From IMG/VR virus record IMGVR_UViG_3300042502_001233, positions 19,125 to 83,124 of that record: a stretch of DNA of 64,000 nt, one strand, 5' to 3'. A model generated the notes under the pieces. That model was not told the DNA's origin, did no database searches, and was given only the letters and a program-made list of their open reading frames with translations. Positions 1 to 64,000 of the stretch are shown here, one piece after another; within the stretch, counting starts at the first letter, position 1, and each line of letters begins with the position of its first letter. The position numbers were made by a program, and so were the translations under genes. This DNA is from a virus.

Positions 1-674
1 TCAACAGTTTGTTTTTGTTGTTTGATAAGTTTAACCTGACCAGACATCGTATCTAACGCGCTTTGTTCTTCACCCAACAACCTTTGTGCTTTTTCTAATT
101 CAACATCGTCACCCAACCCTTGAACCAAATGGTTTTTAACGTTGTCCATCTTTCTTGGGATGATTGTGTAAAGCTTCAACAACTCGTTGTTAACGTCTTT
201 AAGGTCACCACCAACTTTCAACATAGCAGTTACTCTTGATAACACTTCTTGAGCCGATTCCACTTGTTGTTCAGAAACTGCATCTTGTGTTACTTTGTAG
301 TTTTTCTGGATAGACTTATTCGCGTATGCCATAAGGTCTTGGACCAATTTCTTAACCATTGCGTCTTTGATTGCTTCAACGGTATTGTTTTTTGATGCAC
401 CGTTTGAATCATCAACAACTGGTTCAGCTAACAATTCAGTTACGTCAGTGTAACCTTTGGTTGATGACGTTTTTTCGCGTAAGATTTTATCCCACTCGTT
501 TTTACTTTTAAACACAGTAGCCATGTTTTTACCCACTCTACCATACTCACATTTTATTCTACCATCTGAAAGTTCTTCCATGATGTAGACTTTGTTGCTA
601 TTGTCTGTTTTACCATTGTCTACCGACACGTGAATCAGTTTAGCATATCTTAACCCGTTTTCTTTTGTAACCAT
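1..674 (-). CDS. WGR-domain-like protein (5' part; ORF runs off the left edge)
   Basis: Minus-strand ORF with ATG at 672-674 and no stop before position 1; absent from the ORF track because it is incomplete. The motif EYGRVGKNMATVFKSKNEWDKILREKTSSTKGY resembles a WGR domain. Confidence 0.4.
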   Translation of the reverse strand, partial: MVTKENGLRYAKLIHVSVDNGKTDNSNKVYIMEELSDGRIKCEYGRVGKNMATVFKSKNEWDKILREKTSSTKGYTDVTELLAEPVVDDSNGASKNNTVEAIKDAMVKKLVQDLMAYANKSIQKNYKVTQDAVSEQQVESAQEVLSRVTAMLKVGGDLKDVNNELLKLYTIIPRKMDNVKNHLVQGLGDDVELEKAQRLLGEEQSALDTMSGQVKLIKQQKQTV

Positions 675-728
675 GTTAAATAATTTTTGACAAATATACC
701 ATTATAATTTTAAACCACCAAATATTTT

Positions 729-1004
729 TTAAAAACCTTTAAAATCATCTGGAAGTCTTTGACAAATGTTGTTTTTCCACCATTCGCTAAATATTATCTT
801 GTTAAAATAATATCTCCATAAATGTGTAGCCCATAAAAACACGCATTCAGCTATTAACTCAAGACGAAATAAATCTTCCAAATCATCAAAAAATTCTGGG
901 TCATTATCAACCATAAAACTCATTTGCAGACCATACATGATTCCTCCGATTAAAATATACGTTAATAGTAAAATCATAATAATACTTACCATAGTTATTT
1001 CCAT
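729..1004 (-). CDS. small hydrophobic membrane protein
   Basis: 91-aa ORF with two predicted TM segments. Confidence 0.3.
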   Translation of the reverse strand: MEITMVSIIMILLLTYILIGGIMYGLQMSFMVDNDPEFFDDLEDLFRLELIAECVFLWATHLWRYYFNKIIFSEWWKNNICQRLPDDFKGF

Positions 1005-1201
1005 TTTTTAGTTACATCGTCAAATTTTGACTCATTATTTGTCACATAATCCAAAAACAATTTTTGCATTGCTGGTGGAACTGGATATCCGTTGACATAA
1101 ACAACGTCCATCACTATTTCGACTTCTTGACCAGCTGGAAGTGGCATATCTTTTGCCACTTCAACACCCTCTTTAAGTCTGTAAACTTTATTCTGTATCA
1201 T
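995..1201 (-). CDS. hypothetical protein
   Basis: 68-aa ORF co-oriented with neighbours. Confidence 0.3.
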   Translation of the reverse strand: MIQNKVYRLKEGVEVAKDMPLPAGQEVEIVMDVVYVNGYPVPPAMQKLFLDYVTNNESKFDDVTKKWK

Positions 1202-1320
1202 TTGAATTCATTCGTTTTTTATTATTAATATACGTTATTTTCTAAAAAAAATAAATAGTTTTCGCTAAAAAACTTTAATTATTTTTAACTACTAACTCTT
1301 TCTTTATCAAATATTTAAGG

Positions 1321-2397
1321 TTATGACAACCCAACTTTTTCGTTTAATCTTTGGGAGAAAAACTTTTTAGAAATTTCAGAAACATATTTACCAATATCCT
1401 TTATTTCTAACCCTTCATCGCTAATAGTTTGAAGCTCTTCTTTTACTATGTCATTCATAACTGATTTTATATATTTACCAGTATCTTTAACATCGAAAGT
1501 ACCACCATTTAACGTGTCAAATGTTTCATTAAGCATTTGTTCAAGTCTCCAAGCTGGGGTGATTTTTTCAGCTAAGTCTATGCATTTTTGTACCCTCGCA
1601 TCATCAACTGGTTTGAGTGTTTTAACTTTTGAAACACCAGCGTGTTTCTCACCTTTAGATTTGAAAAAGATTCTAACACCATTTTCATCTAAATTTGAAA
1701 AAACAATCCCTTCACCTACAGTATTTGGAAAACCAAAGTGTTTAGCCACTGGACATTCGTCTTCAACACTTAAAGTCATTTCAATCATTTTGTTTTGACT
1801 AAGTTCAGGTCTATTAAAATCAATTTCAATTTCATATGTTTGAAAATCTAACATATTGTAAATTCTTTTTTCGTTATCCCTGAAACCTGAATAATCGACC
1901 CAATAAGCTGGGTTGTTTTTTAATTCTTCTTCATTTTCTACGATAGGTGAAATCTTTATACCATAGATAAACACCGATTTTTCAATATTGGTAATACCAA
2001 CACCTTTTTGAATATTAGAACCAGCCCACTCTGAATAAACACCAATTGTGTTATTATCCAAATCGATACCGTATTTATCAGCTATTTCGTTGATGATTCT
2101 CAACCAAGATTCTTTTGTTGATTCTGCAAAAAAAGCAAAACCAGCATTGTCGGATTGAGGGGTGATGATATTACCTCTACTCTGACACCACATACCTGAT
2201 TTGTTATTAAACAAAACACCAGCTGAAGTACCGTGTAGTTTAACAGTACCAATAAATTTAATAATTGGTTTTGGTTTAGATGGGTCGTAAATAGGCTCAC
2301 CATTTTCATCTAAACCACAGAAGTTATGTTTTCTGTTTACATCACTAACAACCTCTCTAAATTGAGGGGTTGATGGGTATTTTACCATTTTTTTCAT
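1321..2397 (-). CDS. RNA ligase 2 (Rnl2 family, T4 RnlB-like)
   Basis: Nucleotidyltransferase motif I KLHGTS matches the Rnl2 KIHGTN adenylylation lysine motif; length 358 aa. Confidence 0.85.
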   Translation of the reverse strand: MKKMVKYPSTPQFREVVSDVNRKHNFCGLDENGEPIYDPSKPKPIIKFIGTVKLHGTSAGVLFNNKSGMWCQSRGNIITPQSDNAGFAFFAESTKESWLRIINEIADKYGIDLDNNTIGVYSEWAGSNIQKGVGITNIEKSVFIYGIKISPIVENEEELKNNPAYWVDYSGFRDNEKRIYNMLDFQTYEIEIDFNRPELSQNKMIEMTLSVEDECPVAKHFGFPNTVGEGIVFSNLDENGVRIFFKSKGEKHAGVSKVKTLKPVDDARVQKCIDLAEKITPAWRLEQMLNETFDTLNGGTFDVKDTGKYIKSVMNDIVKEELQTISDEGLEIKDIGKYVSEISKKFFSQRLNEKVGLS

Positions 2398-2477
2398 AGT
2401 ATAATTTTTTTAGTAGAAAAAATGGGTGTTATCACACACCCATTTTTGTTTTTAATTTTATTGTTATTGTTTTGAAG

Positions 2478-2517
2478 TACAAATATACTACTTTATTTTG
2501 TAACCTCCAAATTTTTT
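2478..2517 (-). promoter_or_regulatory. Bacteroidetes-type promoter (TTTG-N20-TAtaTTTG read on minus strand) upstream of rnl2
   Basis: Plus-strand gtacaaatatactac...ccaaattt; reverse complement gives TTTGgagg...TAGTATATTTG. Confidence 0.5.
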
Positions 2518-2529
2518 ATTGTTTTTTGA

Positions 2530-3933
2530 TTAATCTACCAATAAGGTTTTAATCATGTTTTCAATTTCTTTTATAGACTCCAAGGAATCACACGTGTCTT
2601 TGTCGTCTCTAAACCCAGCAAAAGAAGGGTATAACAATGAGTAATTACCATCAACATCGTTTGATAACCCGTTACATTTACATTGGATTACAGTACCCAA
2701 CAAATTCTCTTGGTTTTCTGTGATATAAGCCATCATATCTTCTTTAAGACCTTGTGGTCTTGTTTTAACCAACCCATCAGAAGACTCGCAGTTAAAGCTA
2801 GAGATTACATTCTCATTCTTTGTTCCTTTGGTTCCGTAGTTGAACCCTACAATACGTAAATCAACATCCATTTCCAATTTCATTTTGATTTGCCACGTTG
2901 GTTTTCCGTCTTTCCACTCACCATTCCATGCTTTAAGGATTGTACCTTCTTCACCAGCAGCCAATACTTCTTGGAAGTGGGTCATAGCTTGTGCATAATT
3001 GTGAACAATAAGACTTTCAACGATGTTTACATGTGTTGGACCAACTCTTTCGATAGCTCTTTCCAAATATGCTAAACGTTCAGCGTATTTAAGTTTTGAT
3101 GATTTGTTGAAGTATTCATCTACTGTAAGACGGTCCCATACGGTATAACGAATTTTGTCTAGAGCTTCTTCCATCGAACCATGTTTGTCAGTGAATGCTT
3201 TTAATTTTTTCTCATTTTCTTTGTCACTTCTAGAATCTTTTTTACCCAAGATGTCGATAAGTGACGCGATGATACCGTTAGACTCGTATCTAGGGGTATC
3301 AACCATAGTTAACTCTCCGTTAAGAACACAATCTTCAAATGAAGTTAATTCATCTAAGAATTTAGCGCCAGTTAAGATTGTTGGTTCACCTTGACGTGAT
3401 TCCATTTCAACTTCACCACTACGAATAACAGCGTTGCAGTAACGACCATCCATTTTTATTTGTGATATTCCTTTACCACCTTTTTCGAAAATTTTACGAG
3501 CTTTCTTCTCGTCGAAAGATACAGCACCCATATAAGGTGTGTCTTCAATAAGGTCTTTGAATACTTTATTCATAAAAGTAGTTCCCATACCAATCTTACA
3601 GTCTTTCTCAATGATACGTTCAATGATGTAAGCATCTTCTGGTTGTAAATTAGACAAAACATTTACTAATAAAGTTAACGCTTCATTACCCGAAACTTCT
3701 CTATTTGATATACTTTCTAATATATTTAAACCCCAATTCAAATCTCTTGATGGTTCAAATATTTGTCTTGTGTATTCAGGAATTCTTTTAATATAGAATT
3801 TAACTCGTTTAGAGTTTGCCATGTATAGCACTTTCTTTAGTAACTCGTTATCCGAGTACTTTCTAAGGATATCAACCTTAGCGTTGTTACCGCTCTCAGC
3901 AGCAATCTCATCAAAAATTTGTTTGATTGTCAT
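2530..3933 (-). CDS. ATP-dependent DNA ligase
   Basis: Motif I KMDGRYC (KxDGxR), 467 aa, T4/T7 ligase-like layout. Confidence 0.9.
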   Translation of the reverse strand: MTIKQIFDEIAAESGNNAKVDILRKYSDNELLKKVLYMANSKRVKFYIKRIPEYTRQIFEPSRDLNWGLNILESISNREVSGNEALTLLVNVLSNLQPEDAYIIERIIEKDCKIGMGTTFMNKVFKDLIEDTPYMGAVSFDEKKARKIFEKGGKGISQIKMDGRYCNAVIRSGEVEMESRQGEPTILTGAKFLDELTSFEDCVLNGELTMVDTPRYESNGIIASLIDILGKKDSRSDKENEKKLKAFTDKHGSMEEALDKIRYTVWDRLTVDEYFNKSSKLKYAERLAYLERAIERVGPTHVNIVESLIVHNYAQAMTHFQEVLAAGEEGTILKAWNGEWKDGKPTWQIKMKLEMDVDLRIVGFNYGTKGTKNENVISSFNCESSDGLVKTRPQGLKEDMMAYITENQENLLGTVIQCKCNGLSNDVDGNYSLLYPSFAGFRDDKDTCDSLESIKEIENMIKTLLVD

Positions 3934-3934
3934 A

Positions 3935-4252
3935 TTAATTATTTAATATTATTGAGTCACCTACTTTTTTGTTAAGGTATAACTCATGAGTTATTGTATA
4001 AACGTCTTCACCTTTTTTGGTTTTAATAACCATTTTGTCGTTGGGTAATTTTTTGGTCACTAGACCTTTAGTAGGTGGTGTTGGTTCTGCGATAGCGATA
4101 GCTATAAAGTATATACCAACACCTATCGCTATTAACGCAATTGTAATCATTAAACACCCAATACCAGATTTTTTGTTGTTAGAACTACCAGCAGCTTCAA
4201 TACCAATTTCAGCTACCCCTGCTATTAACTCACCAATTATTTCGCCAGCCAT
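3935..4252 (-). CDS. membrane protein
   Basis: 105 aa with central TM helix IALIAIGVGIYFIAIAIA. Confidence 0.4.
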   Translation of the reverse strand: MAGEIIGELIAGVAEIGIEAAGSSNNKKSGIGCLMITIALIAIGVGIYFIAIAIAEPTPPTKGLVTKKLPNDKMVIKTKKGEDVYTITHELYLNKKVGDSIILNN

Positions 4253-4270
4253 AATGTTTTTGTTTTAGAG

Positions 4271-4312
4271 TACAAATATACTACTTATTTTTAATCCTCC
4301 AAACTTTTTCCC
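4271..4312 (-). promoter_or_regulatory. Bacteroidetes-type promoter (class 1)
   Basis: tacaaatatactac ... cctccaaactttt, a near-duplicate of the rnl2 promoter, about 20 nt upstream of the ATG at 4252. Confidence 0.5.
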
Positions 4313-4536
4313 AATAATTTTTCCAAATGTTCCCACATTGGTTTGGCAGCGATTGGTGTGTTAAGGTACAAAGCACCTTTGAACTCCGCGTATTCCTTGG
4401 CATACATGTCAATTTTACCACCGTGTTCGATGTTCGCAATTCTATCACCCAACTTAAGAATAATTGCATCTGGGTTGCTATGCACTTTGATAGCTACCAA
4501 CTTTGCTTCTTCGTAAGTTTTATCTGTGTAAGTCAT
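4291..4536 (-). CDS. hypothetical protein
   Basis: 81-aa ORF. Confidence 0.4.
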   Translation of the reverse strand: MTYTDKTYEEAKLVAIKVHSNPDAIILKLGDRIANIEHGGKIDMYAKEYAEFKGALYLNTPIAAKPMWEHLEKLLGKSLED

Positions 4537-4913
4537 TATTCTTTCTCCTTTTCTTTTACGTGGTCATCACATAGTGTGTATAACCAACCTTTTATTTTTC
4601 TGTTTGTACCTTTTTCACCACATTTCTCACACGTTTCGTAAGATAGTTTTTCGTATTTTATGATAACATCAGCAGCACCTTCTGGATACGTTTCGATATA
4701 GAATCTTAACCCACCAAATTTTTCTTTAACTTGAACAGGTCTTTTATCCCACCCCAATGCGATTAATTCAGTTATTAGGTCTTTGATAATAGGATACCAA
4801 CCTTCACCAACACCAAAAGCATATGCATCAACGATTGGTCCTTTATCTTCTCGATATGTTCTTTCTAACCCACCTATGGAAACTAGAAATTCATCCATTT
4901 CTTTTTTGGTCAT
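4536..4913 (-). CDS. zinc-ribbon protein
   Basis: CEKCGEKG...LCDDH Cys cluster. Confidence 0.4.
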   Translation of the reverse strand: MTKKEMDEFLVSIGGLERTYREDKGPIVDAYAFGVGEGWYPIIKDLITELIALGWDKRPVQVKEKFGGLRFYIETYPEGAADVIIKYEKLSYETCEKCGEKGTNRKIKGWLYTLCDDHVKEKEKE

Positions 4914-5098
4914 TATCTTCGAATTAAAACGTATTTATAATCTTTTTTTTCTACTGGTTCTGGATAATCAATCTCAACACATGGGTTGTATCTTACTGGT
5001 GAGTTAGGGTTATAAAAACAAACTGGTAAACCAGTATTCCATCTCATTTCTTGACCGTATTTGTTAATTACCCTGCCGTATCTATCTAGTTTGTGCAT
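4913..5098 (-). CDS. small protein, paralog of 5100..5450 (shared C-terminus DYKYVLIRR)
   Basis: C-terminal YKY(V/L)LIRR and RYG motif shared with the adjacent ORF. Confidence 0.35.
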   Translation of the reverse strand: MHKLDRYGRVINKYGQEMRWNTGLPVCFYNPNSPVRYNPCVEIDYPEPVEKKDYKYVLIRR

Positions 5099-5099
5099 A

Positions 5100-5450
5100 T
5101 TATCTTCGTATTAAAAGGTATTTATATTCATTTTTTGTTTCTCTTTTTTGGTTCAATTTACCATTAGTTTCGTGTTCCCAACCGTAGCGTTCAAAATTAT
5201 GTGGTGCATATTGTCCATTGCATTTTCTCCAAATTTCTTCTGTTGTCGATGTTAAACTAAATTTATTTAAAGAATTAATATCGCTAATTGTGGATAAACT
5301 ACCATCATCTCTTTTATTGATATAAACTTTCCAACGACCACCATCACGATAATAATAATACTGTCTACCATCATGCATTAACCTTAATGCAGTGCTATTA
5401 TCCATCAGCACAAACTGTGGGTATAAGGGTGTTATTTTTGCCATTACCAA
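5100..5450 (-). CDS. hypothetical protein, tandem paralog (C-terminus EYKYLLIRR)
   Basis: see 4913..5098. Confidence 0.35.
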   Translation of the reverse strand: MVMAKITPLYPQFVLMDNSTALRLMHDGRQYYYYRDGGRWKVYINKRDDGSLSTISDINSLNKFSLTSTTEEIWRKCNGQYAPHNFERYGWEHETNGKLNQKRETKNEYKYLLIRR

Positions 5451-5692
5451 CTAATTTTTAAATAACCACCATCTCTAAAATCCCCATCAACATACTTGGT
5501 TTTAAAACCACGTTTGTTTAACTCTTTGATTGTTAAATCATCTGGATAACATGAAACATCGCAAGAAAATTGATTTCTTTTTACTGACATTTCTATGGAT
5601 TCCAAACAAAGTTTTATTTGTTTTTCAACTTTTTCACCTAAAATTGTTTCTGCTGTTTTTCTAGCCCAATCGGCTGTAATGTTTTCTTTCAT
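5444..5692 (-). CDS. hypothetical protein
   Basis: 82 aa. Confidence 0.35.
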   Translation of the reverse strand: MKENITADWARKTAETILGEKVEKQIKLCLESIEMSVKRNQFSCDVSCYPDDLTIKELNKRGFKTKYVDGDFRDGGYLKISW

Positions 5693-5730
5693 ATATATTA
5701 TTTTAAAGGTTATGCTCTAACCCATAAGGA

Positions 5731-6681
5731 TTAGAGCATTTTGTATAACAATTTGTCATCGTAGTTAACTATGAAGTCTTCTACTGAATCAACTTTACCA
5801 TCAACCAACCCAAAATACAATCCAGTGAATTGTTTTAAGTCGTGTTTTCCACAAACTTCAAAGACAGCCGCAGCGTATCTTTTCTTTTCTTCTTTGGTTA
5901 TGTTTCTTGGTTTACGAGCGCTTAACTCACCCCACATTTCATTTAACTTTACAGTCAATTTGTCGTAGTTCTCTTTAAGTCTTAACAATTCGTCTTTTCT
6001 TTCTGGGAAAGTTGAGGCGAATTCTTCTATCTCGTTAGATTTAACGATAGTTATGATATTGTGTTCAGCAGTTTTACCTTTAAGGTGATGTGCGTGTACG
6101 TAAGCTGGGTTTTTTATCTTGATACGATTGAAATTAGCGTCTACAACAACGTAACCTTCTTCTGACCATGGCATACCCTCAAATGTACGTAACAACGCAC
6201 CCACATCTTTAGCGTTCAAGTCAAATCTTTTAACCAATGGTAATCTTAAAGATACGGATACCATTTCTAAGTCTTTCCAAGACAATTCCACTAAAGTCAC
6301 TCGGTTTCTAACAGTCAACAAAGTTGCTGATGATTCTCCGTGTGGTGCTACAACGATATTGTATGGAGTAGTTAACTCAAAAACGTATACGTGGTCTTTA
6401 TCCAACATACATGGGTTTAACGCGTATTGTTTTGTTACAGTATCCCAAAATAACGAGTTGAATGTTGTTCCCATTTTGTTGTTTACTTCACCTTCACCTT
6501 CGGCTGTACCAGTTGTACCAGCAAACCATTTATTAGCGTGCCAATCCCAATATACTTGGATTAATGAATTATGTACTAGAATACCATTAGCGAAAAAATT
6601 ATTAGTTATTTTGGTTTGAATGTCGTATCTTTTAGATTCACAAGTAATTGATTTGATACTTTTTATTTTAACTATTTTCAT
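5731..6681 (-). CDS. RNA ligase 1 (Rnl1 family) C-terminal part preceded by a split-intein C-segment (IntC, 38 aa)
   Basis: The N-terminus ...YDIQTKITNNFFANGILVHN|S is intein block F/G ending HN then Ser+1. The extein SLIQVYWD aligns with T4 Rnl1 SLVSTYLD after KEDG. Motif IV EGYVVVD and motif V RIKIKNP are present. Confidence 0.8.
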   Translation of the reverse strand: MKIVKIKSIKSITCESKRYDIQTKITNNFFANGILVHNSLIQVYWDWHANKWFAGTTGTAEGEGEVNNKMGTTFNSLFWDTVTKQYALNPCMLDKDHVYVFELTTPYNIVVAPHGESSATLLTVRNRVTLVELSWKDLEMVSVSLRLPLVKRFDLNAKDVGALLRTFEGMPWSEEGYVVVDANFNRIKIKNPAYVHAHHLKGKTAEHNIITIVKSNEIEEFASTFPERKDELLRLKENYDKLTVKLNEMWGELSARKPRNITKEEKKRYAAAVFEVCGKHDLKQFTGLYFGLVDGKVDSVEDFIVNYDDKLLYKML

Positions 6682-7595
6682 TTTAATAAATTTATTTGTT
6701 CAACAATAAATAACTCCAACTCAATATCATTAAGCGATGATATATCCATTTCCCATAATGTGATAACTTTGTATTGATTTTTATATGCAATATCTATTTT
6801 TTTTTCATCTTTCTTCCATATAGTTTCAGCTAAGACATGTTTTTTTGGGAATGGTAATATATCACCAATCTTATATTTTCTTGGGTTAGCGTGCCAAAAA
6901 TCACCATTTACTTCAATAAGAATATTAGTATTGTTAATATAGTAATCAAATACTTTACCTTTTAACGTAAATTGTGGTTCAAATTTAAGTCCGATATCAA
7001 TCAAAATCTTACCAACTCTTTTTTCCAAAATAGAAGAACCGCCACTACATAGTCTTTTTATTTGATTTAGTTTTTGTTCTTCGGTATATGAATACCAACC
7101 ACTAATTCTTTTTACACCATATTTTTTTAACATTAATTCATTAACATTATCTTTAAATTCATCAAGTTTAAAGATATTATCAACACCATAATTTTTGATA
7201 AAAGTTTTTTGTTTTTTTTCTTTTATTGATTCGTTGTTTGAGACATTATCAACACCAAAACGTTTAAAACAAGTTGTTTTATATTTATTTCTAACTGATT
7301 TTTGATTACTTATTTCTTTTGATGATTTCAACTTAATATTATTTAATTTTAATAGTGAAGTTAAACTTTTATTAGGTATTTTATATTCTTTAACCAAACT
7401 AAAAACAGAACCGTCATTAATATATTTTTTAATAATTTCACCTATTAACACATCAGTTAAACCAAACCTTGTTTTTAAAACAAACAATTCTAGTTCAGTT
7501 TCATTTTTAAATTCACTATTGTGACTATTTTTAACGTGTAATTTAAACATTTTACTATCAAATTCACACTCACATTTTATACATTTAATCTTCAT
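6678..7595 (-). CDS. freestanding homing endonuclease, Vsr-like/EDxHD-type catalytic domain with N-terminal Zn finger and NUMOD-like repeats
   Basis: C-terminal NILIEVNGDFWHANP...K resembles the Vsr FVDGCFWHGH core. It lies between the two halves of the Rnl1 gene. Confidence 0.75.
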   Translation of the reverse strand: MKIKCIKCECEFDSKMFKLHVKNSHNSEFKNETELELFVLKTRFGLTDVLIGEIIKKYINDGSVFSLVKEYKIPNKSLTSLLKLNNIKLKSSKEISNQKSVRNKYKTTCFKRFGVDNVSNNESIKEKKQKTFIKNYGVDNIFKLDEFKDNVNELMLKKYGVKRISGWYSYTEEQKLNQIKRLCSGGSSILEKRVGKILIDIGLKFEPQFTLKGKVFDYYINNTNILIEVNGDFWHANPRKYKIGDILPFPKKHVLAETIWKKDEKKIDIAYKNQYKVITLWEMDISSLNDIELELFIVEQINLLK

Positions 7596-7605
7596 AACTT
7601 TTTTT

Positions 7606-7619
7606 TATTATAAATATCT
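7606..7619 (-). promoter_or_regulatory. class-2 motif (minus strand GATATTTATAATAA) immediately upstream of the endonuclease ATG
   Basis: Plus-strand ttattataaatatc; the same motif is found before most endonuclease genes. Confidence 0.35.
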
Positions 7620-7652
7620 AGAAATATTAGAAAAGTTAGATTAGTATCAAAT

Positions 7653-8255
7653 TTATTTAGTAATTAATAAAAATTCATCTTCTTCTGTTAATTCGCTGAC
7701 CATTCTATAACAATTTAGTTTAGGTAACCAAACTTTATGATTTCCAGTTAATTTAACGGTAGTCCCATCTTCTAATTCAATTTCAAACCAATCGTTAATA
7801 TTCTTCTTAACTGAATAATCAATAATCTCGTCATACATTGGTTCATTACTTTCTAAATCTAATGATAAAACTTTACCAGAATACTTAGTTTCACATATCT
7901 CACGAATCGTCATTTCACCATCTTCAGTTATAAGAACAGTGTCCTCATGACAGCAACCATCAAGTTTCTCTAACACATTGGCTGTGTTCCAATCTATTTT
8001 AGCAGCGTTTCCTTCTTCAGCGTTGAAGAATTTACGGAACGCCAACGACATAACTTTCCACGTACCTTTTTCAAGAATAAGACCACGACAATCTTGCATC
8101 TCTGGCAACCCCATAAGAGTTGGTGACGATAATTGGTCATATTTCAAAAGAATCTTGTTATCGTATTCTCTTGATTTAAGTTTAAAGTCATTTATAGCTT
8201 TATCTAGTCCATATTTTTTTATATATGTAACGATAGCTAATTCATTATTTTTCAT
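7653..8255 (-). CDS. RNA ligase 1 N-terminal part (motif I KLDG) fused to a split-intein N-segment (IntN, about 99 aa)
   Basis: LPEMQDCRGLILE...FRKFFNAEEGN...LEKLDG aligns to T4 Rnl1 LPDALECRGIMFE...MEKFFNLNENP...LTKEDG. It is followed directly by CCHEDTVLITEDGEMTIREI, which is intein block A. Confidence 0.8.
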   Translation of the reverse strand: MKNNELAIVTYIKKYGLDKAINDFKLKSREYDNKILLKYDQLSSPTLMGLPEMQDCRGLILEKGTWKVMSLAFRKFFNAEEGNAAKIDWNTANVLEKLDGCCHEDTVLITEDGEMTIREICETKYSGKVLSLDLESNEPMYDEIIDYSVKKNINDWFEIELEDGTTVKLTGNHKVWLPKLNCYRMVSELTEEDEFLLITK

Positions 8256-8273
8256 TTTTTTTTTATTTTTAAA

Positions 8274-9119
8274 TTAAAAAATATACCTGATAGTTTCTAA
8301 AGGAAAATACTTAGAATATAAATCTTTAAACTCTAATATTAAACCATGTTTGAAACGTCTTTCATATCTGATGTTATCAGCAGCATACTGAGAATCTTTA
8401 GCTTCTTGTAACTCAGGAATACTAAGTAGATTATTTACTTCTAAAGTATTTCTTTTAAGTTGAATATTATTGTAAGTTAAAAAGATACATTCTGATTTAA
8501 ACTCAATACCTTTCAACATTTCAAACAACTCTTTATAATCATCTAACCAATTTGGATAATATACAATAGGACTAAAGTTAATATGAACTTCCATTTTTTC
8601 TTGAAGAATAGGAATCATTGCAATTCTATCAGCGATACTATCCGTTTTAGGTTCTAAAACATCTGATATTTTTTGAGGTATTAAACTAATTCTTATTCTA
8701 TGCTTATTTGCAGCTAAATTATAGTCTTGTATATTAAACTTTGTTGGGTATTTGGTTGCAAAAGTAGTTTTTACTTTGTCATGTGTGTTGAAAAAATCAA
8801 ATACTTGTTGCCACTCATAGTGTTTACCATGTAAAGGCACATCAGTACTACACCCTATATCTATACAATAGTAAGTGTCATCAACTTGATTTGACACTTT
8901 AGGCCATGGCTTGGATTCAACCCATTTATTAACGGAAGCTAAGATTTGCTCTGTGTTTTCGTTGATATAAACCTTGTCAGCATTATATCTACCTACATAA
9001 CAATATGACTTCATACACCCACCAAGACAACCATATATAAAATTAGGTGAAATAGCGTCACTACTTCTATCATTATCTCTGGTTATTAAGGTTTTAGTTT
9101 TTTGTTTCTTAATTTCCAT
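8274..9119 (-). CDS. hypothetical protein with Cys cluster (CLGGCMKSYC)
   Basis: 281 aa; no confident family assignment. Confidence 0.4.
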   Translation of the reverse strand: MEIKKQKTKTLITRDNDRSSDAISPNFIYGCLGGCMKSYCYVGRYNADKVYINENTEQILASVNKWVESKPWPKVSNQVDDTYYCIDIGCSTDVPLHGKHYEWQQVFDFFNTHDKVKTTFATKYPTKFNIQDYNLAANKHRIRISLIPQKISDVLEPKTDSIADRIAMIPILQEKMEVHINFSPIVYYPNWLDDYKELFEMLKGIEFKSECIFLTYNNIQLKRNTLEVNNLLSIPELQEAKDSQYAADNIRYERRFKHGLILEFKDLYSKYFPLETIRYIF

Positions 9120-9138
9120 TTTAAATATTAAAGTTTAA

Positions 9139-9498
9139 TTATTGTTCGTCGTCTTCTTCGTTATCATCGTTATCATCGAAGCCATCTTCTCTCATGTCTT
9201 CAATTGCTCTGATGATATCATCATAAGTTCCGCTGTCTGCTCTCTGTTTCATATCCCTAAGGAAAGATGAATCCGATTCATCCAAATTATCAAATAATTT
9301 TTTAGCAGAGAACATGGAAACTAGTTCGCTAAATTTGTTTACGTCATTTTCATCGAAAGCTAAACCCCCTAAGAAAATTAACATTGTTCCTAATTGTGAT
9401 ATGGTTACATCACCAGTTTCAGAACCTTCGTGCATCAGAGCTTGACCCATTTTCATGAATTTAGTCGTCAGCTCTAATCGTCTTTCTACGTTTGCCAT
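9139..9498 (-). CDS. small protein with poly-acidic C-terminal tail
   Basis: C-terminus DGFDDNDDNEEDDEQ. Confidence 0.4.
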   Translation of the reverse strand: MANVERRLELTTKFMKMGQALMHEGSETGDVTISQLGTMLIFLGGLAFDENDVNKFSELVSMFSAKKLFDNLDESDSSFLRDMKQRADSGTYDDIIRAIEDMREDGFDDNDDNEEDDEQ

Positions 9499-9510
9499 AA
9501 TTTTGTGTTT

Positions 9511-9528
9511 TTTACAAAGATACTATTT
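9511..9528 (-). promoter_or_regulatory. class-1 -7 box (tacaaagatact on plus = TAGTATCTTTG on minus)
   Basis: 15 nt upstream of the ATG at 9498. Confidence 0.45.
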
Positions 9529-9545
9529 TAAACAATACCAAGCAA

Positions 9546-10187
9546 TTATTTTGAATAATAATAACTTGGGATTCTTATTTTAACACCGTGTCTAGCACCC
9601 AAAGCATCAACACCTTCTGTAAATCTAGTATCAAAACCACAAGTTTCTTCAACGACACCCGTAAGATAAAGAGTATACTGAGCTTTACCCAACCAATCTT
9701 TTTCTTTTCTAATATCACTAACACTTACTATTAAACCGTTGAATGTATGGTCTTTCATAAACTCATTCAATTCTTCTTTAAGGGTTTCTTCATCAATATC
9801 CATTTGAAATGGAACACCCATAGATGTTAGTGATTCGCTAACCATTTCGTTGTATCTTCCGAAACTTCCGTTTATTAAAACTTGGAATGGAACCCATTTA
9901 ACCACATGTGGTTCATTATGGTTTATTTTACCAGAATACTTGGCTAAATAAGTATAACCCATGTTACCACTTTTATGTATCGCAAATACCAATTGTAAAT
10001 CAGAAATATCCAAACCAGTTTCTTCTTTACATTCTCTTATGGCTGTTACCATAGGGTTTCCGATGTCTTCTATTTCACCTTTGCCGCCGATTAACCCAAA
10101 ATCATTATGATTATCTTTTCTAGAAACACCAAGTATTAACCCGTCTTCATTTATTAATACAACTTGTGACGTATATTTTATTTCCAT
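9546..10187 (-). CDS. Nudix hydrolase
   Basis: Nudix box GGKGEIEDIGNPMVTAIRECKEETGL. Confidence 0.8.
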   Translation of the reverse strand: MEIKYTSQVVLINEDGLILGVSRKDNHNDFGLIGGKGEIEDIGNPMVTAIRECKEETGLDISDLQLVFAIHKSGNMGYTYLAKYSGKINHNEPHVVKWVPFQVLINGSFGRYNEMVSESLTSMGVPFQMDIDEETLKEELNEFMKDHTFNGLIVSVSDIRKEKDWLGKAQYTLYLTGVVEETCGFDTRFTEGVDALGARHGVKIRIPSYYYSK

Positions 10188-10267
10188 TATTTTATTTTTT
10201 TACAAAAATACGAATTAATTTTAAACAAAACAAGAACTTTAAAAAATATCTTCATATTTATAGATAT

Positions 10268-10420
10268 ATGAAGAATAAATATAAAACGAAAACAAAAGTA
10301 AATTATTCTATTAATTCCGAAATAGTTAATAGTTTTAATGATTTAGCTGATAAAAAATCAGTTAATAAATCAAAATTAATAGGTCAATTAATACAAAAAT
10401 GGATAAATGAAAACTTATAA
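10268..10420 (+). CDS. small ribbon-helix-helix (CopG-like) protein preceding the GIY-YIG gene
   Basis: MKNKYK...VNYSINSEIVNSFNDLADKKSVNKSKLIGQLIQKW; the same NKSKLI..LL motif occurs in four other small ORFs before HNH genes. Confidence 0.4.
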   Translation: MKNKYKTKTKVNYSINSEIVNSFNDLADKKSVNKSKLIGQLIQKWINENL

Positions 10421-11045
10421 AATTTACACTTTAAACCATCCAATTACTAATGAAATACGTTATGTTGGACAAACTGTTTATGAACTTAAAATAAGGTTAA
10501 GAAAACATTTAGTTTCTAAAGATAAATCATATAGGACAAACTGGATACAATCATTGTTAAAACAAGATTTAAAACCGATAATAAATTTAGTTTTAGATAA
10601 TTTATCAAAAGAAGAAAGTAATTACTATGAACAATATTATATACAAAAATATAAAGAAAACGGTGTTAACTTAGTCAATTTAACAAACGGTGGTGAAGGT
10701 AGTAATGGGTTTCGTCATAGTGAAGAGACTAAAAAATTATTATCCAATATTAGAAAAGAACAAAAAGAAAAAAATATACTAAAATTTAACTCTATAAATA
10801 ATAAAATTAGTAAAACTAAAACACCTAAAATTGATATTGAGGTTTATTCCGCTAACGTGATAAATCAAAAAGGTAGAAGAAATATTAAGCAATTTACATT
10901 AGATGGTGAATTTATCCGAGAATTTATCTCATTACGAGAAATAGAACGAGAATTAGGTTATTTTAGAGCAAATATAACACCTTGTTTAAAAGGTGAGTTT
11001 AAACAGGCTTATAATTTTATATGGAAATACTCTGATGAAACTTAA
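10407..11045 (+). CDS. GIY-YIG homing endonuclease
   Basis: N-terminal KIYTLNHPITNEIRYVGQT (GIY...YVG); NUMOD-like basic C-terminal region; opposite strand to its neighbours. Confidence 0.8.
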   Translation: MKTYKIYTLNHPITNEIRYVGQTVYELKIRLRKHLVSKDKSYRTNWIQSLLKQDLKPIINLVLDNLSKEESNYYEQYYIQKYKENGVNLVNLTNGGEGSNGFRHSEETKKLLSNIRKEQKEKNILKFNSINNKISKTKTPKIDIEVYSANVINQKGRRNIKQFTLDGEFIREFISLREIERELGYFRANITPCLKGEFKQAYNFIWKYSDET

Positions 11046-11296
11046 ATGATTCTATGTTTAATCATTGACGTATCTATCCCAGCTTTATTTGCCTTTTCGA
11101 TAAGTTCTTTAAGCACACATTTACCAACCTCAGTTATTTCTTTAGCTTTATCCATATCATATAACGTATAACCACGTTCTAATGCGGAAATTTTAACTTT
11201 TTCACTAATTGTTAGTTTATCATTGTGGTTATCCTTTCTAGACACCCCAAGTATTAAACCTTCTTCGTTAATCAATACTACTTGTGCTGTTATCAT
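11042..11296 (-). CDS. chimeric small ORF whose first about 26 aa duplicate the Nudix N-terminus
   Basis: MITAQVVLINEEGLILGVSRKDNHND vs Nudix QVVLINEDGLILGVSRKDNHND, about 80% nt identity over about 66 nt; the two copies flank the GIY-YIG gene. Confidence 0.4.
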   Translation of the reverse strand: MITAQVVLINEEGLILGVSRKDNHNDKLTISEKVKISALERGYTLYDMDKAKEITEVGKCVLKELIEKANKAGIDTSMIKHRII

Positions 11297-11610
11297 TTTT
11301 TTCTATTTTTTTTAGGGGTTAAAGTTGTTTTCCTTTTTTGCCATATTTTAAACTTTGTAGCTAACACATTTTGAGTATAAGTGTTAAGCGGTTCTTCAAA
11401 AGTTTCACATTTTTCATATGATTCTTTATATAATAAATGCATAAGATGAATAGCAGATGTTACATCAACGTGATTTATATCGTTTACTATTTTATCAAAC
11501 CTATTTAATAACCTAGCTGGTTTTCTGGAATCTAAACCCCTTTCATTTATTATATTAACCATGGTTATGGCTGCTGGTGAATCACCAAATGTTCTTTCAT
11601 CTAATTTCAT
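11293..11610 (-). CDS. hypothetical protein
   Basis: 105 aa. Confidence 0.35.
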   Translation of the reverse strand: MKLDERTFGDSPAAITMVNIINERGLDSRKPARLLNRFDKIVNDINHVDVTSAIHLMHLLYKESYEKCETFEEPLNTYTQNVLATKFKIWQKRKTTLTPKKNRKK

Positions 11611-11611
11611 G

Positions 11612-12133
11612 TTATATAATTTTAAAATTAATAGCTTGATGGATACTGAGCCTATCCTCTTTTATCGCATCTTCAATTGTTTCGTGACCAATGTACCAAA
11701 AAGAATCAAATTTACAAAATTTTTCTTTACCCTTTATGTTTCGTTTATAAACCCCATTTGTTTCTGGGAAAATACTGGACTCAATTTTCATTGTAGGGTG
11801 TTTTTTAAGTGACCATTTAATTGGAGTTTTCCAAGTTATAAACAAAGTTTTCGTAACCCCATTTATTGATTTAATTCTGTGGAAGTCTGTTGGTTTCCTG
11901 AATATTACTGAACCAACACTATGTTTTTTAACCTTTATTTTATCACCATCTAAAAATTCTTCAACATAACCATTTTTAAGGATTACGGATATGAAATAAA
12001 AAGGATGGTTATGTAAAAAAGGCGTTTTGTCTTCACTTAAAATTGTGTGAAAACGAACATGTAGTTTTTTATAAGACATCAAAGTCTTTCTAATCATATA
12101 ATTAGGTAAACTATTATACTCCTTAAGTAACAT
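11612..12133 (-). CDS. possible cupin-fold protein
   Basis: LHNHPF...HSVGS...FHRI His-rich motifs; weak. Confidence 0.25.
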   Translation of the reverse strand: MLLKEYNSLPNYMIRKTLMSYKKLHVRFHTILSEDKTPFLHNHPFYFISVILKNGYVEEFLDGDKIKVKKHSVGSVIFRKPTDFHRIKSINGVTKTLFITWKTPIKWSLKKHPTMKIESSIFPETNGVYKRNIKGKEKFCKFDSFWYIGHETIEDAIKEDRLSIHQAINFKII

Positions 12134-12183
12134 AACTATTTTTTACAAAGATACGATATGTTTTTAATATATGCAAATAAAAA

Positions 12184-12199
12184 GGGGTCTTAGGACCCC
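12184..12199. terminator. bidirectional rho-independent terminator hairpin GGGGTC-TTAG-GACCCC flanked by A and T runs
   Basis: perfect 6-bp GC-rich stem seen in the sequence. Confidence 0.6.
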
Positions 12200-13128
12200 T
12201 TTTTTATTTCAGTTACTATACCTTTAATAGCAAAGTTTTTTATTTTTTGCCATTTGGTGATGTTGTTTGACATCACTGGTTTACCACCATCTGGATTTAT
12301 TGCAATCGTAATGTGTGGTATTGCATTGGCTGATGGATAACCTTCTACTTTGACCGCCATGGCCATATCGCTAAGACCTATGGCTTCAACATACAACGTT
12401 ACCTCTTTACCTAAGTCTTCTTTGTTTGGAACACCTTTACCGAATACAATTGTCATGTGGTGAGCAAATACTTTCCAACCTTCTGGGATATAATCATCAA
12501 GTCTAGATAACAACGCTGCTTTAGAACCATTATCCAATACAACAGCTGAATATAACACATCAGATTCTTTGTACATGTCTTTAGACTCCAAAACACTTTT
12601 CAATGTTAGCAATCCTTGACCTTTGTGAGATTCAATCAATGATTGAATTTTTTCCAATGGTACACCGTGAGTATTTCTCTCAGCAAGTATTTCCGCTGGT
12701 AACCCGTTGGTACCTATATCAACAAATTTTATGTTGTTATCAGACAAACCTAATTCTAACGCTGCTTTCACATACGCTTTGGATTCGTTTTGTTTGATGT
12801 TCGTGTTATCCACAATAACTGGTGATAATCCTTCTTTCAAAGATTTTATCGCATTTTTCAAGTTTGTTGAGTGCGCTCTTGACAATGGTGTGAAATCTTT
12901 CGACTCAAACATTGCTGCAAAGAATTTGTTGTAATCACCTTGTGACTCAATAACATCGTCTGTGGAGTGTATGATACCTTCACCTACTAGTTCTTTAGCT
13001 TTTGTGGATTTACCAGAACCTGGTATACCGCGCATAACTATCAGTTCTTGTGTTGGTCTTGTAACTACAACACCCAACGCATTTTTTTTCATGTCTTCTC
13101 TTAATATTGTTCTTATTTCTTTTTTCAT
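12190..13128 (-). CDS. bifunctional polynucleotide 5'-kinase / 2H-family cyclic phosphodiesterase
   Basis: N-terminal P-loop GIPGSGKST (T4 Pnk kinase-like); C-terminal twin HxT motifs HHMTI and HITI typical of the 2H phosphoesterase superfamily. Confidence 0.7.
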   Translation of the reverse strand: MKKEIRTILREDMKKNALGVVVTRPTQELIVMRGIPGSGKSTKAKELVGEGIIHSTDDVIESQGDYNKFFAAMFESKDFTPLSRAHSTNLKNAIKSLKEGLSPVIVDNTNIKQNESKAYVKAALELGLSDNNIKFVDIGTNGLPAEILAERNTHGVPLEKIQSLIESHKGQGLLTLKSVLESKDMYKESDVLYSAVVLDNGSKAALLSRLDDYIPEGWKVFAHHMTIVFGKGVPNKEDLGKEVTLYVEAIGLSDMAMAVKVEGYPSANAIPHITIAINPDGGKPVMSNNITKWQKIKNFAIKGIVTEIKKGS

Positions 13129-13152
13129 TGTGCAAATGTATATATTAGTTTT

Positions 13153-13932
13153 TTAACTAGCAACTTTTTTATATAATAATTTTTTAACGTTTGGTGTCAA
13201 AGAGAAATTTGGAATTTCTTTTAAACACCATTTAAGATAATGCGGTGCTGTTTTGGCAATCTCTCCAACTGTTTTACCTTTGTTCTTACCAAAATTAATC
13301 ACATCATCTTCATCCAACGCTTTTGATACTTTGGTTGTGGCTGGTTTCTTTTTATCTTCCATTAACATAAGTTTAGAATCTTTTAAATCAACCATGTGAA
13401 GCATAATCTTAGCCTCATCTTTAGCATCAGCGCCAGCTCTATGTTCTTCAACATATACCTCACCGTCCTTCATAAAGAATTGGTTATAAATCTCTTCCAC
13501 CGATGGTCTTTTGGTTTTACCATTCTTATCTTTGTATTGTGAGTATTGTGTGGCTGTTTGCATAAGACACTTAACGTCTTTCATTTCAAACCCAGCAGCT
13601 TTCAAGAATCTAAGGTCAAATGATTTGTTATATGCGGTCATTTTGTATTTGTCAAACAATTCTTGGAGTTCTTCTCTGTAATCATCCAAAGATTTCGCAT
13701 TTTCAACGTCTTCAACCGTAAGTGTTGTGTTTTGGAATATCCAAGAGTTCTTATGTCTTTTTGAGTTAAACTTATCGTGTTTAATTACGTTATCGAAAAC
13801 TATTTCGATTTTTTTGGTTACGGTATCCACTAAGGCAATACCTATTTCTACGATAGCATCAGACTGCGCGTAAAAACCTGTTGTTTCAATATCTACTACT
13901 AATAATTTCATGTATTTTGTTGTTATAAACAA
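13153..13932 (-). CDS. DEDDh 3'-5' exonuclease (DnaQ/RNase T-like)
   Basis: Exo I VVDIETTG, Exo II AYNKSFDLRFL, Exo III H...D (EEHRAGADA). Confidence 0.75.
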   Translation of the reverse strand: MFITTKYMKLLVVDIETTGFYAQSDAIVEIGIALVDTVTKKIEIVFDNVIKHDKFNSKRHKNSWIFQNTTLTVEDVENAKSLDDYREELQELFDKYKMTAYNKSFDLRFLKAAGFEMKDVKCLMQTATQYSQYKDKNGKTKRPSVEEIYNQFFMKDGEVYVEEHRAGADAKDEAKIMLHMVDLKDSKLMLMEDKKKPATTKVSKALDEDDVINFGKNKGKTVGEIAKTAPHYLKWCLKEIPNFSLTPNVKKLLYKKVAS

Positions 13933-13942
13933 ATATACTAAA

Positions 13943-14875
13943 TTAAGTTTGATTTATCAAGTGAATAATTGAAGGGTTGTAAACTATTATGTGTTTTATA
14001 TTTTCATAGTCTTTATTTACTATGATTCCGTCAATACCTAAAGAAACACAATTTCTAACAAATTCAACTGGGTTATATCTGTAAAAATCAATCCATACTT
14101 GAAGAATGCAGTCTTTTTCGTTATCATTGAAGTTCATACAACCTTCAACAAATTCTTGCATACCTCTTATTGGATTTTCGTCCCAATTTTGTGCACTACC
14201 TTCCCAATCTTCAGCCATCATAGCTAATTTTTTGATATAAGGTCTTAATTTATTTTTGTTTATTGGAACTTGGTCAAATAAAACTCTTGGTGTTAGTTTT
14301 ACACTATAGATATTTTCACCATAACGACCAGCTTCTTCTTTTGATGTGGTGAAGTAAATACCTGGACCTTCTAGGTCATTGGCTTCTTTACCACCAACAA
14401 AATCATCCATAAATTTAGTTATTTTGGTTGGGCTACCGTGAAATACGTAGTATTCACCACCATCGATTGATTCTGGTAATAAATTTTCCCTAAGCAAAGT
14501 CTTAATCAAAAACTTATTCTCGTTTAACGAATTTAACATAAAATTACAGTTTGGAAATAAAATAATTTCATTGGTTTCACCATCTTTCATTGTGATAATC
14601 GCATCATAACCCAAACCCATTAATTTTTTTGTTAATTGTTTACCCTTGGCTTTATATTCTTTAGCCAATTCGTATTTGTAAGAAATTTGGGTGTCATCGT
14701 CAACCTCTATTGTAAGTGGATTTTTTATTACAGCCAAACCAGAAACCCATGGTTCTTTAACTGGTCTATCAGTATCTTTTTCAATCACATATGTACCAGA
14801 TGGTTCAACATCTTGACCGAACATAGAACCGTAGTATTGTGCTGGTTCCATGTTTTTCATTATCCTTAATATCAT
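13943..14875 (-). CDS. possible PARP-like (H-Y-E class) ADP-ribosyltransferase domain protein
   Basis: YVFHGSPTKI and GPGIYFTTSKEEAGRYG resemble PARP1 LLWHGSRTTN and GKGIYFADMVSKSANY; the catalytic Glu position is uncertain. Confidence 0.35.
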   Translation of the reverse strand: MILRIMKNMEPAQYYGSMFGQDVEPSGTYVIEKDTDRPVKEPWVSGLAVIKNPLTIEVDDDTQISYKYELAKEYKAKGKQLTKKLMGLGYDAIITMKDGETNEIILFPNCNFMLNSLNENKFLIKTLLRENLLPESIDGGEYYVFHGSPTKITKFMDDFVGGKEANDLEGPGIYFTTSKEEAGRYGENIYSVKLTPRVLFDQVPINKNKLRPYIKKLAMMAEDWEGSAQNWDENPIRGMQEFVEGCMNFNDNEKDCILQVWIDFYRYNPVEFVRNCVSLGIDGIIVNKDYENIKHIIVYNPSIIHLINQT

Positions 14876-14915
14876 ATTTTCTTTTTATATAAATATCATG
14901 ATTCAAGGGAAAATC

Positions 14916-15003
14916 TGGAGGAGAATATGGGATTCGAACCCATGGGCCGAACTAACGGCCACGGTTTAGCAAACCGCTCCAATAACCACTCTGGCAATTC
15001 TCC
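14916..15003 (-). tRNA. tRNA-Ser(GCU), type II, CCA encoded
   Basis: Hand fold: acceptor GGAGAAT/ATTCTCC, anticodon loop TTGCTAA, long variable arm GGCCGTTAGTTCGGCCC, T-loop TTCGAAT. Confidence 0.7.
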
Positions 15004-15040
15004 AAATTTGTACCCCTACAGGGACTCGAACCCCGATTCT
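15004..15040 (-). pseudogene. tRNA 3'-half fragment (variable region + T-arm + acceptor 3' strand) abutting the HNH gene
   Basis: GGCTAGAATCGGGGTTCGAGTCCCTGTAGGGGTACA with no matching 5' half upstream; the HNH ORF 15045..15647 occupies that position. Confidence 0.4.
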
Positions 15041-15044
15041 AGCC

Positions 15045-15647
15045 TTAATTTTTGTAATTTTTTAAATATCGGTCTTTTCTAGCTGAGTTTTTATTTTTAG
15101 ATTTATATGTATCTAATTGTGAATCACAATTATGACATATTAACCTTAAATTATTTCTCATATTATTAGACGCATTTCCGTTAATATGGTCTAAAATAAA
15201 ATTCATAGGTTTACCATTCCAAACATTTTTAATATTACATATATCACATTCACAATTTTGTTCTATTAATATATGTTTTTTCAATGGTGCTAAATCTTTA
15301 TTAGCGTTACAAAAATCTTCTTGATTACTCAAATAATTTTTATAGTATTCTTCAGTTTTATGTTTTACCCAACATTCTTTATTACAATATAATTGTTTAT
15401 CATAAGAAGTGTTAACTTCTTTACCACAACACAAACAATTTATTTTCTTACCCTTACCAGTGTTAACTGGTTTGAAATTTTCACCAAATTTTGCTCTGAT
15501 TGGTAATTCAATTCCTAATCGTTTACATACTTTTTTTATATATGTATCAGAAACACCGTATTTTTCACCAATTTTTCTATAAGAAATTTTTTGAACAAAA
15601 ATTAAATCTTCTAGGTCTACTTTTTTATATTTTTCATTATAATCCAT
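15045..15647 (-). CDS. HNH homing endonuclease with N-terminal HTH
   Basis: LDHINGN...NLRLICHNCDSQ HNH motif; inside the tRNA cluster. Confidence 0.75.
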   Translation of the reverse strand: MDYNEKYKKVDLEDLIFVQKISYRKIGEKYGVSDTYIKKVCKRLGIELPIRAKFGENFKPVNTGKGKKINCLCCGKEVNTSYDKQLYCNKECWVKHKTEEYYKNYLSNQEDFCNANKDLAPLKKHILIEQNCECDICNIKNVWNGKPMNFILDHINGNASNNMRNNLRLICHNCDSQLDTYKSKNKNSARKDRYLKNYKN

Positions 15648-15725
15648 AATATTTTTTTATTATAAATATAATGAATTCGAACCAAAAGTCAACTATTTTT
15701 AAATTTAATTTTATGTTCAGATTTG

Positions 15726-15798
15726 TGACCTTATCGGGATTCGAACCCAAACGACAAATTTAGAAGATTTGTATGCTAATCCGTTACATCATAAGGCC
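15726..15798 (-). tRNA. tRNA-Arg(UCU)
   Basis: Anticodon stem CAAAT/ATTTG, loop CTTCTAA; T-loop TTCGAAT. Confidence 0.6.
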
Positions 15799-15816
15799 AG
15801 TTATTATTTAATGTTG

Positions 15817-15890
15817 TGGCTCCGACAGGGCTCGAACCTGTGACCCACAGATTAGAAATCTGTTGCTCTGTCCATCTGAGCTACGGAGCC
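15817..15890 (-). tRNA. tRNA-Arg(UCU), second copy with different sequence
   Basis: GGCTCCGTAGCTCAGATGG...; anticodon stem ACAGA/TCTGT, loop TTTCTAA. Confidence 0.6.
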
Positions 15891-15897
15891 AATTTTT

Positions 15898-15974
15898 TGG
15901 TGACCACGGTAGGATTCGAACCTACAACCTCCGCAGTCGTAATGCGGTGCGCTATCCAGTTGCGCCACGTGGCC
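15898..15974 (-). tRNA. tRNA-Arg(ACG), CCA encoded
   Basis: Anticodon stem CCGCA/TGCGG, loop TTACGAC. Confidence 0.7.
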
Positions 15975-15980
15975 AGTATT

Positions 15981-16053
15981 TGGTACCGAGTATGGGAGTC
16001 GAACCCATGTATTCATCTTTATGAGGGATGAACGTTTTCCTATAACCCTCGGC
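15981..16053 (-). tRNA. tRNA with anticodon CAU (Met or Ile-lysidine), atypical D-arm
   Basis: Loop CTCATAA, T-arm ATGGG/TTCGACT/CCCAT, CCA encoded. Confidence 0.5.
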
Positions 16054-16059
16054 ATTTTG

Positions 16060-16133
16060 CGGCCTCGACAGGATTCGAACCTGTAACCCTTGAGTTAACA
16101 ACTCACCGCTCTAACCATTATAGCTACGAGGCC
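16060..16133 (-). tRNA. tRNA-Asn(GUU)
   Basis: Loop TTGTTAA; G27.A43 mismatch. Confidence 0.55.
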
Positions 16134-16140
16134 TTTTTTT

Positions 16141-16216
16141 TGGCGGCCTAGGTAGGATTCGAACCTACACGCCTCACCTTAACAGGGTGCCGCTCTACCG
16201 TTGGAGCTACTAGGCC
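16141..16216 (-). tRNA. tRNA-Asn(GUU), second copy, CCA encoded
   Basis: Loop CTGTTAA identical to the canonical Asn loop. Confidence 0.65.
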
Positions 16217-16322
16217 AATTTTATATTTTTATCAATACACCGAGTACCACAATTACGGTGCGCCTCTGGCCTACTCGCCAGCAATGCTGTTTTTACCCGT
16301 GGTTACACCATTTGATAGGGTG

Positions 16323-16396
16323 TGGTCCCCTCGGGACTCGAACCCGAAACCGTCGCGTTATGAGCGCGCTGCGCTAACCAATTGCGCCAGAGGACC
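16323..16396 (-). tRNA. tRNA-Met/Ile2 (CAU)
   Basis: GGTCCTCTGGCGCAATTGGTTAGCGC...; loop CTCATAA. Confidence 0.6.
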
Positions 16397-16666
16397 TTAT
16401 TTACGTTTTTCAACAAGATAGTTAATGTAATCTTCGTAGCCATCATCATCATCATCATCATCATCATAATCATCATCTTCTGGTTCAAAGTCTTCATCTA
16501 ACATTTTATCCAGAACTTCAAAAGCTATTTTCATTACTTCGTTTTCTTTACCCTTTAATTGTGGGTTAGGAAGCAAAATGAACAATCCAACTATGGCTTC
16601 TACCAATCCTTTTTCATTTTCACTATATTGTCTTTTCATAGTTGTGACGGTGGGGCTCGAACCCAC
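16397..16666 (-). CDS. small acidic protein inside the tRNA cluster (likely start MKRQY at about 16639)
   Basis: C-terminal DDDYDDDDDDDDGYEDY. Confidence 0.35.
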   Translation of the reverse strand: MGSSPTVTTMKRQYSENEKGLVEAIVGLFILLPNPQLKGKENEVMKIAFEVLDKMLDEDFEPEDDDYDDDDDDDDGYEDYINYLVEKRK

Positions 16667-16725
16667 ATTGTGTTATAAACACCCAGCGTATCAGGCTGGT
16701 GACTAAACCATTCATCCACATCACA
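16642..16725 (-). tRNA. tRNA-like gene with anticodon GAU but a 16-nt hairpin variable arm (non-canonical)
   Basis: Same anticodon loop CTGATAC as the canonical Ile tRNA next to it, plus an extra hairpin GTGTT-TAT-AACAC. Confidence 0.4.
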
Positions 16726-16732
16726 GTTTTCG

Positions 16733-16806
16733 TGGGTAACACGGGAGTCGAACCCATAACCTCTCGCGTATCAGGCGAGTGCTCTAACCAGTTGAGCTAG
16801 CTACCC
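16733..16806 (-). tRNA. tRNA-Ile(GAU)
   Basis: GGGTAGCTAGCTCAACTGGTTAGAGC...; stem CTCGC/GCGAG, loop CTGATAC. Confidence 0.7.
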
Positions 16807-16814
16807 ATTATTTG

Positions 16815-16887
16815 CACGGACCAAGAGAATCGAACTCTTTCCATTCGAGGTTTTGGAGACCTGATGCATGCCATTATGCTGGCCCGT
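16815..16887 (-). tRNA. tRNA-Trp(CCA)
   Basis: Loop CTCCAAA; T-arm AAGAG/TTCGATT/CTCTT. Confidence 0.6.
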
Positions 16888-16894
16888 ATTTAAT

Positions 16895-16989
16895 TTATCA
16901 CCAAAGGATTCGAACCTTTACACCCTTCTCGGGTTACCGTTTTCACTACAGCAGTCAGTACCCAGTTTACTCTTTTGACTCACGTGATA
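16895..16989 (-). ncRNA. tRNA-like element (about 95 nt) with T-arm and acceptor-like ends; anticodon arm unresolved
   Basis: T-loop AAAGG/TTCGAAT/CCTTT and a 6-bp acceptor TATCAC/GTGATA; possibly a type II tRNA. Confidence 0.3.
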
Positions 16990-16997
16990 AATTTAGG

Positions 16998-17083
16998 GTG
17001 AAAAGACGGGACTCGAACCCGCAAGGACATTTCTGTCATCTGGCTCACAACCAGACTCGCTACCGTTACGTACTACAATCACC
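16998..17083 (-). pseudogene. tRNA-His-like (GUG) with extra variable hairpin and mismatched acceptor; probable pseudo-tRNA
   Basis: Loop TTGTGAG, hairpin GACA-GAAA-TGTC, three acceptor mismatches. Confidence 0.35.
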
Positions 17084-17092
17084 ATGTATTTC

Positions 17093-17725
17093 TTATACTC
17101 GACCTAATCTCCAATTATCTGGAATTAAATCATCTTTTTTAATCTTTTTATTTTCACTACCATTTGTTACCCATCGACTACCAAATTGTGAATTTGTTTC
17201 ACCAACACCAGTACCTTTTTTTACTTTAGACATTAATTGTTTAGATTCATGACTATGGGTTTCACCTTCCCAATTTTTAATCCAATTTTTATCTCTAGTA
17301 CCAGTTAAATATTCTAGTGTTCTAGCTGTTGATATTTTATTACTTTTCTTTTCTACCCATTCTGGGTCTTGTCTTAAAAGCTTTTGTTTTTCGTTTGATT
17401 TAATCGCATTCAATTTTTGTTGTTCCGAGCTAAACCCACCAGTACCACCTTCTCTAAGATTCATACACATAGGGTTTTCCACCAACTCTTTAGTAACAAT
17501 TTCAATCTCTCTAAGAACCATTTCTTCTCTTGTAGGTAAAAATTCAAGTATTTCTTTTGTATGGTTTTCCACACCATGTTTTCTAATTGAATACCTAAGT
17601 CTTTTACCACTCCCCATATAACCATCTTCCAGGTTATATGCACTATGCATTCCTACATAATATCTTCCCGTTACATTACATGTTGTTTTATATATGTAAT
17701 GTATGTTTCTTTGTTTTCTTGCCAT
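17093..17725 (-). CDS. GIY-YIG homing endonuclease
   Basis: IHYIYKTTCNVTGRYYVGMHS...GYMGSG; paralog of 38029..38688. Confidence 0.8.
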   Translation of the reverse strand: MARKQRNIHYIYKTTCNVTGRYYVGMHSAYNLEDGYMGSGKRLRYSIRKHGVENHTKEILEFLPTREEMVLREIEIVTKELVENPMCMNLREGGTGGFSSEQQKLNAIKSNEKQKLLRQDPEWVEKKSNKISTARTLEYLTGTRDKNWIKNWEGETHSHESKQLMSKVKKGTGVGETNSQFGSRWVTNGSENKKIKKDDLIPDNWRLGRV

Positions 17726-17784
17726 TTCTCTTTCTTTCTAAATAAATATCTTAAGAAAGAGAAAAGTACAAAAAAGTTTAAGAG

Positions 17785-17859
17785 GGTGGTATATCGGGTT
17801 CGAACCGATGACCCTCGACACCACAAGCCGATGCTCTAACCAACTGAGCTAATACCACC
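17785..17859 (-). tRNA. tRNA-His(GUG) with G-1:C73
   Basis: 8-bp acceptor GGTGGTAT/ATACCACC, loop TTGTGGT. Confidence 0.75.
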
Positions 17860-17952
17860 ATGTTTAATTTACATTCACCGCATTTTTGCGGCGATTATCA
17901 CCGTTAACTTTAAAAATTATAAACTATGCGGTGATAATATTGTCTATTCGCC

Positions 17953-18387
17953 TTATTTTTGCGGTGAATATTTTTCTATATAATTTATTAAATTATTCAA
18001 ATAATTAATATCTTCTTTTACATTACCCAACAATTTATTACATTTGTCACATAAAATATCTCTAACAACACCAGTTAAATGACAATGGTCCACATGTGTG
18101 TTTTTATCATTTTTTAGAACATCACTACAGATAGAACATTTATTATCTTGTTTATCTAATTTTAAAAAATATTCTTCTTTTGTAAGACCATAATTTCTTA
18201 AAATTGAATTATATTTTATTTTTTCTTTCTGAATAGGGTTTTGATATCTAATCTTAGTCCTATTATTTTCACACTCTTTACAATAATGATTTAAACCATC
18301 TTTATTATAATTCTTAATACCAAATAAATCAATACTTTTTACTTCTTGACATTTGGAACATCTTTTTACGTTCGTATTTATTTCCAT
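17953..18387 (-). CDS. endonuclease VII-type HNH nuclease (probable homing endonuclease)
   Basis: HVDHCHLTGVVRDILCDKCN matches the Endo VII family motif. Confidence 0.7.
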   Translation of the reverse strand: MEINTNVKRCSKCQEVKSIDLFGIKNYNKDGLNHYCKECENNRTKIRYQNPIQKEKIKYNSILRNYGLTKEEYFLKLDKQDNKCSICSDVLKNDKNTHVDHCHLTGVVRDILCDKCNKLLGNVKEDINYLNNLINYIEKYSPQK

Positions 18388-18456
18388 ACTAATAAATATC
18401 TAACATTTTGTAAAAGTGCGGATAATTTTTAATATTCACCGCATTTGTAAACTTTG

Positions 18457-18544
18457 CGGAGATAGTAGGATTCGAACCCACAAGCCGTTTCCGACCACAG
18501 TTTTCAAGACCGCCAAGCTTAGTCCACACTGCTCTTATTCTTCC
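18457..18544 (-). tRNA. type II tRNA, probably Ser(UGA); acceptor stem has 2 mismatches
   Basis: Loop CTTGAAA, variable arm GTCGGAAACGGC, T-loop TTCGAAT. Confidence 0.4.
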
Positions 18545-18765
18545 AATTCATCGTCCTTTTTAATCTCTACAAAGATTACGGTGAACCCACCTTCTTTATG
18601 AAATCTTAGCTCTCCGTGATATCCACTGGCATCAGCTATCTTTCTGTACTTATCGACTATCAGGTCGAAATCTTTTGTAAGGTTTACAGTTTTCTCTGTT
18701 CCTAATTTTCTCACCAACTCACCCATAGTCTTAAAATAAAAAAACCCGATTAAGTTTTCACTCAT
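18535..18765 (-). CDS. hypothetical protein
   Basis: 76 aa; a hairpin plus T-run overlaps its start codon. Confidence 0.35.
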   Translation of the reverse strand: MSENLIGFFYFKTMGELVRKLGTEKTVNLTKDFDLIVDKYRKIADASGYHGELRFHKEGGFTVIFVEIKKDDELEE

Positions 18766-19114
18766 CGGGTTGTATATTGTTATCTTTTGAATTCTTACTA
18801 GAACTCTATGATGTCACAATTAGACATACCCGACACTTGGTGACTATTGCGTCTCCAATTCGAAATCGAAATCATATGTATGTTAATTGTTCTCATTTTG
18901 TTTTATTTTTAATGTTGTTTTTAAATTCTTTGCAAATATACGAACTTATTTAATACAAGTCAAGTTTTTTGCAACTTTTTTTTTCTATTTTTTTCTTTTT
19001 ACTGTTGTTCTTGATACTTGGACTGTTTTTCTACTGTTTGTAGTACCTTTTCTTGTTTCAATAACTCTAGAATGTGCTTTCCTTTTATGTGATGGCATAT
19101 CTTTTATTATTAAA

Positions 19115-19166
19115 TATGTGCAAAGATACAAAAAGTTAAAATACTGTGCAAGTTTTTTTTAAAAAA
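19115..19166 (-). promoter_or_regulatory. class-1 promoter (TTGCAC-N17-TTGTATCTTTG on minus strand)
   Basis: Plus-strand tgtgcaaagatacaaaaagttaaaatactgtgcaagtttttttt. Confidence 0.4.
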
Positions 19167-19617
19167 TTTCAGCTGTTATATAAACTTCTGATGTTGTAGC
19201 TACCAATTCTCTGCGTTTTAACCAATCGTCAAGATTTTTTAAACCTTTGAATTGTTGACCCCAAATATAGTCAACACCTAGTGTTTTTGGATAATCTTTT
19301 AATTTGTTTCCGTAACCCATACCTCTTATACTAGAGTCTGTCGCCAACAGCACACCTTCAACACCTACTAGGTCATCATATTTTGATGCTGTTACAAAAT
19401 CTGTTATTTGATGGTTACCTAATAAATAAACACCTAATATTTTTCCATCTTCATTAAGCAGCAAAGCTGATATATCCCAATTAGTTACTGACTTCAAATA
19501 TTCTTCGAAGCTGTATTTGCTCATAAGATGGTTAAAGTATGAGTATGGAAACTCCAATACGTTATCTCTTAATTCTTGTGGTATTCCTTTTTTAATCTGC
19601 ATCTGTAATAATTTCAA
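19159..19617 (-). CDS. possible GNAT acetyltransferase
   Basis: IRGMGYGNKL resembles GNAT motif A. Confidence 0.4.
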   Translation of the reverse strand: MKLLQMQIKKGIPQELRDNVLEFPYSYFNHLMSKYSFEEYLKSVTNWDISALLLNEDGKILGVYLLGNHQITDFVTASKYDDLVGVEGVLLATDSSIRGMGYGNKLKDYPKTLGVDYIWGQQFKGLKNLDDWLKRRELVATTSEVYITAEIF

Positions 19618-20068
19618 AAAATTGATAGTCTCTGACCATCCAAATATCGTTAAGTTGTTTTGGTGTATATTTGATTATTCCTTGCCATGGGTCTAATATG
19701 TCGAAGTGTTGTTCACTGTATCCGTTTACTATTATCCAATGTGGGACACCGTGTGTTATTGTTCTAACAATTGGTATGTTATCTGAGTCGATAACTTGTT
19801 TAAGTAAATCAAAAGGTCTTGGAGAGTGAATGTATTCAATGTATTTTAAGTTACACGCTTCGAATCCTTTAATCATTTTATCTGGTGGTGTTCCTACCAC
19901 CCAATCGGTGCCGCATGCTTCAGCAATTTTCTCTACTGTGTCTGAAATTTCAACATCAAACGGTAAATCGTTTGGTTTGTTCATAACATATCTTAAAGCC
20001 ATGTATATACAAGTTGGACCGCATGTATTTCCAGTAGGTTGTTGTTTATAACTAATAGTTATCATCAT
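19592..20068 (-). CDS. C39-like papain-fold cysteine peptidase
   Basis: QQPTGNTCGPTC catalytic Cys motif and downstream His (VPHWIIVNGY). Confidence 0.55.
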   Translation of the reverse strand: MMITISYKQQPTGNTCGPTCIYMALRYVMNKPNDLPFDVEISDTVEKIAEACGTDWVVGTPPDKMIKGFEACNLKYIEYIHSPRPFDLLKQVIDSDNIPIVRTITHGVPHWIIVNGYSEQHFDILDPWQGIIKYTPKQLNDIWMVRDYQFFEIITDAD

Positions 20069-20438
20069 CGTCTTCGTCCCCGTAGTTGTCGTATAAGTTG
20101 TCTATATCTTCATCATCATCATCAAAATCTATTTCGTCTTCGTCCCCGATAACTTCTTCTAAGAAAGATTCTGTGATAAAAATACCAAATTCGTTGTTAA
20201 ATAATCTTTTAAATGTTTTTGCTTCTTCGTTTGTGATTTCTTTGAATTCGATTCTACCTAATAAATCTTCACCGCTTGAGTATTCTAATTCATCAGCACC
20301 CATCTTGTAAACAAATGGCCAATTGATGCTGGCGGCTAATTCTTCGAAGTTTTCAACTTCTTTGTCGCTCATTACTGTAAAACCGTTGATTTCAATTTCG
20401 TCCAACGTATCTGTGAACGTTACTAAAAATTTTGCCAT
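20052..20438 (-). CDS. acidic protein
   Basis: C-terminal DFDDDDEDIDNLYDNYGDEDDDDNY. Confidence 0.4.
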   Translation of the reverse strand: MAKFLVTFTDTLDEIEINGFTVMSDKEVENFEELAASINWPFVYKMGADELEYSSGEDLLGRIEFKEITNEEAKTFKRLFNNEFGIFITESFLEEVIGDEDEIDFDDDDEDIDNLYDNYGDEDDDDNY

Positions 20439-20483
20439 AATATAAAGTATTTTTACATAAATATATTATGGCAAAGTAATAAA

Positions 20484-21677
20484 TCAAGATAATCCTAATA
20501 ATTTTTTAAATTTATCAGTTTCCATTTTTTGAATGGCTTTTCCAAGTTCAGGTCCAGGACCTATATTGAATTTTTCCATCGCTTCTGGACCAGTAACTGT
20601 TAGTCTGAACTCTTCAAAAGCATCTAGCAATTGTGATGATATACCTTCGTTGCTACCAAAATTTCTAATTTGGTCGTTGGATACTCCAGAAGTTTGTTGT
20701 ACTTTCTTTAATAAGTAAGCAGTGTCAACATCTAACTTCAATAATGAAATTAAAAACACAATGGCTTTAATCTCATCCGATGAGTATTTTAAATCATTTA
20801 GTTTTTTTCTCAATACATCAACGTTGTTACCTTTTAACAACCTAGCTAACAATACTATGTAATCATCAGCTTTGTAATCAGAGTTTCTTCTAAATACTCT
20901 TGTGTCTACATCCAAATTAGGAAATATCCAATCAAACAATTTGTATTTGTCTAACATCAACAAGTAAGCGTCGGTTGATTTAGCTGATATAAGCCCTTTG
21001 ATAAATTCATCTCTAATACGTTCACCAGAAATACCTTCAAGACTAGCATCTTGTTGTAACGCAGCATCTACGTCAGGGTCCAACCCACTACCAAATCTAC
21101 CAGCCAGTCTTATACCTCTAAGTTTACGTAATTTATCTTCACTAAACCTGTCTTCTGATTTACCAACAGTGCGTATAACAGAATTTTTTAAATCAACGAT
21201 ACCACCTACTAAATCTACTACTTCTTGGGTGTCCATATCATAAAACAAAGCATTTACACTAAAATCTCTTCTTAAAACATCAGATTTTATATCTGAAAAT
21301 TCAACGTAATCTGGTCGTCTACCATCACTACTACCGATATCTTTACGCATAGTAGCTATCTCATATTCACCATCTGTAGTTATAACATTAACCACACCAA
21401 ACGCTTTACCTGTTTCCAATATATTTGTAACAAATTCTTGATTTTTTAATAAATTTATTACGTTATCTGGTGTGGCATTTGTTACTAAATCAAAATCTTT
21501 TGGTGTTACATTAAGTAACATATCACGAACTGACCCACCAATAGGGTATAATTCAAAACCATTTTTTTTAAAAATTGAATGAATTTTATTAACATTTGTC
21601 GGAAATTTAAAATAAATTTTTAATCTCTTCTCTGATGTTAAATTTTTTTTTAAAATTTCCTTTATAATTGTTTTCAT
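20484..21677 (-). CDS. tRNA nucleotidyltransferase (CCA-adding enzyme)
   Basis: Head-domain motif LYPIGGSVRDMLL...DFDL (GGxVRD / DxD). Confidence 0.8.
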   Translation of the reverse strand: MKTIIKEILKKNLTSEKRLKIYFKFPTNVNKIHSIFKKNGFELYPIGGSVRDMLLNVTPKDFDLVTNATPDNVINLLKNQEFVTNILETGKAFGVVNVITTDGEYEIATMRKDIGSSDGRRPDYVEFSDIKSDVLRRDFSVNALFYDMDTQEVVDLVGGIVDLKNSVIRTVGKSEDRFSEDKLRKLRGIRLAGRFGSGLDPDVDAALQQDASLEGISGERIRDEFIKGLISAKSTDAYLLMLDKYKLFDWIFPNLDVDTRVFRRNSDYKADDYIVLLARLLKGNNVDVLRKKLNDLKYSSDEIKAIVFLISLLKLDVDTAYLLKKVQQTSGVSNDQIRNFGSNEGISSQLLDAFEEFRLTVTGPEAMEKFNIGPGPELGKAIQKMETDKFKKLLGLS

Positions 21678-22549
21678 ATTTTATTATCATTTAAAATGTT
21701 TAATAACATTTTTTTAACAACATCAAATTTATTTTTAATATCAAATTCCCAAAATCTAATTATTTTAATATTATTGTCTTTTAACATTATTTCTTTTCTT
21801 TTATCTCTATCTATATTTTTAAGTTGAATGGAATCTAGGGTTTTATCTTTATAGACCAATGGGTTTGCATGCCAATAATCACCATCACATTCCACCACTA
21901 AGTTATACTTAGGTAAATAAAAATCAACTAAAAAATTATTTATTCTATGATTTTTAATAAAATCTATTGATTCATCAATTAATAAATCTTTAATTTTTAA
22001 TTCAATAATAGTTGGTTTTCTATTTTGAATCATCGCTTTATTTAAACGATTAATTATTATTTGTTTTTCTTCATCTGTTTTTTTAGACCAATTTAACTTA
22101 GCCTTTTCCGATAATTTCTCAGAATATTTTAAAATTCTTTCATCATTAAATTTAGTTTTCCCATTATTCCAAGCTGTTGAACCATACATAGGGTTATTTT
22201 CGCCACTTAAGCTTGGTAAGGTACCAGATTTAAACATATCAATTCTAGTTTTAGCTAACTTCTCAGATTTTATTCTAACTATTTGTGAATTTTCTTTAGT
22301 TTTACCTTTTAACGGTGAAACTTTACCAAACATTGCATTGTTTTCACCACTATTTAATCTAGATTTTATTTGATATGTTTGTTCTTTAGAGTGTTTCAAT
22401 TTTAATTTACCTATTTTAACACTAATCGCTTCTAATGTTCTATTATATTTCGAATTAAACAATGGATATATCTCACTTACAGAAAAACCGTTATTTTCAT
22501 ATAATTCTCTTAAATACCTAACTTCTTCTTCAGACCAATATTTTCTCAT
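21674..22549 (-). CDS. freestanding homing endonuclease: NUMOD3 repeats + Vsr-like/EDxHD catalytic domain
   Basis: GENNAMFGK and GENNPMYGS NUMOD3 motifs; C-terminal VVECDGDYWHANP. Confidence 0.75.
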   Translation of the reverse strand: MRKYWSEEEVRYLRELYENNGFSVSEIYPLFNSKYNRTLEAISVKIGKLKLKHSKEQTYQIKSRLNSGENNAMFGKVSPLKGKTKENSQIVRIKSEKLAKTRIDMFKSGTLPSLSGENNPMYGSTAWNNGKTKFNDERILKYSEKLSEKAKLNWSKKTDEEKQIIINRLNKAMIQNRKPTIIELKIKDLLIDESIDFIKNHRINNFLVDFYLPKYNLVVECDGDYWHANPLVYKDKTLDSIQLKNIDRDKRKEIMLKDNNIKIIRFWEFDIKNKFDVVKKMLLNILNDNKI

Positions 22550-22601
22550 AAATTTAATTTTATAATAAATATCTCTTAATATCCTAAAAGTGTCTTGTTA
22601 T

Positions 22602-22620
22602 TTTGCAAAGATACTACTAT
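22602..22620 (-). promoter_or_regulatory. class-1 -7 box upstream of the endonuclease gene
   Basis: tgcaaagatactact. Confidence 0.4.
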
Positions 22621-22623
22621 TTT

Positions 22624-23850
22624 TTAATTAAACAAATTAGTTCTTAATATTTTTTTTATTTCGTTTAAATCCAAGGCTAATTGATTAGGGTCAACAAATT
22701 TTTGTTTCTTCTTTTTCTCTTTTGGTGGTTGAATACCAAAATTCATCACTTTCATTGCTGTTGGTAAATCTAAGTAAGTTTCAATCATTCTATTAATATA
22801 ACTACCATAAATTTCATCTTCATCATCACCAGAATCGCCCATATCTCTGTTGGCCATATTGTATAATCTTTCAGAATCGCCTCTATAATCTGAATAATCA
22901 TATAATAATGGTTTTGTAAGTACGTGCATGAAATCTTCAGAATCTGAAGCTTGCGAAAAATCTATAATTATGTAACAATACCCGTTAGTAGAATTGTTGT
23001 ACCAATCATTCCAATTTGTATCACCACCTTTTCTATTATAAGTAAAACACCACAATGAATTACAACCAATTAGTTTAATACCTTCTGGACCAGAAACTTC
23101 AATAATCATTATGTTACCTTTATTATATTTAACCTTTAACTCATCATAATTTTCTTTATCGTATTTAAGTATTTGCCCTACTTGTTTTCTGGTCATATCG
23201 ACACCACCCAAAAGACTTTCTTTGTCGTAAAGAAAATCCATAACGTTATCCAAGGTTGTATTTTTTGTAAAAATTTTAGCTAGAATACTACGTTTAGCTT
23301 CTTCGTTTCTATTGTTTAACATGGACATATAAGCGTCAGCATTTTCTAATGAATCTCTATAATGATTCATTTCACTACTATCTCTTTCTCTTCTAATATC
23401 ATCCTTCATATTTCGTTTTGCTATTGAAGGCCATTCGTTAAATATGTTAAGTATTTTTTCACGCTGAGTCAAAGCTCTGATTAAGTCATTTACGTTTTCA
23501 ACACCGTTGATATTAAAACCTTTGATTGGGAATACGTTTTTGTTGTATTCTTTTAATTGATTGTATAATGGTCTTAGTTTTTTCAAATCATCCATACCCA
23601 TAACGTCATTCTCAGGTTTTTCAGTTTCTTGATGTTCTGGGTCTATTTGTTTTAACACCCAATTACCTGTTCTATGACCATCCATTAACATAATGTAGTA
23701 TATGTCAGTCATAATTTTGGTATATGGGTCACCATTGGTGACATGTGTGATTATTTCTCTAACTCTAGGTGATAATTTTCCAGAATTGAAATAAACTTTG
23801 TCAGCCAATTGTAGGTTTTCTCTAAGTAATTGTTTTATAAAATCCTTCAT
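22624..23850 (-). CDS. hypothetical protein
   Basis: 408 aa. Confidence 0.5.
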   Translation of the reverse strand: MKDFIKQLLRENLQLADKVYFNSGKLSPRVREIITHVTNGDPYTKIMTDIYYIMLMDGHRTGNWVLKQIDPEHQETEKPENDVMGMDDLKKLRPLYNQLKEYNKNVFPIKGFNINGVENVNDLIRALTQREKILNIFNEWPSIAKRNMKDDIRRERDSSEMNHYRDSLENADAYMSMLNNRNEEAKRSILAKIFTKNTTLDNVMDFLYDKESLLGGVDMTRKQVGQILKYDKENYDELKVKYNKGNIMIIEVSGPEGIKLIGCNSLWCFTYNRKGGDTNWNDWYNNSTNGYCYIIIDFSQASDSEDFMHVLTKPLLYDYSDYRGDSERLYNMANRDMGDSGDDEDEIYGSYINRMIETYLDLPTAMKVMNFGIQPPKEKKKKQKFVDPNQLALDLNEIKKILRTNLFN

Positions 23851-23878
23851 ACCTATAAATATCCTATAAAATAAAAAA

Positions 23879-23894
23879 GGGCCTCAGTGGGCCC
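23879..23894 (-). terminator. rho-independent terminator GGGCC-TCAGT-GGGCCC followed by a T-run on the minus strand
   Basis: Located after the stop codon of 23902..24315. Confidence 0.55.
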
Positions 23895-23901
23895 TAATTT
23901 A

Positions 23902-24315
23902 TTATACTACATGTAGCTTTTCAATCAAATCTTTTTTGTATTGTTCCATAACTTTGTAATTTACGTCTGGAGCATCCATTGAAGCTATGATTTCTTTCAA
24001 ACCATCAATTATAGGTTGTGTTTTTCTTTTAAGTCTAACACTCATGTAACCTTGGTCCAAAAACATAAGATGTTTAAGACCATTCTTAGCGTTAGGGCTT
24101 GACCAACCGTCAATGTTGAATTGGATGTTGATTCTGTTGGGTGTTAAATCTTCATTTAACAATATTCCCATCCAATATGTTTTACCATCTTTGGTTTTAG
24201 CGTCAAAAAGTCTAAAAGCTACTTTTTTATCGTTGATTGTTTTTACAAATACATGTTCTGATGTTTTGTTTAAATATGTGTTCAATTCTTGTTGAACTTG
24301 TTCTAATGTTTTCAT
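23902..24315 (-). CDS. hypothetical protein
   Basis: 137 aa. Confidence 0.45.
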   Translation of the reverse strand: MKTLEQVQQELNTYLNKTSEHVFVKTINDKKVAFRLFDAKTKDGKTYWMGILLNEDLTPNRINIQFNIDGWSSPNAKNGLKHLMFLDQGYMSVRLKRKTQPIIDGLKEIIASMDAPDVNYKVMEQYKKDLIEKLHVV

Positions 24316-24338
24316 TTTTTTTTCTTTTTAAGTTTATT

Positions 24339-24421
24339 ATTTTTATGTTTTGTCCAAGAACATAGACACGATGTCTATGTTGATGTCTATGTTGGACATG
24401 TTGTCCAAGATAGTGTCCAAG
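24339..24421. repeat. operator-like cluster: three TGTCCAAG direct repeats and two 7-8 bp palindromes
   Basis: ttgtccaaga...catagacacgatgtctatg...ttggacatgttgtccaaga...gtgtccaag, upstream of the gene starting at 24315. Confidence 0.4.
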
Positions 24422-24484
24422 TTATAATAAACTTAAGGCGGTGCTCTGATAATCTATTTCATAGTTTCTATTATTTAAAGTTTG

Positions 24485-24559
24485 AGGTCGGAGAGAGATT
24501 TGAACTCCCACCGTAAAGGTTCTTGCGGAACCAGTGCCTTACCATTCGACCATCCGACC
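24485..24559 (-). tRNA. tRNA-Cys(GCA), discriminator U73
   Basis: Acceptor GGTCGGA/TCCGACC, loop CCGCAAG, T-loop TTCAAAT. Confidence 0.6.
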
Positions 24560-24815
24560 CTGTTATTACGGATAAATCCTTGCGGTTATACCTTCATCCG
24601 TAGTTGTTATTTGTATCTTGCCTTTGAATTTCAACGACCCTTTGGTACTTGGGTTATCTGGCGTTTCTTTGGTTGAAAATCCTATACCAGAATCCATAAC
24701 CAAGTGGTCCACATAATAGGTTTGACCTTTGGCTTTTATTACCCACATCGGAATGCTAGGTTCTTGCAAATGCATTTTGTTGAAATGAAATATAATCTCG
24801 GTTCTTTTATCTATG

Positions 24816-25166
24816 TTAAGCATATTGAACCTCCTTTCCCATTAACGGACATGAGCTCGTTAATTTTTTGGCAGCATCGGTTGGCTCAAAAGCAACAGCC
24901 GTTATTTCGTTACCCAAGTCAGGTTCACGGAAAATTGTGTGTTTGATACCCATAAAGATAGCTTTGGTAATCAATTTGATTAGCGCTTCTTCATCAGCGA
25001 CAGTTAATAATGCTAAATAGTTTGATTTTGTTTGCCATTCGGTAGCTTCAACAGGGTGTTGATATTGGAAATCTACCAAGGCATGAGCTGATTGAACAGC
25101 TTGTTGTGAAGGTGTTAAGTCACGTCTTGTGACAACTCTTAATTTTTGATTGTTAATCTAAGTCAT
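24816..25166 (-). CDS. PTH2-family peptidyl-tRNA hydrolase with an in-frame TAG at codon 3
   Basis: Translation M-T-(TAG)-INNQKLRVVTRRDLTPSQQAVQSAHALVDF...LLTVADEEALIKL...ITAVAFEP matches PTH2 (VVRTDL...AAQ.SHA / VVLKA.DEE.L..L / TVLAIGP). The ORF track shows only the part after the TAG. Confidence 0.6.
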
Positions 25167-25226
25167 AATTTCTAATTTTTTGTTTATTATAAATATACCA
25201 CACTTTTAAAAAATGTAAAGTGTTTG

Positions 25227-25299
25227 TAGTTCTAATCGGACTCGAACCGATATCTCTCCGTTTTAGAGGCGGGTGTATTCACGTTAATACTATAGAACC
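25227..25299 (-). tRNA. candidate amber-suppressor tRNA, anticodon CUA
   Basis: The 73-nt hand fold fits canonical numbering. Acceptor is GGTTCTA/TAGAACT, D-stem GTAT/ATAC, anticodon loop CTCTAAA (34-36 = CUA), and T-arm ATCGG/TTCGAGT/CCGAT. The anticodon stem has C.A mismatches at both ends. Confidence 0.45.
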
Positions 25300-25349
25300 T
25301 TATTGTGGTACAAAGATACCACAAGTTTTTTAATTGTACAACTTTTTTT

Positions 25350-25562
25350 CTAACTTTTTTTCAAAAATTTTCCAAGTCTTAAAACTTTCTCTTTAAATTC
25401 CTCAAAAGTTCCGTTGTTTTCAATGATGATATCAGCACATGTTTTGTCAATATCAAACGATGATGGGTCTTCCAACGGAAGTCTTTCAGACGCATCAACC
25501 CAAATGATTATATCAAATAAACCTTGTCTCATACACTCGTTGATTTCAGCTCTATCTCGCAT
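25350..25562 (-). CDS. hypothetical protein
   Basis: 70 aa. Confidence 0.35.
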   Translation of the reverse strand: MRDRAEINECMRQGLFDIIIWVDASERLPLEDPSSFDIDKTCADIIIENNGTFEEFKEKVLRLGKFLKKS

Positions 25563-26178
25563 CTAAAGATAATTCAATAATTAAATCGTTAACAACTTTT
25601 TTTAACGCTTTAATGTCTTTTTTATCATTATAAATAACTTTACTAAAGTTAGTATAATCATCTAGATTAGTTTCTGAGATATGGTTTAAATCACGTAAGC
25701 TGTTCTCTCTAACACCCATTGGGTCGCCTTCCAGTCGAATTAAATAACCACCTTCTTTAAGGATATAGTCAGCTTCATTAACAAATCTAACATCTGGTAT
25801 CACAATAATTTTACCATTATTTAACTTAGTATCTAATTCTTCATTAAAGAATGATTTAACCCAAATATCAGTATCATAATTATCTCTAAATAAATCAGTA
25901 CCAACTAATTGTAATGTTTCACCAATAGTTTTATCAAATTGTTTAATAACTATATTTTTTTGGTCTTGAGTATAATTACGAATCTCATTGCAGAATGGTT
26001 TATTAGCTTCATGAGTTGTCGTCATACGTATACCACTAATTATTTCCGTAATTAACCTTAATTTATCAGCCAATGCATGTCTTTCTACTTTACCATGTAA
26101 TTGCTCAGCTAATAATTCAGCAAAGGTATCTTTACCACTACCTATTTTTCCACTAATACCTATAATTTTTTTTTTCAT
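25552..26178 (-). CDS. deoxynucleoside monophosphate kinase (T4 gp1-like)
   Basis: P-loop GISGKIGSGKDT (T4 gp1 GVKRSGKDT) and IVIPDVR...G.LIRLEG block. Confidence 0.65.
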   Translation of the reverse strand: MKKKIIGISGKIGSGKDTFAELLAEQLHGKVERHALADKLRLITEIISGIRMTTTHEANKPFCNEIRNYTQDQKNIVIKQFDKTIGETLQLVGTDLFRDNYDTDIWVKSFFNEELDTKLNNGKIIVIPDVRFVNEADYILKEGGYLIRLEGDPMGVRENSLRDLNHISETNLDDYTNFSKVIYNDKKDIKALKKVVNDLIIELSLDAR

Positions 26179-26181
26179 ATT

Positions 26182-29100
26182 TTACATTTTAAATGCTGTA
26201 ACATAAATAAATTTATCACTTTCTCTTAAAACCAAGTTATCAAAACCTATTTCTAAAAGTATTCTTTTAAATTCATCTTCATTATCTTTCCATTGATTGG
26301 CTGTTTCTGCAATCATGATTGGTTGCATAGTTCTCAATACTCTGTAAGCTTCTTTTAAATAATCTTCATAATTGCTACCCATAAGTGATAAACTAAAAAC
26401 AACAACATCTATAGATTCATCGTCTAAAGGTAATTTTGAAATATCACAAGCTATTACTGAATCATCAATGGCTACGTGGTCAAATGATAACACTTTGTTG
26501 GGTATTTCAGTTTTTAAAAGGTTTTCACCACATCCAAAATCACCAACAATATAATCTTTACGTTTAATTTGTTTAGCGATTTCTTTATATGGTATTTCTG
26601 ACCAAGTTTTTCTAGCTTCACGATACAAAGTATGATACTGATACCACTCAGTTGGGTCCTCGGTTAATCGTTTGTTAGTTGTAATAGAATTTGATACACC
26701 CCAGCGTTTATTCATTTGACTGAACTCACCATATTTAGGTAGGTTATGATTAACATAATTTGGATTCAAAGGTATTTTAAATTCTTCTCTATCAAACGTG
26801 ATAATCTCACCGTTGTTTAAACGATTAACCCATTCGGCCAACTCTTGTTGTGCTTCAAACACTAATCGTTCTCTTGAAGGTAGGAGATTTCTAGGAACAC
26901 GCCCATCAATTGCTAAATCACCCAAAGTTGCTTTAAATCTAATTATATTATGTCTACGTCTGTCCCAACTCCAAATATGTTCGCCAGCTGGTATAATAAC
27001 TTGTGGAATATAAATGTTAACTTTATCAAATTTAGAACCTTGTCTATTAACACGACCAACTAATTGGTCATATTCAGAACTGGTCCATGGAAGTACTATT
27101 GGTATCAATGTGTCACACACATATTGAATACCGTCTACACCAGTACCAACTGGTGCCGAACCAATTAAAACATCTAATTTACCCTTTTTAAAAGCTTCTA
27201 AACCACTTTTATCGTCACCAGTATAAAATCCTATACTAAAACCTAAATCTTTTACGAATTTACCTATAATATCGGTTAATTCAGTAACATAATATGTGTA
27301 TATTAAAGTCCCCCTTTTTATTTTATCTTTAACAGAATCAAGTTTAGTATTAATTAAAACTTTTTCGAACTCGCTAACAGCACCTTTAGGTATTGCTATG
27401 ATTTCATTAAACAAATGACTACCATCAGATTCTATGATTTCTTCGTTAACTGAAATACCATAATTAGGTTTATAACGAAGACCATATCTTGTTAATGCTT
27501 TATACATTTCAATACCATTTACAATGTTTTCTTTGGTTTCTAATTCGTTATGAGATTCACCTGTTAACAATTCAATTAATTTTTTAGGTTCTGTTAAATT
27601 GTTAATAATTGGTGTTGCCGACATAGCCATAACTAATAAATTTTCATTATCTTCTTTAGAGTTTATTATTAGTTTTTTAACAACATTCCTTCTAATAGAT
27701 TCTTCGTTATCACGCTGCTTAACATTTTGAACTTCATCTAAAATTATGTAATCAATCTGATTATATTTTAACAATTCAGAAACAATATATTCACCATCTT
27801 CTAACTGAAACGTTTCATAATTTAATACTAAATAATTATAAACATTTTCTTTTAATTTTATGTTATGTTTATGAACTAAATTATAATTAGAATTAACACC
27901 TTCTAATTCTTTCTTAACGTAAATCTGATTGTTAGTGAAATATTCATTTATGGACTCAACCCAGCCCTCAACAGTTGCATTATTACAAATTATTATAGTG
28001 TTTTTAGCACCAGCTAACCTACCAGCAAATATTGCAGATAAAGTTTTACCAGCACCAGTTCCAGACCAGTTACCGTATTTTTTCTCTTTAATTAAACGAT
28101 AACTAATTAGTTTTTGCATTAAGTTTGGCTGATGTTGAAAAATGTAATCACTTGGGGCGACTATTTTACAAACTTCTTCGTATTCACTAAAAAACCAGTC
28201 TTTAATTATTGTAAACCTTTCACCACCAGTTTCACCTCTTAAAGTATCAACATCTATTTGATTGTTAAGAACTTTATTCCACAATTTTTTTAATTGATTC
28301 TTTAACAAGAAATCAATATTTTCATCATCCAAAGAAGCGGTAACCATTGTATTATCATACATATGTAATTCTTTAATTGGGTCTAAAGGTGCTAATGACT
28401 CTGGTTCTTCTTCAGTAATTTCATCAACATTACCCTCAACTAAATCAACTTCTAAATTAGTTGGTTCGTTTAGAATAGAATCATTGTTGGTGTCATCGTC
28501 AGACTCATCGTTTTCTAACGTATCTAATATATCGTGAATTAATCTTTCTCTTTCCTCCGAACCAGCTTCAGAAGAAGTTAAAGAATCTAATGACCCTATT
28601 TGTTGTATTTTTTTAGCGAGATTGTTTGAATTTATTATGGTTATTAGTTCAACTGAGTCCATATAAATTAAATCTTTTTCTAAAGATTTAATAAAGTCTA
28701 ACATATAACGTTTATTCCAATAGTGACCATCACCTAAAGAACCTAACCAATCACCCATAGAAACCCACCCAGAATATTTGTATGTTTTTTCTGGCATTGC
28801 TGGGATGTTGTCTGGTTTTTTTATGTTTTTCCATTCACTATAAGATTTAAGACCTAAAGTTCTAGCATATTCTCTAGCTTCTTCAAATGGTAAAAACTCC
28901 CTAAAATTTGATAACTTACCATGACCTAACCAATCACTCCAAGATACCCAACCAGATTCTTTATAAACTTGAGATGGTGATGCTGGAATTTCATCTGGTT
29001 TAGCTGAAGATTTAGAAAACAACCTCCATTCTTTTTCACCAGTTAATTTTAAACTTCTAGCATATTCTCTAGCTTCTTCAAATGGTAGATAATCTCTTTT

Positions 29101-30078
29101 GTTACATGATATGTAATTAGTTCCTAACCAATCACCCAGCGACACCCAACCAGAATCTTTATAAACCCTATCTGGGGCACTAGGTATATTATTTGGTCTT
29201 AATTCAGATTTAATAAATTCAACCCATTCCTTTTGTCGGGTTATATTTAATTTTCTAACATATTCTCTAGCCTCTTCAAACTGTAAAAATTTTTTATCAA
29301 AATTTGATAACTTACCGTGACCTAACCAATCAACCCAAGATACCCAACCAGAATCTTTATATGTTTTATTTGGTGATTTAGGAATTTTAACATCATAATC
29401 GGTAGATTTTAAATATGTTCTAAACTCATTAGTGTTATTTAATTTTAAATTATGTATTATTTTCCTAGCTTCTTTAAAATCATAAAACTCATCAAAATCT
29501 TTTTTATAACCTAAAAAATCACCCCAAGATTTCCACCCATAATTTTTATACATTACGTGAGGTGAATAAGGTAAACCATTCACATTTGTTTTGTTTAAAT
29601 ATTCATGATATTTAGTTTGTGATGTTAAACCTAAAATTTTAACTACGTTTTTGGCCTCTTCAAAGGATAAATAATTTCTATTTTTTAAAGCAACGTAATT
29701 AGTTCCTAACCAATCACCCAGCGACACCCAACCAGAATCTTTATATATTTTATCTGGCGATGTAGGTATGTTGTGAGGCCTTAATTCAGACTTATAAAAA
29801 TTTTTCCAATCTTGTTGTGTTTTTAATCCTAAACTCTTAACAAAATTTTTAGCAATTTCAAAAGGTAGGTAACCGTCTTTTAGATTCACCGATGAACATT
29901 TAGTTTTATTTAACAAAGCATATGGTGTTATTAAATGTTCTGTATTAAACTTTTTATCAATAACCACCACTTTTTGGTTAGTATTGACATATTCGACTTT
30001 GGAATAATCATAATTATCGTTCCAATTACCACTATCTCTTAATTTTTGTAAAAACTCTTTTGTTTTATCAGTCATCAT
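26182..30078 (-). CDS. 1298-aa multidomain protein: about 8 tandem repeats of roughly 58 aa (ending YKDSGWVSxGDWLG) + SNF2/SF2 helicase + C-terminal SAM methyltransferase
   Basis: Walker A GTGAGKT, DEVQ box, SAT, helicase motif VI QLVGRVNRQGS; MTase motif I VGDFGCGEN. Confidence 0.8.
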   Translation of the reverse strand: MMTDKTKEFLQKLRDSGNWNDNYDYSKVEYVNTNQKVVVIDKKFNTEHLITPYALLNKTKCSSVNLKDGYLPFEIAKNFVKSLGLKTQQDWKNFYKSELRPHNIPTSPDKIYKDSGWVSLGDWLGTNYVALKNRNYLSFEEAKNVVKILGLTSQTKYHEYLNKTNVNGLPYSPHVMYKNYGWKSWGDFLGYKKDFDEFYDFKEARKIIHNLKLNNTNEFRTYLKSTDYDVKIPKSPNKTYKDSGWVSWVDWLGHGKLSNFDKKFLQFEEAREYVRKLNITRQKEWVEFIKSELRPNNIPSAPDRVYKDSGWVSLGDWLGTNYISCNKRDYLPFEEAREYARSLKLTGEKEWRLFSKSSAKPDEIPASPSQVYKESGWVSWSDWLGHGKLSNFREFLPFEEAREYARTLGLKSYSEWKNIKKPDNIPAMPEKTYKYSGWVSMGDWLGSLGDGHYWNKRYMLDFIKSLEKDLIYMDSVELITIINSNNLAKKIQQIGSLDSLTSSEAGSEERERLIHDILDTLENDESDDDTNNDSILNEPTNLEVDLVEGNVDEITEEEPESLAPLDPIKELHMYDNTMVTASLDDENIDFLLKNQLKKLWNKVLNNQIDVDTLRGETGGERFTIIKDWFFSEYEEVCKIVAPSDYIFQHQPNLMQKLISYRLIKEKKYGNWSGTGAGKTLSAIFAGRLAGAKNTIIICNNATVEGWVESINEYFTNNQIYVKKELEGVNSNYNLVHKHNIKLKENVYNYLVLNYETFQLEDGEYIVSELLKYNQIDYIILDEVQNVKQRDNEESIRRNVVKKLIINSKEDNENLLVMAMSATPIINNLTEPKKLIELLTGESHNELETKENIVNGIEMYKALTRYGLRYKPNYGISVNEEIIESDGSHLFNEIIAIPKGAVSEFEKVLINTKLDSVKDKIKRGTLIYTYYVTELTDIIGKFVKDLGFSIGFYTGDDKSGLEAFKKGKLDVLIGSAPVGTGVDGIQYVCDTLIPIVLPWTSSEYDQLVGRVNRQGSKFDKVNIYIPQVIIPAGEHIWSWDRRRHNIIRFKATLGDLAIDGRVPRNLLPSRERLVFEAQQELAEWVNRLNNGEIITFDREEFKIPLNPNYVNHNLPKYGEFSQMNKRWGVSNSITTNKRLTEDPTEWYQYHTLYREARKTWSEIPYKEIAKQIKRKDYIVGDFGCGENLLKTEIPNKVLSFDHVAIDDSVIACDISKLPLDDESIDVVVFSLSLMGSNYEDYLKEAYRVLRTMQPIMIAETANQWKDNEDEFKRILLEIGFDNLVLRESDKFIYVTAFKM

Positions 30079-30088
30079 TTATAAAATT

Positions 30089-30107
30089 TCTACAAAGATA
30101 CGAATTA
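30089..30107 (-). promoter_or_regulatory. class-1 -7 box upstream of the 1298-aa gene
   Basis: tacaaagatacgaat. Confidence 0.4.
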
Positions 30108-30155
30108 AAATTTACTTATTAAAGAAAAAGTCATATATTTATAATAAAAATTATT

Positions 30156-30296
30156 ATGAAGAAAGAAAATAAAATTATTGGAATTGCTGTTGATAAAGAA
30201 TTACTTAAAAAAGTTGACGCTGGAAACTATAACCGTTCTAAACTTATCGATGATTTGTTGACCAAACACTACGAAGAAAAAAAAGTTAAAAAATAA
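30156..30296 (+). CDS. small RHH-like protein (cassette ORF A)
   Basis: IIGIAVDKELLKKVDAGNYNRSKLIDDLLTKHY; a paralog is at 35083. Confidence 0.4.
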   Translation: MKKENKIIGIAVDKELLKKVDAGNYNRSKLIDDLLTKHYEEKKVKK

Positions 30297-30368
30297 TTCA
30301 TAAATTTATGACTTTTTTAAATTTCCACGATATTTATAAGTATATAACATTTATTAATACTCATTATC

Positions 30369-30530
30369 ATGGGAAGAAAAGCAAAAATACAAGAAGAAAA
30401 GAAAGATAAAATTAGTATCTCTATCTCAAAAGAAAACTACGAAGCAATGGCTTCAGAAGGTATCAATAAGTCACAACTAATCAATTGGTTGTTAGAACAA
30501 CACTTTAATTTATTAAATTATGGAAAGTAA
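30369..30530 (+). CDS. small RHH-like protein (cassette ORF B)
   Basis: ISISISKENYEAMASEGINKSQLINWLLEQHF, a CopG-like pattern; a paralog is at 35297. Confidence 0.4.
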   Translation: MGRKAKIQEEKKDKISISISKENYEAMASEGINKSQLINWLLEQHFNLLNYGK

Positions 30531-31185
30531 AATTTGTAATACGTGTAATACTGAATTACCATTAGATAATTTTTCTAAAGACAATGCAACTAAAGATAAA
30601 TTAAAAAATACATGTAAAAAATGTTCCTCAATTAAAAACGCTGAATGGAGAAAAAATAATAAAGAAAAAAGAAAACAATACCATAAAGAATATCATAATA
30701 AAAATAAAGAAAAATTAAAAGAGTATAATAAAAAGATTAACAATGAATTTAAAAAAACACATGGTATATCTAGACATACTTTATGGGATAGAGAGAATAA
30801 AGATAGACGTAAAGAATTATTGAAAATTAGACTAAAAAATCCAGTAGAGGCTTTAAAGTATAAATTAAGGAGTTCTTTAAATGCAATTTTTAGATATAAC
30901 GGTTATACTAAAAAACATAAATCACACGATATTATAGGTTGTTCATATGAAGAATTTAAACAACACCTTGAATCTCAATTTGAACCTTGGATGAATTGGG
31001 ATAATCGTGGGTTATATAATGGTGAGTTTAACTATGGTTGGGATATTGACCATATGGTACCATTATCAACGGCAACAACTGAAGAAGAGTTAATTAATTT
31101 ATGTCACTACACAAACACACAACCATTATGTAGTAAAGTTAATAGGGATATAAAGAAAAATAAAGTTGATTTTTATCCAACATAA
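30520..31185 (+). CDS. HNH homing endonuclease with N-terminal Zn finger and basic KEY-repeat region
   Basis: GWDIDHMVPL...NTQPLCSKVNRDIKKNK. Confidence 0.8.
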   Translation: MESKICNTCNTELPLDNFSKDNATKDKLKNTCKKCSSIKNAEWRKNNKEKRKQYHKEYHNKNKEKLKEYNKKINNEFKKTHGISRHTLWDRENKDRRKELLKIRLKNPVEALKYKLRSSLNAIFRYNGYTKKHKSHDIIGCSYEEFKQHLESQFEPWMNWDNRGLYNGEFNYGWDIDHMVPLSTATTEEELINLCHYTNTQPLCSKVNRDIKKNKVDFYPT

Positions 31186-31466
31186 CAGTCAGAATGTTCC
31201 AAGATACCTTTGGCTAGTTTGGCTCTGTCATCTTTGTTGTAATCACAAATAAGTTCTTTCCATTCAGCTCTGTGGTTAACTCTATCCTCAAAACATTCTT
31301 CTGGTGTTGTATAACCATATTTGTCTTTAAGTGTGTTGTATAGAAATATATCAGCAGCGGCTTGTGATGATGATTTGAATGTTAACCCATAATTATCTCG
31401 CCATATTTCAGCTAACGTATCTTTCGCGTGGCGAGCGTGTCCGATTACCAGAATTTTTTTAAGCAT
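31173..31466 (-). CDS. hypothetical protein with degenerate P-loop-like motif (VIGHARHAKDT)
   Basis: 97 aa; possibly a truncated dNMP-kinase-like paralog. Confidence 0.3.
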   Translation of the reverse strand: MLKKILVIGHARHAKDTLAEIWRDNYGLTFKSSSQAAADIFLYNTLKDKYGYTTPEECFEDRVNHRAEWKELICDYNKDDRAKLAKGILEHSDCYVG

Positions 31467-31520
31467 AATTTTATTTTTTATTAGAAGAAACCCTACCTTT
31501 TACAGTAGAGTTCCTTGGTT

Positions 31521-32459
31521 TTATTTAAGTTGGTTTAGCACTGCTGTGCTACCCACAACTTGTGGAACCCTTGGTGTGTTAGGGTCAACATCAATCCATT
31601 TTAAATATTCAATATACAACGGAGTGATTTCTCTTTTTCTAATTTGCATCGCTTCAGCTTGCGCTTTAGCTTCGATAATTGTTTGTTGTGCGTTACCGTT
31701 AGCAATTGCCACTTTCTTTCTAGCTTCGGCCTCAGCTGTAAGCGCTTTTTGGTCTTCCGCTTGTGCTTGTTGAATGGCTTTGGTTTTTGCAATAATGGTT
31801 TCTTGTAACGATTGTGGTGGAACGATGTTAGTCCTTAACTGTGACACAGTAAACCACTTGGATAAACGTTTGTTACATTCTGTTTTGATAGCAGCTTCAA
31901 ATAATTCACGTTCGTTGAAGATTTTGTCAACTTCCCATTTGTTAGCTACGTCATTTATAGCACCTACTATGGCTGTTTGTAACCAACCTTGTTCTACCGA
32001 TTTAATATCCAATCTTAAGTTTTGGAACATATCACCAACAGCACCAGCTTTTAATGAATAGTTAAAACTAGGGTGAATCGTAGCTGGGAAACCACCTTTG
32101 GTTATGACTTGTTGTTTTTCGTAACCAATTGTTTGTTGGAAGGTTGGGAATTCATAAAGCTGTTCAGCCCATGTGTTGAATACAACCCAACCAGTTTTGT
32201 ATTCATACTTTGACACACCACGTGCATCTCCAGTTAAGTTTACTTTGATACCTACGTTACCAGCGTCAACTCTACTTAATTTGTAAGGTTGTATAAACCC
32301 TACTACAAGGCCAATTACAAAAATGCTTATTGGTTTGATTAACCAACCGCTGTTGAACTCTGGTCCCCATTGTGTTTGTTTTGTGCTATTTTCCCTCGTG
32401 GAAAGAGCAATTACTATCGCTACTATTAGCGATAAGACAATAATAATTGTTGAAATCAT
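31521..32459 (-). CDS. SPFH/band-7 (prohibitin/HflK-like) membrane protein
   Basis: N-terminal TM followed by SPFH core and an Ala/Gln/Glu-rich coiled coil (AQAEDQKALTAEAEARKKVAIANG). Confidence 0.65.
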   Translation of the reverse strand: MISTIIIVLSLIVAIVIALSTRENSTKQTQWGPEFNSGWLIKPISIFVIGLVVGFIQPYKLSRVDAGNVGIKVNLTGDARGVSKYEYKTGWVVFNTWAEQLYEFPTFQQTIGYEKQQVITKGGFPATIHPSFNYSLKAGAVGDMFQNLRLDIKSVEQGWLQTAIVGAINDVANKWEVDKIFNERELFEAAIKTECNKRLSKWFTVSQLRTNIVPPQSLQETIIAKTKAIQQAQAEDQKALTAEAEARKKVAIANGNAQQTIIEAKAQAEAMQIRKREITPLYIEYLKWIDVDPNTPRVPQVVGSTAVLNQLK

Positions 32460-32464
32460 AAAAT

Positions 32465-32659
32465 TTATTTGTTTAAGTTATTAATTACGTATTTGTGTGT
32501 TTTGCTAATCATGTAAACCGTTGCTATTAGCGCTCCAATTGTGGTTATAAATTGGGTAGTTTCATTCATTGGTCTGGAGATTATGTATTCGGCAAGAATA
32601 TTCATACCTATTACCCATAATACCCAACCTAGAATCAATGTTAAAGGTGTTGTTTTCAT
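32465..32659 (-). CDS. small membrane protein
   Basis: 64 aa, two TM segments. Confidence 0.35.
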   Translation of the reverse strand: MKTTPLTLILGWVLWVIGMNILAEYIISRPMNETTQFITTIGALIATVYMISKTHKYVINNLNK

Positions 32660-32716
32660 ATTTTTAAGTTTTTTTTACAAATATACTAAATCTTTTTCAT
32701 ATATGCAAATAAAAAA

Positions 32717-32730
32717 GGGGCAAATGCCCC
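32717..32730 (-). terminator. terminator hairpin GGGGC-AAAT-GCCCC
   Basis: A-run before and T-rich after. Confidence 0.5.
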
Positions 32731-32735
32731 TCTTA

Positions 32736-33062
32736 TTATGATAGAAGTTCGATTCTTCCTCTGGATATATCTTTAAGACTTGCAGTCTTGTTGGTTATGT
32801 GGTCAACTACCACCCCATCCTTGACTCTGTACGTTCTTCGTTTGTCGCTTCTGTCACCTTTACCGATTTGTTCACGTCTCTCGTCAACGCTTTCTTGTAT
32901 GTGACCAGTTCTGTAATATTCGTTCACACGCTTTTTAAGCTCTTTTAAGGCATCTTCTTTGTTCTGGTGTTGATTCCTTCCATCTCGAACTACTTTGAGC
33001 CCTGTGGCCGCGTGTGTGACTACTACACATGAATCTGTGGTATTTTTGTGCTGACCACCAAA
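32736..33062 (-). pseudogene. release-factor fragment (GGQ domain + C-terminal domain) lacking a start; paralog of 36084..36767
   Basis: The in-frame translation FGGQHKNTTDSCVVVTHAATGLKV...NQHQNKEDAL...RTYRVKDGVVVDHITNKTASL begins immediately after the TAA of the upstream ORF. Confidence 0.5.
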
Positions 33063-33386
33063 TTAAACGGCACGATATTCATTAAGCATTTTTTTAATAT
33101 ATTCCCAACAAATATTTGCGTTTTTAAATTCAACATCACCAAATTGACATAATCTCGTGTATTCTTCATCAATTTCATTGGAAAATTTAGTGCTATATTT
33201 TTTCACATCATCTTTTGATAATTCGTAAAAACTAGGTAAACCATTTTTAACTAAAATATTAGAAAACGCTTCAATTCTAGTATCTTTATCACCACTATAA
33301 AAATGGTCAATCATCTGACAACGACTAGAAATAAGTTCTTCAACTACTTCTAAAGCTTTTATTTTATTTTTAATATCTTTTTTCAC
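33063..33386 (-). CDS. hypothetical protein downstream of the GHKL ATPase
   Basis: 107 aa, 3-nt gap to the ATPase gene. Confidence 0.4.
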   Translation of the reverse strand: MKKDIKNKIKALEVVEELISSRCQMIDHFYSGDKDTRIEAFSNILVKNGLPSFYELSKDDVKKYSTKFSNEIDEEYTRLCQFGDVEFKNANICWEYIKKMLNEYRAV

Positions 33387-33388
33387 GA

Positions 33389-34927
33389 TTAATAAATTAT
33401 AAATTTTCGTAACCTTTCACTAACTTTAATGAAATATTCGGTTAACATTATTTCTTTTTCAGTATCATTATAATACTCAATATCAGCTAAAGCCAACCCT
33501 AATGAAGCTAATAACTTAAAAGCTACATCTTTAGTTTCAAAGTTAGTTTTACTCATAAATTTAGACCAAAAAGGATGTTCTTGATTTATTTCTAAAATAT
33601 ATAGACCTTGTTCTTTAACCGTTTTAAACATCAAACCATTTTCACCTAATTTAATAAATCTATAATCAAAAAATTTATCATCTCTGACTCTAGTTTGATT
33701 TGGTTTACTTCCTGGTTTAACCGTTTCTTTCTTTTCAACTGGTGTCTCACGTTTTGTGTTCATACCCCTTTCTTTTTTAATATCAATAAAACGGTTATTA
33801 TTGATACTTTTAGTTGACTCATCTAACTCTTTTTTAACATCCTCAGTCAACTCTATATTCAATGTTTGGTCTTCTCTACTTCTGATTGTTTTAATATAAG
33901 GTTGGATAGCATTTCTACAAATATCTTTAAACCCTTGGTCAATATCATTTTTATCCTTTTCATGTATCATTTTATTGAAAGTTGACCCGAATAAGTCATC
34001 ACCACTACCATTAACAAATAATTCAATTCTAACACCATTAGAATACCCATCACCTATTTTACCCACAATACCTAAATCCAAACCAGCCCCAACTAAACGT
34101 TTATTTCTATAAATATAAAGGCCAGCATTACTACTATTTCTACCAATTTTTGTTGATAATGAAGTACTAACACCTTCTAAATTATAAACACTAAATTTAA
34201 TTTCATTCTCACCATAAACTATTTTTTCATTTGATGTGAGACATTTGGAGTAAAATTCTTTACGAAACATTGGGTCGAAAGATTCAACTAACTCATCGTT
34301 AACAAATAATTTAACATTTAATTCATCAATAAAATATTTGAAATATAAACTAAGTTTACTTTTTAAAATATCTTTAAAAATAGAAGGGTTTGAATTTGAT
34401 ACTTTATCAAGTTTATATAATTTAATAATAGTACCTGTATCAGAACCAACGTCTTCTTTAAACGATTCTAATTCTTCTGGAGTACCAGTTCTAATAGGAA
34501 TAATAAAAGTATTTTGGTCTAACAAAACCTCTAAATCATAAGTGGCAATATATAATGAACCATTTTCACTTTTTGTTATCACATCAAAAGCTTTACCGAT
34601 AGATAAGGCAGCAGCTTTAAGACCAGTACCATATGAACCTAAATCGAACTCTCTGTTTTTACCAGTTAAAGCACCAAGTTTAAATGCTTCTTTTAACGTT
34701 TCTAAATCCATACCACAACCATCATCACAAATTTTAATGTGGTCATACTCATCTTTGATTTTCTTAATTGTAATTTTAACGTTTTTTGAGTTAACGTTTG
34801 TGTCTAGTGAATTATCAATAATATCAGCAATTGCCGCATAATTATTGTAACCAGAATTTCTTAAAGTCGCTAAGAAATTGACATTTGGAGTTACATCCAA
34901 ACCATTTGTTTCGTTTAATTTTTCCAT
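33389..34927 (-). CDS. GHKL-superfamily (MORC/HATPase_c_3-like) ATPase
   Basis: Bergerat motifs ADIIDNSLDT, ICDDGCGMD, LGSYGTGLKAA. Confidence 0.65.
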   Translation of the reverse strand: MEKLNETNGLDVTPNVNFLATLRNSGYNNYAAIADIIDNSLDTNVNSKNVKITIKKIKDEYDHIKICDDGCGMDLETLKEAFKLGALTGKNREFDLGSYGTGLKAAALSIGKAFDVITKSENGSLYIATYDLEVLLDQNTFIIPIRTGTPEELESFKEDVGSDTGTIIKLYKLDKVSNSNPSIFKDILKSKLSLYFKYFIDELNVKLFVNDELVESFDPMFRKEFYSKCLTSNEKIVYGENEIKFSVYNLEGVSTSLSTKIGRNSSNAGLYIYRNKRLVGAGLDLGIVGKIGDGYSNGVRIELFVNGSGDDLFGSTFNKMIHEKDKNDIDQGFKDICRNAIQPYIKTIRSREDQTLNIELTEDVKKELDESTKSINNNRFIDIKKERGMNTKRETPVEKKETVKPGSKPNQTRVRDDKFFDYRFIKLGENGLMFKTVKEQGLYILEINQEHPFWSKFMSKTNFETKDVAFKLLASLGLALADIEYYNDTEKEIMLTEYFIKVSERLRKFIIY

Positions 34928-34991
34928 AAATAAAAATTATTTTATATTTAATCGTATTATTTTACGCATTCTAAATTTTTCAATTTAAAAT

Positions 34992-35036
34992 ACATGCAAA
35001 GATACTAACAATATCATCGCTTGTCAAGTTTTTTTC
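34992..35036 (-). promoter_or_regulatory. class-1 promoter (TTGACA-N17-TAGTATCTTTG on minus strand)
   Basis: Plus-strand atgcaaagatactaacaatatcatcgcttgtcaagttttttt. Confidence 0.5.
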
Positions 35037-35082
35037 TATTTATTTTTAATTAATTTTCAATATATTTATTAAAAACAAAACT

Positions 35083-35223
35083 ATGGACCAGAAAAAAATA
35101 AGCGTAGCATTATCACCAGAAGTTCTAAAACAATTAGAAGATAGTAACTATAATAAATCAAAATTAATCGATTCTTTATTAACTGAACACTTTAAAAAAG
35201 AAAATGAAAAAAAGTTAAAATAA
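35083..35223 (+). CDS. small RHH-like protein (cassette ORF A, paralog)
   Basis: ISVALSPEVLKQLEDSNYNKSKLIDSLLTEHF. Confidence 0.4.
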   Translation: MDQKKISVALSPEVLKQLEDSNYNKSKLIDSLLTEHFKKENEKKLK

Positions 35224-35296
35224 AAATCGCACTGGTACGACTTTTTTCTAATTTCTAGATATTTATAGATATAACAATTATCTAACACAAAATATC

Positions 35297-35464
35297 ATGG
35301 GAAGAAAAGCAAAACTACAAGAAGAGAAAAAAGGTAAACTATCAATCACCATCTCATCCGATAACTATGAAATACTAGTTAATGAAAACATCAATAAATC
35401 TAAATTAATCGATTGGTTATTAGAACAACATTTTAACTCTTTAAACAATGGGAAGGGTGCTTAA
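35297..35464 (+). CDS. small RHH-like protein (cassette ORF B, paralog)
   Basis: LSITISSDNYEILVNENINKSKLIDWLLEQHF. Confidence 0.4.
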   Translation: MGRKAKLQEEKKGKLSITISSDNYEILVNENINKSKLIDWLLEQHFNSLNNGKGA

Positions 35465-36071
35465 TGATGAACAGAAAAAAGCTAGAGCTGAATACCAAAA
35501 AGCTTGGCGAGAAGCTAATAAAGAACGTTTAGCTGAATGGCATAGAGAATATAGAAAGAATAACCCAGAAAAGAACAAAACCAACACTAAAGCGTATAGA
35601 GAGCGTCACCCAGAAAAAGCAAAAGAATCAACTAAAAAATATAAAGCGAATAATCAAGACAAAATTAAAGCTGCATCAATAGTGTATAGAGGTAGAAAAC
35701 TTGAATTACATAATATCAAAAAAGCTAATGACCCAGTGTATAATTTAAAATGTACTGTTAGAAGCGGTATATTAAAATCTTTCTCCAGAATCAACGCTAA
35801 GAAAAACAATAAAACAGTTGAAATTCTAGGATGTTCTTATGAGTTTTTAAAAGAACATATTGAATCAAAATTTGAACCATGGATGACTTGGGGCAACAAA
35901 GGTCTTTATAATGGTGAATTAAACTACGGTTGGGATGTAGACCACATCATACCACTGGATACAGCGGTGACCGAAGAAGATGTGATTAGACTTAACCATT
36001 ATACCAACCTACAACCACTTTGTAGTAAAATCAATCGAGATATTAAAAAAAATAACCCTAGTTACTACTAG
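35448..36071 (+). CDS. HNH homing endonuclease (paralog of 30520..31185)
   Basis: GWDVDHIIPL...NLQPLCSKINRDIKKN. Confidence 0.8.
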   Translation: MGRVLNDEQKKARAEYQKAWREANKERLAEWHREYRKNNPEKNKTNTKAYRERHPEKAKESTKKYKANNQDKIKAASIVYRGRKLELHNIKKANDPVYNLKCTVRSGILKSFSRINAKKNNKTVEILGCSYEFLKEHIESKFEPWMTWGNKGLYNGELNYGWDVDHIIPLDTAVTEEDVIRLNHYTNLQPLCSKINRDIKKNNPSYY

Positions 36072-36083
36072 GGTTATTTATTA

Positions 36084-36767
36084 TTATGAAAGAAGCTCTA
36101 TTTTACCTCTTAATATGTCTTTTAGACTAGCAGTCTTATTAGTGATATGGTCTACAACCATATCATCCTTTACACGATAAGTCCTTCTTTTATCGGCACG
36201 ACCACCTTCACCAATTTGTTCATTACGGTTTTCAATGGTTAATGAATCATGACCTGTTTTATAAAAGTTATTAACCCTTTGAGTTAATTCAGCAATCGCT
36301 GCTTCTTTATTTTGGTGTTGACTTCGACTATCACGTCTAACTTTAATCCCAGTTGCTATATGAGTTACAACAACACATGATTCAGTTTTATTCCTTTTTT
36401 GCCCACCGTTCCCAGTTCCTCTGGTTGTTTCCAAACGATATTCACTAGGATGTAATTCTACTTCCTTATAATCGTTTTCTTCCATAAGTGCTACGGTGAT
36501 TGAACTTGTATGAACCCTACCTTTTCTTTCGGTTGGTGGTACTCTTTGCCACCTATGTGAACCTACATGGTTTAAGAACACATTTTTAACATTATATCCA
36601 GATATTCAGATAGTTATCATACCATCTTTCTCATCAATAACTTTAGCTTCAAATGAATAATTTTTGCAAGCTTTTAAAAAAATATCTCGCATATCTTTAA
36701 TTAATAATTTTGAATCATCACCGCCTTCTGACGCTCTTAATTCTAATAAAATTTTATTTGTTTTCAT
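36084..36767 (-). CDS. truncated class-I release factor (RF1-like PxT motif PPT, GGQ, no domain 1) with one in-frame TGA
   Basis: MKTNKILLELRASEGGDDSKLLIKDMRDIF...DGMITI-TGA-ISGYNVKNVFLNHVGSHRWQRVPPTERKGRVHTSS...RGTGNGGQKRNKTES...SQHQNKEAA...RTYRVKDDMVVDHITNKTASL. It is collinear with RF1 domains 2-4. Confidence 0.6.
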
Positions 36768-37545
36768 TGTATTTTGGTCTATTTAAATTGCCTTCATATA
36801 TAACACCGTTTATTTCCCTTGTTGTTCCCCACATTGGTCTAAGATTCGATAAAGCGTTTACCACACTGGCTGGAGTTTCTGGTGGAAAACTAATAATTTG
36901 TTTTATATGGTCTATGTGCCATTCTCCATAATTATCCCATGTCATTCCGTCAGTAAATAAGTTTGTGATATGTTCTTTAAATTCTAAAGCTGAATAGCCT
37001 AACATATCTATGGTCTTACCAGTTTTTTTGTTATGTAAATCACGTAGCGAATTTTTTAATATTCGCCTCCAAGCTATTACGTGTGGGTTTTTTTGATTAT
37101 ATAATTTAGCGTTTTCTTTTATTTTTTCTTTATTATTTTTTCTATATTCTTTACCGTAAGCTGATTTTTTTTCACGATTATCTATTAAATATTGTTTGTC
37201 ATACGCTTTTTTCTTTTCTTTATTTAACGCAACGTATTCTTTATTTTTTTGTTTAACATATTCAATATTTTCTTTACGATATTCTTTTTGATAATTATTT
37301 CGTTTATCTTTATTTTCCAAACGGTGGTTAATAAAATACTCATTTAACTTTTCTTTATTCTTTTCCCTATACTTTGCATCGAGTAACTTCTTTTTTTGTA
37401 AAGAAACATCACTATGGATTTTCACATCAGGATATAACTCCCTTAACTGTTTAACCGTTAAATTGTGTGATTTTAAATGTTTGGTCGATAATGAAGATAA
37501 ATCTTTTCCACATACTGGACAAGTTACAAATGAAGATGGTTCCAT
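36754..37545 (-). CDS. HNH homing endonuclease with N-terminal Zn finger and basic repeat region
   Basis: CPVCGK...H..H; GEWHIDHIK...NLRPMW; overlaps the release-factor start by 14 nt. Confidence 0.75.
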   Translation of the reverse strand: MEPSSFVTCPVCGKDLSSLSTKHLKSHNLTVKQLRELYPDVKIHSDVSLQKKKLLDAKYREKNKEKLNEYFINHRLENKDKRNNYQKEYRKENIEYVKQKNKEYVALNKEKKKAYDKQYLIDNREKKSAYGKEYRKNNKEKIKENAKLYNQKNPHVIAWRRILKNSLRDLHNKKTGKTIDMLGYSALEFKEHITNLFTDGMTWDNYGEWHIDHIKQIISFPPETPASVVNALSNLRPMWGTTREINGVIYEGNLNRPKYNENK

Positions 37546-37934
37546 AATATTCTTTTATAATAAATATCACAAATAATTAAAAAAACCACAAATGGCAAAG
37601 AATTCCATTCGTTCTTAAAGATTTCTTTTGCGTTTTTACCCGTTAGTCAGATGCTAACAAATCCTAACCTATCTTCGGTTATTATTCAGTCGATGTTATT
37701 GTTCTTCGCTGTTTTAATGTAAATGTCGCGCATTTCACAAACCAACAGCTTCGCATCGGTTCCACCTTCTGCGTCTCGGATTTCTAAATTAATTTTTCCC
37801 ATTGGTTTTGTTTTTTGTTGTTTGTTATTAGTTTTAATAAAAAACCCCATATTGCTATGGGGTTTAGTATTTTACAGAATAGTTTTTGTTTTTTTTTCCT
37901 TAAAAATTTCAATTGCTGAATCTATTCTTCTAGT

Positions 37935-38020
37935 TGCGGAAGTAGGACTCGAACCTACAACACAGTGTTACTGCTCCTCTAGGTTATGAGCCTAGCATGT
38001 TTCCATTTCCACCATTCCGC
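37935..38020 (-). tRNA. tRNA-like gene, anticodon CAU, with a 20-nt hairpin variable arm (non-canonical)
   Basis: Anticodon stem CTAGG/CCTAG, loop CTCATAA, extra hairpin CAGT-AAC-ACTG. Confidence 0.4.
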
Positions 38021-38028
38021 GATGTATT

Positions 38029-38688
38029 TTATTTTCTACCCTTAACCCAACCTTCGTTCAGATAAGTTTCAAGGTTTTCTTTTTTTATCTTTTTGTTAGC
38101 ACCGTCTCTGGTTATCCAACACGTACCGTATTGACTATTTGTTTCACCAATACCAGTACCTTTTCTTTTTTCAGAGATTAAACGTTTAGATTCTTCAGCA
38201 TGATTTTTACCAGTCCAATCTAGATTTTTTAATTTATTCTGTCTGTATTCTTCATTTTCCCAAGCTATTTTATTAACATGAGAATTGAATCTACTTAACC
38301 AGTTTTCATCACCACCGAACTTTTCTTTTAAAACTTCGTCAGTTTTTTTTCTACCAGCTTTAACACATTTAAACATATGTTCTTCATTGATAAAACCACC
38401 ACCTTCACCACCAAGAGCCAAATTCATACATTTGGAATCTGAAATTAATTCTTTATTAACAATTTCTTTTTCTCTTTTAGCTAATTCTTCTCTATTTTCT
38501 AAAAATTCTAGAATCTCTTTTGTGTGATTTTCTTTACCGTATTTTCTAATAGAACGTCTTAATGTTTTACCACTACCTATATAACCATCTTCTAAGTTAT
38601 ACGTGCTATGCATTCCGATGTACCATCGTCCTGTTATATTACACGTTGTTTTATAAATGTAGTGTATGTTTTTTTCTTTTCTTGCCAT
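38029..38688 (-). CDS. GIY-YIG homing endonuclease (paralog of 17093..17725)
   Basis: IHYIYKTTCNITGRWYIGMHS...GYIGSG. Confidence 0.8.
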   Translation of the reverse strand: MARKEKNIHYIYKTTCNITGRWYIGMHSTYNLEDGYIGSGKTLRRSIRKYGKENHTKEILEFLENREELAKREKEIVNKELISDSKCMNLALGGEGGGFINEEHMFKCVKAGRKKTDEVLKEKFGGDENWLSRFNSHVNKIAWENEEYRQNKLKNLDWTGKNHAEESKRLISEKRKGTGIGETNSQYGTCWITRDGANKKIKKENLETYLNEGWVKGRK

Positions 38689-38746
38689 TTCAATTTCTTT
38701 AATAATAAATATCTCAGAAAACTGAAAAGTACAAAAAAGTCTCCAG

Positions 38747-38819
38747 TTGCGGGGGCACGACTCGAACGTGCGACCTCAAGGTTATGAGCCTTGCGAGCTA
38801 CCTACTGCTCTACCCCGCG
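38747..38819 (-). tRNA. initiator tRNA-fMet(CAU)
   Basis: CGCGGGGTAGAGCAGTAGGTAGCTCG...CTCATAA...; the C1.A72 mismatch is the bacterial initiator hallmark. Confidence 0.75.
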
Positions 38820-38823
38820 ATGT

Positions 38824-39234
38824 TAGTGCGGTAGGCTGGAGTGACCCAGCTATCTTAGTGAATGCTGTGAAGCAATCGTTCAGATAAAAACTTAATTTCT
38901 ACCGCGTGTGGCCAGAATCTCTGTTTTGCTTGTTTTTTCTCAAATGTAAAATTGCTTTTTTATTTGCTGAAAAGATTCTTTAACCATATAATGTATCTCA
39001 AGATGATAGTTCGCCTTGTTTTACGTTACTAACGTGCTCACGGCAGTGGATTTAAAGTGCCCTCACAACACTTCCAGTTTTATTCACTTTCGTGTGACTT
39101 TAAGAACTCATGATATTTCAATGTGGTTATTAAAATCTATGGGAGACCAGTTACTCCCTCTCTTAAATTTGTAGTTTTCTGTTTGCAGAAATCATCTTTC
39201 TAGATATAATGTCTATGAACGTATTGTAATAAAT
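38824..39234 (-). other. about 410-nt noncoding, hairpin-rich leader between a class-1 promoter and tRNA-fMet
   Basis: No ORF above 30 codons; contains nested stems GCGGTAG...CTACCGC and GCTGG-agtgac-CCAGC. Confidence 0.3.
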
Positions 39235-39280
39235 ATATGCAAAGATACTAATATTTCACTCTCATGTCAAGTTTTTTTTT
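39235..39280 (-). promoter_or_regulatory. class-1 promoter (TTGACA-N17-TAGTATCTTTG)
   Basis: Plus-strand atatgcaaagatactaatatttcactctcatgtcaagttttttttt. Confidence 0.5.
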
Positions 39281-39312
39281 AACTTTTTTAAATTTTTTTT
39301 ATAAACCCTTGA

Positions 39313-39522
39313 TTATGAGGGTAATTTGTCACCAAATTGTTCTACAATTAGATACGTACCTTGTTTATTATCTGTAGAATGTACCACGTTAAGAACTCTA
39401 TAATAAACATTTATATGCCAAACGTATTCATCGCGTCTTGGTATTGATGATAATTTTATGTTGGATTTTATAATATTCCATTTACTATCTAACAGACTTA
39501 CTGTATATTTTTTACTAAACAT
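39313..39522 (-). CDS. hypothetical protein
   Basis: 69 aa. Confidence 0.3.
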   Translation of the reverse strand: MFSKKYTVSLLDSKWNIIKSNIKLSSIPRRDEYVWHINVYYRVLNVVHSTDNKQGTYLIVEQFGDKLPS

Positions 39523-39724
39523 ATTAATAATTTATTTTTATTGATATTTATATTTGTTATAACACTTTAAATAATTCTACAAAATCATGAAAAACAAAGG
39601 ATGCGGTTGCAAACCACCTAAAAGATAATCAAATTATCTTAAAAAATTAAACCCCACGTAAAGCGATTTACAGTGGGGTTTTTATTTCTCACTCATTGGT
39701 TTATTTTGAGCAGAATCATTACTG

Positions 39725-40103
39725 ATGGTGGAGTTATGGGGAATCGAACCCCAGTGTTGCATATTCTTCAAAAGCTTTCTACATGTTTATCTAGTTTCTA
39801 ATTCTAGCAAAGTTGTGCTGCGTTATTTATCCCGATGGAAGTGCAGCGACCATCGTTCCTTTTTTTACAACTAGGAAGTTGGTTCTTGGTGATTTATCAC
39901 CATCAAGTGGAATTACCACTATTAGCTATAATTAGGCTACAGCTACCTCTCCTGCGAAACTGAATGCAGCTTCGTTAAGGAAATTTTCAGAAACGATGAA
40001 ATCGTTGTCAATTCAATTTTTTAATAGACAGATTAAAGTGCTTCCAATCTAGCACTACATGCTTACGATTTACGACTATATCCAGTCAATACCGTTTAAC
40101 CCC
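39725..40103 (-). ncRNA. ssrA: tmRNA-like RNA (ssrA candidate), about 379 nt
   Basis: The 5' end GGGGTTAAACGGTATTGACTGG pairs with the 3' end (GGGGTTA / TAACTCC, one G.U). The 3' end has T-arm TGGGG-TTCGATT-CCCCA, acceptor strand and an encoded CCA. There is an internal candidate tag ORF ...GCAGGAGAGGTAGCTGTAGCCTAA (AGEVAVA*). A class-1 promoter lies about 50 nt upstream. Confidence 0.5.
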
Positions 40104-40147
40104 AATAATTTAAAGAACTTATGTATATAAATATACGTATTTTTTAT

Positions 40148-40200
40148 TTTTTACAAATATACTACATATTTTATCAAAATGCAAGTTTATTTTAAAATAT
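40148..40200 (-). promoter_or_regulatory. class-1 promoter upstream of the tmRNA-like gene
   Basis: ttacaaatatactacatattttatcaaaatgcaagtttatttt. Confidence 0.45.
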
Positions 40201-40201
40201 T

Positions 40202-40513
40202 TTATTTTTCTTTTTCTTGAAACGAAGATGGTAATATGTACTTGTTAAGTTTTAAATACTTGGTAAGTATAAAGAATATCGTACCACCAGGCAACAATGC
40301 AATACCAACCAACCCCGTAGTCTTCAACACATCTTTCAGTTGCTCACCAACCTTGTTCTTTTCCTCTTGAGTCAATTTTTTACCTTCTTTGACCGAGTCA
40401 ACAATCAACATGAAAGCCTCTTTGGTTTCGAGGCTTTCTTGTTCAGTGTTTTTTATAAAGTCTTTGGCGTTAACCTTAAGTTCTTTATAATATTTTTGAA
40501 TGGTTGAAAACAT
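40202..40513 (-). CDS. small membrane-anchored protein
   Basis: C-terminal TM helix GLVGIALLPGGTIFFIL. Confidence 0.4.
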   Translation of the reverse strand: MFSTIQKYYKELKVNAKDFIKNTEQESLETKEAFMLIVDSVKEGKKLTQEEKNKVGEQLKDVLKTTGLVGIALLPGGTIFFILTKYLKLNKYILPSSFQEKEK

Positions 40514-41232
40514 TATTTCTTTCTGTTTATGATTATATCATCAACAATACCGTAAGCTTTAGCTTCTTCTGCATTTAACCATAAATCTCTGTCAGCATCT
40601 ATTTTAACTTGTGCTGGGTCTTTGTCAGTATATTGACCTAACAAACCAAACAAAAGTTCGTTGTATTTCCTAGCTTCTGCCAATGAGATTTCAATGTCTT
40701 GAATAGTACCTTGTGCACCACTTGATACTTGGTGTAACATTACTCGACTGAAATTCAATGTAAATCTCTTGCCTTTGGTTCCAGCACCCAAAAGGATACT
40801 ACCCATACTAGCAGCCATACCAGTGTTGATTGTGATGATATCGGACTTAACGTAGTTCATAATGTCTACGATTGACAAACCTGATTTAACGGAACCACCT
40901 GGACTGTCTACGTGCAAGGTGATGTCTTTCAATTCTAAATTGTCCAAGAACAATAACTGTGCTTGTACTACAGTGCTCATTCTATCGTTAACTGGACCAG
41001 CCAACCAAATGATTCTATCCATCATCATTCTGGAAAAGATATCCATTTGAGTTACCCTCAATTCTCTTTCTTCAAGGATATATGGTGTCAAAGATGCTGA
41101 CGGACCAGTTGTAATCAAAGGAGCTTGCGCACCATAGATTTTTTCTTGAAGTTGTTCCCAATTGTGGAAATCTATCCCAGATATCCCCATATGCTTAATA
41201 GCATAGTCTTTAAATTCTTGCGTGTAATTCAT
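40513..41232 (-). CDS. clpP: ATP-dependent Clp protease proteolytic subunit
   Basis: Ser-His-Asp region GMAASMGS...MLHQ; ClpP-length 239 aa. Confidence 0.9.
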   Translation of the reverse strand: MNYTQEFKDYAIKHMGISGIDFHNWEQLQEKIYGAQAPLITTGPSASLTPYILEERELRVTQMDIFSRMMMDRIIWLAGPVNDRMSTVVQAQLLFLDNLELKDITLHVDSPGGSVKSGLSIVDIMNYVKSDIITINTGMAASMGSILLGAGTKGKRFTLNFSRVMLHQVSSGAQGTIQDIEISLAEARKYNELLFGLLGQYTDKDPAQVKIDADRDLWLNAEEAKAYGIVDDIIINRKK

Positions 41233-41249
41233 ATTTTTGTTTTGTTATT

Positions 41250-41672
41250 TTATTCTGTTTCTTCTATAAACAAATGCAACGGTGTGTAATCTCCAACAAA
41301 TGCTCCAGCCACATTATAACCGAAATACTCCAAAGCCATCATATAAGCAGCGTCATCTCGTGTCATACCATCTTCAACATCGTCGTCAGATACTTCCATG
41401 TCGTTCATTAATATTTTAATCGCTTTTTCAACATCGTAAGCTACTAGACCTTCAAAACTTGGTCTATCCCAATTATCTATTGAGTCAAATTCATCATATT
41501 CTTCAAAACCCTCATAAAAGTTTGGGTCTAATTTAATATTTACAATACCGTTAGAATTATAGATAACTAGGGGACCAAAATCTTCTTTTTTGGCCAAACC
41601 TATGATTGCCTCATCTAAACCATCCCACACAATAGCGTTTGGACTTAATAAAGCTATTTCATCCCTAGTCAT
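41250..41672 (-). CDS. acidic hypothetical protein
   Basis: 140 aa. Confidence 0.4.
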   Translation of the reverse strand: MTRDEIALLSPNAIVWDGLDEAIIGLAKKEDFGPLVIYNSNGIVNIKLDPNFYEGFEEYDEFDSIDNWDRPSFEGLVAYDVEKAIKILMNDMEVSDDDVEDGMTRDDAAYMMALEYFGYNVAGAFVGDYTPLHLFIEETE

Positions 41673-42106
41673 TATTTTATTATAGCTTCTGTTTCATCTT
41701 CTTGTTGCTTCTCAGCTTGTTGAAGAGTTATGATTGACTCTCTCATCACATTCCATTTATCGAAACCGTATTTAGCCAAGACACCACTGTATGTGATTAC
41801 ATCTGGGTTAGTCATTTCTAATTTGTCTTTTTCGGTGTTGTAATGGATACCAGCCAAGGATTCTTCCATTACGATTTGAATTTGGTCTGGTTGTAATTGG
41901 TCCAAAATAGTTTGGTTGATGATAATGTTTACATCATCACCCGTTTTGAACTTTTCAAGTTCTGTACATTTTTTAACAACAAAGATTTTCTTTTGTTTGT
42001 TGTCAGATAAGATTGTGATGTTTAAGTAGTTTGATAACCCAGCTCTATCGATTAATTGGTTATACAAATCTAGTGTGTCGTCATACGGAGCTTCGTATTT
42101 TGCCAT
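41672..42106 (-). CDS. hypothetical protein
   Basis: 144 aa. Confidence 0.4.
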   Translation of the reverse strand: MAKYEAPYDDTLDLYNQLIDRAGLSNYLNITILSDNKQKKIFVVKKCTELEKFKTGDDVNIIINQTILDQLQPDQIQIVMEESLAGIHYNTEKDKLEMTNPDVITYSGVLAKYGFDKWNVMRESIITLQQAEKQQEDETEAIIK

Positions 42107-42138
42107 TCGTTTAATGTTTTTATTTTTGTTATGTTATT

Positions 42139-42180
42139 TTTACAAATATACTAATATTATCCTTTATTTGCAAGTTTTTC
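42139..42180 (-). promoter_or_regulatory. class-1 promoter
   Basis: tacaaatatactaatattatcctttatttgcaagttttt. Confidence 0.45.
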
Positions 42181-43176
42181 TTTAAGATTTATCACAGCTT
42201 CTTTAGCTTCATCATCCAAAACTTTAGGTATTTCAATACCTAACGTAACTATAAGGTCACCTCTACCATCTTTACCGTATACACTAACACCTTTAAACGG
42301 AACTCTAAGGTTAGTACCAACGTCGCTATACTCTGGAACACTCATTCTTATTTTGTTACCTTCAATTGTGTCTATTTCTACTTTGTCACCCAAAACCAAT
42401 TGTGGATAAGATAGTTTAAGATTCATCTTTAAATCAGGACCTATTCTAGTAAAGACTTTATGTGGTAACTCAATAATTTTTATGTGTAAATCACCATTGT
42501 TTCCTGATTTAACACCTTGACCTTTACCCTCCATTACAAATGTCATCCCATTTTGAATACCAGCTGGAACTGTAACTTGTACAGTTTCTTTTATGTTTGT
42601 TAACCCACTACCACTACATGTGTTACAAGGAGTTCTATGTTTGGTCCCAGTAGCGTCACATGAAGGGCAAGGTTGTGTTGTTTGAAAAACACCCATTGGA
42701 GTTCTGGTAAGACTTGTTACCATACCGCTACCATTACAAGATGGACAATCATATGGGTCAGTACCACCGTGACCTTCGCAGTCTGTACAACTAACATTTC
42801 TGTTGTAGTTATAGGTTTTATTCACCCCAGAGAATATTTCTTCAAGGGTTAATTTAACAGTTAAGCTAAGAGTTTCACCAACCCTAACTTGTTTATGACC
42901 TTGGTTGAAATGACGACCAAAGATATCATGAAAACCTCTAAACATATCATCTGGGTTGCCTCTGTTATCTGAATTGTGTCCAAATCTGTCATATTTTGCT
43001 TTTTTATCATCATCGGACAAAACTTCATAAGCTTCAGACACTTCTTTGAACTTATCTTCATCACCACCCTTATCTGGGTGTAACTCTTTGGCTAGCTTTC
43101 TATAAGCTTTCTTGATTTCATCTTGTGAAGCGCCTTTGGCTAACCCTAAAACCTCATAATAATCTCTTTTACTCAT
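42157..43176 (-). CDS. dnaJ: DnaJ (Hsp40) co-chaperone
   Basis: J-domain with HPD ([10 protein letters not shown]), four CxxCxGxG zinc-finger repeats. Confidence 0.9.
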
Positions 43177-43234
43177 GTGTAATCTTTATTTTTATGCAAA
43201 TATACTTAAATTTATAATATAAAACAAATAATTT

Positions 43235-43888
43235 ATGAAATACCGCGTAATTTTAACATCCAATGGTGAATACAAGAAAACTCTACATATAAGTAAGACC
43301 AGAGAAACAGCCTTTAAGAACTTTCACAAGATAAAAGATGAAAACAAAGTGTATTTTCCTAAAAAATTCATAAATAGCCATGGTATTAGACCAGTTAAAT
43401 ATGAAATATGTATCACTAAACCAACTGAAGAAGGTGATGTGTTTAGAACGCGTAGAGATGACTATGGAAAATTGTATACTGAACCACCATTGGGTGATTG
43501 GACTATTCTACATTCTGATAATTTTGAAATAGAAGAAACATTTTACATATATGGTTACGAAGAAAAAGAAAGACCTACTATTACTGAAATAGTTAAACGT
43601 CTTATGGTTAACGCTCACTCGAAAAAGATTGTGAAACAAGTTATCGTGGTTTATAATAAGTTAATCATATACAATGAAGAACAATTTGATTTGGTTTTGT
43701 GTAAAAACCTAGAAGAAGCTCAAAGATTGCACCATACACTAGCCAAAATAGTAAAAAAGCAAAAGATTAAAAGTTTATTGTTTATGGGCACCGCTTCAAA
43801 AGCGAATATAGGGCGTTTATACGATTTAATTCACGATGAAACAGGTTGGTCGTACAGAAAGATAAGAAGAACCAGTACAAAACCTTAA
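43235..43888 (+). CDS. hypothetical protein (plus strand)
   Basis: 217 aa, located in an inter-operon gap. Confidence 0.45.
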   Translation: MKYRVILTSNGEYKKTLHISKTRETAFKNFHKIKDENKVYFPKKFINSHGIRPVKYEICITKPTEEGDVFRTRRDDYGKLYTEPPLGDWTILHSDNFEIEETFYIYGYEEKERPTITEIVKRLMVNAHSKKIVKQVIVVYNKLIIYNEEQFDLVLCKNLEEAQRLHHTLAKIVKKQKIKSLLFMGTASKANIGRLYDLIHDETGWSYRKIRRTSTKP

Positions 43889-44514
43889 AAAAGTAAAATA
43901 CAACTAGTTGGTCTAATGGTTAGTTTTATATCCATCAATTCATCTGATGAGTAATCTAACTCACCAAAATCTATTCGACTAACAAAACCTCTGATAACCC
44001 ATTCTTCAACCAAGTCACCAACTGGACCCAATAATTGTATTCTATATTCAAATTCTCTATTGGTGTAAGAACTACCAACTCTCAAAAATAGTTCGTGCAT
44101 TCTTTCAGCCATTGATGGTCCGATTGGGTCTCTAAAAATTATTTCGATATCTTCCCATTCCACTCTACCATTATTAAACGTAACACTAGGCCTAACAGTT
44201 GTTTTTACAACTTGATGAGGAATTTCAAATTCGTCTGGGAATAACAACATAAATCTATTAGGTCTTTTAGGTTCATAAAAACTAGCTAGGTTAGGTTTGC
44301 TCCAAAATTTATCTAGGTTTTCTAAATCATCAATTTTGTTTGAAATCCATTGTTTAACTACTTGTTCAGAAATAGATAATTCTACAGAAAAAATAAGTGT
44401 AATCTCTTCTGCAATATGTCTACCATAATCTTTACCACCAAAATGAGTGTGAACTATGTTTGAATCACCCAACACATAGTTCATATCCATATAATCAAAC
44501 AATCTTTTTTCCAT
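43885..44514 (-). CDS. hypothetical protein
   Basis: 209 aa. Confidence 0.45.
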   Translation of the reverse strand: MEKRLFDYMDMNYVLGDSNIVHTHFGGKDYGRHIAEEITLIFSVELSISEQVVKQWISNKIDDLENLDKFWSKPNLASFYEPKRPNRFMLLFPDEFEIPHQVVKTTVRPSVTFNNGRVEWEDIEIIFRDPIGPSMAERMHELFLRVGSSYTNREFEYRIQLLGPVGDLVEEWVIRGFVSRIDFGELDYSSDELMDIKLTIRPTSCILLF

Positions 44515-44768
44515 TATTTAAACAAACCTTCAAGTTTTCCAACTAGTACCGAAATCCTAGCATCATTTTTTCTTATTTGTTCTTCTAAGTGTGGTGGTAT
44601 GTTACCAGCAAATTCAGATTTTATTTTAGAGTTTTGTCTTTGAAGCGCATCGCTTTCTCTAAGACATTCTTCATATATCGCAGCTTTTTGGTCGTTATTC
44701 ATTTTTATCACATTTACAGTTACCACCGCATTCGCATGGTTTATTTTCAGTTTCTTCGTCTTCAACAT
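44514..44768 (-). CDS. hypothetical protein
   Basis: 84 aa. Confidence 0.35.
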   Translation of the reverse strand: MLKTKKLKINHANAVVTVNVIKMNNDQKAAIYEECLRESDALQRQNSKIKSEFAGNIPPHLEEQIRKNDARISVLVGKLEGLFK

Positions 44769-45033
44769 CGATATCAGTATCTATTGAAAATTGTTCTTTT
44801 ATATCTTCAACCATTTGGTTAATTTTTGCCATATCAGCCTCAGCTATGATTGATGGGTTGATACATTCTACTCTTTCTTCACCTTTGGTAGGAATAAAGA
44901 ATGCCATAGCGTTAGAATTTTTTTCAGCTAACATATGATTTACAGATTCAGCAAAAGGTTGAATAATTTCTTTGATTTTCATCATTTCAGCATCCAAGTA
45001 AAATACAAGGATAAGTGGATATTGGTTTTCCAT
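44695..45033 (-). CDS. hypothetical protein with C-terminal Cys motif (CECGGNCKC)
   Basis: 112 aa. Confidence 0.35.
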   Translation of the reverse strand: MENQYPLILVFYLDAEMMKIKEIIQPFAESVNHMLAEKNSNAMAFFIPTKGEERVECINPSIIAEADMAKINQMVEDIKEQFSIDTDIDVEDEETENKPCECGGNCKCDKNE

Positions 45034-45036
45034 AGT

Positions 45037-45297
45037 TTATTGTTTATAATTTGTTATTTCTTCAACATAATTTGATATATCGTCACTGTTTGGGATAGTT
45101 TTGAAATGTGTTACTAAATATTCTGTAACTACCAAGGATTTCTCGGTTTGACCTAAAACTTCTCTACATGCGATGTTTTTACCATCAATGTTTATATATA
45201 TTAAGTATTCGCTAATATAGTTTTTTCCTTTTTTTCTACTGTAAAATCTATCAATTTCTTTTACTATTATTTTTGTCATAAAATTTATTTTAAACAA
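45037..45297 (-). CDS. hypothetical protein
   Basis: 86 aa. Confidence 0.35.
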   Translation of the reverse strand: MFKINFMTKIIVKEIDRFYSRKKGKNYISEYLIYINIDGKNIACREVLGQTEKSLVVTEYLVTHFKTIPNSDDISNYVEEITNYKQ

Positions 45298-45574
45298 GTA
45301 TAACGAAAAACAATAAATATGTAAATGATATAAATAAAAAAAGCCCCATTGCTGGAGCTTTCTTTTTATTCGATTTGTCTACAAGATGCGGGGGCATTTA
45401 CTTCTAAACCCAGTTACGAAGTTTCTCTCGATTCAAAAAATTTTAGAGGTTACAAGAGAGGACCTACGTTAAATAGTGTATCTGAATATTTGTAGTTTTT
45501 TTGTTTGCTGCATACAACTTTTAAGCGACAAATCTAGTTAAGACACGGAGCAGTTTCCCACCCCGCACTTAGTT
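45298..45574 (-). other. 277-nt noncoding region with long-range stem (UGCGGGG ... CCCCGCA about 140 nt apart); candidate structured RNA
   Basis: atgcgggggcat at about 45415 pairs with ccccgcac at about 45562; no ORF. Confidence 0.3.
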
Positions 45575-47011
45575 TTAAACAGTTACGCAAGCGTAACGTT
45601 CTGAGCCGATAACAGACATCATCATTGAGTATGGTGTCATCTCTTTACCCGCTAGCAAGCTAGTCAATAAAGATGGTGAGAAACCACTCACTAAAGCAGT
45701 ACCGTTTTTATCAAACTGAACTGGTTTGTTGTTATCACCTCTTGACTGAATGTTCCAGTATACAACTTTAGGCATAGCATAACCAGCTTGAGAGTATTTG
45801 GCTTCAATCATTTGTTGTGCAGTTGGGTTCCAACTTCCACCACCAGCGTAGTTGAATTCCATATCCGAAAGGATAAGAATCATTGTTGGCATTTCTTCTT
45901 GAGAAACTTTAGAAGCTCTCGCTTTGTCAAGTATCAAGTTGAACACCGCTTCGATGTTGGTAGACATTGCCCACTCAGCACGTCTCAATTGGTTGTATCT
46001 CTCACTAAGAGAACCTTTCAAGATTTGAAGCGAAGGACGACTTGAGAAAGTCACAAACGCATCTTGGAAAGGACCAACGTTTCTTTCTGAAATGTATAAC
46101 CCCAAAGAGATTGCTACATCCATACAAGTTACACTAGCGCTACCACCAGCTGAACAAGACATTGAACCTGACACGTCAACAACTGGCAAGAATTTCTCGT
46201 TGTTGTTTTCCATGTAGTTAGGTAGTGCACCCCATTGTGCGTTAGCACCTTTAGTGTTACCTTGGTTCAAGCTTTTGATAATGTCGTATGGGTATACGGC
46301 ACCAGCGTTTATTTTTGTTTCACCTTTTTCAACAGAGTTAAGGTATTCTTGGAAACGAACCAAGTCATTTTTAGAGAACGCTTTCATGTAGTCACTCATT
46401 GCTTTTGAAGGCAATTTAGAATACTCAATTTTAGAGAATTCTTTAGCACACATCAATTGCTCAACGGTGTTAGAGTTTTCTACTAACATTTTACGGTAGT
46501 CTTTTGGTGACATACCCATGTGTTTTCTCAAAGCTGTCGCCCATCTTTTTTTCTCACGATTACCTACGTTTGGACGTGGCATCCATTTAGCGCAAAGACC
46601 ATTTTTATTAGCCAACGCACTAGCGATTAACTCCAAAGCATCTTTTTCCAAAGGTGTACCTACCAATACAAGTAAGTCATCCCATCTACCGAACTCGGCA
46701 ATCAAGTGTAAATTTTTACGCAAAGCGTCTGTACGGTTAGCCGCAAGATACTCTATGATATCTCTGAAGATTTTTCTTTCTCCAGCTCCACCACGAACGT
46801 CACGTGCCCAGAACAACAAACGCATTGCTGTTAATGAGTTCTCACCAAATGCTTTCGTGAATACATTGATAAGACGTTGTTTATCTTGCCCTCTCATAGC
46901 ACCAATCTGGAAGAATAAATCCACACATAGGTTTAATGATGAAGAGTTAGTAGACATACCGTTTTCAGTCAATGAATCTTTAGTTTGCATAGCATTTAAT
47001 AATGTACTCAT
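45575..47011 (-). CDS. vWA-domain protein with TROVE/Ro60-like or DUF2828-like N-terminal region
   Basis: MIDAS-like VVDVSGSMSC; N-terminal LLFWARDVRGGAGERKIFRD; the likely start is MSTLLNAMQ at 47011, not 47050. Confidence 0.45.
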   Translation of the reverse strand: MSTLLNAMQTKDSLTENGMSTNSSSLNLCVDLFFQIGAMRGQDKQRLINVFTKAFGENSLTAMRLLFWARDVRGGAGERKIFRDIIEYLAANRTDALRKNLHLIAEFGRWDDLLVLVGTPLEKDALELIASALANKNGLCAKWMPRPNVGNREKKRWATALRKHMGMSPKDYRKMLVENSNTVEQLMCAKEFSKIEYSKLPSKAMSDYMKAFSKNDLVRFQEYLNSVEKGETKINAGAVYPYDIIKSLNQGNTKGANAQWGALPNYMENNNEKFLPVVDVSGSMSCSAGGSASVTCMDVAISLGLYISERNVGPFQDAFVTFSSRPSLQILKGSLSERYNQLRRAEWAMSTNIEAVFNLILDKARASKVSQEEMPTMILILSDMEFNYAGGGSWNPTAQQMIEAKYSQAGYAMPKVVYWNIQSRGDNNKPVQFDKNGTALVSGFSPSLLTSLLAGKEMTPYSMMMSVIGSERYACVTV

Positions 47012-47042
47012 AATAATAAAATTTTTGATTGTTAATTTTTGA

Positions 47043-47090
47043 TAATGCAAAGATACTACTTTTTATATATGCTTGTCAAGTTTTTTTTCG
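47043..47090 (-). promoter_or_regulatory. class-1 promoter (TTGACA-N17-TAGTATCTTTG)
   Basis: atgcaaagatactactttttatatatgcttgtcaagtttttttt. Confidence 0.5.
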
Positions 47091-47096
47091 TTTTTT

Positions 47097-47696
47097 TTAT
47101 AAAAAATTTCTAACGTACTGATTTCTATGGTACTTACATATCCCATATTCTTTAATTGCGACTATATGTTGAGGGCTAAGATACCCTTTATTACCATCCC
47201 AAAGGTATATTGGATACAATTTATGTAACTTGGTCATGTATTCATCTCGTCTAACTTTAGCTACGATAGCAGCCGCAGCTATACAAGTATACGTATCATC
47301 ACCTTTAGGTACAAGTGTTACTGGAATGTCTTTTGTCCATTTATCCCATACAGTACCATCAACAAGGATTTGTTCTGGTTCAATTGTTAAACCATCAAGA
47401 CATCTGTGCATTGTTTTAAACGTTGCTGGGTTAATACCCAAATCGTTTATGTCTTGAATAGTACTGGCCAAACAAACAACATCCAGCGCGTTATCTAAAA
47501 TAAGTTTATACGCATCGTTACGTTGTTTTTCGGTAAGTTGTTTGGAATCTCTTATAAGTTCAGACTTGAATCCTTTTGGCATGATTACCGCTGCCGTCAC
47601 AACTGGACCAGCACCACAACCTCTACCTACTTCATCTAACCCAGCAACATAATCATAGTCACCGAAATCCTCAAGAATTTTTTTTATCTTAGCCAT
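47097..47696 (-). CDS. rnhB: ribonuclease HII
   Basis: GLDEVGRGCGAGPVVTAAVI and DSKQLTEKQR motifs. Confidence 0.85.
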   Translation of the reverse strand: MAKIKKILEDFGDYDYVAGLDEVGRGCGAGPVVTAAVIMPKGFKSELIRDSKQLTEKQRNDAYKLILDNALDVVCLASTIQDINDLGINPATFKTMHRCLDGLTIEPEQILVDGTVWDKWTKDIPVTLVPKGDDTYTCIAAAAIVAKVRRDEYMTKLHKLYPIYLWDGNKGYLSPQHIVAIKEYGICKYHRNQYVRNFL

Positions 47697-47734
47697 TTTA
47701 TTATATTAATACGGCAAAGATACTAAATTAAACC

Positions 47735-47965
47735 TTATACTCCAACTATTTTATAAAGTTTTACAACAATACCAGCAATCTCAATCTCAAACTCATCATC
47801 ATAAGTTATAAAGTTCGCTGTTGGATTGTTTTTATAAAACAAAACTTCATTGATTTTTCTATACTCATGTTCTGGTAGTGTATATGACAACATCAACCCT
47901 TTCTTTTGTATTCTTTCGTCAGCAATTATTACCGACACTGTTTCTATTAATTGTTCGTAATTCAT
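47735..47965 (-). CDS. hypothetical protein
   Basis: 76 aa. Confidence 0.3.
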   Translation of the reverse strand: MNYEQLIETVSVIIADERIQKKGLMLSYTLPEHEYRKINEVLFYKNNPTANFITYDDEFEIEIAGIVVKLYKIVGV

Positions 47966-47966
47966 A

Positions 47967-48179
47967 TTAAAATTTTGTAAATATTTTTTTTATTGATGTC
48001 ATTATTTTTTGACCAAGGGTTGGTTTTTTAATGATAGGTTTTGGTTTCTTTTTTATTTCTTCACCTAAACCAGATTTAACTTCTTCCACAAATTGGGCTT
48101 TTTTTAAAGCTGTCTTGTATTTTTCAGCAAGTATTTCTTTTTCTGCTTGCGCAATTTCTCTATTGTTAGTTACACTCAT
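47967..48179 (-). CDS. small basic protein
   Basis: 70 aa, Lys-rich. Confidence 0.3.
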   Translation of the reverse strand: MSVTNNREIAQAEKEILAEKYKTALKKAQFVEEVKSGLGEEIKKKPKPIIKKPTLGQKIMTSIKKIFTKF

Positions 48180-48289
48180 ATTTTTTTTGTTTTAAATATA
48201 GTTATTGTTTTTATTTTTGTAAATAACAAAAATATTTGTATATAAATATTGACTATTTTGTACATAAACCGTATATTTGAATAAAAATT

Positions 48290-48625
48290 ATGGTTACAAT
48301 ACTTTTTATTCTGATTTGTTACGGTGCATGTAACAATATTATTTACGGTTCACTTTTTGAAGGATTTAGAAATTTTTTAGCTAAATTCGGACAAGGTGGT
48401 TATAGTTTATATAAGTTATTCACATGTTTTATGTGTTTAGGTACTTGGATGGGTTTTGCTGTTTCAGCGTTAATGGCTCATTTCTCTTACGCGCATTTAA
48501 CCCCAATGGGTTCTATTGGTGTGGATAGTTTATACTTAATGATTTTTTTAAATGGATTGGTTTCAGCTGGCGGTGTCTGGCTGATGCATACTCTACAGGA
48601 AGCTCTGGAAGGGGTTTCAGCTTAA
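48290..48625 (+). CDS. membrane protein (plus strand)
   Basis: 111 aa, 3 TM segments, followed by a terminator. Confidence 0.4.
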   Translation: MVTILFILICYGACNNIIYGSLFEGFRNFLAKFGQGGYSLYKLFTCFMCLGTWMGFAVSALMAHFSYAHLTPMGSIGVDSLYLMIFLNGLVSAGGVWLMHTLQEALEGVSA

Positions 48626-48645
48626 TGTTTTTGTTTAACAAAAAA

Positions 48646-48663
48646 AGCCTCAGAAATGAGGCT
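48646..48663. terminator. bidirectional terminator AGCCTCA-GAAA-TGAGGCT
   Basis: Between convergent genes 48290..48625 (+) and 48668..49348 (-). Confidence 0.6.
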
Positions 48664-48667
48664 TTTT

Positions 48668-49348
48668 TTATTTAGGGGGTAATTCAATTTTACTCCTGTT
48701 TGATTTTGGTTTCTTGTTGTCAAGATATTTTCTATTGCGCTCGGCCCTAGCCTCTTCTTCCAACATTTCTAATTCTTCTTCAGAATATTCTATTGGGTTA
48801 CCATTTTCATCTACATAAGCTATGTGGTTAATGCTATTTATTTCATCTTGTGTGTCATAATCGCTGTAACCATTAAAACTATCTGGGTCTGTTACAATTA
48901 TCACTTCTTTTTCTGATTGTGGTTGAATAATTTCTTCCACTATCTCATCGTCAATGTTTAAATCGAAATCATTTAATTTTGGTACCAATTCTTCGTCAGA
49001 AAATGAAAACTTCAATCGAGTTAATTTCTCCAAAGAGTTTTGTTTAAAGATGTTTTTTAGTTCTTCAACTTTTAATTTCAAAAGCTCATGTTTTTTTTCT
49101 CGCTCTTGATTCATTTTGATTGTTTTACCAACAAACCCTAGTAATTCGTCAACACCAATATTAGGTGCATCACTGTAAACCATAAAATAATTCAAAGATT
49201 CATCACCTTTAATTGTTTTTATTGTTTGGTCTGTTTGCACCGTCCAACCTTCTTTAAAAACTGCATCTATAACTGGTACTCCTTCTACATATCTAATACC
49301 TACTATATATGGTTGAAGCGCGTCTAATGTTTTTTGTATGTTTGACAT
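48668..49348 (-). CDS. hypothetical protein
   Basis: 226 aa. Confidence 0.4.
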   Translation of the reverse strand: MSNIQKTLDALQPYIVGIRYVEGVPVIDAVFKEGWTVQTDQTIKTIKGDESLNYFMVYSDAPNIGVDELLGFVGKTIKMNQEREKKHELLKLKVEELKNIFKQNSLEKLTRLKFSFSDEELVPKLNDFDLNIDDEIVEEIIQPQSEKEVIIVTDPDSFNGYSDYDTQDEINSINHIAYVDENGNPIEYSEEELEMLEEEARAERNRKYLDNKKPKSNRSKIELPPK

Positions 49349-49357
49349 ATTTTATTT

Positions 49358-49573
49358 TTAAATTGTAATACCTGTAAAAATTGCAGATAGTGCGTATGCA
49401 AGGGATAAACCTAACAAGAACAATGATTTGTTTGAAATAATGTACTTGCTTGTTTGACCTTCTTCATTGGTTTTGAACATTGCTTGGATAAAATAATATC
49501 CATGTCTAAACACATTGAATATTGATAACAAGAATAACACTACCAATAATTTGTTAAGTATCGTCTCTAACAT
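49358..49573 (-). CDS. small membrane protein
   Basis: 71 aa, 2 TM. Confidence 0.35.
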   Translation of the reverse strand: MLETILNKLLVVLFLLSIFNVFRHGYYFIQAMFKTNEEGQTSKYIISNKSLFLLGLSLAYALSAIFTGITI

Positions 49574-49763
49574 AATGTTTGTTATTTTGCTTCTTTGTTC
49601 TTAGCAGAAACGTCTTGTCTCAAAGTTTGAGCCAAAGCTTTAATGTCTTGTAAACCTTTTCTAAGTCTTACACCAGCAGCTTTGTTGCTTTTTTCATAAA
49701 ATTTAGTCGCATCTTCTTCTAATGCAATTACTAATCCTTTTAATTCGTTAAATTCATTCATTG

Positions 49764-50000
49764 TTAATCGTTTTTTTGTTCAATGTTATTATTGTTATTA
49801 TTGTTTAGCATAGTTTGGAGTTTAGCCACACTGGCTTCGTTATTAGCTATGCTAGCTAATATCATTTTAATCGAGCTAGATTTTTGGTCTATAGTTTCAC
49901 TCGAATTAATTGTTTGTTCTAGTCTATCTTCCAATTTCATTTTATCGGTAGTTAGTTCTAAAAGTACTACGTTAAATAATCTTTCTGTATTCATAAGCAT
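49764..50000 (-). CDS. hypothetical protein
   Basis: 78 aa. Confidence 0.3.
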   Translation of the reverse strand: MLMNTERLFNVVLLELTTDKMKLEDRLEQTINSSETIDQKSSSIKMILASIANNEASVAKLQTMLNNNNNNNIEQKND

Positions 50001-50038
50001 AAAACTACTATAAAAAAATTAAAAATAAATAGTAAAAC

Positions 50039-50518
50039 CTAATTTTTTTGTGTTTTTAGCGACATTTCCATTAATCGATAGATTTCTAGGAAGGTATCAA
50101 TGTCTGCATTGGTCTTTAATTTGTTATAATCGAAGATGTCTAACCATAATTTTAATATAGTGTTATCCGTGTAATCTGATTTGTTTTTTTCTTTGTTAAA
50201 ATAAAACACTTCGAACATAAATTCTGAAAAATACTCCATAATTCTTTCATTTTCAAAATAAATACCTTCTTCTTTGAAAATATCTATTGTTCGATTCCAG
50301 CACCAATTAAAATGGTTAGATTGTTCTTGTGGTGGTGTAACATCGTCACCCATATATGTATCAAAAACAGTAATCAATAGCGATTGTACGAAATCACTAT
50401 AAAGTTGACATTTCTCATACTTTATATTATTTTTATTATAGACCATAGATATCGCTTCCCAACTCATTGGGTTATTAATGTACGCTAAAAAACTTAACTT
50501 ATTGTACTTATCATTCAT
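50039..50518 (-). CDS. hypothetical protein
   Basis: 159 aa. Confidence 0.4.
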   Translation of the reverse strand: MNDKYNKLSFLAYINNPMSWEAISMVYNKNNIKYEKCQLYSDFVQSLLITVFDTYMGDDVTPPQEQSNHFNWCWNRTIDIFKEEGIYFENERIMEYFSEFMFEVFYFNKEKNKSDYTDNTILKLWLDIFDYNKLKTNADIDTFLEIYRLMEMSLKTQKN

Positions 50519-50575
50519 CTTATTATTTTATTATTAATATAAGGCAATAAGGTGAAAAATAAAGTTTATTTAGAA

Positions 50576-51190
50576 TTATGCGGTTAACCAAGTATAATAT
50601 CTTTTGGTCAATGATAATCTATCAGCTAACCCCTTGGTACCACCATTTATTCTTCTGGTCAAACTTCTTATTATTTTATCATTAACACCTAAATCACATA
50701 TAGACCATAATTTATTAGTATTAAAAAAGAACATAGCCGATTCAAAAGAAAAATTAGTTGCAACTAAATCTGGGTTAGCCATTATTTCTGGTCTTTTTAT
50801 TGAATCTGAAAATAATTTATAATTATTTTTACCAGTTAATTGAATAGCACCTCTACCTCTATATGTCCAACCTTCTTTTGACGCTTCATTACCGTTACCC
50901 ATTCTGTTTCCATAAACTCTTGAAGCTATTTTTACTGGTTGTCTTGCGTACTCATTAACATTGTCTTTGGTAAAATATTTTGGAAAAGTTTTTAACAATC
51001 CAGTGGCGGAATAGTTTAAATTTTCTGTGAATGATTGAAAACCACCAGTCTCGTGAGATAGCTGACCGAAAAAGTGTGCCGCTCTTTCTGGTGTTAATTT
51101 AAAATACGTCATAGCTGCTTTTAATGTTTTTGGACCAAATGACCCATCAGCTGTAACACCTAATTTTTCTTGTAATTTGATTAAACTCAT
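50576..51190 (-). CDS. endolysin: peptidoglycan-binding domain + GH19 (chitinase-like) catalytic domain
   Basis: LQEKLGVTADGSFGPKTLKAA (PG_binding_1-like); FFGQLSHETGGF matches the GH19 catalytic SHETTGG region. Confidence 0.6.
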   Translation of the reverse strand: MSLIKLQEKLGVTADGSFGPKTLKAAMTYFKLTPERAAHFFGQLSHETGGFQSFTENLNYSATGLLKTFPKYFTKDNVNEYARQPVKIASRVYGNRMGNGNEASKEGWTYRGRGAIQLTGKNNYKLFSDSIKRPEIMANPDLVATNFSFESAMFFFNTNKLWSICDLGVNDKIIRSLTRRINGGTKGLADRLSLTKRYYTWLTA

Positions 51191-51242
51191 TGTTTTTGTT
51201 TTTAAAAAATATTATACCCATAAATATCTTAAAAACAAAAAA

Positions 51243-51261
51243 AGCTACCCATTGAGTAGCT
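51243..51261. terminator. terminator AGCTAC-CCATTGA-GTAGCT with flanking A and T runs
   Basis: After the stop of 51287..52945. Confidence 0.55.
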
Positions 51262-51286
51262 TTTTTTTATTTATTTTTATCTTATA

Positions 51287-52945
51287 TTATTTGAATAATT
51301 CATCAACATTCATTGGTGCAAAATCAATACCGTTTAATTTAACACCTTCATTCATGCTAACATGTTTTTTAGCGTCAGCAGCTTGTGGTACACTTACTTT
51401 ATCCCATTCACCAGTTTTTGGAGCTGGAGCATAAGTAGTATTTGATGGATTACCATGAGCAGCAGCTTGTTTTACATCCATTTGGTCCCATTCTCCTTCA
51501 CCTTCTGATTGGTCACCTAACCCCATACCGATTTTAGAGTCACCAGTAGTTCCAACGTGAACATTTTTCTTAGCTTCTGGAGCTTGTTTTTTAACTTTTT
51601 CTAACGAATCAGCTGAACCTGTTTTAGCAGCTGGCGCTTTGGTACCTTTATCTGTCGATACAGAACCTTCTACGTGTTTTTTAGCGTCAGCAGCTTGAGA
51701 TACCTTCTCGTCAGTTTTTTTCTCAGAAGCTTTTTTACCTTCGATGTCTTCAGCTTCCATTAATATTTTAGTTTTGTCCCAGATTTTTCCGAAAGTAGCA
51801 TTTTCTTCAATTCTTGATTTACCCTTAACAAGACCCAAAGTGTCTTGAGATTTGTAACCCATAAGGTGTTTCATCTTTTGCATGTCTTCGTTAATCATTG
51901 TTTTATCTGAAGCTGTTAGAACTACCGCTCTACCTTCAGATAATGTTCCTTCCCAACGCATTGTGTATGACTCATTTCCATCAGTCATTTCAAATACTTT
52001 GTTATCAACTCTATATGATTCAGGAATCATTTTTAAAGCGTTACCAACGCCATTGAATTCTTGTTTGAATTTAAGTCTTTTCATCGATTCTTTTTGTGTT
52101 TGTTTTGTATTATTATCGTTATGGTTAACTACTTGGTCATTTTTATCTAATGTTTGAATATTTACACCACCTTTTGTTTTTGTTGGTACTTTATAATCTT
52201 TACCGTTTGGTAAAAATTGAACACCTGTAGCAATAGTTTTTCCACCTCTTTTAACATCAAATTTGTTTTTTGTGTCAACTTTATTTTCAGTAGAAATTTC
52301 TCTGTTAGTTTTTTCGTAAGCATCACCTGATGCATCAGCTTGTTCCATATCATCTGGGTCGTCCTTTTTGTCTTTATTTTCATTAAGTGCTGAAAAACTT
52401 GACATAGGTGCGTAATCATCTGGCACTACTTCAAAATCATCACCAAAGCTAATAACACCTTTAACAGCGTCTTGTCTTTTCTTGTGAGAAGCTTTGATTG
52501 CTTTAACCAAGTTTTTACCAAAATCTGGACCAGTAAACCCTTGTTGTTTTGGAACAACGTTAGCCCATTCTGGGTTGTTACCCATAGTAGAATCTCCTTC
52601 AATAGCTTTTTTAGCTCTATCTTTGAACATTTTGTTTGGGTCTCTGTCATACTCAATCATTTCTTGACCATTCATATCTTCCATTTGTTGATGATATGTT
52701 TGTTCGTTGTCGTCGTTGTAGTTGAATTTGTTTTGTGGCATCTCTTTGGTTCCCTCAGCTTGTTTCTTAACAGACTTGTCATAATCTTTAAGATTATCTT
52801 GCATGTCTTTGATACCAGCTTTGTTTTCTTTTCCAGATTTTGTACGTATAGCGTTTGTGACTGTGATGCCTGGGGTATCGGTAGTCGGTTTAGCTTCGTT
52901 CAAGAATCTTTCAACCAAAAAATCTTTTATTATTTTTTTATCCAT
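51287..52945 (-). CDS. Lys/Glu/Asp-rich low-complexity protein (possible virion-internal or DNA-associated protein)
   Basis: 552 aa, highly charged and disordered. Confidence 0.45.
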   Translation of the reverse strand: MDKKIIKDFLVERFLNEAKPTTDTPGITVTNAIRTKSGKENKAGIKDMQDNLKDYDKSVKKQAEGTKEMPQNKFNYNDDNEQTYHQQMEDMNGQEMIEYDRDPNKMFKDRAKKAIEGDSTMGNNPEWANVVPKQQGFTGPDFGKNLVKAIKASHKKRQDAVKGVISFGDDFEVVPDDYAPMSSFSALNENKDKKDDPDDMEQADASGDAYEKTNREISTENKVDTKNKFDVKRGGKTIATGVQFLPNGKDYKVPTKTKGGVNIQTLDKNDQVVNHNDNNTKQTQKESMKRLKFKQEFNGVGNALKMIPESYRVDNKVFEMTDGNESYTMRWEGTLSEGRAVVLTASDKTMINEDMQKMKHLMGYKSQDTLGLVKGKSRIEENATFGKIWDKTKILMEAEDIEGKKASEKKTDEKVSQAADAKKHVEGSVSTDKGTKAPAAKTGSADSLEKVKKQAPEAKKNVHVGTTGDSKIGMGLGDQSEGEGEWDQMDVKQAAAHGNPSNTTYAPAPKTGEWDKVSVPQAADAKKHVSMNEGVKLNGIDFAPMNVDELFK

Positions 52946-53016
52946 TTTTAAAGTTTTATTATAAATATCTATATTTTATGTAAAATCTATGTAAATACCT
53001 ATTATCTATCATTTTT

Positions 53017-55482
53017 TTATCTGTTATCAACACGTGTGTCAATTTTATCAATAATAAATTGAGATACTTTAGATATAATTTCTAAATTGTTTTGAATTCT
53101 GTCTTTATTAGCCTTCCATAACGCTAAATAAGTAGCATGGTGAGCTACTGGGATTCCATAGTGTTTCAACACAACATAGGAAACACTTTCAGCTTGTAGT
53201 TCTTGTAACTCATTTTTAGTTCTACCTTCACCATTATCTATATAATATATTGACGATTTTTTCCAGTGCATCAACTCATGCGCTATTTCGTGAATCGTTG
53301 TTGATAACCTAGCAGCACCTGTAACGTCTGAAGAAATATTTATATGGTCACCAGCACTGTATCCTTTTTCACCACCTTTGGCATCACTTTGTGTTACTCT
53401 AATACCCAAATCAGCAGCTACTTCAGTTACTGCGTTATATAACATATCAGCAGTTTCTGATGGTGTGTTATCACCCCACCATTGTGGTGTGTCAGGAACA
53501 TCACCTCTTTCATCAATTGGTTCGGTATCACTAATATCAAAAACGTTTACCGCTTTAAATCTAGTTATTTGTGGTCTATTTGTCATACCCATTTGACCCA
53601 TCAATTCAGTTGTTTCATCATCGTATTGAGTCATTTCTGGTTTACCAGCTGGTGCTAATATTTTAATTGCTTTTGAACCTTTTTTAACTCTTCTAAATTT
53701 TGATTCCCACAATTTAAATGAACCAACTTTTGTTGCGTCAGGTTTTTGGATGAATATTAACATTCTATTATAAAAACTGTATCCGTGAAATTTAGAGAAG
53801 AATGTTAAATATCTTCTAATTTCAGCCGATAACGCAACTTCATCAGTTGCGTTGGCTAAATCCATAATGTATTGGTCGAGCCTAGCTTTTAAAAAATCTT
53901 TATTGTCTGCTGATGAATTTTCAACAGCATCTTCCAAGTCTTCTAATTGGTCTATAATATATTCTGCTTTGTTAACTAATGTAAGCGTTTTTTTAGCTAT
54001 CTCTAATTTGTCAGCATCTATAACCCAATTAGTGCCATTCCAATTAAAACCATTTTGTTTTAAAACAGCTTTATTATGAAATGTTTCTTGACTAGCCGCT
54101 CTACCTTCTAAATCTGACAAGACAATAAGTTTATTTTGAGTTTTATCGTGTTGTAGTTTTAAAGCTTCGCGAACTATACCTTCGTTTAATGAAGGTGCGT
54201 TTATATTACCACTAGTTTTTCTTTGTTTTACAACATTATTTACCGCACCAGTACTACATCCACCATTTTGAGCTTTTTTGTTGTTATTTAGTTTTGTACA
54301 ATCGTCGATATCAACAAACGAACCACCAGCCCATTGTGTTTTTTCTTCCGCTTTGGTTTTCTTTCGGTTTTTAGGAAAATTTCCATCTCTAGATATCCCA
54401 ACAAACCCAGGGTTATCATACCCAATGTTGCCAGCATCAGCTGTATCCATTTCATAAACAACTTTAACATTTAATTTATCATCGTCAATTGGCATACCTT
54501 TACTAATAGGTCCAACACTCATTGGTGCTACAAAAGAACCACCAACACTACCAGCTGTAGTTGATTCACTTACCGTGTTTAACACGCTAACCAATTTTTT
54601 ATCTTTGTCATATAAACCTAACAATTCATTTTTTAAAGAACCATCAATTTTTACAATATCGTATTCACCACTCATAAAAGCATCAGCACCTTCACCAACA
54701 TTTGATGAAGCCATTACATCGTTGAAATATCTTTGTATTGCAGAATTATCCACTTCCCAATCATCATAATATTCCATATCACCATCAGCATCGATAAACC
54801 CTTGTTTTTCTGCGTAATCTTCAAAATCATTTTTATTTATATTTGCATGGTTAAATGCAAACATATCATCACTAGTTTTACTTTTTAAAATTGAAAACTC
54901 TGTATTATTGTAAACTAATTCATAATTCTTATTATCTGGTTTATTACCTATTGACGATATTGGGTCTGGTCTATTTAATGGGTTGTTAGGGTCAAAATCT
55001 GAGCCTAACGGAGAGTTATCTTCTTGCATGTTGTGGTTTAACATTTCTGATAATGTTTCGTATATCGATTTTTTTATTTCATCTGGCGTACCTAATGACT
55101 TAGGAATTCTATAGGTATTTTCTTTTGTGACAAATAGTCCTTTGCTTTCCAATGCTTCACATAAATCTTCATAAGCCAAATTGTTTTCTCCCCAATATTT
55201 TGAAAACTCTTCATTAACACCATAAACATATTTAATAAAATCTTCTACTTCGTTTATATTTAATTTTGGTATTGAGGTGTTTTTATTATCAATATTAAAA
55301 TTATTTTTTTTAACAATCTCTTCTTCTGGTATATATTCAAAGTTTGAAATGTCTTTACCAGCAAAAGCTTTTTTAAAAGTTTTGTTAACTGGGTTTTTTG
55401 TATCAAAAGAAACACCTTCATTAATTAAACCAGCAGCTTTTAATTTTTGATATTGTTCTTTGGTTATTTTAATTTTTTTCAT
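53017..55482 (-). CDS. 821-aa protein with C-terminal ArdC-like module (ssDNA-binding ArdC-N + HExxH metalloprotease)
   Basis: FHGYSFYNRMLIFIQKPDATKVGSFKLWESKFRRVKKGSKAIKILAP (ArdC-N/DUF1738 pattern) and HEIAHELMH. Confidence 0.65.
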   Translation of the reverse strand: MKKIKITKEQYQKLKAAGLINEGVSFDTKNPVNKTFKKAFAGKDISNFEYIPEEEIVKKNNFNIDNKNTSIPKLNINEVEDFIKYVYGVNEEFSKYWGENNLAYEDLCEALESKGLFVTKENTYRIPKSLGTPDEIKKSIYETLSEMLNHNMQEDNSPLGSDFDPNNPLNRPDPISSIGNKPDNKNYELVYNNTEFSILKSKTSDDMFAFNHANINKNDFEDYAEKQGFIDADGDMEYYDDWEVDNSAIQRYFNDVMASSNVGEGADAFMSGEYDIVKIDGSLKNELLGLYDKDKKLVSVLNTVSESTTAGSVGGSFVAPMSVGPISKGMPIDDDKLNVKVVYEMDTADAGNIGYDNPGFVGISRDGNFPKNRKKTKAEEKTQWAGGSFVDIDDCTKLNNNKKAQNGGCSTGAVNNVVKQRKTSGNINAPSLNEGIVREALKLQHDKTQNKLIVLSDLEGRAASQETFHNKAVLKQNGFNWNGTNWVIDADKLEIAKKTLTLVNKAEYIIDQLEDLEDAVENSSADNKDFLKARLDQYIMDLANATDEVALSAEIRRYLTFFSKFHGYSFYNRMLIFIQKPDATKVGSFKLWESKFRRVKKGSKAIKILAPAGKPEMTQYDDETTELMGQMGMTNRPQITRFKAVNVFDISDTEPIDERGDVPDTPQWWGDNTPSETADMLYNAVTEVAADLGIRVTQSDAKGGEKGYSAGDHINISSDVTGAARLSTTIHEIAHELMHWKKSSIYYIDNGEGRTKNELQELQAESVSYVVLKHYGIPVAHHATYLALWKANKDRIQNNLEIISKVSQFIIDKIDTRVDNR

Positions 55483-55484
55483 GA

Positions 55485-55772
55485 TTAATTTGCTTTGTTA
55501 CTTAAACTATCTCTCCACAAACCTCTTTTAACCCATAAGGCTTTATAAAGTTGTGTGAGAACATTTTTTGTTATATCAACTATTTTATCTTCTAATTCTT
55601 TTTCATTTTTAAGTCTATCTTTAACAATTTTTTCAATTTTCTTTTTGAATTCATTGCTATCCATATAAACTTTAATCTCTTTAGAGACATCAGATTTTGA
55701 TAGTGTTTCGTTTATTTTTTTACTATTTTTAGTCATAGTGTAGTTTTTATTATAAATATTAAGAATAAACAA
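55485..55772 (-). CDS. hypothetical protein
   Basis: 95 aa. Confidence 0.35.
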   Translation of the reverse strand: MFILNIYNKNYTMTKNSKKINETLSKSDVSKEIKVYMDSNEFKKKIEKIVKDRLKNEKELEDKIVDITKNVLTQLYKALWVKRGLWRDSLSNKAN

Positions 55773-55776
55773 AAAA

Positions 55777-55792
55777 AGCCCTATATAGGGCT
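55777..55792. terminator. terminator AGCCCT-ATAT-AGGGCT
   Basis: A-run before and T-rich after. Confidence 0.55.
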
Positions 55793-55813
55793 CTTTTATT
55801 AAAGATATATTGT

Positions 55814-56536
55814 TTAAAAATCAAACATCAAACCAACACCTAATTGGCTGTTCGTGTTCACAGAACCCAACACGTTTAATTTTTTGTATCTAAAACCACC
55901 TAGGATTTCATAATTTTGTGTTGCTCTATCTGAAGTGGTATTATACTTGGCACCACCAAAATATTTCCAATTTTTTATTTTTTGTTCAGCAACTGGTAAT
56001 GTATGTACGTCAAGACTGTTAACTTCTACAAATTCGCTATCTGTTTTAAGCGTAGCTTTCCATATACCCTCTTTGGTCTCAGAAATAACCAAATCAAGAC
56101 TTTGAGGTTGAAATTGGAACTTACCCTTACCTTGTTTGGTAGCTAGGCTTATACCGCCTGTATACTTCAAAGTTTGTTTTTCTTTGCTTGGGTAATAATC
56201 TTCAATATGAACGGAATCATTTTCAACAATTACGTTATCCATTGGTTTTTCAACATCTTTTTGTCTGTATTCAATTCTGGTGATTATCTTAGGGTTTTTA
56301 ATATCCATTTCCAAATCTTTAATAATCTTAGCCATATCTCTTTTGGTAACTGTGTCGGCTACTAACTTTTCATATTGGTTATCACTTATTTTTTTAAGTT
56401 TGTCCATTTTAATTTCGTTTTTATGTAGTTCAGCTCTTAACCCTTCAGTTTCTCTATCTGAACTACACTTGGTTATATAAAAAGCCATAAAAGCAAATAA
56501 CCCAGCAATAACTATTGTTTTAAAATCTAATTTCAT
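55814..56536 (-). CDS. lipoprotein / outer-membrane-like protein
   Basis: Signal peptide with lipobox ITKC; C-terminal ...GVGLMFDF ending in Phe, like OM beta-barrel proteins. Confidence 0.4.
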   Translation of the reverse strand: MKLDFKTIVIAGLFAFMAFYITKCSSDRETEGLRAELHKNEIKMDKLKKISDNQYEKLVADTVTKRDMAKIIKDLEMDIKNPKIITRIEYRQKDVEKPMDNVIVENDSVHIEDYYPSKEKQTLKYTGGISLATKQGKGKFQFQPQSLDLVISETKEGIWKATLKTDSEFVEVNSLDVHTLPVAEQKIKNWKYFGGAKYNTTSDRATQNYEILGGFRYKKLNVLGSVNTNSQLGVGLMFDF

Positions 56537-56537
56537 A

Positions 56538-57071
56538 TTATTGATTGTTTTGTTTACCCATGTAATCTTCTTGTAATTTTATCGCCCATTCATCTTCCCA
56601 ATTTTGATAAAACCCTGGCAATTTTTTAAGCAACTCTGATAAATCTGGGTTTGACACGTTTTTAACAACTGGTTCTTTAAAACCATCTAACAACGATAAT
56701 TCAAAATAAACACCAGAACGGTTTCCTTCGTTCATCCAACTACGTTCTAAATTAGGGTCGTTACCACCAGCACCACTACCAATAGCTCCTTCCAAATACA
56801 CAACACCCATATGTACGTTAGCATTTTTTTCATCAGTATATATCTTGAAGAACTTTATAGTAACTCTAGGGTTTATCGCTTGTAATTTTTTCAATTCTTC
56901 ACTGTAAACAGCATCACCTTTGTTAACATCCATAACTTCTTTTTCAACCATAGAATCTGATTGTTGTTCAGGTTGTTCTTCAGCTTCAGTTAATAATCTT
57001 GACTTGTAACCACCTCTCATGATATCCATCATTTTTTTGGTCATATCGTGTTCGTCAATTCTTTCTTTCAT
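56538..57071 (-). CDS. hypothetical protein
   Basis: 177 aa. Confidence 0.4.
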   Translation of the reverse strand: MKERIDEHDMTKKMMDIMRGGYKSRLLTEAEEQPEQQSDSMVEKEVMDVNKGDAVYSEELKKLQAINPRVTIKFFKIYTDEKNANVHMGVVYLEGAIGSGAGGNDPNLERSWMNEGNRSGVYFELSLLDGFKEPVVKNVSNPDLSELLKKLPGFYQNWEDEWAIKLQEDYMGKQNNQ

Positions 57072-57077
57072 ATTATT

Positions 57078-57689
57078 TTATTTTAATTCTAATTTATTTT
57101 TAAATTTTAGATAATCCCAACTTGGTGATAAATCAGTATAGTGTTTTTCAAGATTGCTTTTATATATAACACCTTTGTAATCAAAGAAATTATCAATTTT
57201 TGTATTGTGTGGTAACACAGCTTTTGGTATGTTGAATTGTTCGCAAAGCATTTTAACTAGCTCTAATGTTGATTCAAATTGTTCATCAGTGTATTTATCC
57301 CAATACTTATAGTTTCTCCATCGCCTTTCAGAAATATCAATTGGTTTATTATAAATATTACCAACCCATGTAATGTATTCATTTTTTTCAATATCTTTAA
57401 CCAACCAACCATTATTTTCTAACAATATAATGATTGACTTGTTATTCAACTCATCACTATCTAAAAATTCTGAAGAATATTTAGGGTCAAAATGTTTATA
57501 AACAAAACCAGCCGCATCTATTGTAAATGCAGCTGTTTTTTTATATTTTCCGTTATATCTTTTTTTCCACCCTAGGAAATGTTTCATATCTGAATTAAAA
57601 GTATGTCCTATAACTATTTGTGTTTTTTCACTTTCAATCGGTGTAAAATTCTTTTCTGTTAAAGAATATGTTGTATCATCTAAAACCAT
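57078..57689 (-). CDS. hypothetical protein
   Basis: 203 aa. Confidence 0.4.
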   Translation of the reverse strand: MVLDDTTYSLTEKNFTPIESEKTQIVIGHTFNSDMKHFLGWKKRYNGKYKKTAAFTIDAAGFVYKHFDPKYSSEFLDSDELNNKSIIILLENNGWLVKDIEKNEYITWVGNIYNKPIDISERRWRNYKYWDKYTDEQFESTLELVKMLCEQFNIPKAVLPHNTKIDNFFDYKGVIYKSNLEKHYTDLSPSWDYLKFKNKLELK

Positions 57690-58921
57690 TAACTACGTCT
57701 AAAGTAATTGTTATTTTTATTTATAGGTTTTTCATTGGTGCCACTAACTTTTTGAATAGTGTTACCTTTTGGATAAGGTACGTTTACTGAAAACCCTCTA
57801 TTTCTATCTTTAACTTCTTTGATGTCATCAAGTTTTATCTTACCATAAGTTTGTTGTTCCGCTGAAGGTAAAACAACTTCTTCAATTTCTGGTTCTGGTT
57901 CTGGAATATCTTCTAGGATTGATTCTTCATTATCCACTATAGGTTCTATAGGTAAATCATCAAACTCTCTAGTAAAAACTCCAGGTGACTTAAATTTAGT
58001 GATATCAACATCAGGTTTAGTTTGTGCTCCAACGTTTTTTACTTCTTTAATTTTTCGCTTGTAATTTTTTATTTTGGTTAATATGGATTCTTTTTTTCTT
58101 TTTGCAACTTCTGGTTCTGGTATGTATTGACCACTTTCAATTTGAAATACTCTGTTTGTAATCAAAATCAACGCTACAGCTAACGGGTCAAACACAAATA
58201 TCAATAATAATATCAAATAGTTAACAACTTTTGCCATTGATACCCCAGTTAATTCTGCAATATATTTCAACGGACCAACCTCTGCTGCTACTTCACTACC
58301 AGATTTTAATTCTAGCGCTTTTGTGTTGTATACACTGATGGAATCCGATAAACTAGCATTTTTAATATTTAACACATCTATATCTGTTGATAATTTTTGA
58401 ATTTCAGTGTTGGCAGTTGAAATATCACCTCTAACACTGTTTCTAGCTCTATTTGAATTAGAACCGTCTAGTCTAGCTTCTTGTGTTGTTCTTAACCCAC
58501 TTAATTGGTCAATACGTTTGTTTTTACTATCTATGATTTTTTGATTGTCTGCAACGCTTTTTTCAAATATTTGTTTTTTACCATCTAACACACTTAATTC
58601 ACCTTCATGAATTTCTAGTTTGTTAGCGGTCTTTTGATAAGCATTTGAAAGGAAACCGTAAATACCAGCTGAGGTTATAAGCATTAGTACAACAACACTA
58701 AACGTTAAGTAAGTTCTAAGCCCTTTAGCTAGTTTACCCCAATAAGTATGAAGAGCTGTTGTTGTAACAATTTTACCAACTTCTAATACTGAAGCCATAA
58801 TAATGACCGCAGTACTAGCGCCAGCGAATAATTGACTTAAACCCCAAACTGAGAAATAGGCTGCGCAACCAGCTACTGATAACGCAAGCAATAACATAAT
58901 ATATTTAATCTTAAACTTCAT
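57689..58921 (-). CDS. membrane protein with N-terminal TM bundle and long coiled coil
   Basis: 410 aa; 4 predicted TM helices then a heptad-rich region. Confidence 0.45.
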   Translation of the reverse strand: MKFKIKYIMLLLALSVAGCAAYFSVWGLSQLFAGASTAVIIMASVLEVGKIVTTTALHTYWGKLAKGLRTYLTFSVVVLMLITSAGIYGFLSNAYQKTANKLEIHEGELSVLDGKKQIFEKSVADNQKIIDSKNKRIDQLSGLRTTQEARLDGSNSNRARNSVRGDISTANTEIQKLSTDIDVLNIKNASLSDSISVYNTKALELKSGSEVAAEVGPLKYIAELTGVSMAKVVNYLILLLIFVFDPLAVALILITNRVFQIESGQYIPEPEVAKRKKESILTKIKNYKRKIKEVKNVGAQTKPDVDITKFKSPGVFTREFDDLPIEPIVDNEESILEDIPEPEPEIEEVVLPSAEQQTYGKIKLDDIKEVKDRNRGFSVNVPYPKGNTIQKVSGTNEKPINKNNNYFRRS

Positions 58922-58952
58922 AGTAATAAATATTACGATTATATAATTGTTA

Positions 58953-59786
58953 TTATTGGTTTATTAATTCTTGCAATGTTTGTGTATGGTGTCTTAACTT
59001 TCTGATTGCTTTTTCTTTGATTTGTCTGATTCTTTCTTTTGTCAAATCATATTTATCACCAATGGCTTCAAGTGTCATTGCTTCGTGTGTTATGTTCATT
59101 CCGAAATATGATTCAACAATCATTTTCTCTCTTTCATCCAACACACTTAATATTTTATTTAATTCGTCTTTAACTTTATCGTTAACCTCAATCTCATCAA
59201 TGTTTAAAGTTAACGGTTCACTTACTAACAAATCAACAATTTCACCACCTTCTTCACCAATCAATTTGTTCAATGAAGAAGTTTTTGAATAATTTAATAT
59301 TGATAAATCATTTTCTTCATTAAACATATCAACATAAATAGGGTCTGTTTCGTTTTCTTGTTCTGTATTTGACATTTCTTTATTCAATTTTGAAATTTTG
59401 TTAATAACGTTAGCTGGTAATCTTACTACTCTAGCGTTATCGTTAAGACTTTGAATAATTGATTGTTTTACCCACCATACAGCGTAAGAGATAAATCTAA
59501 ACCCTCTTTTATGGTCAAATCTGTGAGCAGCTTTGATTAGGCCGTAATTACCTTCATTTATCAAATCTGATAATGGAAGACCTTGCCCTTGATATTCTTT
59601 TGCGATTGAAATCACAAATTTAAGGTTGGCTTCCACCAACTCGGTAGTCGCTTTTGTATCACCTTTTTTTATTCTTTTTGCTAATTCTATCTCTTGACTA
59701 GGAGTCAAGATAATAGATTTTTTTACTTCTTTAAAATACTTTGAAACTGTGTCATCTGTACTATAATTTACATACTTTTTGTTCAT
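58953..59786 (-). CDS. sigma-70 family RNA polymerase sigma factor (group 3-like)
   Basis: Region 2 FDHKRGFRFISYAVWWVKQSI; region 4 HTH LEAIGDKYDLTKERIRQIKEKAIRKLR. Confidence 0.85.
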   Translation of the reverse strand: MNKKYVNYSTDDTVSKYFKEVKKSIILTPSQEIELAKRIKKGDTKATTELVEANLKFVISIAKEYQGQGLPLSDLINEGNYGLIKAAHRFDHKRGFRFISYAVWWVKQSIIQSLNDNARVVRLPANVINKISKLNKEMSNTEQENETDPIYVDMFNEENDLSILNYSKTSSLNKLIGEEGGEIVDLLVSEPLTLNIDEIEVNDKVKDELNKILSVLDEREKMIVESYFGMNITHEAMTLEAIGDKYDLTKERIRQIKEKAIRKLRHHTQTLQELINQ

Positions 59787-59874
59787 TAAAATTGTTCATA
59801 CTTTTTCTTTTTTTGTTATGTTTAACTTATTAAATATACGACATATTGTTAATAAAGTCAAGGGTTTACGGTAA

Positions 59875-60423
59875 TTATTTTACCAAAAACCCCAATATTT
59901 TTTTGTCATAATCTGTTAAGTTTTGAACACCTTTATCAATAATGTTGTCATACAATTTTTTCTTTTCTGTTTTGCACATATTGTTGATGTCTTCTTGACT
60001 TAACTCGATAGTAACTGCTGTTGTTTCAGTACACGCACTAATTTTGTTTGTGTCTCTTTCACTATTGTTAATGGTTTTGATAGTGTTTAAAAAGTCTATC
60101 GTGTTTTCTCCAAGTATTCTATCGTTGTTTTCTTTTAAAAAACCGAATAACCCTTCGTGGATATCTTTTTTGTTGATAAAAAACCCAGAATTCTCTTGGT
60201 CCAAATCAAAAACTAAAAAACTTCTATTATTTGATTTAAACCATTCGGATAGTTCCTTGGGTTCCATAAACGAAGTAAATGTAGCAATAACTATACCTTT
60301 TGCATCCAAAACGTTTGATTTTGACTCACTAACTTTATCTATTTCGGGGACAACACCTATTGTGTCTCCCATGATTACTACGCAATAATTTCTGAATTTC
60401 ATATCATTTATTTTATAATACAA
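59875..60423 (-). CDS. hypothetical protein
   Basis: 182 aa. Confidence 0.4.
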   Translation of the reverse strand: MYYKINDMKFRNYCVVIMGDTIGVVPEIDKVSESKSNVLDAKGIVIATFTSFMEPKELSEWFKSNNRSFLVFDLDQENSGFFINKKDIHEGLFGFLKENNDRILGENTIDFLNTIKTINNSERDTNKISACTETTAVTIELSQEDINNMCKTEKKKLYDNIIDKGVQNLTDYDKKILGFLVK

Positions 60424-60451
60424 ATATATTACTTTTTTGGGTAATATGCAA

Positions 60452-62758
60452 TTAATTAAACGTTATTTTAGAAATATTATTTTCTTTAACTACAGTAACC
60501 ACGTTTGTTGACCAATCTTTAACGATATCGTTGTGTGTGATAAAGAAGACGATATCATACATGTCTTTTACTTTATCAAACAACAATTTTAGTTTTTCAA
60601 GATTCTCTGGAGCCACTTTACCCAACACTTCATCAAACGTGATGAAATTAGGCATAGGTAGTGTAGATAGTTTCCCTAACACAGCTCTTAAAGCTAGACT
60701 GGCAGCAGTTTTTTCTAACCCAGACCCAGATTTTAACAATTTAGAAACACCATCTTTAACTAATAAAAACTGAACATCGTTCTTATCATTAATAAATATC
60801 TCGATTTCAAAATCTACAACATCTTCTAATAATCTTTGAACTTCTGAATTGATAATTGGGAGAACTGAGCGCAATACCAATTTACTAATACCTTTCTTAC
60901 CAACCAATTCAATGTATATCTTGAATATTTTATCAACTTCCTCTTCTTTTTTTATAGTTTCAATAAGTTTTGTTTTTATACCAATATGTTCCGCGTTGAT
61001 TCTTAATTCACTTTGAACTCGTTCGAGACTTCTGATTGTTTCGTCTTTTTTATATTCTTTAACTGAAATATCTGTAATAATTTTACTAACAGCTATTTCT
61101 ACACTACGATTTAACTCTATCGCTTCTAAGTTTAATTTGTATTTTTTCAAATCATTCTTTTTAGCAACAATTTGGTTTCTTAATCCACCCATTTCAACTT
61201 CTAATCTGTCTATATCCAATTCCTTTTTACCAATTGAGTCAGCAATTTTTTTGGTTTCATTTAAACCTTCAAGTTCTTCAACACTTTTTAAAAGTTTATC
61301 AGTAAGTTCTTTTACTTCTTTGTTTATTTTTTCAATCTCAACCTCATGTTTAGCTATATGTGCTGAATTATCAACATCATCTAATTTTCTGTTACATGAT
61401 TGACAAATACCACCAGCAATTAAATCGGATACAACTTTTTTAAGTCTTTTTGATTCGGCTTCTTTAACTGCTTTATCCATATTTAATTTACTACCTAATT
61501 TTGTCAACTCATGATGTCTATCTTCATCAAATTCAATTTTACCTATCTCTTCGATTTCACTTTTTATAGTTGTTACTTTACCACTTAACTCAACACCTTT
61601 ATCAATGAGTGTTTTAATGTCATCTTCAAGTCTTTGGGGGTTTAATTCTGAAATTGTTACGTCAATTTTCTCTTTGCTGTTTAAAAGAGCATCTTTTTCA
61701 GTTTTTAACTCTTCCAAAGATTGTTTAGTAGTTTCTAAAGTTTCGTTTAAATCACTTTCTAGTTCATTATAGTTCACAATTTTTTCATTGTGGTCATCAA
61801 TCTCTTGACCCAAAGTTATAACGTCGTATTCGTTAGATTTCTTCTTTTTAGAAAATTCATTGTACATCGTTCTAGCGATTGCTTCTTTCATTTCAAGAAC
61901 TTCTAAACCAATAAGTCTAGTAAGTATCTTACCAGATTCAGTTGTTGTCAATCCAATCAATTCATCCAAGTTTTTTTCAGTAGCCAAAACCAACATTTCA
62001 AAATCTTTTTCGGTTCCGATGCTTTCTTTTAACTTTTTAGTTGTTTGTTTGGCATCTTCTTCATTTAATTCCTCTTCTTCACCATCTGGTTGAATTTTAT
62101 AGTAGTTTACTTTGTTTACAACAGTCCAACCACCACCTTTTTTAGAAGTACGTCTCATTTTTCTTTCAATGATAGTCTCTTCACCTTCAATTTCAATCAT
62201 TCCACGAACAACCAACTCATTCTTTTCAGAGTATGTGTTGAATATTTGCTCGTTGGTATCTGTTTTGGTTGTACTACCATGAAGCAAAAACTTAATAGCG
62301 TCGATTGTAAGCGTTGTATTATGTGATACGATTCCATTGGTATAATATTGATGGACTTCGGCTACTTGAATATCGTATAATGTATCTTTTTCTTTTAATA
62401 ATTCAATAGTAGCAACAGCACTATCACCATCGTTTGTTTGAATCATCTCACCAACTTTTATCTCTTTAAGGACAACAAACTCATCATCCGTTTTCTTTAA
62501 ACGATGATAATCAGCACCTTCAACAAACATTCCGTTTTGAAGTTCACATCTATAAACATCAGCATTTTCTTCTGTAATTCCACACCACTCAATGTCTTTA
62601 TAACCATATGGTGTATCAACTTTAAATCCTAGGTCTCCGTATTTTTGGTAAATATTATTTAATTCACCAATTGTAATTTCTTTATTCTCCATCTTTTTTA
62701 TATAAATTAATTTCTTCAATTTCAAATTCAATACCACGAAGTTTATCTTTAGATTCAA
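60452..62758 (-). CDS. SbcC/Rad50-like recombination ATPase (T4 gp46-like) preceded in-frame by an intein C-segment (blocks B, F, G; about 125-147 aa)
   Basis: N-terminal VYRCELQNGMFVEGADYHRL (block B-like) ... DTLYDIQVAEVHQYYTNGIVSHN|TTLTIDAIKFLLHG, where the extein starts at the [ST]T of the P-loop. The C-terminus has the signature motif, Walker B FITFDEV and H-loop FFITHN. Confidence 0.7.
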   Translation of the reverse strand: MNLKINFVVLNLKLKKLIYIKKMENKEITIGELNNIYQKYGDLGFKVDTPYGYKDIEWCGITEENADVYRCELQNGMFVEGADYHRLKKTDDEFVVLKEIKVGEMIQTNDGDSAVATIELLKEKDTLYDIQVAEVHQYYTNGIVSHNTTLTIDAIKFLLHGSTTKTDTNEQIFNTYSEKNELVVRGMIEIEGEETIIERKMRRTSKKGGGWTVVNKVNYYKIQPDGEEEELNEEDAKQTTKKLKESIGTEKDFEMLVLATEKNLDELIGLTTTESGKILTRLIGLEVLEMKEAIARTMYNEFSKKKKSNEYDVITLGQEIDDHNEKIVNYNELESDLNETLETTKQSLEELKTEKDALLNSKEKIDVTISELNPQRLEDDIKTLIDKGVELSGKVTTIKSEIEEIGKIEFDEDRHHELTKLGSKLNMDKAVKEAESKRLKKVVSDLIAGGICQSCNRKLDDVDNSAHIAKHEVEIEKINKEVKELTDKLLKSVEELEGLNETKKIADSIGKKELDIDRLEVEMGGLRNQIVAKKNDLKKYKLNLEAIELNRSVEIAVSKIITDISVKEYKKDETIRSLERVQSELRINAEHIGIKTKLIETIKKEEEVDKIFKIYIELVGKKGISKLVLRSVLPIINSEVQRLLEDVVDFEIEIFINDKNDVQFLLVKDGVSKLLKSGSGLEKTAASLALRAVLGKLSTLPMPNFITFDEVLGKVAPENLEKLKLLFDKVKDMYDIVFFITHNDIVKDWSTNVVTVVKENNISKITFN

Positions 62759-62883
62759 TACGGTTATTAATTAAATCAAACACAGTTTCAATTTGTAAAA
62801 AAGGGCTATCGCCACTAATTATTACTAGGTATTGTATTCTTCTATATGATTTTTGTGTATATTTATAAACACCTTTTTTAATT

Positions 62884-63900
62884 TTATTTATTTCCATTTT
62901 TTAAAAATTTTTTACATTTATTTATTATCTCTTGTTTGTTTTTTTTATATTCGGAATCCCAAACAACTAAAACTTCAAAACCTTTATTATTAGCTATTAA
63001 CATTTTTTGTTTATCTTTATCCCAAATATCTTTAGCTGTTAAGTCTTTTCTAAAAGGGTTTGGATAATCATCTTTATCATATTTATTTGGATTACCATGA
63101 TAATCATCACCATTATACTCAATTATTTTTTTATTTTTTAAGTCAGTAAAATCATATCTATAAAAACCATTATCATCAGTTAAAACAAATTCACCACCTT
63201 TTTTTGCAAAAAGAAAATAATTAATATCATTAATGTCAACTTTTTCTATTAACGTATAAAACAACTCTTGACTTACTTCGGAATAACCAGATTTTAATTT
63301 ACCATTTTTATAAAGTGTTTTTTGCCATTTTATTTGTCTTTCATTAAACTTAACTAACCCTTCTTCTGAACCATATTTTTTAATACAGGTTTTTAAACTA
63401 AACGTTTGTTGTCTTTTAGAAACCATTTGTTTACTTTCTTTATCATCAAAACCTTTATTTAACCAATATTGGATATTAGCACTTCCAAGTTTACCAGCGG
63501 CACTTCTTTTACCTTCTCGTTCTCCCCATTTTTTAGTACCTTCTTTTTCACCAAACCTAGCTATACAACCTCTTAAAGAAACCATTTTTTGACCTTCAAT
63601 TTGTAGTATCGCTTCTTCTTCGGTATAACCATTTTTAACCCAATATTCAATATTTACTGGTCTTAAAGTTCTAATGTGGTCTTCAATTTTGTTTTCATTT
63701 AAACCTCTATCTATCCAATATTGTTTTGAATAAGGTGAACCTTTTGGTATTACAATCCCTAAATTTTTTAACCTACTAGTTATAACACTAGGGTCAACAT
63801 TAAATCTTAGTGCTATCTTATTAGTAGATTCAAAATTCTCATTATACAATTTTAACATTATTTTGATTTCATCATCACTAAATTCTTTTCTTTTTCCCAT
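62884..63900 (-). CDS. freestanding homing endonuclease, Vsr-like/EDxHD-type, N-terminal HTH
   Basis: C-terminal IIEYNGDDYHGNP...K...D; sits immediately upstream of the intein-bearing SbcC-like gene. Confidence 0.7.
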   Translation of the reverse strand: MGKRKEFSDDEIKIMLKLYNENFESTNKIALRFNVDPSVITSRLKNLGIVIPKGSPYSKQYWIDRGLNENKIEDHIRTLRPVNIEYWVKNGYTEEEAILQIEGQKMVSLRGCIARFGEKEGTKKWGEREGKRSAAGKLGSANIQYWLNKGFDDKESKQMVSKRQQTFSLKTCIKKYGSEEGLVKFNERQIKWQKTLYKNGKLKSGYSEVSQELFYTLIEKVDINDINYFLFAKKGGEFVLTDDNGFYRYDFTDLKNKKIIEYNGDDYHGNPNKYDKDDYPNPFRKDLTAKDIWDKDKQKMLIANNKGFEVLVVWDSEYKKNKQEIINKCKKFLKNGNK

Positions 63901-64000
63901 TTTAACTTTTATATCTATAATTATTATTTACTATAAATATAACCGTTTAACCAAAAAGGTAAAGACAAAGAAATAATTATTTTAGTTCATCTGGTAAAAA

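Follow-up and report, generated by a model that had tools for sequence, protein, structure and literature searches.

A predicted fractured RNA ligase 1 gene in a phage genome, with a split intein and an EDxHD homing endonuclease gene inserted after motif I

How could a phage obtain an intact RNA ligase from a gene that lies in three pieces? This question is raised by a locus in a 64,000-nucleotide stretch of viral DNA (positions 19,125 to 83,124 of IMG/VR record IMGVR_UViG_3300042502_001233; hereafter the window), where three co-directional minus-strand ORFs, 7653..8255 (200 aa), 6678..7595 (305 aa) and 5731..6681 (316 aa), follow one another at the coordinates given for them by an earlier reading made from the sequence only. 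We propose, with a probability of roughly 0.85, that the locus represents a fractured rnlA, in which a cassette of a split class-1 intein and an EDxHD homing endonuclease gene (HEG) sits after motif I, the ligase is remade by protein trans-splicing and the cassette was spread by homing. An intact ligase most likely has to be joined at the protein level. Near-identical DNA was not found among GenBank phages, so the genome is not that of an annotated isolate; its host may be a member of the Bacteroidetes, for which the support is modest and indirect. The features of the locus are as follows.

7956..8255, minus strand: Rnl1 N-extein, residues 1-100, motif I last before the intein (phrog_562; alignment to T4 Rnl1, 2c5u)
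7653..7955, minus strand: IntN, 100 aa (CCHEDT...EFLLITK) and TAA stop, with Cys1, block A and block B T70-G-N-H73 (TIGR01445)
7596..7652, minus strand: spacer, 57 nt, with four further in-frame stops (read from the sequence)
6678..7595, minus strand: free-standing HEG of 305 aa, its N-terminal part helical and DNA-binding (DUF7487; PF24308, phrog_3339)
6681..7040, minus strand: C-terminal part of the HEG (residues ~186-305), a nuclease domain of the EDxHD/Vsr-like type (profile comparison with the PDB, Foldseek)
6568..6681, minus strand: IntC, 38 aa (MKIVKIKSIKSITCESKRYDIQTKITNNFFANGILVHN), with blocks F and G and terminal His-Asn (TIGR01443)
5731..6567, minus strand: Rnl1 C-extein, residues 101-378 and TAA stop, with Ser+1 and motifs III, IV and V (phrog_562, PF09511, 2c5u alignment)
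6208..6507, minus strand: divergent tract just 3' of the insertion site, a candidate co-conversion tract (identity to the empty allele L012)

Layout of the locus and stop codons

The first ORF reads ...NVLEKLDG/CCHEDTVLITEDGEMTIREI... (the slash marks the insertion point) and ends with a TAA exactly 100 residues past Cys1; the short IntN followed by a stop was thus recognized correctly in the sequence-only reading, which had estimated its length at about 99 residues. The ATG of the HEG lies in the frame of this first ORF, but the TAA and four more in-frame stops (TGA, TAA, TAA, TAA) intervene over the 57-nt spacer. At its other end, the stop of the HEG and the start of IntC run into each other as ATGA, with a change of frame, and this overlap probably couples translation of the IntC-ligase ORF to that of the endonuclease. 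The third ORF was read as before, i.e., with a 38-aa IntC ending in FFANGILVHN, then S+1, LIQVYWDW..., EGYVVVD and IKIKNP.

An assembly or sequencing artefact of one contiguous intein-containing gene would give the same impression of a split, and a sequencing error had already been named as the point on which the sequence-only reading could fail. The region is however 99.96-100% identical in four assemblies of independent origin, two from JGI samples, one from ENA and one from Logan/SRA. Three of them span the full 2.8 kb and the fourth the first 1.5 kb. This agreement shows that the stop codons are real and removes sequencing error as an explanation. Five in-frame stops separate IntN from the HEG, the frame changes between HEG and IntC, and the same layout is present in dozens of diverged homologs, including at least 84 N-half protein clusters that are all split at one point and end 98-110 aa past Cys1. 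Nothing was found in favor of an artefact, to which we give practically no credence. The window also encodes a suppressor tRNA with a CUA anticodon. Since none of the stops is TAG, this tRNA is irrelevant to the split, and recoding of the stops by it was ruled out.

The spacer carries TTGATA-N16-AATATT, a sigma70-like match at 7650..7623, and the match TAAATTTG overlaps the IntN stop at the spacer edge. As the spacer is conserved in two related alleles, L009 and L071, in a TTGAYA-N16-18-TAnnAT-like form, this promoter-like element may be the HEG's own promoter. A scan of 5500..9300 for sigma70 promoters and terminators gave results no better than shuffled sequences, and no terminator was found between the three ORFs in the same range; the scan hence speaks neither for nor against separate transcripts. 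The Bacteroidetes -7 motif TAnnTTTG showed no window-wide enrichment and is enriched 2.8-fold within 100 nt upstream of genes. Its copy at the IntN stop is not conserved in L009 or L071 and hence carries no weight. An accompanying feature described for fractured genes, though not one that strictly defines them, is a hairpin or regulatory element within the 5' UTR of the HEG (Dassa et al., 2009; PMC2677866). In contrast, no hairpin above shuffled controls was found 5' of the HEG in the window (MFE -8 kcal/mol, z 0.82).

The ligase, the intein halves and the endonuclease

The assignment of the host gene to the Rnl1 family is borne out by profile matches and by the alignment to T4 Rnl1. The RNA ligase family phrog_562 matches the N-extein (residues 29-102, profile positions 30-108) and the third ORF (residues 39-304, positions 107-357; E 9e-24), and PF09511 (RNA_lig_T4_1) recognizes the in-silico spliced ligase with 51.7 bits (cut-off 28.3) as a single stretch across the junction (residues 56-256, profile 2-227), while the fragments alone stay below the cut-off. 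The equivalog model TIGR02308 reaches 59.3 bits against a cut-off of 242.25, which marks the protein as a distant family member and not as an equivalog of T4 RnlA. Like T4 RNA ligase 1 (RnlA, gp63; 2c5u, 5tt6), to which it aligns over residues 49-265, the spliced product features motifs I (K-x-D-G-S), III, IV (EGYV) and V (K-I-K); the T4 gene, however, is uninterrupted. The phmmer alignment to 2c5u (kldgsl/kedgsl, fel/fef, egyv/egyv, ikik/fkik) reproduces the proposed pairing of the junction KLDG/SLIQVY with KEDG-SLVSTY of T4 Rnl1. All motifs are intact, including motif I K97-L-D-G100 (7956..7967), III FELTTP, IV EGYVVV and V IKIKNP. The insertion had been placed one residue after the lysine motif; this needs correction, as the intein directly follows motif I (K97-L-D-G100/S101), three residues past the lysine. 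The spliced product would be expected to be an active ligase, and its genomic context suggests a role in tRNA repair.

Searches with intein models, the check proposed along with the sequence-only reading, placed both segments above curated cut-offs: residues 101-175 of the first ORF match TIGR01445 (intein_Nterm) with 31.3 bits (cut-off 24.5), and residues 19-39 of the third match TIGR01443 (intein_Cterm) with 26.3 bits (cut-off 15.6). PF14890 gives 55.3 bits (cut-off 35.8) on the fused halves, while the separate halves (29.0 and 25.5 bits) both fall below. The closest solved intein is NrdJ-1 (PDB 8ubs, E 6.6e-9), and homology extends to the solved DnaX, DnaB and, weakly (E about 1e-3), DnaE inteins. 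An AlphaFold (AF2) model of the fused intein, computed from the single sequence without an alignment, has a pLDDT of 32.5, too low to inform on the fold; the HINT fold is supported indirectly, via homology to the solved inteins. C1, T70 and H73 are conserved to 100% in 71 IntN homologs, and HN/S is present in all intein-bearing C-halves examined, reading ...ILVHN/S in the window. IntN carries a net charge of -13 (median of the 71 homologs, -12) and IntC of +5. Both intein halves are, judged by omega values of 0.05-0.23 for IntN and 0.09-0.29 for IntC, under purifying selection; these values cover only part of the allele pairs, since dS was saturated in many comparisons. The contiguous mini-intein P0398 is collinear with the window intein at 47% identity, and the split point corresponds to a 2-aa gap. 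By these sequence features, the intein is a naturally split class-1 intein, and its halves would be predicted to splice in trans. It resembles the Ssp/Npu DnaE split intein, likewise of class 1, in its sizes (~100 + 36-38 aa), its break at the canonical endonuclease-insertion loop and its acidic IntN and basic IntC. The DnaE halves, however, lie far apart without a HEG, whereas those in the window are 1 kb apart with a HEG between them, and the +1 residue is Ser instead of Cys.

Under the proposed mechanism, three proteins would be made, i.e., RnlA(1-100)-IntN (200 aa), the endonuclease (305 aa) and IntC-RnlA(101-378) (316 aa). The acidic IntN and the basic IntC would associate into a HINT domain, Cys1 would undergo an N-S acyl shift and the N-extein would then move to Ser+1. 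Cyclization of the terminal Asn of IntC and an O-N shift would finally restore KLDG-SLIQ and thereby an intact 378-aa ligase.

The marked charge complementarity of IntN and IntC could, on the other hand, provide tight association without any chemistry, and the intein fragments would then act as mere dimerization modules for a non-covalently reassembled ligase. The split NrdA of an Aeromonas phage is reportedly a similar case. Here, however, a 138-aa HINT domain would remain stuck between G100 and S101, in motif I and beside the adenylylated lysine. Association alone needs none of the strictly conserved residues C1, T70, H73, the terminal HN and S+1, and Ser+1 is tightly tied to the presence of the intein, with mostly Thr in close empty alleles. 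We consider reassembly without splicing very improbable.

The middle ORF had been read as a Vsr-like/EDxHD endonuclease, and profile and structure comparisons agree with this. PF24308 (DUF7487) matches with 45.5 bits (cut-off 27) and the homing endonuclease family phrog_3339 with an E-value of 5e-16; among PDB entries, I-Bth0305I (3r3p) is the best profile match (E 1.8e-5), with Vsr (1cw0) at E 4e-4. Foldseek on an AF2 model (pLDDT 88.4) likewise returned 3r3p_A on top (E 2e-4, prob 1.00, target-normalised TM 0.74), followed by the Vsr structures 1cw0 and 1vsr. The active-site motif reads ILIEVNGDFWHANP; across 39 sequences, no variation is seen at D217, E228, G231, D232 and H235, D263 is conserved to at least 90%, and the EDxHD family is defined by a composite active site of Glu, Asp, His and Asp (Taylor et al., 2011; PMC3239194). 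The Vsr models remain below their thresholds (PF03852, 16 bits vs. 27; TIGR00632, 20.7 vs. 97.85), as expected for a distant homing relative that is not a Vsr repair enzyme. With I-Bth0305I, whose gene lies inside a group I intron in recA (Taylor et al., 2011), the HEG shares a C-terminal Vsr-like nuclease, in which acidic residues and His are conserved, and a helical region at the N-terminus that binds DNA. It differs in being free-standing between split-intein halves, in its N-terminal DUF7487 and in showing only ~20% identity in the nuclease domain. The protein would thus be a putative endonuclease, with the intein-less rnlA of co-infecting relatives as its predicted target; repair of the break would carry over the entire cassette, from IntN via the HEG to IntC, along with part of the adjoining extein.

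Related alleles and mosaic ancestry

At about 59 related phage loci, rnlA is uninterrupted and the N- and C-extein coordinates abut exactly at G100/S101 or G100/T101; the L012-type intein-less site, for example, reads ...GATGGT/ACCCTTATACAAG... The cassette is present in only about 5-8% of the related rnlA alleles, and the HEG differs between alleles, being full, short, decayed or absent. L009 features frameshifts in both N-extein and HEG, while L028, L042 and L071 have lost the HEG and keep both intein halves open. A contiguous version of the window allele was not found among 120 + 120 close homologs, and in an exhaustive search, P0398 was the only contiguous intein of this lineage to turn up, and a distant one. 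The same lineage was also found inserted at KxDG of a non-orthologous RNA-ligase family. In addition, P0440 (with a LAGLIDADG domain) and P0471 (a mini-intein) carry a different intein at the identical point KLDG/S of Rnl1-family ligases. These are contiguous and of an unrelated lineage (CFSY...LLVHN), with the endonuclease domain nested in frame.

Could the locus be a decaying pseudogene, in which an endonuclease gene broke an intein-containing rnlA? The genome encodes a second RNA ligase (PF09414; 1321..2397), which lies, as does a DNA ligase, 3-4 kb from the locus. The Rnl1 function may consequently be dispensable, and the phage could use the other enzyme instead of a functional Rnl1. The rarity of the cassette and the frameshifted L009 allele point in the same direction. 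Decay is however difficult to reconcile with purifying selection on both exteins and both intein halves (omega 0.05-0.29), with the intact state of every ligase motif and splicing residue, with the diverged N-half clusters (at least 84) that retain an open frame and the same end point, and with the open intein halves of the HEG-less alleles. There is little chance, in our estimation, that rnlA is a mere relic.

The ancestry of the fractured gene is mosaic. Residues 1-100 match the intein-less allele P0253 (99/100 aa identical) and residues 101-220 match P0241 (117/120), and the N-extein shares 98.3% nucleotide identity with the empty allele L012. Immediately 3' of the insertion, 5 of the first 9 nt differ from this otherwise near-identical empty allele, and the tract 6208..6507 is 70-83% identical to L012, with 95-100% on both sides. 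The change of ancestry falls within a few nucleotides of the insertion site. Compared with L009, dS is 0.33 for the HEG and 0.48 for IntN (range for intein and HEG, 0.33-0.76), as opposed to 1.0 for the extein. The ancestry switch at the insertion site would fit recent homing. A donor of the divergent tract was sought among intein-bearing alleles and not found, the best matches being empty alleles at ~85%; co-conversion is hence something we infer, and the mosaicism could also reflect ordinary phage recombination.

The latter option would be compatible with a functional split intein whose endonuclease no longer homes, because it is inactive or has another role. The lack of an intein-bearing donor for the tract would be in line with this, as would the HEG-less and HEG-decayed alleles, which show that the split gene can be kept without the HEG, and the omega of the HEG (0.19 vs. 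L009; range 0.19-0.49), which lies above that of the other parts. Nevertheless, the window HEG is full-length with a confident predicted fold, and its predicted active site has kept all five residues, which are invariant. About 19 HEG clusters have a longest contig exactly equal in size to that of N-half clusters and thus probably share contigs with them, and the low dS of HEG and IntN and the position of the breakpoint also speak for homing. A split intein with a non-homing endonuclease therefore appears unlikely to us.

A broader scenario, to which we would assign even odds, is that a NrdJ-1-related split intein lineage has spread among non-orthologous ATP-dependent RNA ligases via motif I KxDG/S, including Rnl1 (PF09511), OB-fold + PF09414 DraRnl-like ligases and kinase-Rnl1 fusions. 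The lineage would be obligately split in nearly all sampled genomes (at least 84 clusters), even after decay or loss of the HEG, and recent homing would have brought the cassette into the window phage, with a co-conversion scar as its trace. If true, this would document extein switching by a fractured-gene cassette and show the homing cycle as a time series laid out in nature, and protein engineers would gain a large, so far unused set of Cys1/Ser+1 split inteins.

Relation to known fractured genes

Fractured-gene hosts are so far mostly proteins of DNA replication and nucleotide metabolism. The arrangement in the window, three adjacent ORFs on the same strand, corresponds to the definition of fractured genes by Dassa, London, Stoddard and Pietrokovski (2009; NAR 37:2560; PMC2677866), as the sequence-only reading had suggested. 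Their examples include e.g., gp41-1, NrdJ-1, IMPDH-1 and NrdA-2, and their eight host types are gp41 helicase, IMPDH, DnaE, NrdA, NrdJ, DNA ligase, terminase and one unknown (PMC2677866). Common to both are the order host-N/IntN, a free-standing HEG that has a start and a stop of its own, and IntC/host-C on adjacent, co-directional, phage-like DNA with frequent coding overlap, a Vsr-like family among the HEGs and the occurrence of a HEG-less allele (gp41-7). NrdJ-1, the closest solved relative of the window intein, itself stems from a fractured gene. In contrast to that study, which contains no RNA ligase host, the site here is motif I of a nucleotidyl transferase; the cassette is found on assembled contigs that reach 362 kb instead of in short read assemblies, and its many visible alleles comprise empty, full, short-HEG, decayed-HEG and HEG-less forms.

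An intein in Rnl1/Rnl2-type ligases was not found in the literature searched (InBase not included), and published intein surveys give RtcB-type enzymes as the only RNA ligases among the hosts. The layout is thus of a known type, whereas RNA ligase represents a new host gene for fractured genes, none having been reported before in the literature searched. The short list of fractured-gene hosts and sites thereby gains an enzyme of RNA repair and, with KxDG, a motif of covalent catalysis. Moreover, the series of alleles that are empty or carry a full, short, decayed or no HEG, together with the P0398 mini-intein and the LAGLIDADG intein at the same site, provides an unusually complete test set for the "gene-breaking" model of split-intein origin and persistence.

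NrdJ-1 is among the fastest known trans-splicing inteins, and the dozens of diverged Ser+1 variants related to it could serve as orthogonal protein-ligation tools. The locus also calls for some caution with automated annotation, as the pipelines label the ligase pieces "hypothetical protein" and misname the HEG "G:T mismatch repair endonuclease".

Anatomy of the fractured ligase gene

Three consecutive minus-strand ORFs, which the sequence-only reading had taken for an RNA ligase gene interrupted by a split intein, were recovered exactly as proposed:

7653..8255, minus, ORF A, 200 aa (Rnl1 N-extein and IntN)
6678..7595, minus, free-standing homing endonuclease gene (HEG), 305 aa
5731..6681, minus, ORF C, 316 aa (IntC and Rnl1 C-extein)

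ORF A runs from MKNN...NVLEKLDG into CCHEDTVLITEDGEMTIREI...EFLLITK and ends with TAA, comprising 100 N-extein and 100 IntN residues, while ORF C consists of 38 IntC residues ending in FFANGILVHN, Ser+1 and 277 further ligase residues. ORF A and the ATG of the HEG lie in a common reading frame with a 57-nt spacer between them, the in-frame stops being the TAA of ORF A and four more; the start of ORF C overlaps the HEG stop (ATGA) in a different frame. The exact ORF A protein was found on contigs of four independent samples from the source lakes (3300034108, 3300034018, SRR27335567, ERZ27272088), which share 99.96-100% identity with the window over this 2.8-kb region (three cover it completely, the fourth its first 1.5 kb), and sequencing error as the cause of the ORF breaks is therefore ruled out. 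The window also encodes an amber-suppressor tRNA with a CUA anticodon (25226..25299, minus; tRNA-Pyl according to ARAGORN), which could point to TAG recoding in this phage; since no TAG occurs among the stops at the rnlA locus, it has no bearing on the split.

Both halves match abutting positions of phrog_562 (RNA ligase / tail-fibre attachment catalyst; N-half 30-108, C-half 107-357), and the in-silico spliced 378-aa protein, with the peptide NVLEKLDGSLIQVYWDWH across the junction, reached 51.7 bits against PF09511 (cut-off 28.3) in a single stretch across the junction. The suggested junction alignment to T4 Rnl1 likewise held, 2c5u being aligned via KEDG|SLVSTY, FEF, EGYV and FKIK. However, the spliced ligase scored only 59.3 bits with the equivalog model TIGR02308 (cut-off 242) and thus represents a distant Rnl1-family member rather than an equivalog of T4 RnlA; it would presumably be active as a ligase.

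The locus shares the architecture of the "fractured genes" of Dassa et al. (2009; PMC2677866), so that the finding is real and its reading as a fractured gene correct. That study described 26 loci in eight host types, RNA ligase not among them, with Vsr-like or GIY-YIG HEGs and one allele lacking the HEG, and put forward a gene-breaking model. In intein surveys of the searchable literature, RtcB-type ligases are recorded as hosts but Rnl1- and Rnl2-type ones are not, and the phrase "RNA ligase intein" did not occur in the literature searched. What the present locus adds is a rich series of alleles and an intein lineage that has spread across ligase families.

Intein halves and endonuclease

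The check by intein HMMs was positive for both halves, with NCBIfam intein_Nterm at 31.3 bits (cut-off 24.5; ORF A residues 101-175) and intein_Cterm at 26.3 bits (cut-off 15.6; ORF C residues 19-39). With Pfam Intein_splicing, the in-silico fusion of IntN and IntC reached 55.3 bits, each half alone staying below the cut-off of 35.8. Among solved inteins, NrdJ-1 (8ubs, E 6.6e-9), one of the split inteins first found in fractured genes, is the nearest, followed by DnaX, DnaB, DnaE and gp41-1 inteins. Moreover, P0398, another Rnl1-family protein, contains a contiguous mini-intein that is collinear with the fused intein (47% identity, E 2e-46), the split point corresponding to a two-residue gap ("FLLRE-GG-MKLKSIRK"); this point is the canonical endonuclease-insertion loop.

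Cys1 and the block-B residues Thr70/His73 are 100% conserved across 71 IntN sequences, and His-Asn|Ser is present in every intein-bearing C-half. Close empty (intein-less) alleles mostly carry Thr at +1 (102 of 106 clusters; 39 of 59 loci), the codons being ACC for T+1 and TCA for S+1. The halves carry opposite net charges (IntN -13, IntC +5; median of the 71 IntN sequences -12), and such electrostatic complementarity is typical for natural split inteins, e.g., DnaE and gp41-1. Omega values (Nei-Gojobori, only comparisons with unsaturated dS) ranged over 0.05-0.23 (IntN), 0.09-0.29 (IntC), 0.07-0.21 (exteins) and 0.19-0.49 (HEG). From the halves and their conservation we infer trans-splicing of the ORF A and ORF C products.

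The HEG matched Pfam DUF7487 above cut-off (45.5 bits), phrog_3339 "homing endonuclease" (E 5e-16) and, weakly, Vsr models. The best solved relatives of a 39-sequence HEG profile were I-Bth0305I (3r3p, E 1.8e-5) and Vsr (1cw0, E 4e-4); D217, E228, G231, D232 and H235 are invariant in this profile and D263 nearly so. Consistently, the AlphaFold model (pLDDT 88.4) is structurally closest to the catalytic domain of I-Bth0305I (prob 1.00, TM 0.74 target-normalised), with Vsr coming next. The HEG is a member of the EDxHD family of Taylor et al. (2011; PMC3239194). Two further window ORFs are related to it:

21674..22549, minus, HEG paralog, 291 aa, 26% identity over 252 aa (VVECDGDYWHANP)
30520..31185, plus, ORF with a 73-aa stretch (30%, E 0.002) resembling the HEG's DUF7487 repeat region

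The free-standing paralog has an unknown 408-aa gene on one side and a CCA-adding-enzyme-like gene on the other, shows an ATGA overlap and is not flanked by intein pieces; the second ORF may be another HEG-related DNA-binding protein.

A scan of 5500..9300 revealed neither a terminator between the three ORFs nor sigma70 promoter enrichment, and in contrast to the Dassa et al. loci, no significant hairpin precedes the HEG (z 0.82). Past the IntN stop, the spacer is conserved between the window and the related loci L009 and L071 (TTGAYA, 16-18 nt, TAnnAT-like), which suggests a HEG-specific promoter. The ATGA/GTGA overlap of HEG stop and IntC start is conserved in L009, with similar overlaps in L032 and L074, and suggests translational coupling.

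Allele series and probable homing

Viral contigs scanned with the C-half yielded 66 related loci, 59 of which contain an uninterrupted rnlA of 374-378 aa, the N-extein match ending exactly where the C-extein match begins. One of them is the empty allele L012 (N-extein 98.3% nt identity to the window; insertion site GAGAAACTTGATGGT|ACCCTTATACAAGTATATTGGG), and the insert can thereby be delimited to window 6568..7955. All intein-bearing alleles are split and occur in several forms.

Forms of intein-bearing rnlA alleles in related loci
L009: long HEG as in the window; frameshifts in N-extein and HEG
L032, L033: HEG of 131 aa, nuclease domain only
L028, L042: no HEG, only a 105-150-nt spacer
L071 (315-kb contig): decayed HEG remnant ILIEVNGDFWYANP, catalytic His replaced by Tyr
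L075: HEG of 369 aa

The frameshifts in the N-extein and HEG of L009 (4475-5019 and 5059-6004), the allele closest to the window cassette (IntN-HEG-IntC), reflect either read errors of an older metagenome or true decay. Directly upstream of the IntC start, L028 (1940-2020) and L071 (4900-4985) share a conserved G+C-rich element (ATTTGTAGGRCYGCTGTGAGYTAGTRGGRAGTCTA...) in AT-rich surroundings; it could represent a promoter, a small mobile element or a structured RNA. L071 further carries a NUMOD3-containing ORF immediately before the N-half and an IS605 OrfB/TnpB (Cas12f-like) gene (1471-2667) ~1.3 kb upstream of rnlA.

In a collection of 5.8 billion proteins, all N-half clusters (71 via the KxDG|C pattern, 13 by eye) stop 98-110 residues past Cys1. 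About 19 close HEG clusters probably share contigs with them, because the longest contigs are equal in size. Of 120 close C-half homologs, 106 lack the intein and six represent split C-halves; the length of 396 aa is not surpassed by any of the 120.

The cassette has diverged less than its host gene: dS between window and L009 is 0.48 for IntN, 0.33 for the HEG and 0.76 for IntC versus 1.0 for the C-extein, and dN to L028 is 0.08 for IntN versus 0.26-0.28 for the exteins. Towards L012, identity is ~100% over 1.26 kb up to and including the complete Gly100 codon; past the cassette, five of the first nine nucleotides differ (TCATTAATC vs ACCCTTATA), C-extein nt 61-360 show 70-83% identity, and 95-100% is regained farther on. 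At the protein level, residues 1-100 match the empty allele P0253 (99/100) and residues 101-220 another one, P0241 (117/120). Double-strand-break repair with co-conversion would produce such a change of ancestry precisely where the cassette is inserted. As no donor of the divergent downstream tract was found among the intein-bearing alleles compared, this change may also stem from ordinary recombination at a nuclease-associated boundary; taking divergence and ancestry together, we infer homing of the cassette.

Spread to other genes and phage context

In L074, the same intein lineage splits a ligase that is not orthologous to Rnl1 and combines PF09414 with a PHA02142 OB fold at its N-terminus; the insertion is again in motif I (EKLDG|SSTTF). 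Here, IntN is 50-55% identical, IntC reads MKIKSIKKIENTSKLYDIE...FFANGILVHN|S, and a DUF7487 HEG once more lies between the halves. The lineage is also found in P0363 and P0381, where a kinase (AAA_33, Pnk-like) is joined to an Rnl1 N-half with the same split IntN; their junction (KLDGT|CLH...) suggests a one-residue shift of the insertion site. In other Rnl1 homologs, the identical KLDG|S site holds an unrelated classical intein, either with a nested LAGLIDADG domain (P0440, 743 aa; 82.5 bits) or as its mini form (P0471, 523 aa). Motif I of these ligases is thus a recurrent intein target.

A second fractured gene encodes an SbcC/gp46-like ATPase, whose Walker-A loop (GGK|TT) is broken by an atypically split intein:

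60452..63900, minus, SbcC-like gene, N-terminal part beyond 64000 (also L078:3346-7449)
62884..63900, minus, Vsr-like HEG, 338 aa

Its IntN, taken from L078 outside the window, has only 29 aa (CVRADTKVNIQFNKNEIIKKLGFLPDELK, then stop); natural split inteins with a short IntN are rare (e.g., AceL-TerL). The HEG is followed by a 71-aa ORF and a 126-aa IntC (end GIVSHN|TTLTIDAIKF) fused to the remaining SbcC, which matches phrog_77 (E 2.7e-40, profile positions 334-953). Another IntN / Vsr-like HEG / IntC cassette (28%, 28% and 53% identity to the respective window parts) resides in a different host gene in L027 (3009-4271) and L029 (6402-7664), ~2.5 kb downstream of an intein-less rnlA.

Contigs carrying the exact ORF A protein reach 362 kb, so the window belongs to a jumbo phage. 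It contains 16 tRNA genes (among them the CUA one and a cluster at 14916..17858), a CCA-adding enzyme, the SbcC-like gene and two further ligases just downstream of rnlA, giving three polynucleotide ligases within 7 kb:

1321..2397, minus, second RNA ligase (PF09414, phrog_548)
2530..3933, minus, DNA ligase, ATP-dependent (53% identity to that of Cellulophaga phage phi4:1)

By analogy with T4 biology, this gene repertoire is consistent with a role of Rnl1 in tRNA/RNA repair. With 53% identity to the enzymes of Cellulophaga (Flavobacteriia) phages and at most 33% to all others, the DNA ligase lends modest support to a Bacteroidota host, as does a 2.8-fold enrichment of TAnnTTTG in front of genes.

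Follow-up and report, generated by a model that had tools for sequence, protein, structure and literature searches.

Two promoter classes in a T4-like jumbo phage of Bacteroidota, one of them probably a T4-type late promoter

Genes and promoter motifs of the window

The window (the whole 64,000-nt stretch of viral DNA that was analyzed) features promoters of two types (Table 1). It belongs to a T4-like, AT-rich jumbo phage whose host is a member of the Bacteroidota and probably of the Flavobacteriia. Non-coding DNA accounts for 12% of the window, with intergenic segments of very high A+T content. PHROGs and Pfam confirmed the homing endonuclease genes, one of which (6678-7595) sits within a fractured RNA ligase gene. 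The sigma-70-family factor that had been noted in a preliminary description of this DNA was confirmed by matches to Pfam Sigma70 regions 1.2, 2, and 4.

Class 1 (consensus TTG-N19-20-TAnnTTTG) is far from random, and its copies are intergenic and point at the gene that follows. Some 22 oriented TTG-N19-21-TAnnTTT(G/A) sites were located in the non-coding DNA of the window, in keeping with the earlier count of at least 15 copies; on the gene strand and strictly within intergenic segments, nine copies were observed (0.25 expected). Class 1 is the −33/−7 promoter of the host Bacteroidota sigma-A, as had been proposed. It precedes genes of nucleic-acid metabolism, a tRNA gene, the phage sigma gene and, as described earlier, the tmRNA gene (site 40154-40184); the tmRNA itself is real (Rfam, 63 bits). 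Class 1 would serve early and middle genes, i.e. those for ligases, nucleases, chaperones, the tRNA, the tmRNA, and the phage sigma-A-like factor.

Table 1. Promoter motifs and associated features of the window
Position	Strand	Feature	Context	Sequence or score
7610..7618	-	Class 2	14 nt from ATG of homing endonuclease gene 6678-7595	GATATTTAT
10253..10261	+	Class 2	Before likely true ATG of small ORF preceding GIY-YIG gene 10407-11045	CATATTTAT
14889..14897	-	Class 2	Before ADP-ribosyltransferase-like gene 13943-14875	
15662..15670	-	Hybrid	TTGACT 19 nt upstream; before HNH gene 15045-15647	TATATTTAT; hairpin z = -2.7
17742..17750	-	Class 2	Before GIY-YIG endonuclease gene 17093-17725	
17715..17775	-	RNA hairpin	Class 2 motif in loop, ATG in 3' arm	MFE -18.6 kcal/mol; z = -4.3 vs 200 shuffles
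18392..18400	-	Class 2	4 nt from ATG of endonuclease VII gene 17953-18387	
20457..20465	-	Hybrid	TTG 19 nt upstream; before 20052-20438	TATATTTAT; hairpin z = -4.3
22565..22573	-	Class 2	Before Vsr/DUF559-type endonuclease gene 21674-22549	
23855..23863	-	Class 2	Right after terminator hairpin; 4 nt from ATG of 22624-23850	
30329..30337	+	Class 2	Before small ORF 30369-30530 and HNH/EndoVII-like gene 30520-31185	Hairpin z = -2.3
35258..35266	+	Class 2	Before paralogous cassette 35297-35464 and 35448-36071	Hairpin z = -3.0
37560..37568	-	Class 2	Before 36754-37545 (putative protein without assigned function)	
38705..38713	-	Class 2	Before GIY-YIG endonuclease gene 38029-38688	Hairpin 38678-38738, z = -2.75
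45313..45321	-	Class 2	After terminator 45336-45365; heads operon 45297..43885 with terminal tail-tube-like gene	CATATTTAT
51220..51228	-	Class 2	After terminator 51237-51267; before GH19 lysin gene 50576-51190	Hairpin z = -2.6
52961..52969	-	Class 2	Before 552-aa gene 51287-52945	
55752..55760	-	Class 2	After terminator 55772-55797; before 83-aa gene with ATG 55736	AATATTTAT
58926..58934	-	Class 2	Directly downstream of sigma gene; before 410-aa membrane protein and Amidase_2 genes	AATATTTAT
63933..63941	-	Class 2	Before endonuclease-like gene 62884-63900	TATATTTAT; hairpin z = -2.5
2480..2510	-	Class 1	Before RNA ligase-like gene 1321-2397	
4273..4302	-	Class 1	Before 3935-4252 and DNA ligase gene 2530-3933	
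9515..9545	-	Class 1	Before 9139-9498	
10203..10233	-	Class 1	Before NUDIX gene 9546-10187	
12146..12176	-	Class 1	Before 11612-12133	
13133..13163	-	Class 1	4 nt from ATG of 12190-13128; spacing compatible with leaderless mRNA	
13930..13960	-	Class 1	Before exonuclease gene 13153-13932	
22606..22635	-	Class 1	Tandem, upstream of class 2 site 22565-22573	
25311..25341	-	Class 1	Before tRNA with anticodon CTA (25226-25299)	
30093..30100	-	Class 1, -7 box	Before SNF2 helicase-methyltransferase gene 26182-30078	TATCTTTG
34997..35027	-	Class 1	Before 33389-34927	AAAAAACTTGACA...TAGTATCTTTG
39240..39270	-	Class 1	Upstream of non-coding 38820-39230 and tRNA-Met 38746-38819	
40154..40184	-	Class 1	Upstream of tmRNA	TTGCAT-N20-TATATTTG
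39726..40103	-	tmRNA gene		Rfam RF00023, 63.1 bits
42143..42173	-	Class 1	Before 41672-42106	
43197..43227	-	Class 1	Before DnaJ gene 42157-43176	
47048..47079	-	Class 1	Before DUF2828/DUF7788 gene 45575-47050	
47715..47745	-	Class 1	Before RNase HII gene 47097-47696	
48249..48279	+	Class 1	Before plus-strand gene 48290-48625	
59831..59861	-	Class 1-type	Promoter of sigma gene	TTGACT-N20-TATATTTA
60421..60451	-	Class 1	Before 59875-60423; orthologues retain TAyyTTTG	
58953..59786	-	Phage sigma-A-like sigma factor	277 aa	Pfam Sigma70 regions 1.2, 2, 4

The class 2 motif and the genes behind it

Class 2 has an invariant core, TATTTAT, is usually found as (G/A)ATATTTAT(A), and is strongly non-random and intergenic. 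The form (G/A)ATATTTAT has 19 copies in the window, of which 15 lie in the 12% that is non-coding; one more, at 55752-55760, was counted as coding but in fact precedes the true start codon of its gene, the ATG at 55736. For ATATTTAT, 19 copies were observed and 1.6 expected. The expectation for GATATTTAT was obtained from 500 dinucleotide shuffles of the window's own intergenic DNA: on the gene strand of that DNA, 10 copies were observed, compared to 0.14 expected and a largest shuffle value of 2.

All intergenic copies face a downstream ATG, including the plus-strand copies before plus-strand genes. The preliminary description had placed the motif 10-25 nt before the ATG; most gaps (13-16 nt, or 13-18 nt taken more broadly) conform to this, but the full range is 4-32 nt. 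At sites 4-5 nt from the ATG, the arrangement would be compatible with a leaderless mRNA. The motif is a single short AT-rich, -10-like block in which a -33/-35 element is absent, and it is without the TTG at -23 that is present in 97 of 194 class 1 sites. The class of the TATATTTAT variants at 15662-15670 and 20457-20465 is ambiguous, since each has a TTG 19 nt upstream. Class 2 is often situated just 3' of an intrinsic terminator, typically by 10-14 nt; the T-run upstream of the motif comes after G+C-rich stems, and these elements were therefore taken to be terminators.

Among the 706 upstream regions of the phage family, TATTTAT was the top sense-strand 7-mer, occurring in 226 on the sense strand vs. 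89 on the antisense strand, with a main peak of spacing to the ATG at 13-18 nt and a minor one at 4-5 nt. The promoter class is gene-specific and conserved. TATTTAT persists before orthologues of the 410-aa, 552-aa, GH19 lysin, and 83-aa genes down to 32-45% protein identity; the lysin site (51220..51228) is kept in 16 of 19 orthologues, that of the 552-aa gene in about 38 of 44 (down to 32% identity), and that of the 83-aa gene is also kept. The spacer 3' of the sigma gene in orthologues contains a terminator, then nATATTTAT. Orthologues of the class 1-controlled gene 59875-60423 retain the TAyyTTTG box.

A motif of this composition could be a by-product of AT-richness, given the very AT-rich intergenic DNA, or a passenger of duplicated endonuclease cassettes, two pairs of which are clearly paralogous with homologous upstream regions. 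This explanation is effectively refuted by the shuffles (10 copies vs. 0.14), by the sense:antisense ratio of 226 to 89, and by retention of the motif in orthologues of unrelated, non-mobile genes in distant relatives. It is also very improbable that class 2 is no promoter at all and instead acts at the RNA level, set a constant distance from the AUG, as a translational operator, enhancer, or processing site. The unusually tight spacing of 13-18 nt and the location of many sites within RNA hairpins would suit such an element. However, many sites come right after intrinsic terminators, where no other promoter is available; the class 1 box-to-ATG spacing is similarly bimodal family-wide (peaks at 4-5 and 12-18 nt); at gaps of 4-5 nt the motif is largely outside plausible ribosome contact with a functional leader; and the motif is strand-specific in DNA, following gene orientation.

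The claim that class 2 precedes nearly every homing endonuclease gene holds, and all 11 gene starts listed earlier have the motif. Additional minus-strand sites were found before 14875, 20438, 45297, 51190, and 58921; those before 30369, 35297, and about 10270 are on the plus strand. Two lysin operons and one tail-tube operon in the window are thereby included besides nearly all homing endonuclease genes. Of 120 occurrences of the exact class 2 17-mer in IMG/VR contigs, 95 had an ORF behind them, and these ORFs include tail-tube, tail-sheath, baseplate-wedge, terminase, and GIY-YIG endonuclease genes; one such case is on a contig that also bears a sigma-A-like gene. With lysin and tail-tube operons behind it here, and in relatives genes for the tail sheath, tail tube, baseplate, and terminase, class 2 is probably the general late promoter, and it is not a mark of endonuclease genes. 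The earlier suggestion of a separate, phage-specific middle or late class is supported in that the genes downstream are of late type, but the proposed tie to endonucleases does not survive the lysin and tail-tube sites or the presence of the motif in 226 of 706 family upstream regions.

Candidate readers of class 2

The sigma factor of the window (58953-59786) had been put forward as the reader of class 2, in a cascade in which host sigma-A would transcribe the phage sigma gene and the product would transcribe class 2 genes. When a phage encodes a factor of the sigma-70 family, the promoters it directs are usually middle or late ones, e.g. in SPO1 and phiEco32. The sigma gene has a host-type promoter, conserved in the closest relatives as TTGAC-N19-TATATTT(A/G), and a class 2 site immediately 3'; the factor and the motif are both kept in all relatives examined; and regions 1.2 and 3 differ from those of host sigma-A, region 1.2 of sigma-70 being one that reads bases at which the two classes differ. 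Dependence of class 2 on this factor is nonetheless unlikely: class 2 lacks a -35/-33 element, and the DNA-reading helices of the factor (regions 2.4 and 4.2) hardly differ from those of host sigma-A. Among cellular proteins, the factor is closest to the 287-aa primary sigma-A of Bacteroidota and related phyla (43-47% identity), and regions 2.3-2.4 (RFISYAVWWVKQSIIQSL) and 4.2 (LTKERIRQIKEKAIRKLRH), invariant within the family, predict recognition of the TTG/TAnnTTT type. Further, the complete genome of Flavobacterium phage immuto (160,410 bp), a distant relative, has no homologue of the sigma-A-like factor, yet its late genes carry the same motif: sense-strand TATTTAT was counted 42 times in 11 kb of non-coding DNA vs. 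22 times in 149 kb of coding DNA, and it precedes terminase, portal, sheath, tube, hub, tape-measure, and tail-spike genes.

Genomes of relatives offer an alternative. The most likely reader of class 2 is a highly diverged, gp55-like small sigma factor rather than the product of 58953-59786. Several similarities, each weak, point to the gp55-like nature of this protein (alignment A2). It was matched to T4 gp55 by phmmer (E = 1e-3, 17 bits), and the sole PDB match of its profile was T4 gp55, chain 7d7c_F. Seven of eight members were matched by Pfam Sigma70_r2, at scores under the curated cut-off, and the protein was also matched by the PHROG "late sigma transcription factor". The gene is encoded in immuto (E = 1e-25, 29% identical to the query) and, alongside a sigma-A-like gene, on two large contigs, L005 and L028, which makes it the better candidate. 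It is known from relatives only; in those that also carry a sigma-A-like factor, the latter is 60-69% identical to that of the window.

Recruitment of the host sigma-A holoenzyme, or of a sigma-A-like factor, by a phage activator or remodelling protein would resemble sigma appropriation by MotA/AsiA at T4 middle promoters. The TA of TAnnTTTG has an aligned counterpart in a T and an A of TATTTAT, AG or GA often precedes TATTTAT as in class 1, and a weakly conserved aCTTT is found 11-16 nt upstream of several sites; orthologues of the 552-aa gene have it as well. We regard this arrangement as quite unlikely: no activator candidate was found within the window, the upstream T-block is largely composed of terminator tails and hairpin arms, and the genes behind class 2 are of late rather than middle type.

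Class 2 is thus probably the T4-type late promoter of this lineage, with a diverged gp55-like small sigma factor, encoded elsewhere in the genome, as its reader. In T4, gp55 is the factor that recognizes the late promoter, TATAAATA, and in phage Aeh1 a diverged late motif accompanies a diverged gp55 (PMC1524935). Class 2 matches TATAAATA at only six of eight positions, and for the sites with a 4-nt gap to be compatible with the T4 geometry of -13 to -6, GATATTTA has to be taken as the 8-mer.

RNA hairpins and the timing of endonuclease synthesis

RNA hairpins with z ≤ -2 were detected at 9 of 17 class 2 sites, and they bury the start codon. For most endonuclease genes and some others, the motif is in the hairpin loop, and the start codon or an A-rich leader is in the 3' arm. 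Across the family, class 2 sites are only modestly more structured as RNA than their shuffles (MFE of -7.7 vs. -6.1), so a hairpin mechanism would be limited to a subset of sites. Two pairs of hairpins (17750 with 38713 and 30329 with 35258) are not independent, because they belong to paralogous cassettes with homologous upstream regions. The burial of endonuclease start codons is akin to that in T4 I-TevI and Aeh1 mobE; in fractured genes, the hairpins that precede endonuclease genes contain TATAAATA (PMC2677866).

As a late promoter, class 2 would drive lysis genes, virion genes, and free-standing homing endonuclease genes. Read-through RNA from upstream class 1 promoters would be translationally silent, with its start codon sequestered in the hairpin, while RNA starting just 3' of the class 2 motif would be devoid of the 5' arm and would be translated. 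Like that of T4 I-TevI and Aeh1 mobE, endonuclease synthesis would in this way be confined to late infection.

Promoter classes in the window and its relatives

Class 2, a motif with the core TATTTAT, was more frequent in the window than base composition predicts. GATATTTAT on the gene strand occurred 10 times against 0.14 expected from dinucleotide shuffles of intergenic DNA, and ATATTTAT occurred 19 times against 1.6 expected under the same shuffles. AT-richness could have undone the motif as it was put forward in the preliminary description; because shuffled intergenic DNA gives far fewer copies, it does not explain class 2. Nineteen copies of [GA]ATATTTAT were located, 15 of them within the non-coding 12% of the window. 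The copy at 55752-55760, which was scored as coding, actually lies 5' of the real ATG at 55736. All intergenic copies were oriented to the next ATG (including plus-strand copies before plus-strand genes), with a motif-to-ATG gap of 4-32 nt, mostly 13-16. The motif was recovered at every gene start to which it had previously been assigned, and further sites are listed in the table, under the start of the gene or operon that follows or, for three plus-strand cassettes, under the cassette. The class of two TATATTTAT variants (15662-15670 and 20457-20465) is ambiguous, because a TTG also stands 19 nt upstream of each.

No close cultured relative of the phage was found in INPHARED by megablast and tblastn with the helicase gene, the sigma factor and the 552-aa protein as queries, and literature searches for a published promoter motif in such phages gave nothing specific. 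The only cultured relative was Flavobacterium phage vB_FspM_immuto_2-6A (hereafter immuto), whose complete genome of 160,410 bp encodes T4-like gp20 and gp23. Homologues of the window's sigma gene were located on viral contigs of IMG/VR, the longest of them 380 kb (loci L005-L084). The 380-kb contig, IMGVR_UViG_3300030102_006934, carries two paralogous sigma-A-like genes (L032 and L046), whose products share 56% and 53% identity with the sigma of the window. On another contig (L061, IMGVR_UViG_3300040786_000030), ORF coverage under the standard code was very low (39%). Stop-codon recoding was rejected as the cause; neither TAG nor TGA recoding rescues the coverage, so numerous frameshifts in the assembly are the probable cause.

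Among 706 unique upstream regions of relatives, TATTTAT was the commonest sense-strand 7-mer (226 sense, 89 antisense); it ranked first in four of the six sigma clades and occurred in every one of them. Its distance to the ATG had a main peak at 13-18 nt and a small one at 4-5 nt, and that of TAnnTTTG peaked at 4-5 and 12-18 nt. Both motifs are therefore placed like -10/-7 boxes before short or absent leaders. The TATTTAT core was invariant; its 5' neighbor was A in 82% of sites, preceded by G, A or T, and its 3' neighbor was A or T. Class 2 had no upstream TTG peak and no -33/-35 element. An upstream “CTTTT” block was rejected as a general -35-like element, since it consisted mostly of terminator tails and the 5' arms of hairpins; the T-run upstream of class 2 is a terminator tail, because G+C-rich stems precede it. 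A residual aACTTT block was present 5' of orthologues of the 552-aa gene. TATTTAT was kept in orthologues of the 410-aa, 552-aa, GH19 and 83-aa genes down to 32-45% protein identity, frequently in the order terminator, T-run, motif, 13-17 nt, ATG. Promoter class is gene-specific and evolutionarily stable.

Neither promoter class was present in the spacer 50519-50575 (minus strand) or in the orthologous spacers of L006, L010, L015, L017 and L055. A conserved cTTTATTTTT-N14-15-TATATTA stands 5' of 50039-50518 and its orthologues, and is possibly a minor third promoter type.

Class 1 (TTG-N19-20-TAnnTTTG) had been described as the -33/-7 type of Bacteroidota sigma-A, and both the -7 box and the spaced TTG were found. 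Twenty-six gene-strand copies of TAnnTTTG lay in the window's non-coding DNA, where about 22 oriented sites matched TTG-N19-21-TAnnTTT(G/A); strictly within intergenic segments, nine sites were observed against 0.25 expected. In relatives, 97 of 194 class 1 sites had the TTG at a sharply defined position, -23 relative to the T of TA and exactly 20 nt upstream. A scan for E. coli-type TTGACA/TATAAT gave no enrichment (75 sites vs. 76 expected). The genes downstream of class 1 comprised nucleic-acid-metabolism and chaperone genes, a tRNA with anticodon CTA, the tmRNA (Rfam, 63 bits) and the sigma gene. The promoter of the last was kept across relatives as TTGAC-N19-TATATTT(A/G), orthologues of 59875-60423 retained TAyyTTTG, and immuto early genes featured the variant TTG-N19-TATATTTAGG.

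Bacteroidota sigma-A promoters have TTTG at -33 and TAnnTTTG at -7. Class 1 resembles them in joining TAnnTTTG to a TTG 19-20 nt upstream and in the early-type and RNA genes behind it. It differs from their consensus in that TTGAC(A) with an upstream A-tract is often present, and in that some sites (those of the sigma gene and of immuto early genes) end in TTTA. Judged by sequence, class 1 is a host sigma-A promoter.

Several class 1 sites had unusual surroundings. A hairpin and T-run (ATGGGTGTGTGATAACACCCATTTTTT) lie no more than about 50 nt downstream of the promoter at 2480-2510 (minus strand), ahead of the start of an RNA ligase-like gene; the region (2398-2480) may hold an attenuator or encode a short RNA. 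No convincing ORF and no Rfam match were found in two stretches of some 400 nt each (18766-19158 and 38820-39240, minus strand), yet these carry good class 1 promoters; they may encode small RNAs or small proteins. The CTA-anticodon tRNA (25226-25299, minus strand), labeled tRNA-Pyl by ARAGORN, has its own class 1 promoter and would read the TAG stop codon. Genes in the window ended in TAA (73), TAG (five) or TGA (five). Because taking TAG as sense barely alters ORF coverage, there is no sign of recoding in the window.

Genes behind class 2 and hairpins at endonuclease genes

The window has a G+C content of about 31% and 16 tRNA genes, and nearly all of its genes (ORF calls made in this analysis) are on the minus strand. 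They encode RNA and DNA ligases, a polynucleotide-kinase-like protein, a dNMP kinase, endonuclease VII, RNase HII, ClpP, DnaJ, a tmRNA and many homing endonucleases; the more unusual cargo is included in the table, where the ArfB-like gene adjoins the tmRNA region.

Class 2 had been tied to the homing endonuclease genes, and nearly all of these in the window do carry it. The GH19 lysin gene, the Amidase_2 operon and an operon whose last gene is tail-tube-like carry it too. The exact 17-mer AGATATTTATAATAAAA was searched across IMG/VR; an ORF started 3-40 nt downstream in 95 of the 120 loci captured, most commonly at 12 to 17 nt. The recurring products were tail tube, tail sheath, baseplate wedge, large terminase and GIY-YIG endonuclease, and the baseplate case (L242) is on the 380-kb contig that carries L032 and L046. 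In immuto, sense-strand TATTTAT occurred 42 times in 11 kb of non-coding DNA vs. 22 times in 149 kb of coding DNA, and it stood 11-26 nt before terminase, portal, sheath, tube, hub, tape-measure, tail-spike and baseplate genes. Since virion and lysis genes lie behind it, class 2 is probably the general late promoter; endonuclease genes are indeed linked to it, but in one direction only.

The T4 late promoter, TATAAATA at -13 to -6, is read by gp55 acting together with gp33 and the gp45 clamp. Reading of this motif by gp55 has been described for T4-like phages, and in phage Aeh1 a diverged late motif accompanies a diverged gp55 (PMC1524935). Like the T4 element, class 2 is a single AT-rich -10-like block of 7-9 bp that lacks a -35 element; a terminator often lies upstream of it, virion, lysis, endonuclease VII and homing endonuclease genes lie downstream, and a small gp55-like sigma is encoded in genomes related to the window. 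Class 2 TATTTATA and T4 TATAAATA are identical at six of eight positions. Unlike the T4 promoter, class 2 has TT for the central AA and a preferred G/A-A prefix, the gp55-like protein (about 240 aa) has only marginal similarity to T4 gp55, and the host belongs to the Bacteroidota. Because (G/A)ATATTTAT(A) matches the T4 consensus at six of eight positions at best, class 2 was filed as a T4-late-like variant and not as the same element. It is probably a form of the T4 late promoter specific to this lineage.

Nine of 17 class 2 sites in the window (seven of endonuclease type, two others) were in predicted hairpins with an MFE z ≤ -2. In these, the motif occupies the loop, and the ATG or A-rich leader (3' arm) is paired with sequence 5' of the motif. 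The strongest were at two GIY-YIG genes (z = -4.3 and -2.75). The hairpin design is limited to a subset of class 2 sites, because the structure excess across the family was modest. At that subset, occluding hairpins could delay endonuclease synthesis.

Hairpins of this kind contain TATAAATA at T4 I-TevI, Aeh1 mobE and the endonucleases of fractured genes (Dassa et al. 2009, PMC2677866). As in those cases, free-standing endonuclease genes in the window lie within early clusters or fractured genes and have their own late-type promoter inside a hairpin that would bury the start codon. The embedded motif is TATTTAT rather than TATAAATA, and what is predicted to be occluded is an A-rich, Bacteroidota-style leader with its AUG, not a Shine-Dalgarno sequence.

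At 5731-8255 (minus strand), a gene is fractured and contains a split intein. Its arrangement is that of Dassa et al. 2009, and, as with other fractured-gene endonucleases, there is an overlap between the endonuclease gene and the downstream half. There is probably a second fractured gene at 60452-63900 (minus strand), and the N-terminal half of its host gene would be beyond the end of the window. Three plus-strand cassettes are antisense to their neighbors. In each, a class 2 site is accompanied by a homologous ORF (about 50 aa) and an endonuclease gene (GIY-YIG/NUMOD1 in one, HNH/EndoVII-like in two), and two of the three have an extra upstream TATATTTAT and a 46-aa ORF. The pattern of the ~50-aa ORF (...ISISISKENYE...INKSQLINWLLEQ), examined by eye only, suggests a ribbon-helix-helix fold. 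T4 segB sits in a tRNA cluster. Reminiscent of it, the GIY-YIG genes at 16996-17858 and 37933-38819 (minus strand) are each flanked by two tRNA genes of the same anticodon, which suggests that they homed into tRNA genes with duplication.

Features of the window with their coordinates
Feature	Position	Strand
Class 2 site before ADP-ribosyltransferase-like gene	14875	
Class 2 site before gene start	20438	
Class 2 site before tail-tube operon	45297	
Class 2 site before GH19 lysin gene	51190	
Class 2 site before 410-aa/Amidase_2 operon	58921	
Plus-strand cassettes, each with class 2 site	10253-11045, 30134-31185, 35061-36071	+
Class 1 promoters of ORF-poor stretches	18933-18963, 19121-19151, 39240-39270	-
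RNA ligase N-part with intein N-terminal (Hint) domain	7653-8255	-
Free-standing endonuclease gene in fractured RNA ligase	6678-7595	-
ORF starting with intein C-terminal splicing motif; 4-nt overlap (6678-6681) with endonuclease gene end	5731-6681	-
Endonuclease-like gene (phrog_22677, weak DUF559 match)	62884-63900	-
ORF after the preceding gene, N-terminus matching C-terminal half of intein splicing domain	60452-62758	-
tRNA-His pair	17784-17858 (75 nt), 16996-17084 (89 nt)	-
tRNA-Met pair	38746-38819 (74 nt), 37933-38021 (89 nt)	-
1298-aa SNF2 helicase fused to methyltransferase	26182-30078	-
RF-1-domain (ArfB-like) protein	36084-36581	-
ClpP	40513-41232	-
Full DnaJ	42157-43176	-
Hc1 histone-like protein	49582-49761	-

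Candidate sigma factors for class 2

The window's sigma factor (277 aa, ORF 58953-59786) had been proposed as the reader of class 2. It is 43-47% identical over its full length to short Bacteroidota primary sigma-A proteins and, by this alignment, is a trimmed copy of one. Its region 2.3-2.4 (RFISYAVWWVKQSIIQSL) matches the host's (KFISYAVWWIRQSILQAL), not that of E. coli, and its region 4.2 (LTKERIRQIKEKAIRKLRH) matches the host's LTRERVRQIKEKAIRRLKH. These regions were invariant across the family, and only regions 1.2 and 3 diverged from the host. A promoter recognition of its own is at odds with regions 2.4 and 4.2 that are nearly identical to those of Bacteroidota sigma-A. The factor is a poor match for class 2, because its -35-reading helix is intact and the promoter has no -35 element. 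Covariation of sigma residues with the motif across clades was uninformative, because both are invariant.

The loci captured by the 17-mer were also searched with T4 gp55 as the query, and a protein of about 240 aa with weak similarity was found. When its profile was compared with the PDB, T4 gp55 was the sole match (7d7c_F, E = 0.94). Pfam Sigma70_r2 matched seven of eight members below the curated cut-off, and the PHROG “late sigma transcription factor” also matched. These lines of evidence for a gp55-like identity agree, and each is weak. The gp55-like and sigma-A-like genes share a contig in at least two cases (L331 with L005, L338 with L028). In the 64-kb window, PHROGs revealed no gp55-like gene or other transcription factor; the gp55-like gene was seen in relatives only. 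In L312-L391, it always directly follows a conserved gene, within about 10 nt of the stop codon, and the upstream gene ends in ...WWL..AKKEYYF..DR.ITY. The pair seems to be a conserved two-gene module and is probably translationally coupled; the promoter class of the gp55-like gene is uninformative because of this coupling.

Immuto encodes the gp55-like protein (profile E = 1e-25). No sigma-A-like homologue was found in its complete genome (tblastn best E = 0.6; no profile match at E ≤ 10), yet TATTTAT stands before its late genes, contrary to the expectation that class 2 would occur only where the window's sigma is encoded. Because immuto uses both TATTTAT and a class 1 variant without such a homologue, neither class needs the sigma-A-like factor. 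Class 2 is most likely read by a gp55-like sigma. The preliminary description was right to set apart a late class that covers the endonuclease genes; its choice of the sigma-A-like factor as reader is probably wrong.

Known phage cascades of sigma-70-family proteins include those of SPO1 (gp28 and gp33/34) and phiEco32 (gp36). As in those phages, a sigma-70-family protein is encoded here behind a host-type promoter. Unlike them, the protein keeps host-like promoter-reading helices, no private promoter class was found for it, and class 2 exists also in its absence. A third class private to this factor was rejected: with classes 1 and 2 removed, only A-rich leader words were enriched. The sigma-A-like copy could keep class 1-type promoters active once host sigma-A has been shut down; alternatively, it could read a subtle class 1 subclass, e.g. 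TTGAC...TATATTTA. It is a speculative and rather unlikely proposal that jumbo T4-like Bacteroidota phages have a three-tier cascade of host sigma-A, the captured 277-aa copy and the gp55-like sigma, in which the copy replaces the T4 MotA/AsiA “middle” switch and smaller, immuto-like relatives have no such tier.

Proposed promoter grammar of the phage group

These findings do not overturn existing models, and they redirect the question of what role the phage sigma-A-like factor has. They provide a working promoter grammar for a large uncultured group of T4-like/jumbo phages of Flavobacteriia and other Bacteroidota: TTG-N19-20-TAnnTTT(G/A) for early genes and (G/A)ATATTTAT(A) for late genes. Temporal classes would therefore be predictable from sequence in hundreds of metagenomic contigs. 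To our knowledge, initiation in Bacteroidota is not Shine-Dalgarno-based. The T4 rule, under which a hairpin-embedded promoter holds back the expression of selfish endonuclease genes until late, would thus extend to the phages of these hosts.

Follow-up and report, generated by a model that had tools for sequence, protein, structure and literature searches.

Small genes for predicted ribbon-helix-helix proteins lead homing-endonuclease cassettes in large uncultivated phages

Why would a nuclease gene inserted into a phage genome be preceded by one or two tiny genes for putative DNA-binding proteins? The question is raised by a large uncultivated phage, of which a 64,000-nt stretch was analysed (IMGVR_UViG_3300042502_001233, record positions 19,125-83,124; hereafter the window). 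It harbours three plus-strand nuclease insertions with one or two genes of the ribbon-helix-helix (RHH) type upstream of each, and all three units are located between intact genes of the opposite strand (Table 1). The start of the nuclease gene overlaps the end of the RHH gene by 11 nt in cassette A, 17 nt in cassette B and 14 nt in the GIY cassette. Cassettes A and B align end to end, with 51% identity between their HNH proteins (E 1e-54) and 72% between RHH2a and RHH2b, which bears out the view of an earlier note on this DNA that they are paralogous; the five small ORFs that it had picked out are all present and form one protein family. We lean towards the view that the three insertions are freestanding homing-endonuclease cassettes equipped with their own expression and control module.

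Table 1. Features of the three cassettes and of their borders (window coordinates)
Feature	Position	Strand	Description
Nudix gene, 5' end	10101..10193		diverged direct copy at 11219-11311, opposite side of the GIY cassette
GIY cassette promoter region	10246..10267	+	ATATCT - TCATATTTAT - AGATAT, ends at ATG
Single RHH, GIY cassette	10268..10420	+	50 aa
GIY-YIG/NUMOD homing endonuclease, GIY cassette	10407..11045	+	212 aa
Cassette A P1	30135..30142	+	ATATTTAT promoter-like box, 13 nt ahead of RHH1a
RHH1a, cassette A	30156..30296	+	46 aa, ORF1-type RHH protein
Terminator-like hairpin, cassette A	30298..30318	+	TCATAA-at-TTATGA then CTTTTTT, 3' of RHH1a; read from sequence
Cassette A P2	30330..30337	+	ATATTTAT box, ACTTTT 13 nt upstream, 31 nt ahead of RHH2a
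RHH2a, cassette A	30369..30530	+	53 aa, ORF2-type RHH, basic N-terminal arm MGRKAK
HNH-A, cassette A	30520..31185	+	221 aa
Cassette B P1	35062..35069	+	ATATTTAT box, 13 nt ahead of RHH1b
RHH1b, cassette B	35083..35223	+	46 aa
Imperfect hairpin, cassette B	35227..35247	+	TCGcAC-tg-GTaCGA then CTTTTTT; read from sequence, family-level support
Cassette B P2	35259..35266	+	ATATTTAT box within AGATAT-TTAT-AGATAT, 30 nt ahead of RHH2b
RHH2b, cassette B	35297..35464	+	55 aa
HNH-B, cassette B	35448..36071	+	207 aa
13-bp perfect hairpin	36050..36079		spans the HNH-B stop; HNH-B and the release-factor gene converge on it
Release-factor gene, 3' end	36081..36222		diverged direct copy at 32733-32874

Conservation and fold of the small proteins

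Run on 1,140 six-frame segments of the window, an HMM of the five small ORFs recovered just those five (E 2e-21 to 2e-26), the next match being at E 0.6. Among 1.84 billion cluster representatives of public metagenomes, the family comprises 333 word-index matches and 455 representatives at E<=1e-3, of constant length. The median dN/dS is 0.27 for the ORF1 type and the ORF2 type alike, as calculated from 35 cassettes with the GIY-linked ORF left out; this value rests on hundreds of pairwise comparisons, in which dS reaches 2, and that of the A-versus-B pair is 0.20. The ORF1 and ORF2 subtypes of the HNH cassettes are thus under purifying selection, and the small ORFs are real, conserved genes, a point on which the earlier note had made its proposal depend. 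There is virtually no chance that they are fortuitous frames in an AT-rich spacer whose conservation stems from cis elements only. They are indeed short and AT-rich, and the spacer has generic promoter and hairpin elements, but this idea is refuted by the dN/dS values and the constant length of the 455 representatives, and the profile matches are concordant, all of them to RHH proteins.

Independent metagenome contigs carry units identical, or nearly so, to those of the window. A protein identical to RHH1b occurs on 7 contigs, the longest of 362 kb (P0067), one identical to the GIY-linked RHH on 17 contigs with unchanged context (P0083), and another, 98% identical to RHH1a, bears the JGI name CopG/Arc/MetJ (P0116). 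By tblastn against 50,697 GenBank phage records, we obtained no match for RHH2 at E 1e-3 and no clear homologue of RHH1, for which a single weak match (E 8e-3) was found in an uncultured 735-kb phage. The arrangement had been called unusual; this holds for cultured phages, but it is common in large phages from metagenomes.

The RHH fold is supported by many weak, concordant matches to CopG, CcdA, ParD and Pfam RHH families. Taken individually, the window's small ORFs each score under the Pfam cut-offs (CcdA, 13.9-19.4 bits versus 22.4; RHH_3, 17.0 versus 21.6), with E-values of 0.028 for RHH1a against the CcdA N-terminus, 0.0014 for RHH1b against CcdA and 0.006 for the GIY-linked RHH against RHH_3. 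The latter protein, whose helix A is of canonical length and 4 residues longer than in the other four, also matches CopG_antitoxin and ParG (E 0.13), CopG-like and Arc-like repressors in PHROG and the NCBIfam LexA-regulated protein (PRK11675, E 1.4e-4). The best matches are all RHH proteins, including the antitoxin Rv0298 (E 0.03), CopG (E 0.16-0.4) and CcdA, in agreement with the RHH-like character first ascribed to the small proteins. Among 143 family representatives, Pfam matches are to CcdA (57), RHH_3 (21) and RHH_1 (5), with a best E of 2e-5. With hhalign, the probability was 92.8% for an RHH protein scoring over the Pfam cut-offs of RHH_1 and RHH_3, and 61.6% for CopG, the latter alignment spanning the strand and both helices.

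The sequences follow the strand-helix-helix topology of about 45 residues, with K-I-S-I-S-I-S, in which polar and hydrophobic residues alternate, ahead of two helices, and an invariant N-K/R-S opens helix B and aligns with L-S-K-S at the inter-helix turn of CopG. In the AF2 monomer model (pLDDT 76), residues 1-20 are extended and helices span residues 21-29 and 34-51, a strand not being expected without a partner chain; a Foldseek search with this model returned no match. No additional domain is present, and the chains of these 46-55 aa proteins end about 2-4 residues past helix B in the model. We propose that they form minimal DNA-binding dimers of CopG/Arc size. The putative DNA-contacting strand residues, K-x-S-x-S/T-x-S, are conserved whichever nuclease a cassette carries and wherever it is inserted.

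Nuclease partners and mobility of the cassettes

HNH-A comprises a CxxC...CxxC zinc ribbon, basic helical repeats and a C-terminal HNH (H-N-N) motif, and it matches endonuclease VII in PHROG (E 7e-15). D163, D165, H166, N187 and N196 are invariant among 41 sequences of the HNH family. HNH-B, with more than 4,800 homologues, has no zinc ribbon and consists of helical repeats and a C-terminal beta-beta-alpha-metal motif. Its match to Pfam HNH is under the cut-off (E 0.01); its AF2 model (pLDDT 89; E162-166, E188-192, H193-202) has colicins E7/E9, pyocins, Cas9-HNH and I-HmuI as top Foldseek matches, all weak (E about 1). Judging from the model, the HNH proteins carry the catalytic D/H-H...N...N/H motif on a beta-beta-alpha core. 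As for the GIY gene, it has the I-TevI-like organization of an N-terminal GIY-YIG domain and a NUMOD module: NUMOD1 is over its cut-off (24.6 versus 22.8 bits), GIY-YIG just under (20.2 versus 22.6 bits, E 7.6e-4), the group I intron endonuclease model TIGR01453 is matched at E 5e-11 (43 bits versus a cut-off of 56), and a PADLOC 'homing endonuclease' model at E 6e-5.

The main new result comes from synteny. The RHH1-RHH2 pair is found with a nuclease-type gene directly 3' at 50 of 54 IMG/VR loci, which confirms that the small ORFs and the endonuclease travel as a unit, as had been suggested. At 53 of these 54 loci, an ORF of 127-441 aa has its start near the RHH2 stop, from about 10 nt before it to 30 nt after it. 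The downstream proteins number 37 when each unique sequence is counted once, and comprise 17 HNH, 8 GIY-YIG, 2 GIY-like and 5 DUF723-type proteins, the other 5 being one LAGLIDADG (Pfam E 9e-16), two DUF4379, one DUF7487 and one unknown protein. The DUF723 zinc-finger-type proteins, 4 of the 5 with the motif FDFYLP...EYxGxQH, are probably PD-(D/E)xK nucleases. In many other big phages, one leader is thus found ahead of nucleases from at least three unrelated families as well as of DUF723-type proteins, and it is more general than the earlier note assumed. Conversely, this RHH is absent from 41 of 44 loci of HNH-family homologues, and the HNH nuclease can therefore do without it; the leader is also missing from a third HNH paralogue of the window (36754-37545).

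The RHH modules remain 91-96% identical where the nuclease body has been replaced, and the recombination breakpoints are located at the RHH2/nuclease junction. A set of an identical 53-aa RHH2, a 47-aa RHH1 and an HNH gene occurs in three different gene contexts, in two of which homology extends from about 105 nt ahead of RHH1 to the HNH stop. Copy number and position of the cassettes differ between related phages, and of the 20 cassettes with both flanking genes on one strand, 17 are antisense and 3 co-oriented. In the window, the GIY cassette is flanked by a 93-nt duplication of the Nudix gene start (75% identical, with shared N-terminal peptides), and a 142-nt duplication of the release-factor gene end (75% identical) encloses a block of 3.3 kb in which cassette B lies. 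Location outside introns and inteins, varied loci, sharp homology boundaries and flanking duplications are all as in freestanding homing endonucleases. No cassette-free (empty-site) allele was recovered, and homing into such a site is a prediction.

Promoter boxes, hairpins and a predicted control circuit

The ATATTTAT motif occurs 35 times in the window versus 14.5 expected, and many of these copies precede gene starts of the minus strand by about 13-17 nt. This promoter box is the sole non-coding motif common to all cassettes; TATTTA is present in 35/35 P2 regions and 25/35 P1 regions. A hairpin followed by a T-run is found in 26 of 35 unique cassettes, 9 of which have long stems (9-13 bp), those of the window being short; that of cassette B was left unscored by the automatic scan owing to its internal mismatch. 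In many cassettes, the box is joined to the RHH2 ATG by a compensatory inverted repeat of 8-10 bp; the inverted repeats of cassettes A and B do not surpass those of shuffled sequence (p 0.95 and 0.54, respectively). The GIY cassette has a 6-bp inverted repeat, read by eye, which flanks the promoter box on both sides and is a candidate operator. Both inter-ORF spacer strings quoted in the earlier note as conserved are present (30311-30350 and 35240-35278), but they do not evidently represent a cassette-specific operator, and no conserved operator distinct from the general phage promoter box could be defined. As far as can be told, this spacer is mostly the ordinary layout of the phage, namely hairpin, T-run and ACTTTT-N13-ATATTTAT, which is also found 5' of many of its ordinary genes.

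These elements suggest how a cassette might operate. In the full form, represented by A and B, a promoter-like box would serve RHH1, followed by the hairpin and T-run, a second promoter-like box, RHH2 and the nuclease gene; the short form, that of the GIY cassette, would have a single promoter-like box and a single RHH gene ahead of the nuclease gene. RHH2 and nuclease are probably translationally coupled, since the start codon of the latter lies within the end of the former. We propose that the RHH proteins bind at or beside the promoters of their own cassette and repress them. The outcome would be a brief, self-limiting pulse of nuclease, independent of the landing site, an independence that would matter because the units are mostly antisense to their neighbours. 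The conserved strand residues, the promoter box, the lack of an extra domain and the inverted repeats point towards such a cis-regulatory role. Shared as it is by at least three unrelated families of nuclease, the leader probably represents a portable control module carried on board.

Several observations count against autoregulation. No operator other than the general promoter box emerged, the RHH matches of the window's own proteins are under the Pfam thresholds, and Foldseek gave no match for the monomer model. This RHH is absent from most HNH loci, and the third HNH paralogue of the window has none. Lastly, a natural fusion between an HNH_3-like nuclease and an RHH occurs in a single database protein (P0241), a possible sign that the RHH works directly with the nuclease.

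Other possible roles and relation to known systems

The RHH proteins might instead act in trans as DNA-recognition or protection subunits, by recruiting the nuclease to the homing site or by shielding the cassette allele from self-cleavage (immunity). We regard this as unlikely. In P0241, the RHH is joined to the nuclease N-terminus where I-HmuI-type enzymes carry DNA-binding modules, yet P0241 stands alone, and a frameshift or gene-calling artefact could account for it. RHH2 and nuclease are probably co-translated because their genes overlap, and in other phages a MerR-like HTH ORF occupies the equivalent position upstream of HNH homologues. However, the RHH family serves nucleases that have DNA-binding modules of their own (NUMOD, zinc ribbons, DUF723 repeats), identical RHH2 proteins are found at different insertion sites, the putative base-contacting strand residues are nearly invariant, and the great majority of HNH-homologue loci do without this RHH. 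A low probability also attaches to the idea that the RHH pair is a platform, independent of the nuclease, on which modular homing elements of two components are built, and which would combine regulation with a protein-DNA function, such as marking the resident allele, shielding it, or recruiting the nuclease encoded behind the pair, whatever its type. Nuclease modules of any fold would then be swapped by recombination at the RHH2/nuclease junction, and such cassettes, if they exist, would be a new class of homing elements.

It is quite unlikely that the RHH proteins are genome-wide transcription factors of phage or host genes, for instance of the ATATTTAT promoter class, with nuclease genes that hitch-hike or recombine via the conserved RHH DNA as a handle. 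In favour of this, the genome-wide promoter box is the one non-coding motif nearby that is conserved in all cassettes, and the leader acts as a shared homology block, given the position of the breakpoints. Nevertheless, the family occurs in the window only 5' of nucleases, a nuclease-type ORF comes next at all but one of the 54 IMG/VR loci, and variable copy number and position denote mobile-element behaviour, unexpected for a core regulator. More improbable still is a type II toxin-antitoxin-like pair, in which an RHH antitoxin would neutralise the nuclease by direct binding. The earlier note drew this analogy, and the gene order is antitoxin-like, with a small RHH gene first that overlaps a potentially toxic nuclease gene; the best sequence matches include the antitoxins CcdA, ParD, Rv0298 and MazE-type proteins, and RHH antitoxins also give the best structure matches. 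These matches are nonetheless confined to the DNA-binding part, and the C-terminal toxin-binding region of RHH antitoxins is absent, as the proteins end shortly past helix B. The partners are homing endonucleases of several folds (HNH, GIY-YIG, LAGLIDADG, as well as DUF723-type proteins), the RHH genes usually number two, of which the first forms a transcription unit of its own, and PADLOC gave no match for the RHH or HNH proteins. The analogy is not supported.

In our preferred reading, the cassettes would be self-contained, mostly antisense homing-endonuclease units with RHH autoregulation, in a circuit that resembles those of Arc and Mnt in the immI region of P22, of Arc in IS605 and of restriction-modification controller (C) proteins. 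C proteins are small helix-turn-helix DNA-binding proteins encoded just upstream of the nuclease, often with overlapping genes, and they time nuclease expression after genome entry. The RHH genes occupy the same position relative to the nuclease; they differ by the fold of their products and by the lack of a methyltransferase partner, and no C-box-like operators were found upstream of them, only the general promoter box being conserved. In P22 immI, two small RHH repressors control one downstream gene, and Arc (53 aa) is encoded by the first gene of the arc-ant operon, which it represses, yielding a transient burst. The cassettes likewise have small RHH genes ahead of a single gene that they may control, and in the related cassettes L012, L112 and L120 (735-kb phage LR756501) the first RHH gene is divergently transcribed, like mnt. 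Unlike in immI, the controlled gene would be a homing endonuclease rather than an antirepressor, the units are mobile and multi-copy, and their operators are putative: an operator overlapping the promoter, as in P22, is hinted at only by the inverted repeat of the GIY cassette and those of relatives, the repeats of A and B not being significant. No sequence similarity was detected between the cassette proteins and Arc or Mnt.

The insertions also resemble T4-type freestanding endonucleases (seg/mob, I-TevI, MobE), with HNH or GIY-YIG genes between conserved phage genes, use of phage promoters, hairpins and terminators, and flanking partial gene duplications. T4 controls endonuclease expression with a hairpin-plus-late-promoter device, which the inverted repeat between box and start codon in many relatives recalls, and I-TevI represses itself via its own DNA-binding domain. 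We know of no dedicated regulator genes for the T4 seg and mob genes, whereas the mobile units described here, mostly antisense to their neighbours, have a separate leader of one or two RHH genes. In IS605 elements, Arc binds and represses the element's own promoter (bioRxiv 10.64898/2026.09.24.754181). As in the phage cassettes, a compact RHH protein is encoded within a selfish element together with a nuclease whose maintenance function is of the homing type. IS605 elements, however, are bacterial transposons that encode a transposase and an RNA-guided nuclease (TnpA/TnpB), while the cassettes are phage-borne, encode protein-only endonucleases and usually harbour two RHH paralogues.

Small ribbon-helix-helix (RHH)-like genes ahead of the nucleases

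The three plus-strand units reported in the earlier note, cassettes A and B and the GIY cassette, are present exactly as described there (see the table below). Cassettes A and B, which had been taken for paralogues, align from end to end, and their nucleases are 51% identical. The five small proteins, namely RHH1 and RHH2 of cassettes A and B (suffixes a and b) and the single GIY-linked protein, share invariant N, S, L, I and L positions, and a profile built from them recovers those five alone in a six-frame translation of the window. The family yielded 333 matches in a word-indexed search and comprises 455 representatives at 50% clustering, nearly all of them 42-70 aa long. For the ORF1 (RHH1-type) and ORF2 (RHH2-type) subtypes of the paired leaders, the two that this analysis covered, the median dN/dS is ~0.27, with synonymous divergence of up to ~2. 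The small ORFs are thus conserved genes; JGI annotates them as hypothetical, with CopG/Arc/MetJ in one case.

The likeness to RHH proteins is borne out by concordant matches. Every informative match of the window's small proteins is to an RHH protein, none passing a curated threshold: the CcdA N-terminus, RHH_3, CopG_antitoxin and ParG in Pfam, CopG-like and Arc-like repressors in PHROG, CcdA, a MazE-type antitoxin model and the LexA-regulated protein PRK11675 in NCBIfam, and the Rv0298 antitoxin, CopG and CcdA in a PDB profile search. When 143 diverse family members were compared with Pfam, 57 matched CcdA, 21 RHH_3 and 5 RHH_1 (best E 2e-5). The 735-kb phage LR756501 has a small related ORF that exceeds the Pfam cut-offs of both RHH_1 and RHH_3 and matches the family profile with an hhalign probability of 92.8%; for CopG, the value is 61.6% across the strand, helix A and helix B. 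The region of helix A and the loop is four residues under canonical length in the four HNH-linked proteins and of canonical length in the GIY-linked one. Foldseek with a model of the RHH monomer was uninformative. On sequence comparison, the RHH fold is well supported, though not proven.

Coordinates of features in the window
Feature	Position	Strand	Description
GIY cassette	10268-11045	+	single 50-aa ORF, then GIY-YIG/NUMOD gene; overlap 14 nt
Cassette A	30156-31185	+	46-aa and 53-aa ORFs, then HNH gene; second ORF/HNH overlap 11 nt
Cassette B	35083-36071	+	46-aa and 55-aa ORFs, then HNH gene; second ORF/HNH overlap 17 nt
Nudix gene 5' end, two copies	10101-10193, 11219-11311		93 nt, 75% identical
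ORF fused to far Nudix copy	11042-11296		84 aa, unrelated
tRNA genes (n=16)	14916-17858, 24484-24559, 25226-25299 (-), 37933-38819
Multidomain protein gene	26182-30078	-	1,298 aa
DUF723-like repeats of that protein	29042-29867		units of ~195 nt
Second release-factor copy	32733-33062		N-terminally truncated, GGQ motif retained
MzaB-like GHKL ATPase gene	33389-34927		512 aa
Release-factor-like gene	36084-36767	-	best match RF1, E 9e-46; without domain 1
In-frame TGA of that gene	36606-36608
Direct repeat at that gene's 3' end	36081-36222		142 nt, 75% identical to 3' end of second copy
Third HNH paralogue	36754-37545	-	31% identical to HNH-B
ATATTTAT box of third HNH paralogue	37560-37567
Isolated plus-strand ORF	43235-43888	+	217 aa
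Inter-ORF layout before ordinary genes (examples)	7617, 17749, 18399, 22572, 38712	-
Promoter-like sequences (examples)	9515, 12146, 22606, 30093, 34997		plus-strand coordinates

Synteny, mobility and nuclease partners

A unit encoding proteins of 47, 53 and ~212 aa, with an identical 53-aa protein, recurs in antisense orientation in three or more different gene contexts, the longest contig reaching 276 kb. In two of those contexts, homology runs from ~105 nt before RHH1 to the nuclease stop codon, which indicates that the RHH genes are part of the mobile unit. A profile search of IMG/VR for the RHH family recovered 54 loci. At 50 of them an RHH1-type and an RHH2-type ORF are paired at a spacing of 27-99 nt, and 53 have an ORF of 127-441 aa whose start lies no more than ~10 nt before or 30 nt after the RHH2 stop codon. 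We are highly confident of the joint claim that the RHH genes are real, adopt the RHH fold and are integral to the mobile unit. Among the 20 cassettes whose flanking genes are both on one strand, 17 are antisense to both and three are co-oriented, the loci being phylogenetically non-independent.

The 37 distinct downstream proteins fall into several classes: HNH (17), GIY-YIG (8), GIY-YIG-like (2), DUF723/treble-clef proteins (5), LAGLIDADG (1, Pfam E 9e-16), DUF4379 zinc-finger proteins (2), DUF7487 (1) and unknown (1). A C-terminal FDFYLP...EYxGxQH motif is present in all but one of the five DUF723-type proteins; from this motif and a weak DUF559 match in a related protein, these four are probably PD-(D/E)xK nucleases. 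The RHH module is 91-96% identical despite a replaced nuclease body in two comparisons (between loci L003 and L007, and between the window and locus L001), which places recombination breakpoints at the RHH2/nuclease junction. The converse search, by HNH protein, found the cassette RHH at just 3 of 44 loci; in that position, some of the remaining loci have a MerR-like HTH ORF or a divergent RHH, and others nothing. In other phages, an ORF of 45-49 aa resembling MerR/HTH_17 is found immediately upstream of the HNH homologue, in loci L013 (2753-2890), L036 (2739-2888) and L044 (2729-2866), so that the same position is taken by a small leader that is likewise of DNA-binding type but differs in fold. 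In the 735-kb uncultured phage, the stretch 1525-2641 of locus L120 (LR756501.1 90177-93878) comprises a divergently transcribed RHH exceeding the Pfam RHH_1 cut-off and, adjoining it, an RHH with a DUF723/PD-(D/E)xK-like nuclease; a DNA-polymerase-like gene lies alongside. The gene layout of L120, L012 and L112 is similar to that of mnt / arc-ant.

As for the window's own nucleases, the model of HNH-B (pLDDT 89) shows a helical-repeat bundle followed by a beta-beta-alpha unit, with invariant D-x-D-H, N and N columns marking the active site. Its top Foldseek matches, all weak, are colicin and pyocin DNases, Cas9-HNH and I-HmuI, and phmmer with HNH-A found no match among PDB sequences. The GIY-YIG protein has a NUMOD1 domain above cut-off and matches a group I intron endonuclease model (E 5e-11). 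The third HNH paralogue has an N-terminal C2H2/ROS-MucR-like zinc finger, the same orientation as the phage genes and its own ATATTTAT box. The profile search of the window revealed no RHH leader before this paralogue or before the isolated plus-strand ORF, which lies amid minus-strand genes and has no recognisable nuclease motif. In the 1,298-aa protein, repeated DUF723-like modules occur together with a methyltransferase and a helicase; some RHH-led nucleases of other phages also have DUF723 repeats, as their DNA-binding part.

Junction sequences and the proposed role of the leader proteins

The spacer between the two small ORFs had been reported as conserved between the paralogous cassettes. 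Its conservation stands. It comprises an A-rich stretch that closes RHH1, a short hairpin with a T-run behind it, and ACTTTT-N13-ATATTTAT, and it does not appear to be specific to the cassettes, since many ordinary minus-strand genes are preceded by the same layout. The spacer therefore looks like the phage's general terminator-promoter junction. A purpose-written scan detected the hairpin and T-run in 26 of 35 unique cassettes, with stems of 9-13 bp in nine; generic sigma-70/terminator scanning misses such AT-rich hairpins because it demands three G-C pairs. From this layout, RHH1 appears to form its own short transcription unit, and RHH2 and the nuclease gene a second one.

Two promoter-like classes recur across the window. 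One, TATCTTTG, contains a Bacteroidota-type TAnnTTTG -7 box and is found upstream of some minus-strand genes. The other, ACTTTT-N13-ATATTTAT, lies ~13 nt before many start codons, often directly after a hairpin and T-run. We discarded CAAAGATAC, conserved upstream of cassettes A and B, as a cassette element: read on the minus strand it is TATCTTTG, a -7 box that belongs to adjacent genes of that strand, and further copies are scattered over the window. All 35 promoter-like regions before RHH2 contain TATTTA, as do 25 of 35 before RHH1, and no other universal motif was found in the cassette promoter regions; 6-mer enrichment for a cassette-specific operator returned just the general promoter box and lineage-specific flanks. 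Many relatives have an inverted repeat of 8-10 bp, one arm overlapping the promoter box and the other ending at the RHH2 ATG, and the arms vary in compensatory fashion between lineages. The repeat is significant in several relatives and no better than chance in cassettes A and B; in the GIY cassette, the promoter box is bracketed by ATATCT and AGATAT. The repeat of the relatives could be an operator palindrome; alternatively, folded as an RNA hairpin, it could keep read-through transcripts from being translated, as is the case in T4.

We favour the reading that each cassette is a self-contained homing endonuclease unit whose RHH proteins would repress its own promoters, and that RHH2, placed before the nuclease gene with an overlapping start, would generate an Arc-like self-limiting pulse. 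We infer binding and repression of the cassette promoters, and consider it slightly more likely than not that the RHH proteins regulate their own cassette. Such autorepression is the most economical role for minimal, DNA-binding-only RHH units. It is further favoured by the conservation of the putative base-contacting strand residues whatever the nuclease type or insertion site, by the fact that the cassettes share no DNA except the cassette itself, and by the suitability of a self-contained module for an element landing antisense in foreign transcription units. There is a precedent in IS605 elements, where Arc represses the element's own promoter (bioRxiv 10.64898/2026.09.24.754181).

Alternatively, the RHH proteins might be targeting or immunity subunits. 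The main support for this unlikely role is a single metagenomic protein of 244 aa (P0241), in which an HNH_3/I-HmuI-like N-terminus is fused to the cassette RHH domain (residues 111-157); the fusion may be genuine or may stem from a frameshift artefact. That the RHH genes encode general transcription factors or serve as a recombination handle seems slightly less plausible still. The resemblance to an antitoxin/toxin pair raised in the earlier note is disfavoured: the RHH proteins have no tail and their nuclease partners are varied, which makes a toxin-antitoxin function very improbable.

No selfish DNA elements are simpler than homing endonucleases, which also supply enzymes for genome engineering; to our knowledge, the means by which they restrain their own activity to a tolerable level are known for a few T4 cases only. 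A small, conserved leader common to HNH, GIY-YIG, LAGLIDADG and DUF723-type (probably PD-(D/E)xK) nucleases suggests a general, portable solution, which would also explain insertion against the direction of transcription. Autorepression is directly testable, with proteins of 46-55 aa, candidate target DNA of <100 bp and hundreds of natural variants. In practice, the leader is also a flag by which annotators can find new homing endonucleases in metagenomic phages, where such small ORFs are usually uncalled or annotated as hypothetical. Neither homing endonucleases of the freestanding kind nor RHH autorepressors carried by mobile elements are new in themselves; what seems to be novel is their combination, the pairing of the leader genes and the use of this leader by nuclease families that are unrelated. 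Searching the literature for homing endonucleases with RHH or CopG, we found no published description of RHH-led cassettes. Among 50,697 GenBank phage records, tblastn gave no match for RHH2a and weak matches alone for RHH1b (E 8e-3 or worse), the one at E 8e-3 lying in the uncultured 735-kb phage.

Phage background and genes flanking the cassettes

The window is AT-rich (G+C ~31%), with nearly all genes on the minus strand. A T4-type capsid protein is encoded on neighbouring contigs and a 362-kb contig carries exact copies of several window proteins, indicating that the window comes from an uncultivated phage of very large size, one known from metagenomes only. Stretches of 12 kb and 5 kb from the window gave no megablast match among GenBank phages, and the 50,697 records contain no close relative. 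The Bacteroidota -7 promoter consensus is TAnnTTTG; its fit to TATCTTTG, together with Flavobacterium phages as the best cultured-phage matches of the HNH family, makes a Bacteroidota host likely. One of the 16 tRNAs has a CTA anticodon (called Pyl by ARAGORN) and might act as an amber suppressor; in-frame TAG codons were not seen to be widespread in the window.

The 5' end of a Nudix gene is duplicated around the GIY cassette, the far copy being fused to an unrelated ORF. Beside cassette B, the release-factor-like gene is split by a single in-frame TGA, the sole such stop detected among the recognisable genes of the minus strand, which is the window's main coding strand. Stop-codon recoding was rejected as an explanation, as a single in-frame TGA on the coding strand indicates that recoding is not genome-wide. 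RF1 does not read UGA, and the stop could be a read-through or autoregulatory device. The second release-factor copy lies 3.35 kb from the first, and the 3' ends of the two form a direct repeat. Between them are a 107-aa ORF, the MzaB-like ATPase gene and cassette B, and the duplication resembles a scar left behind by recombination or homing.
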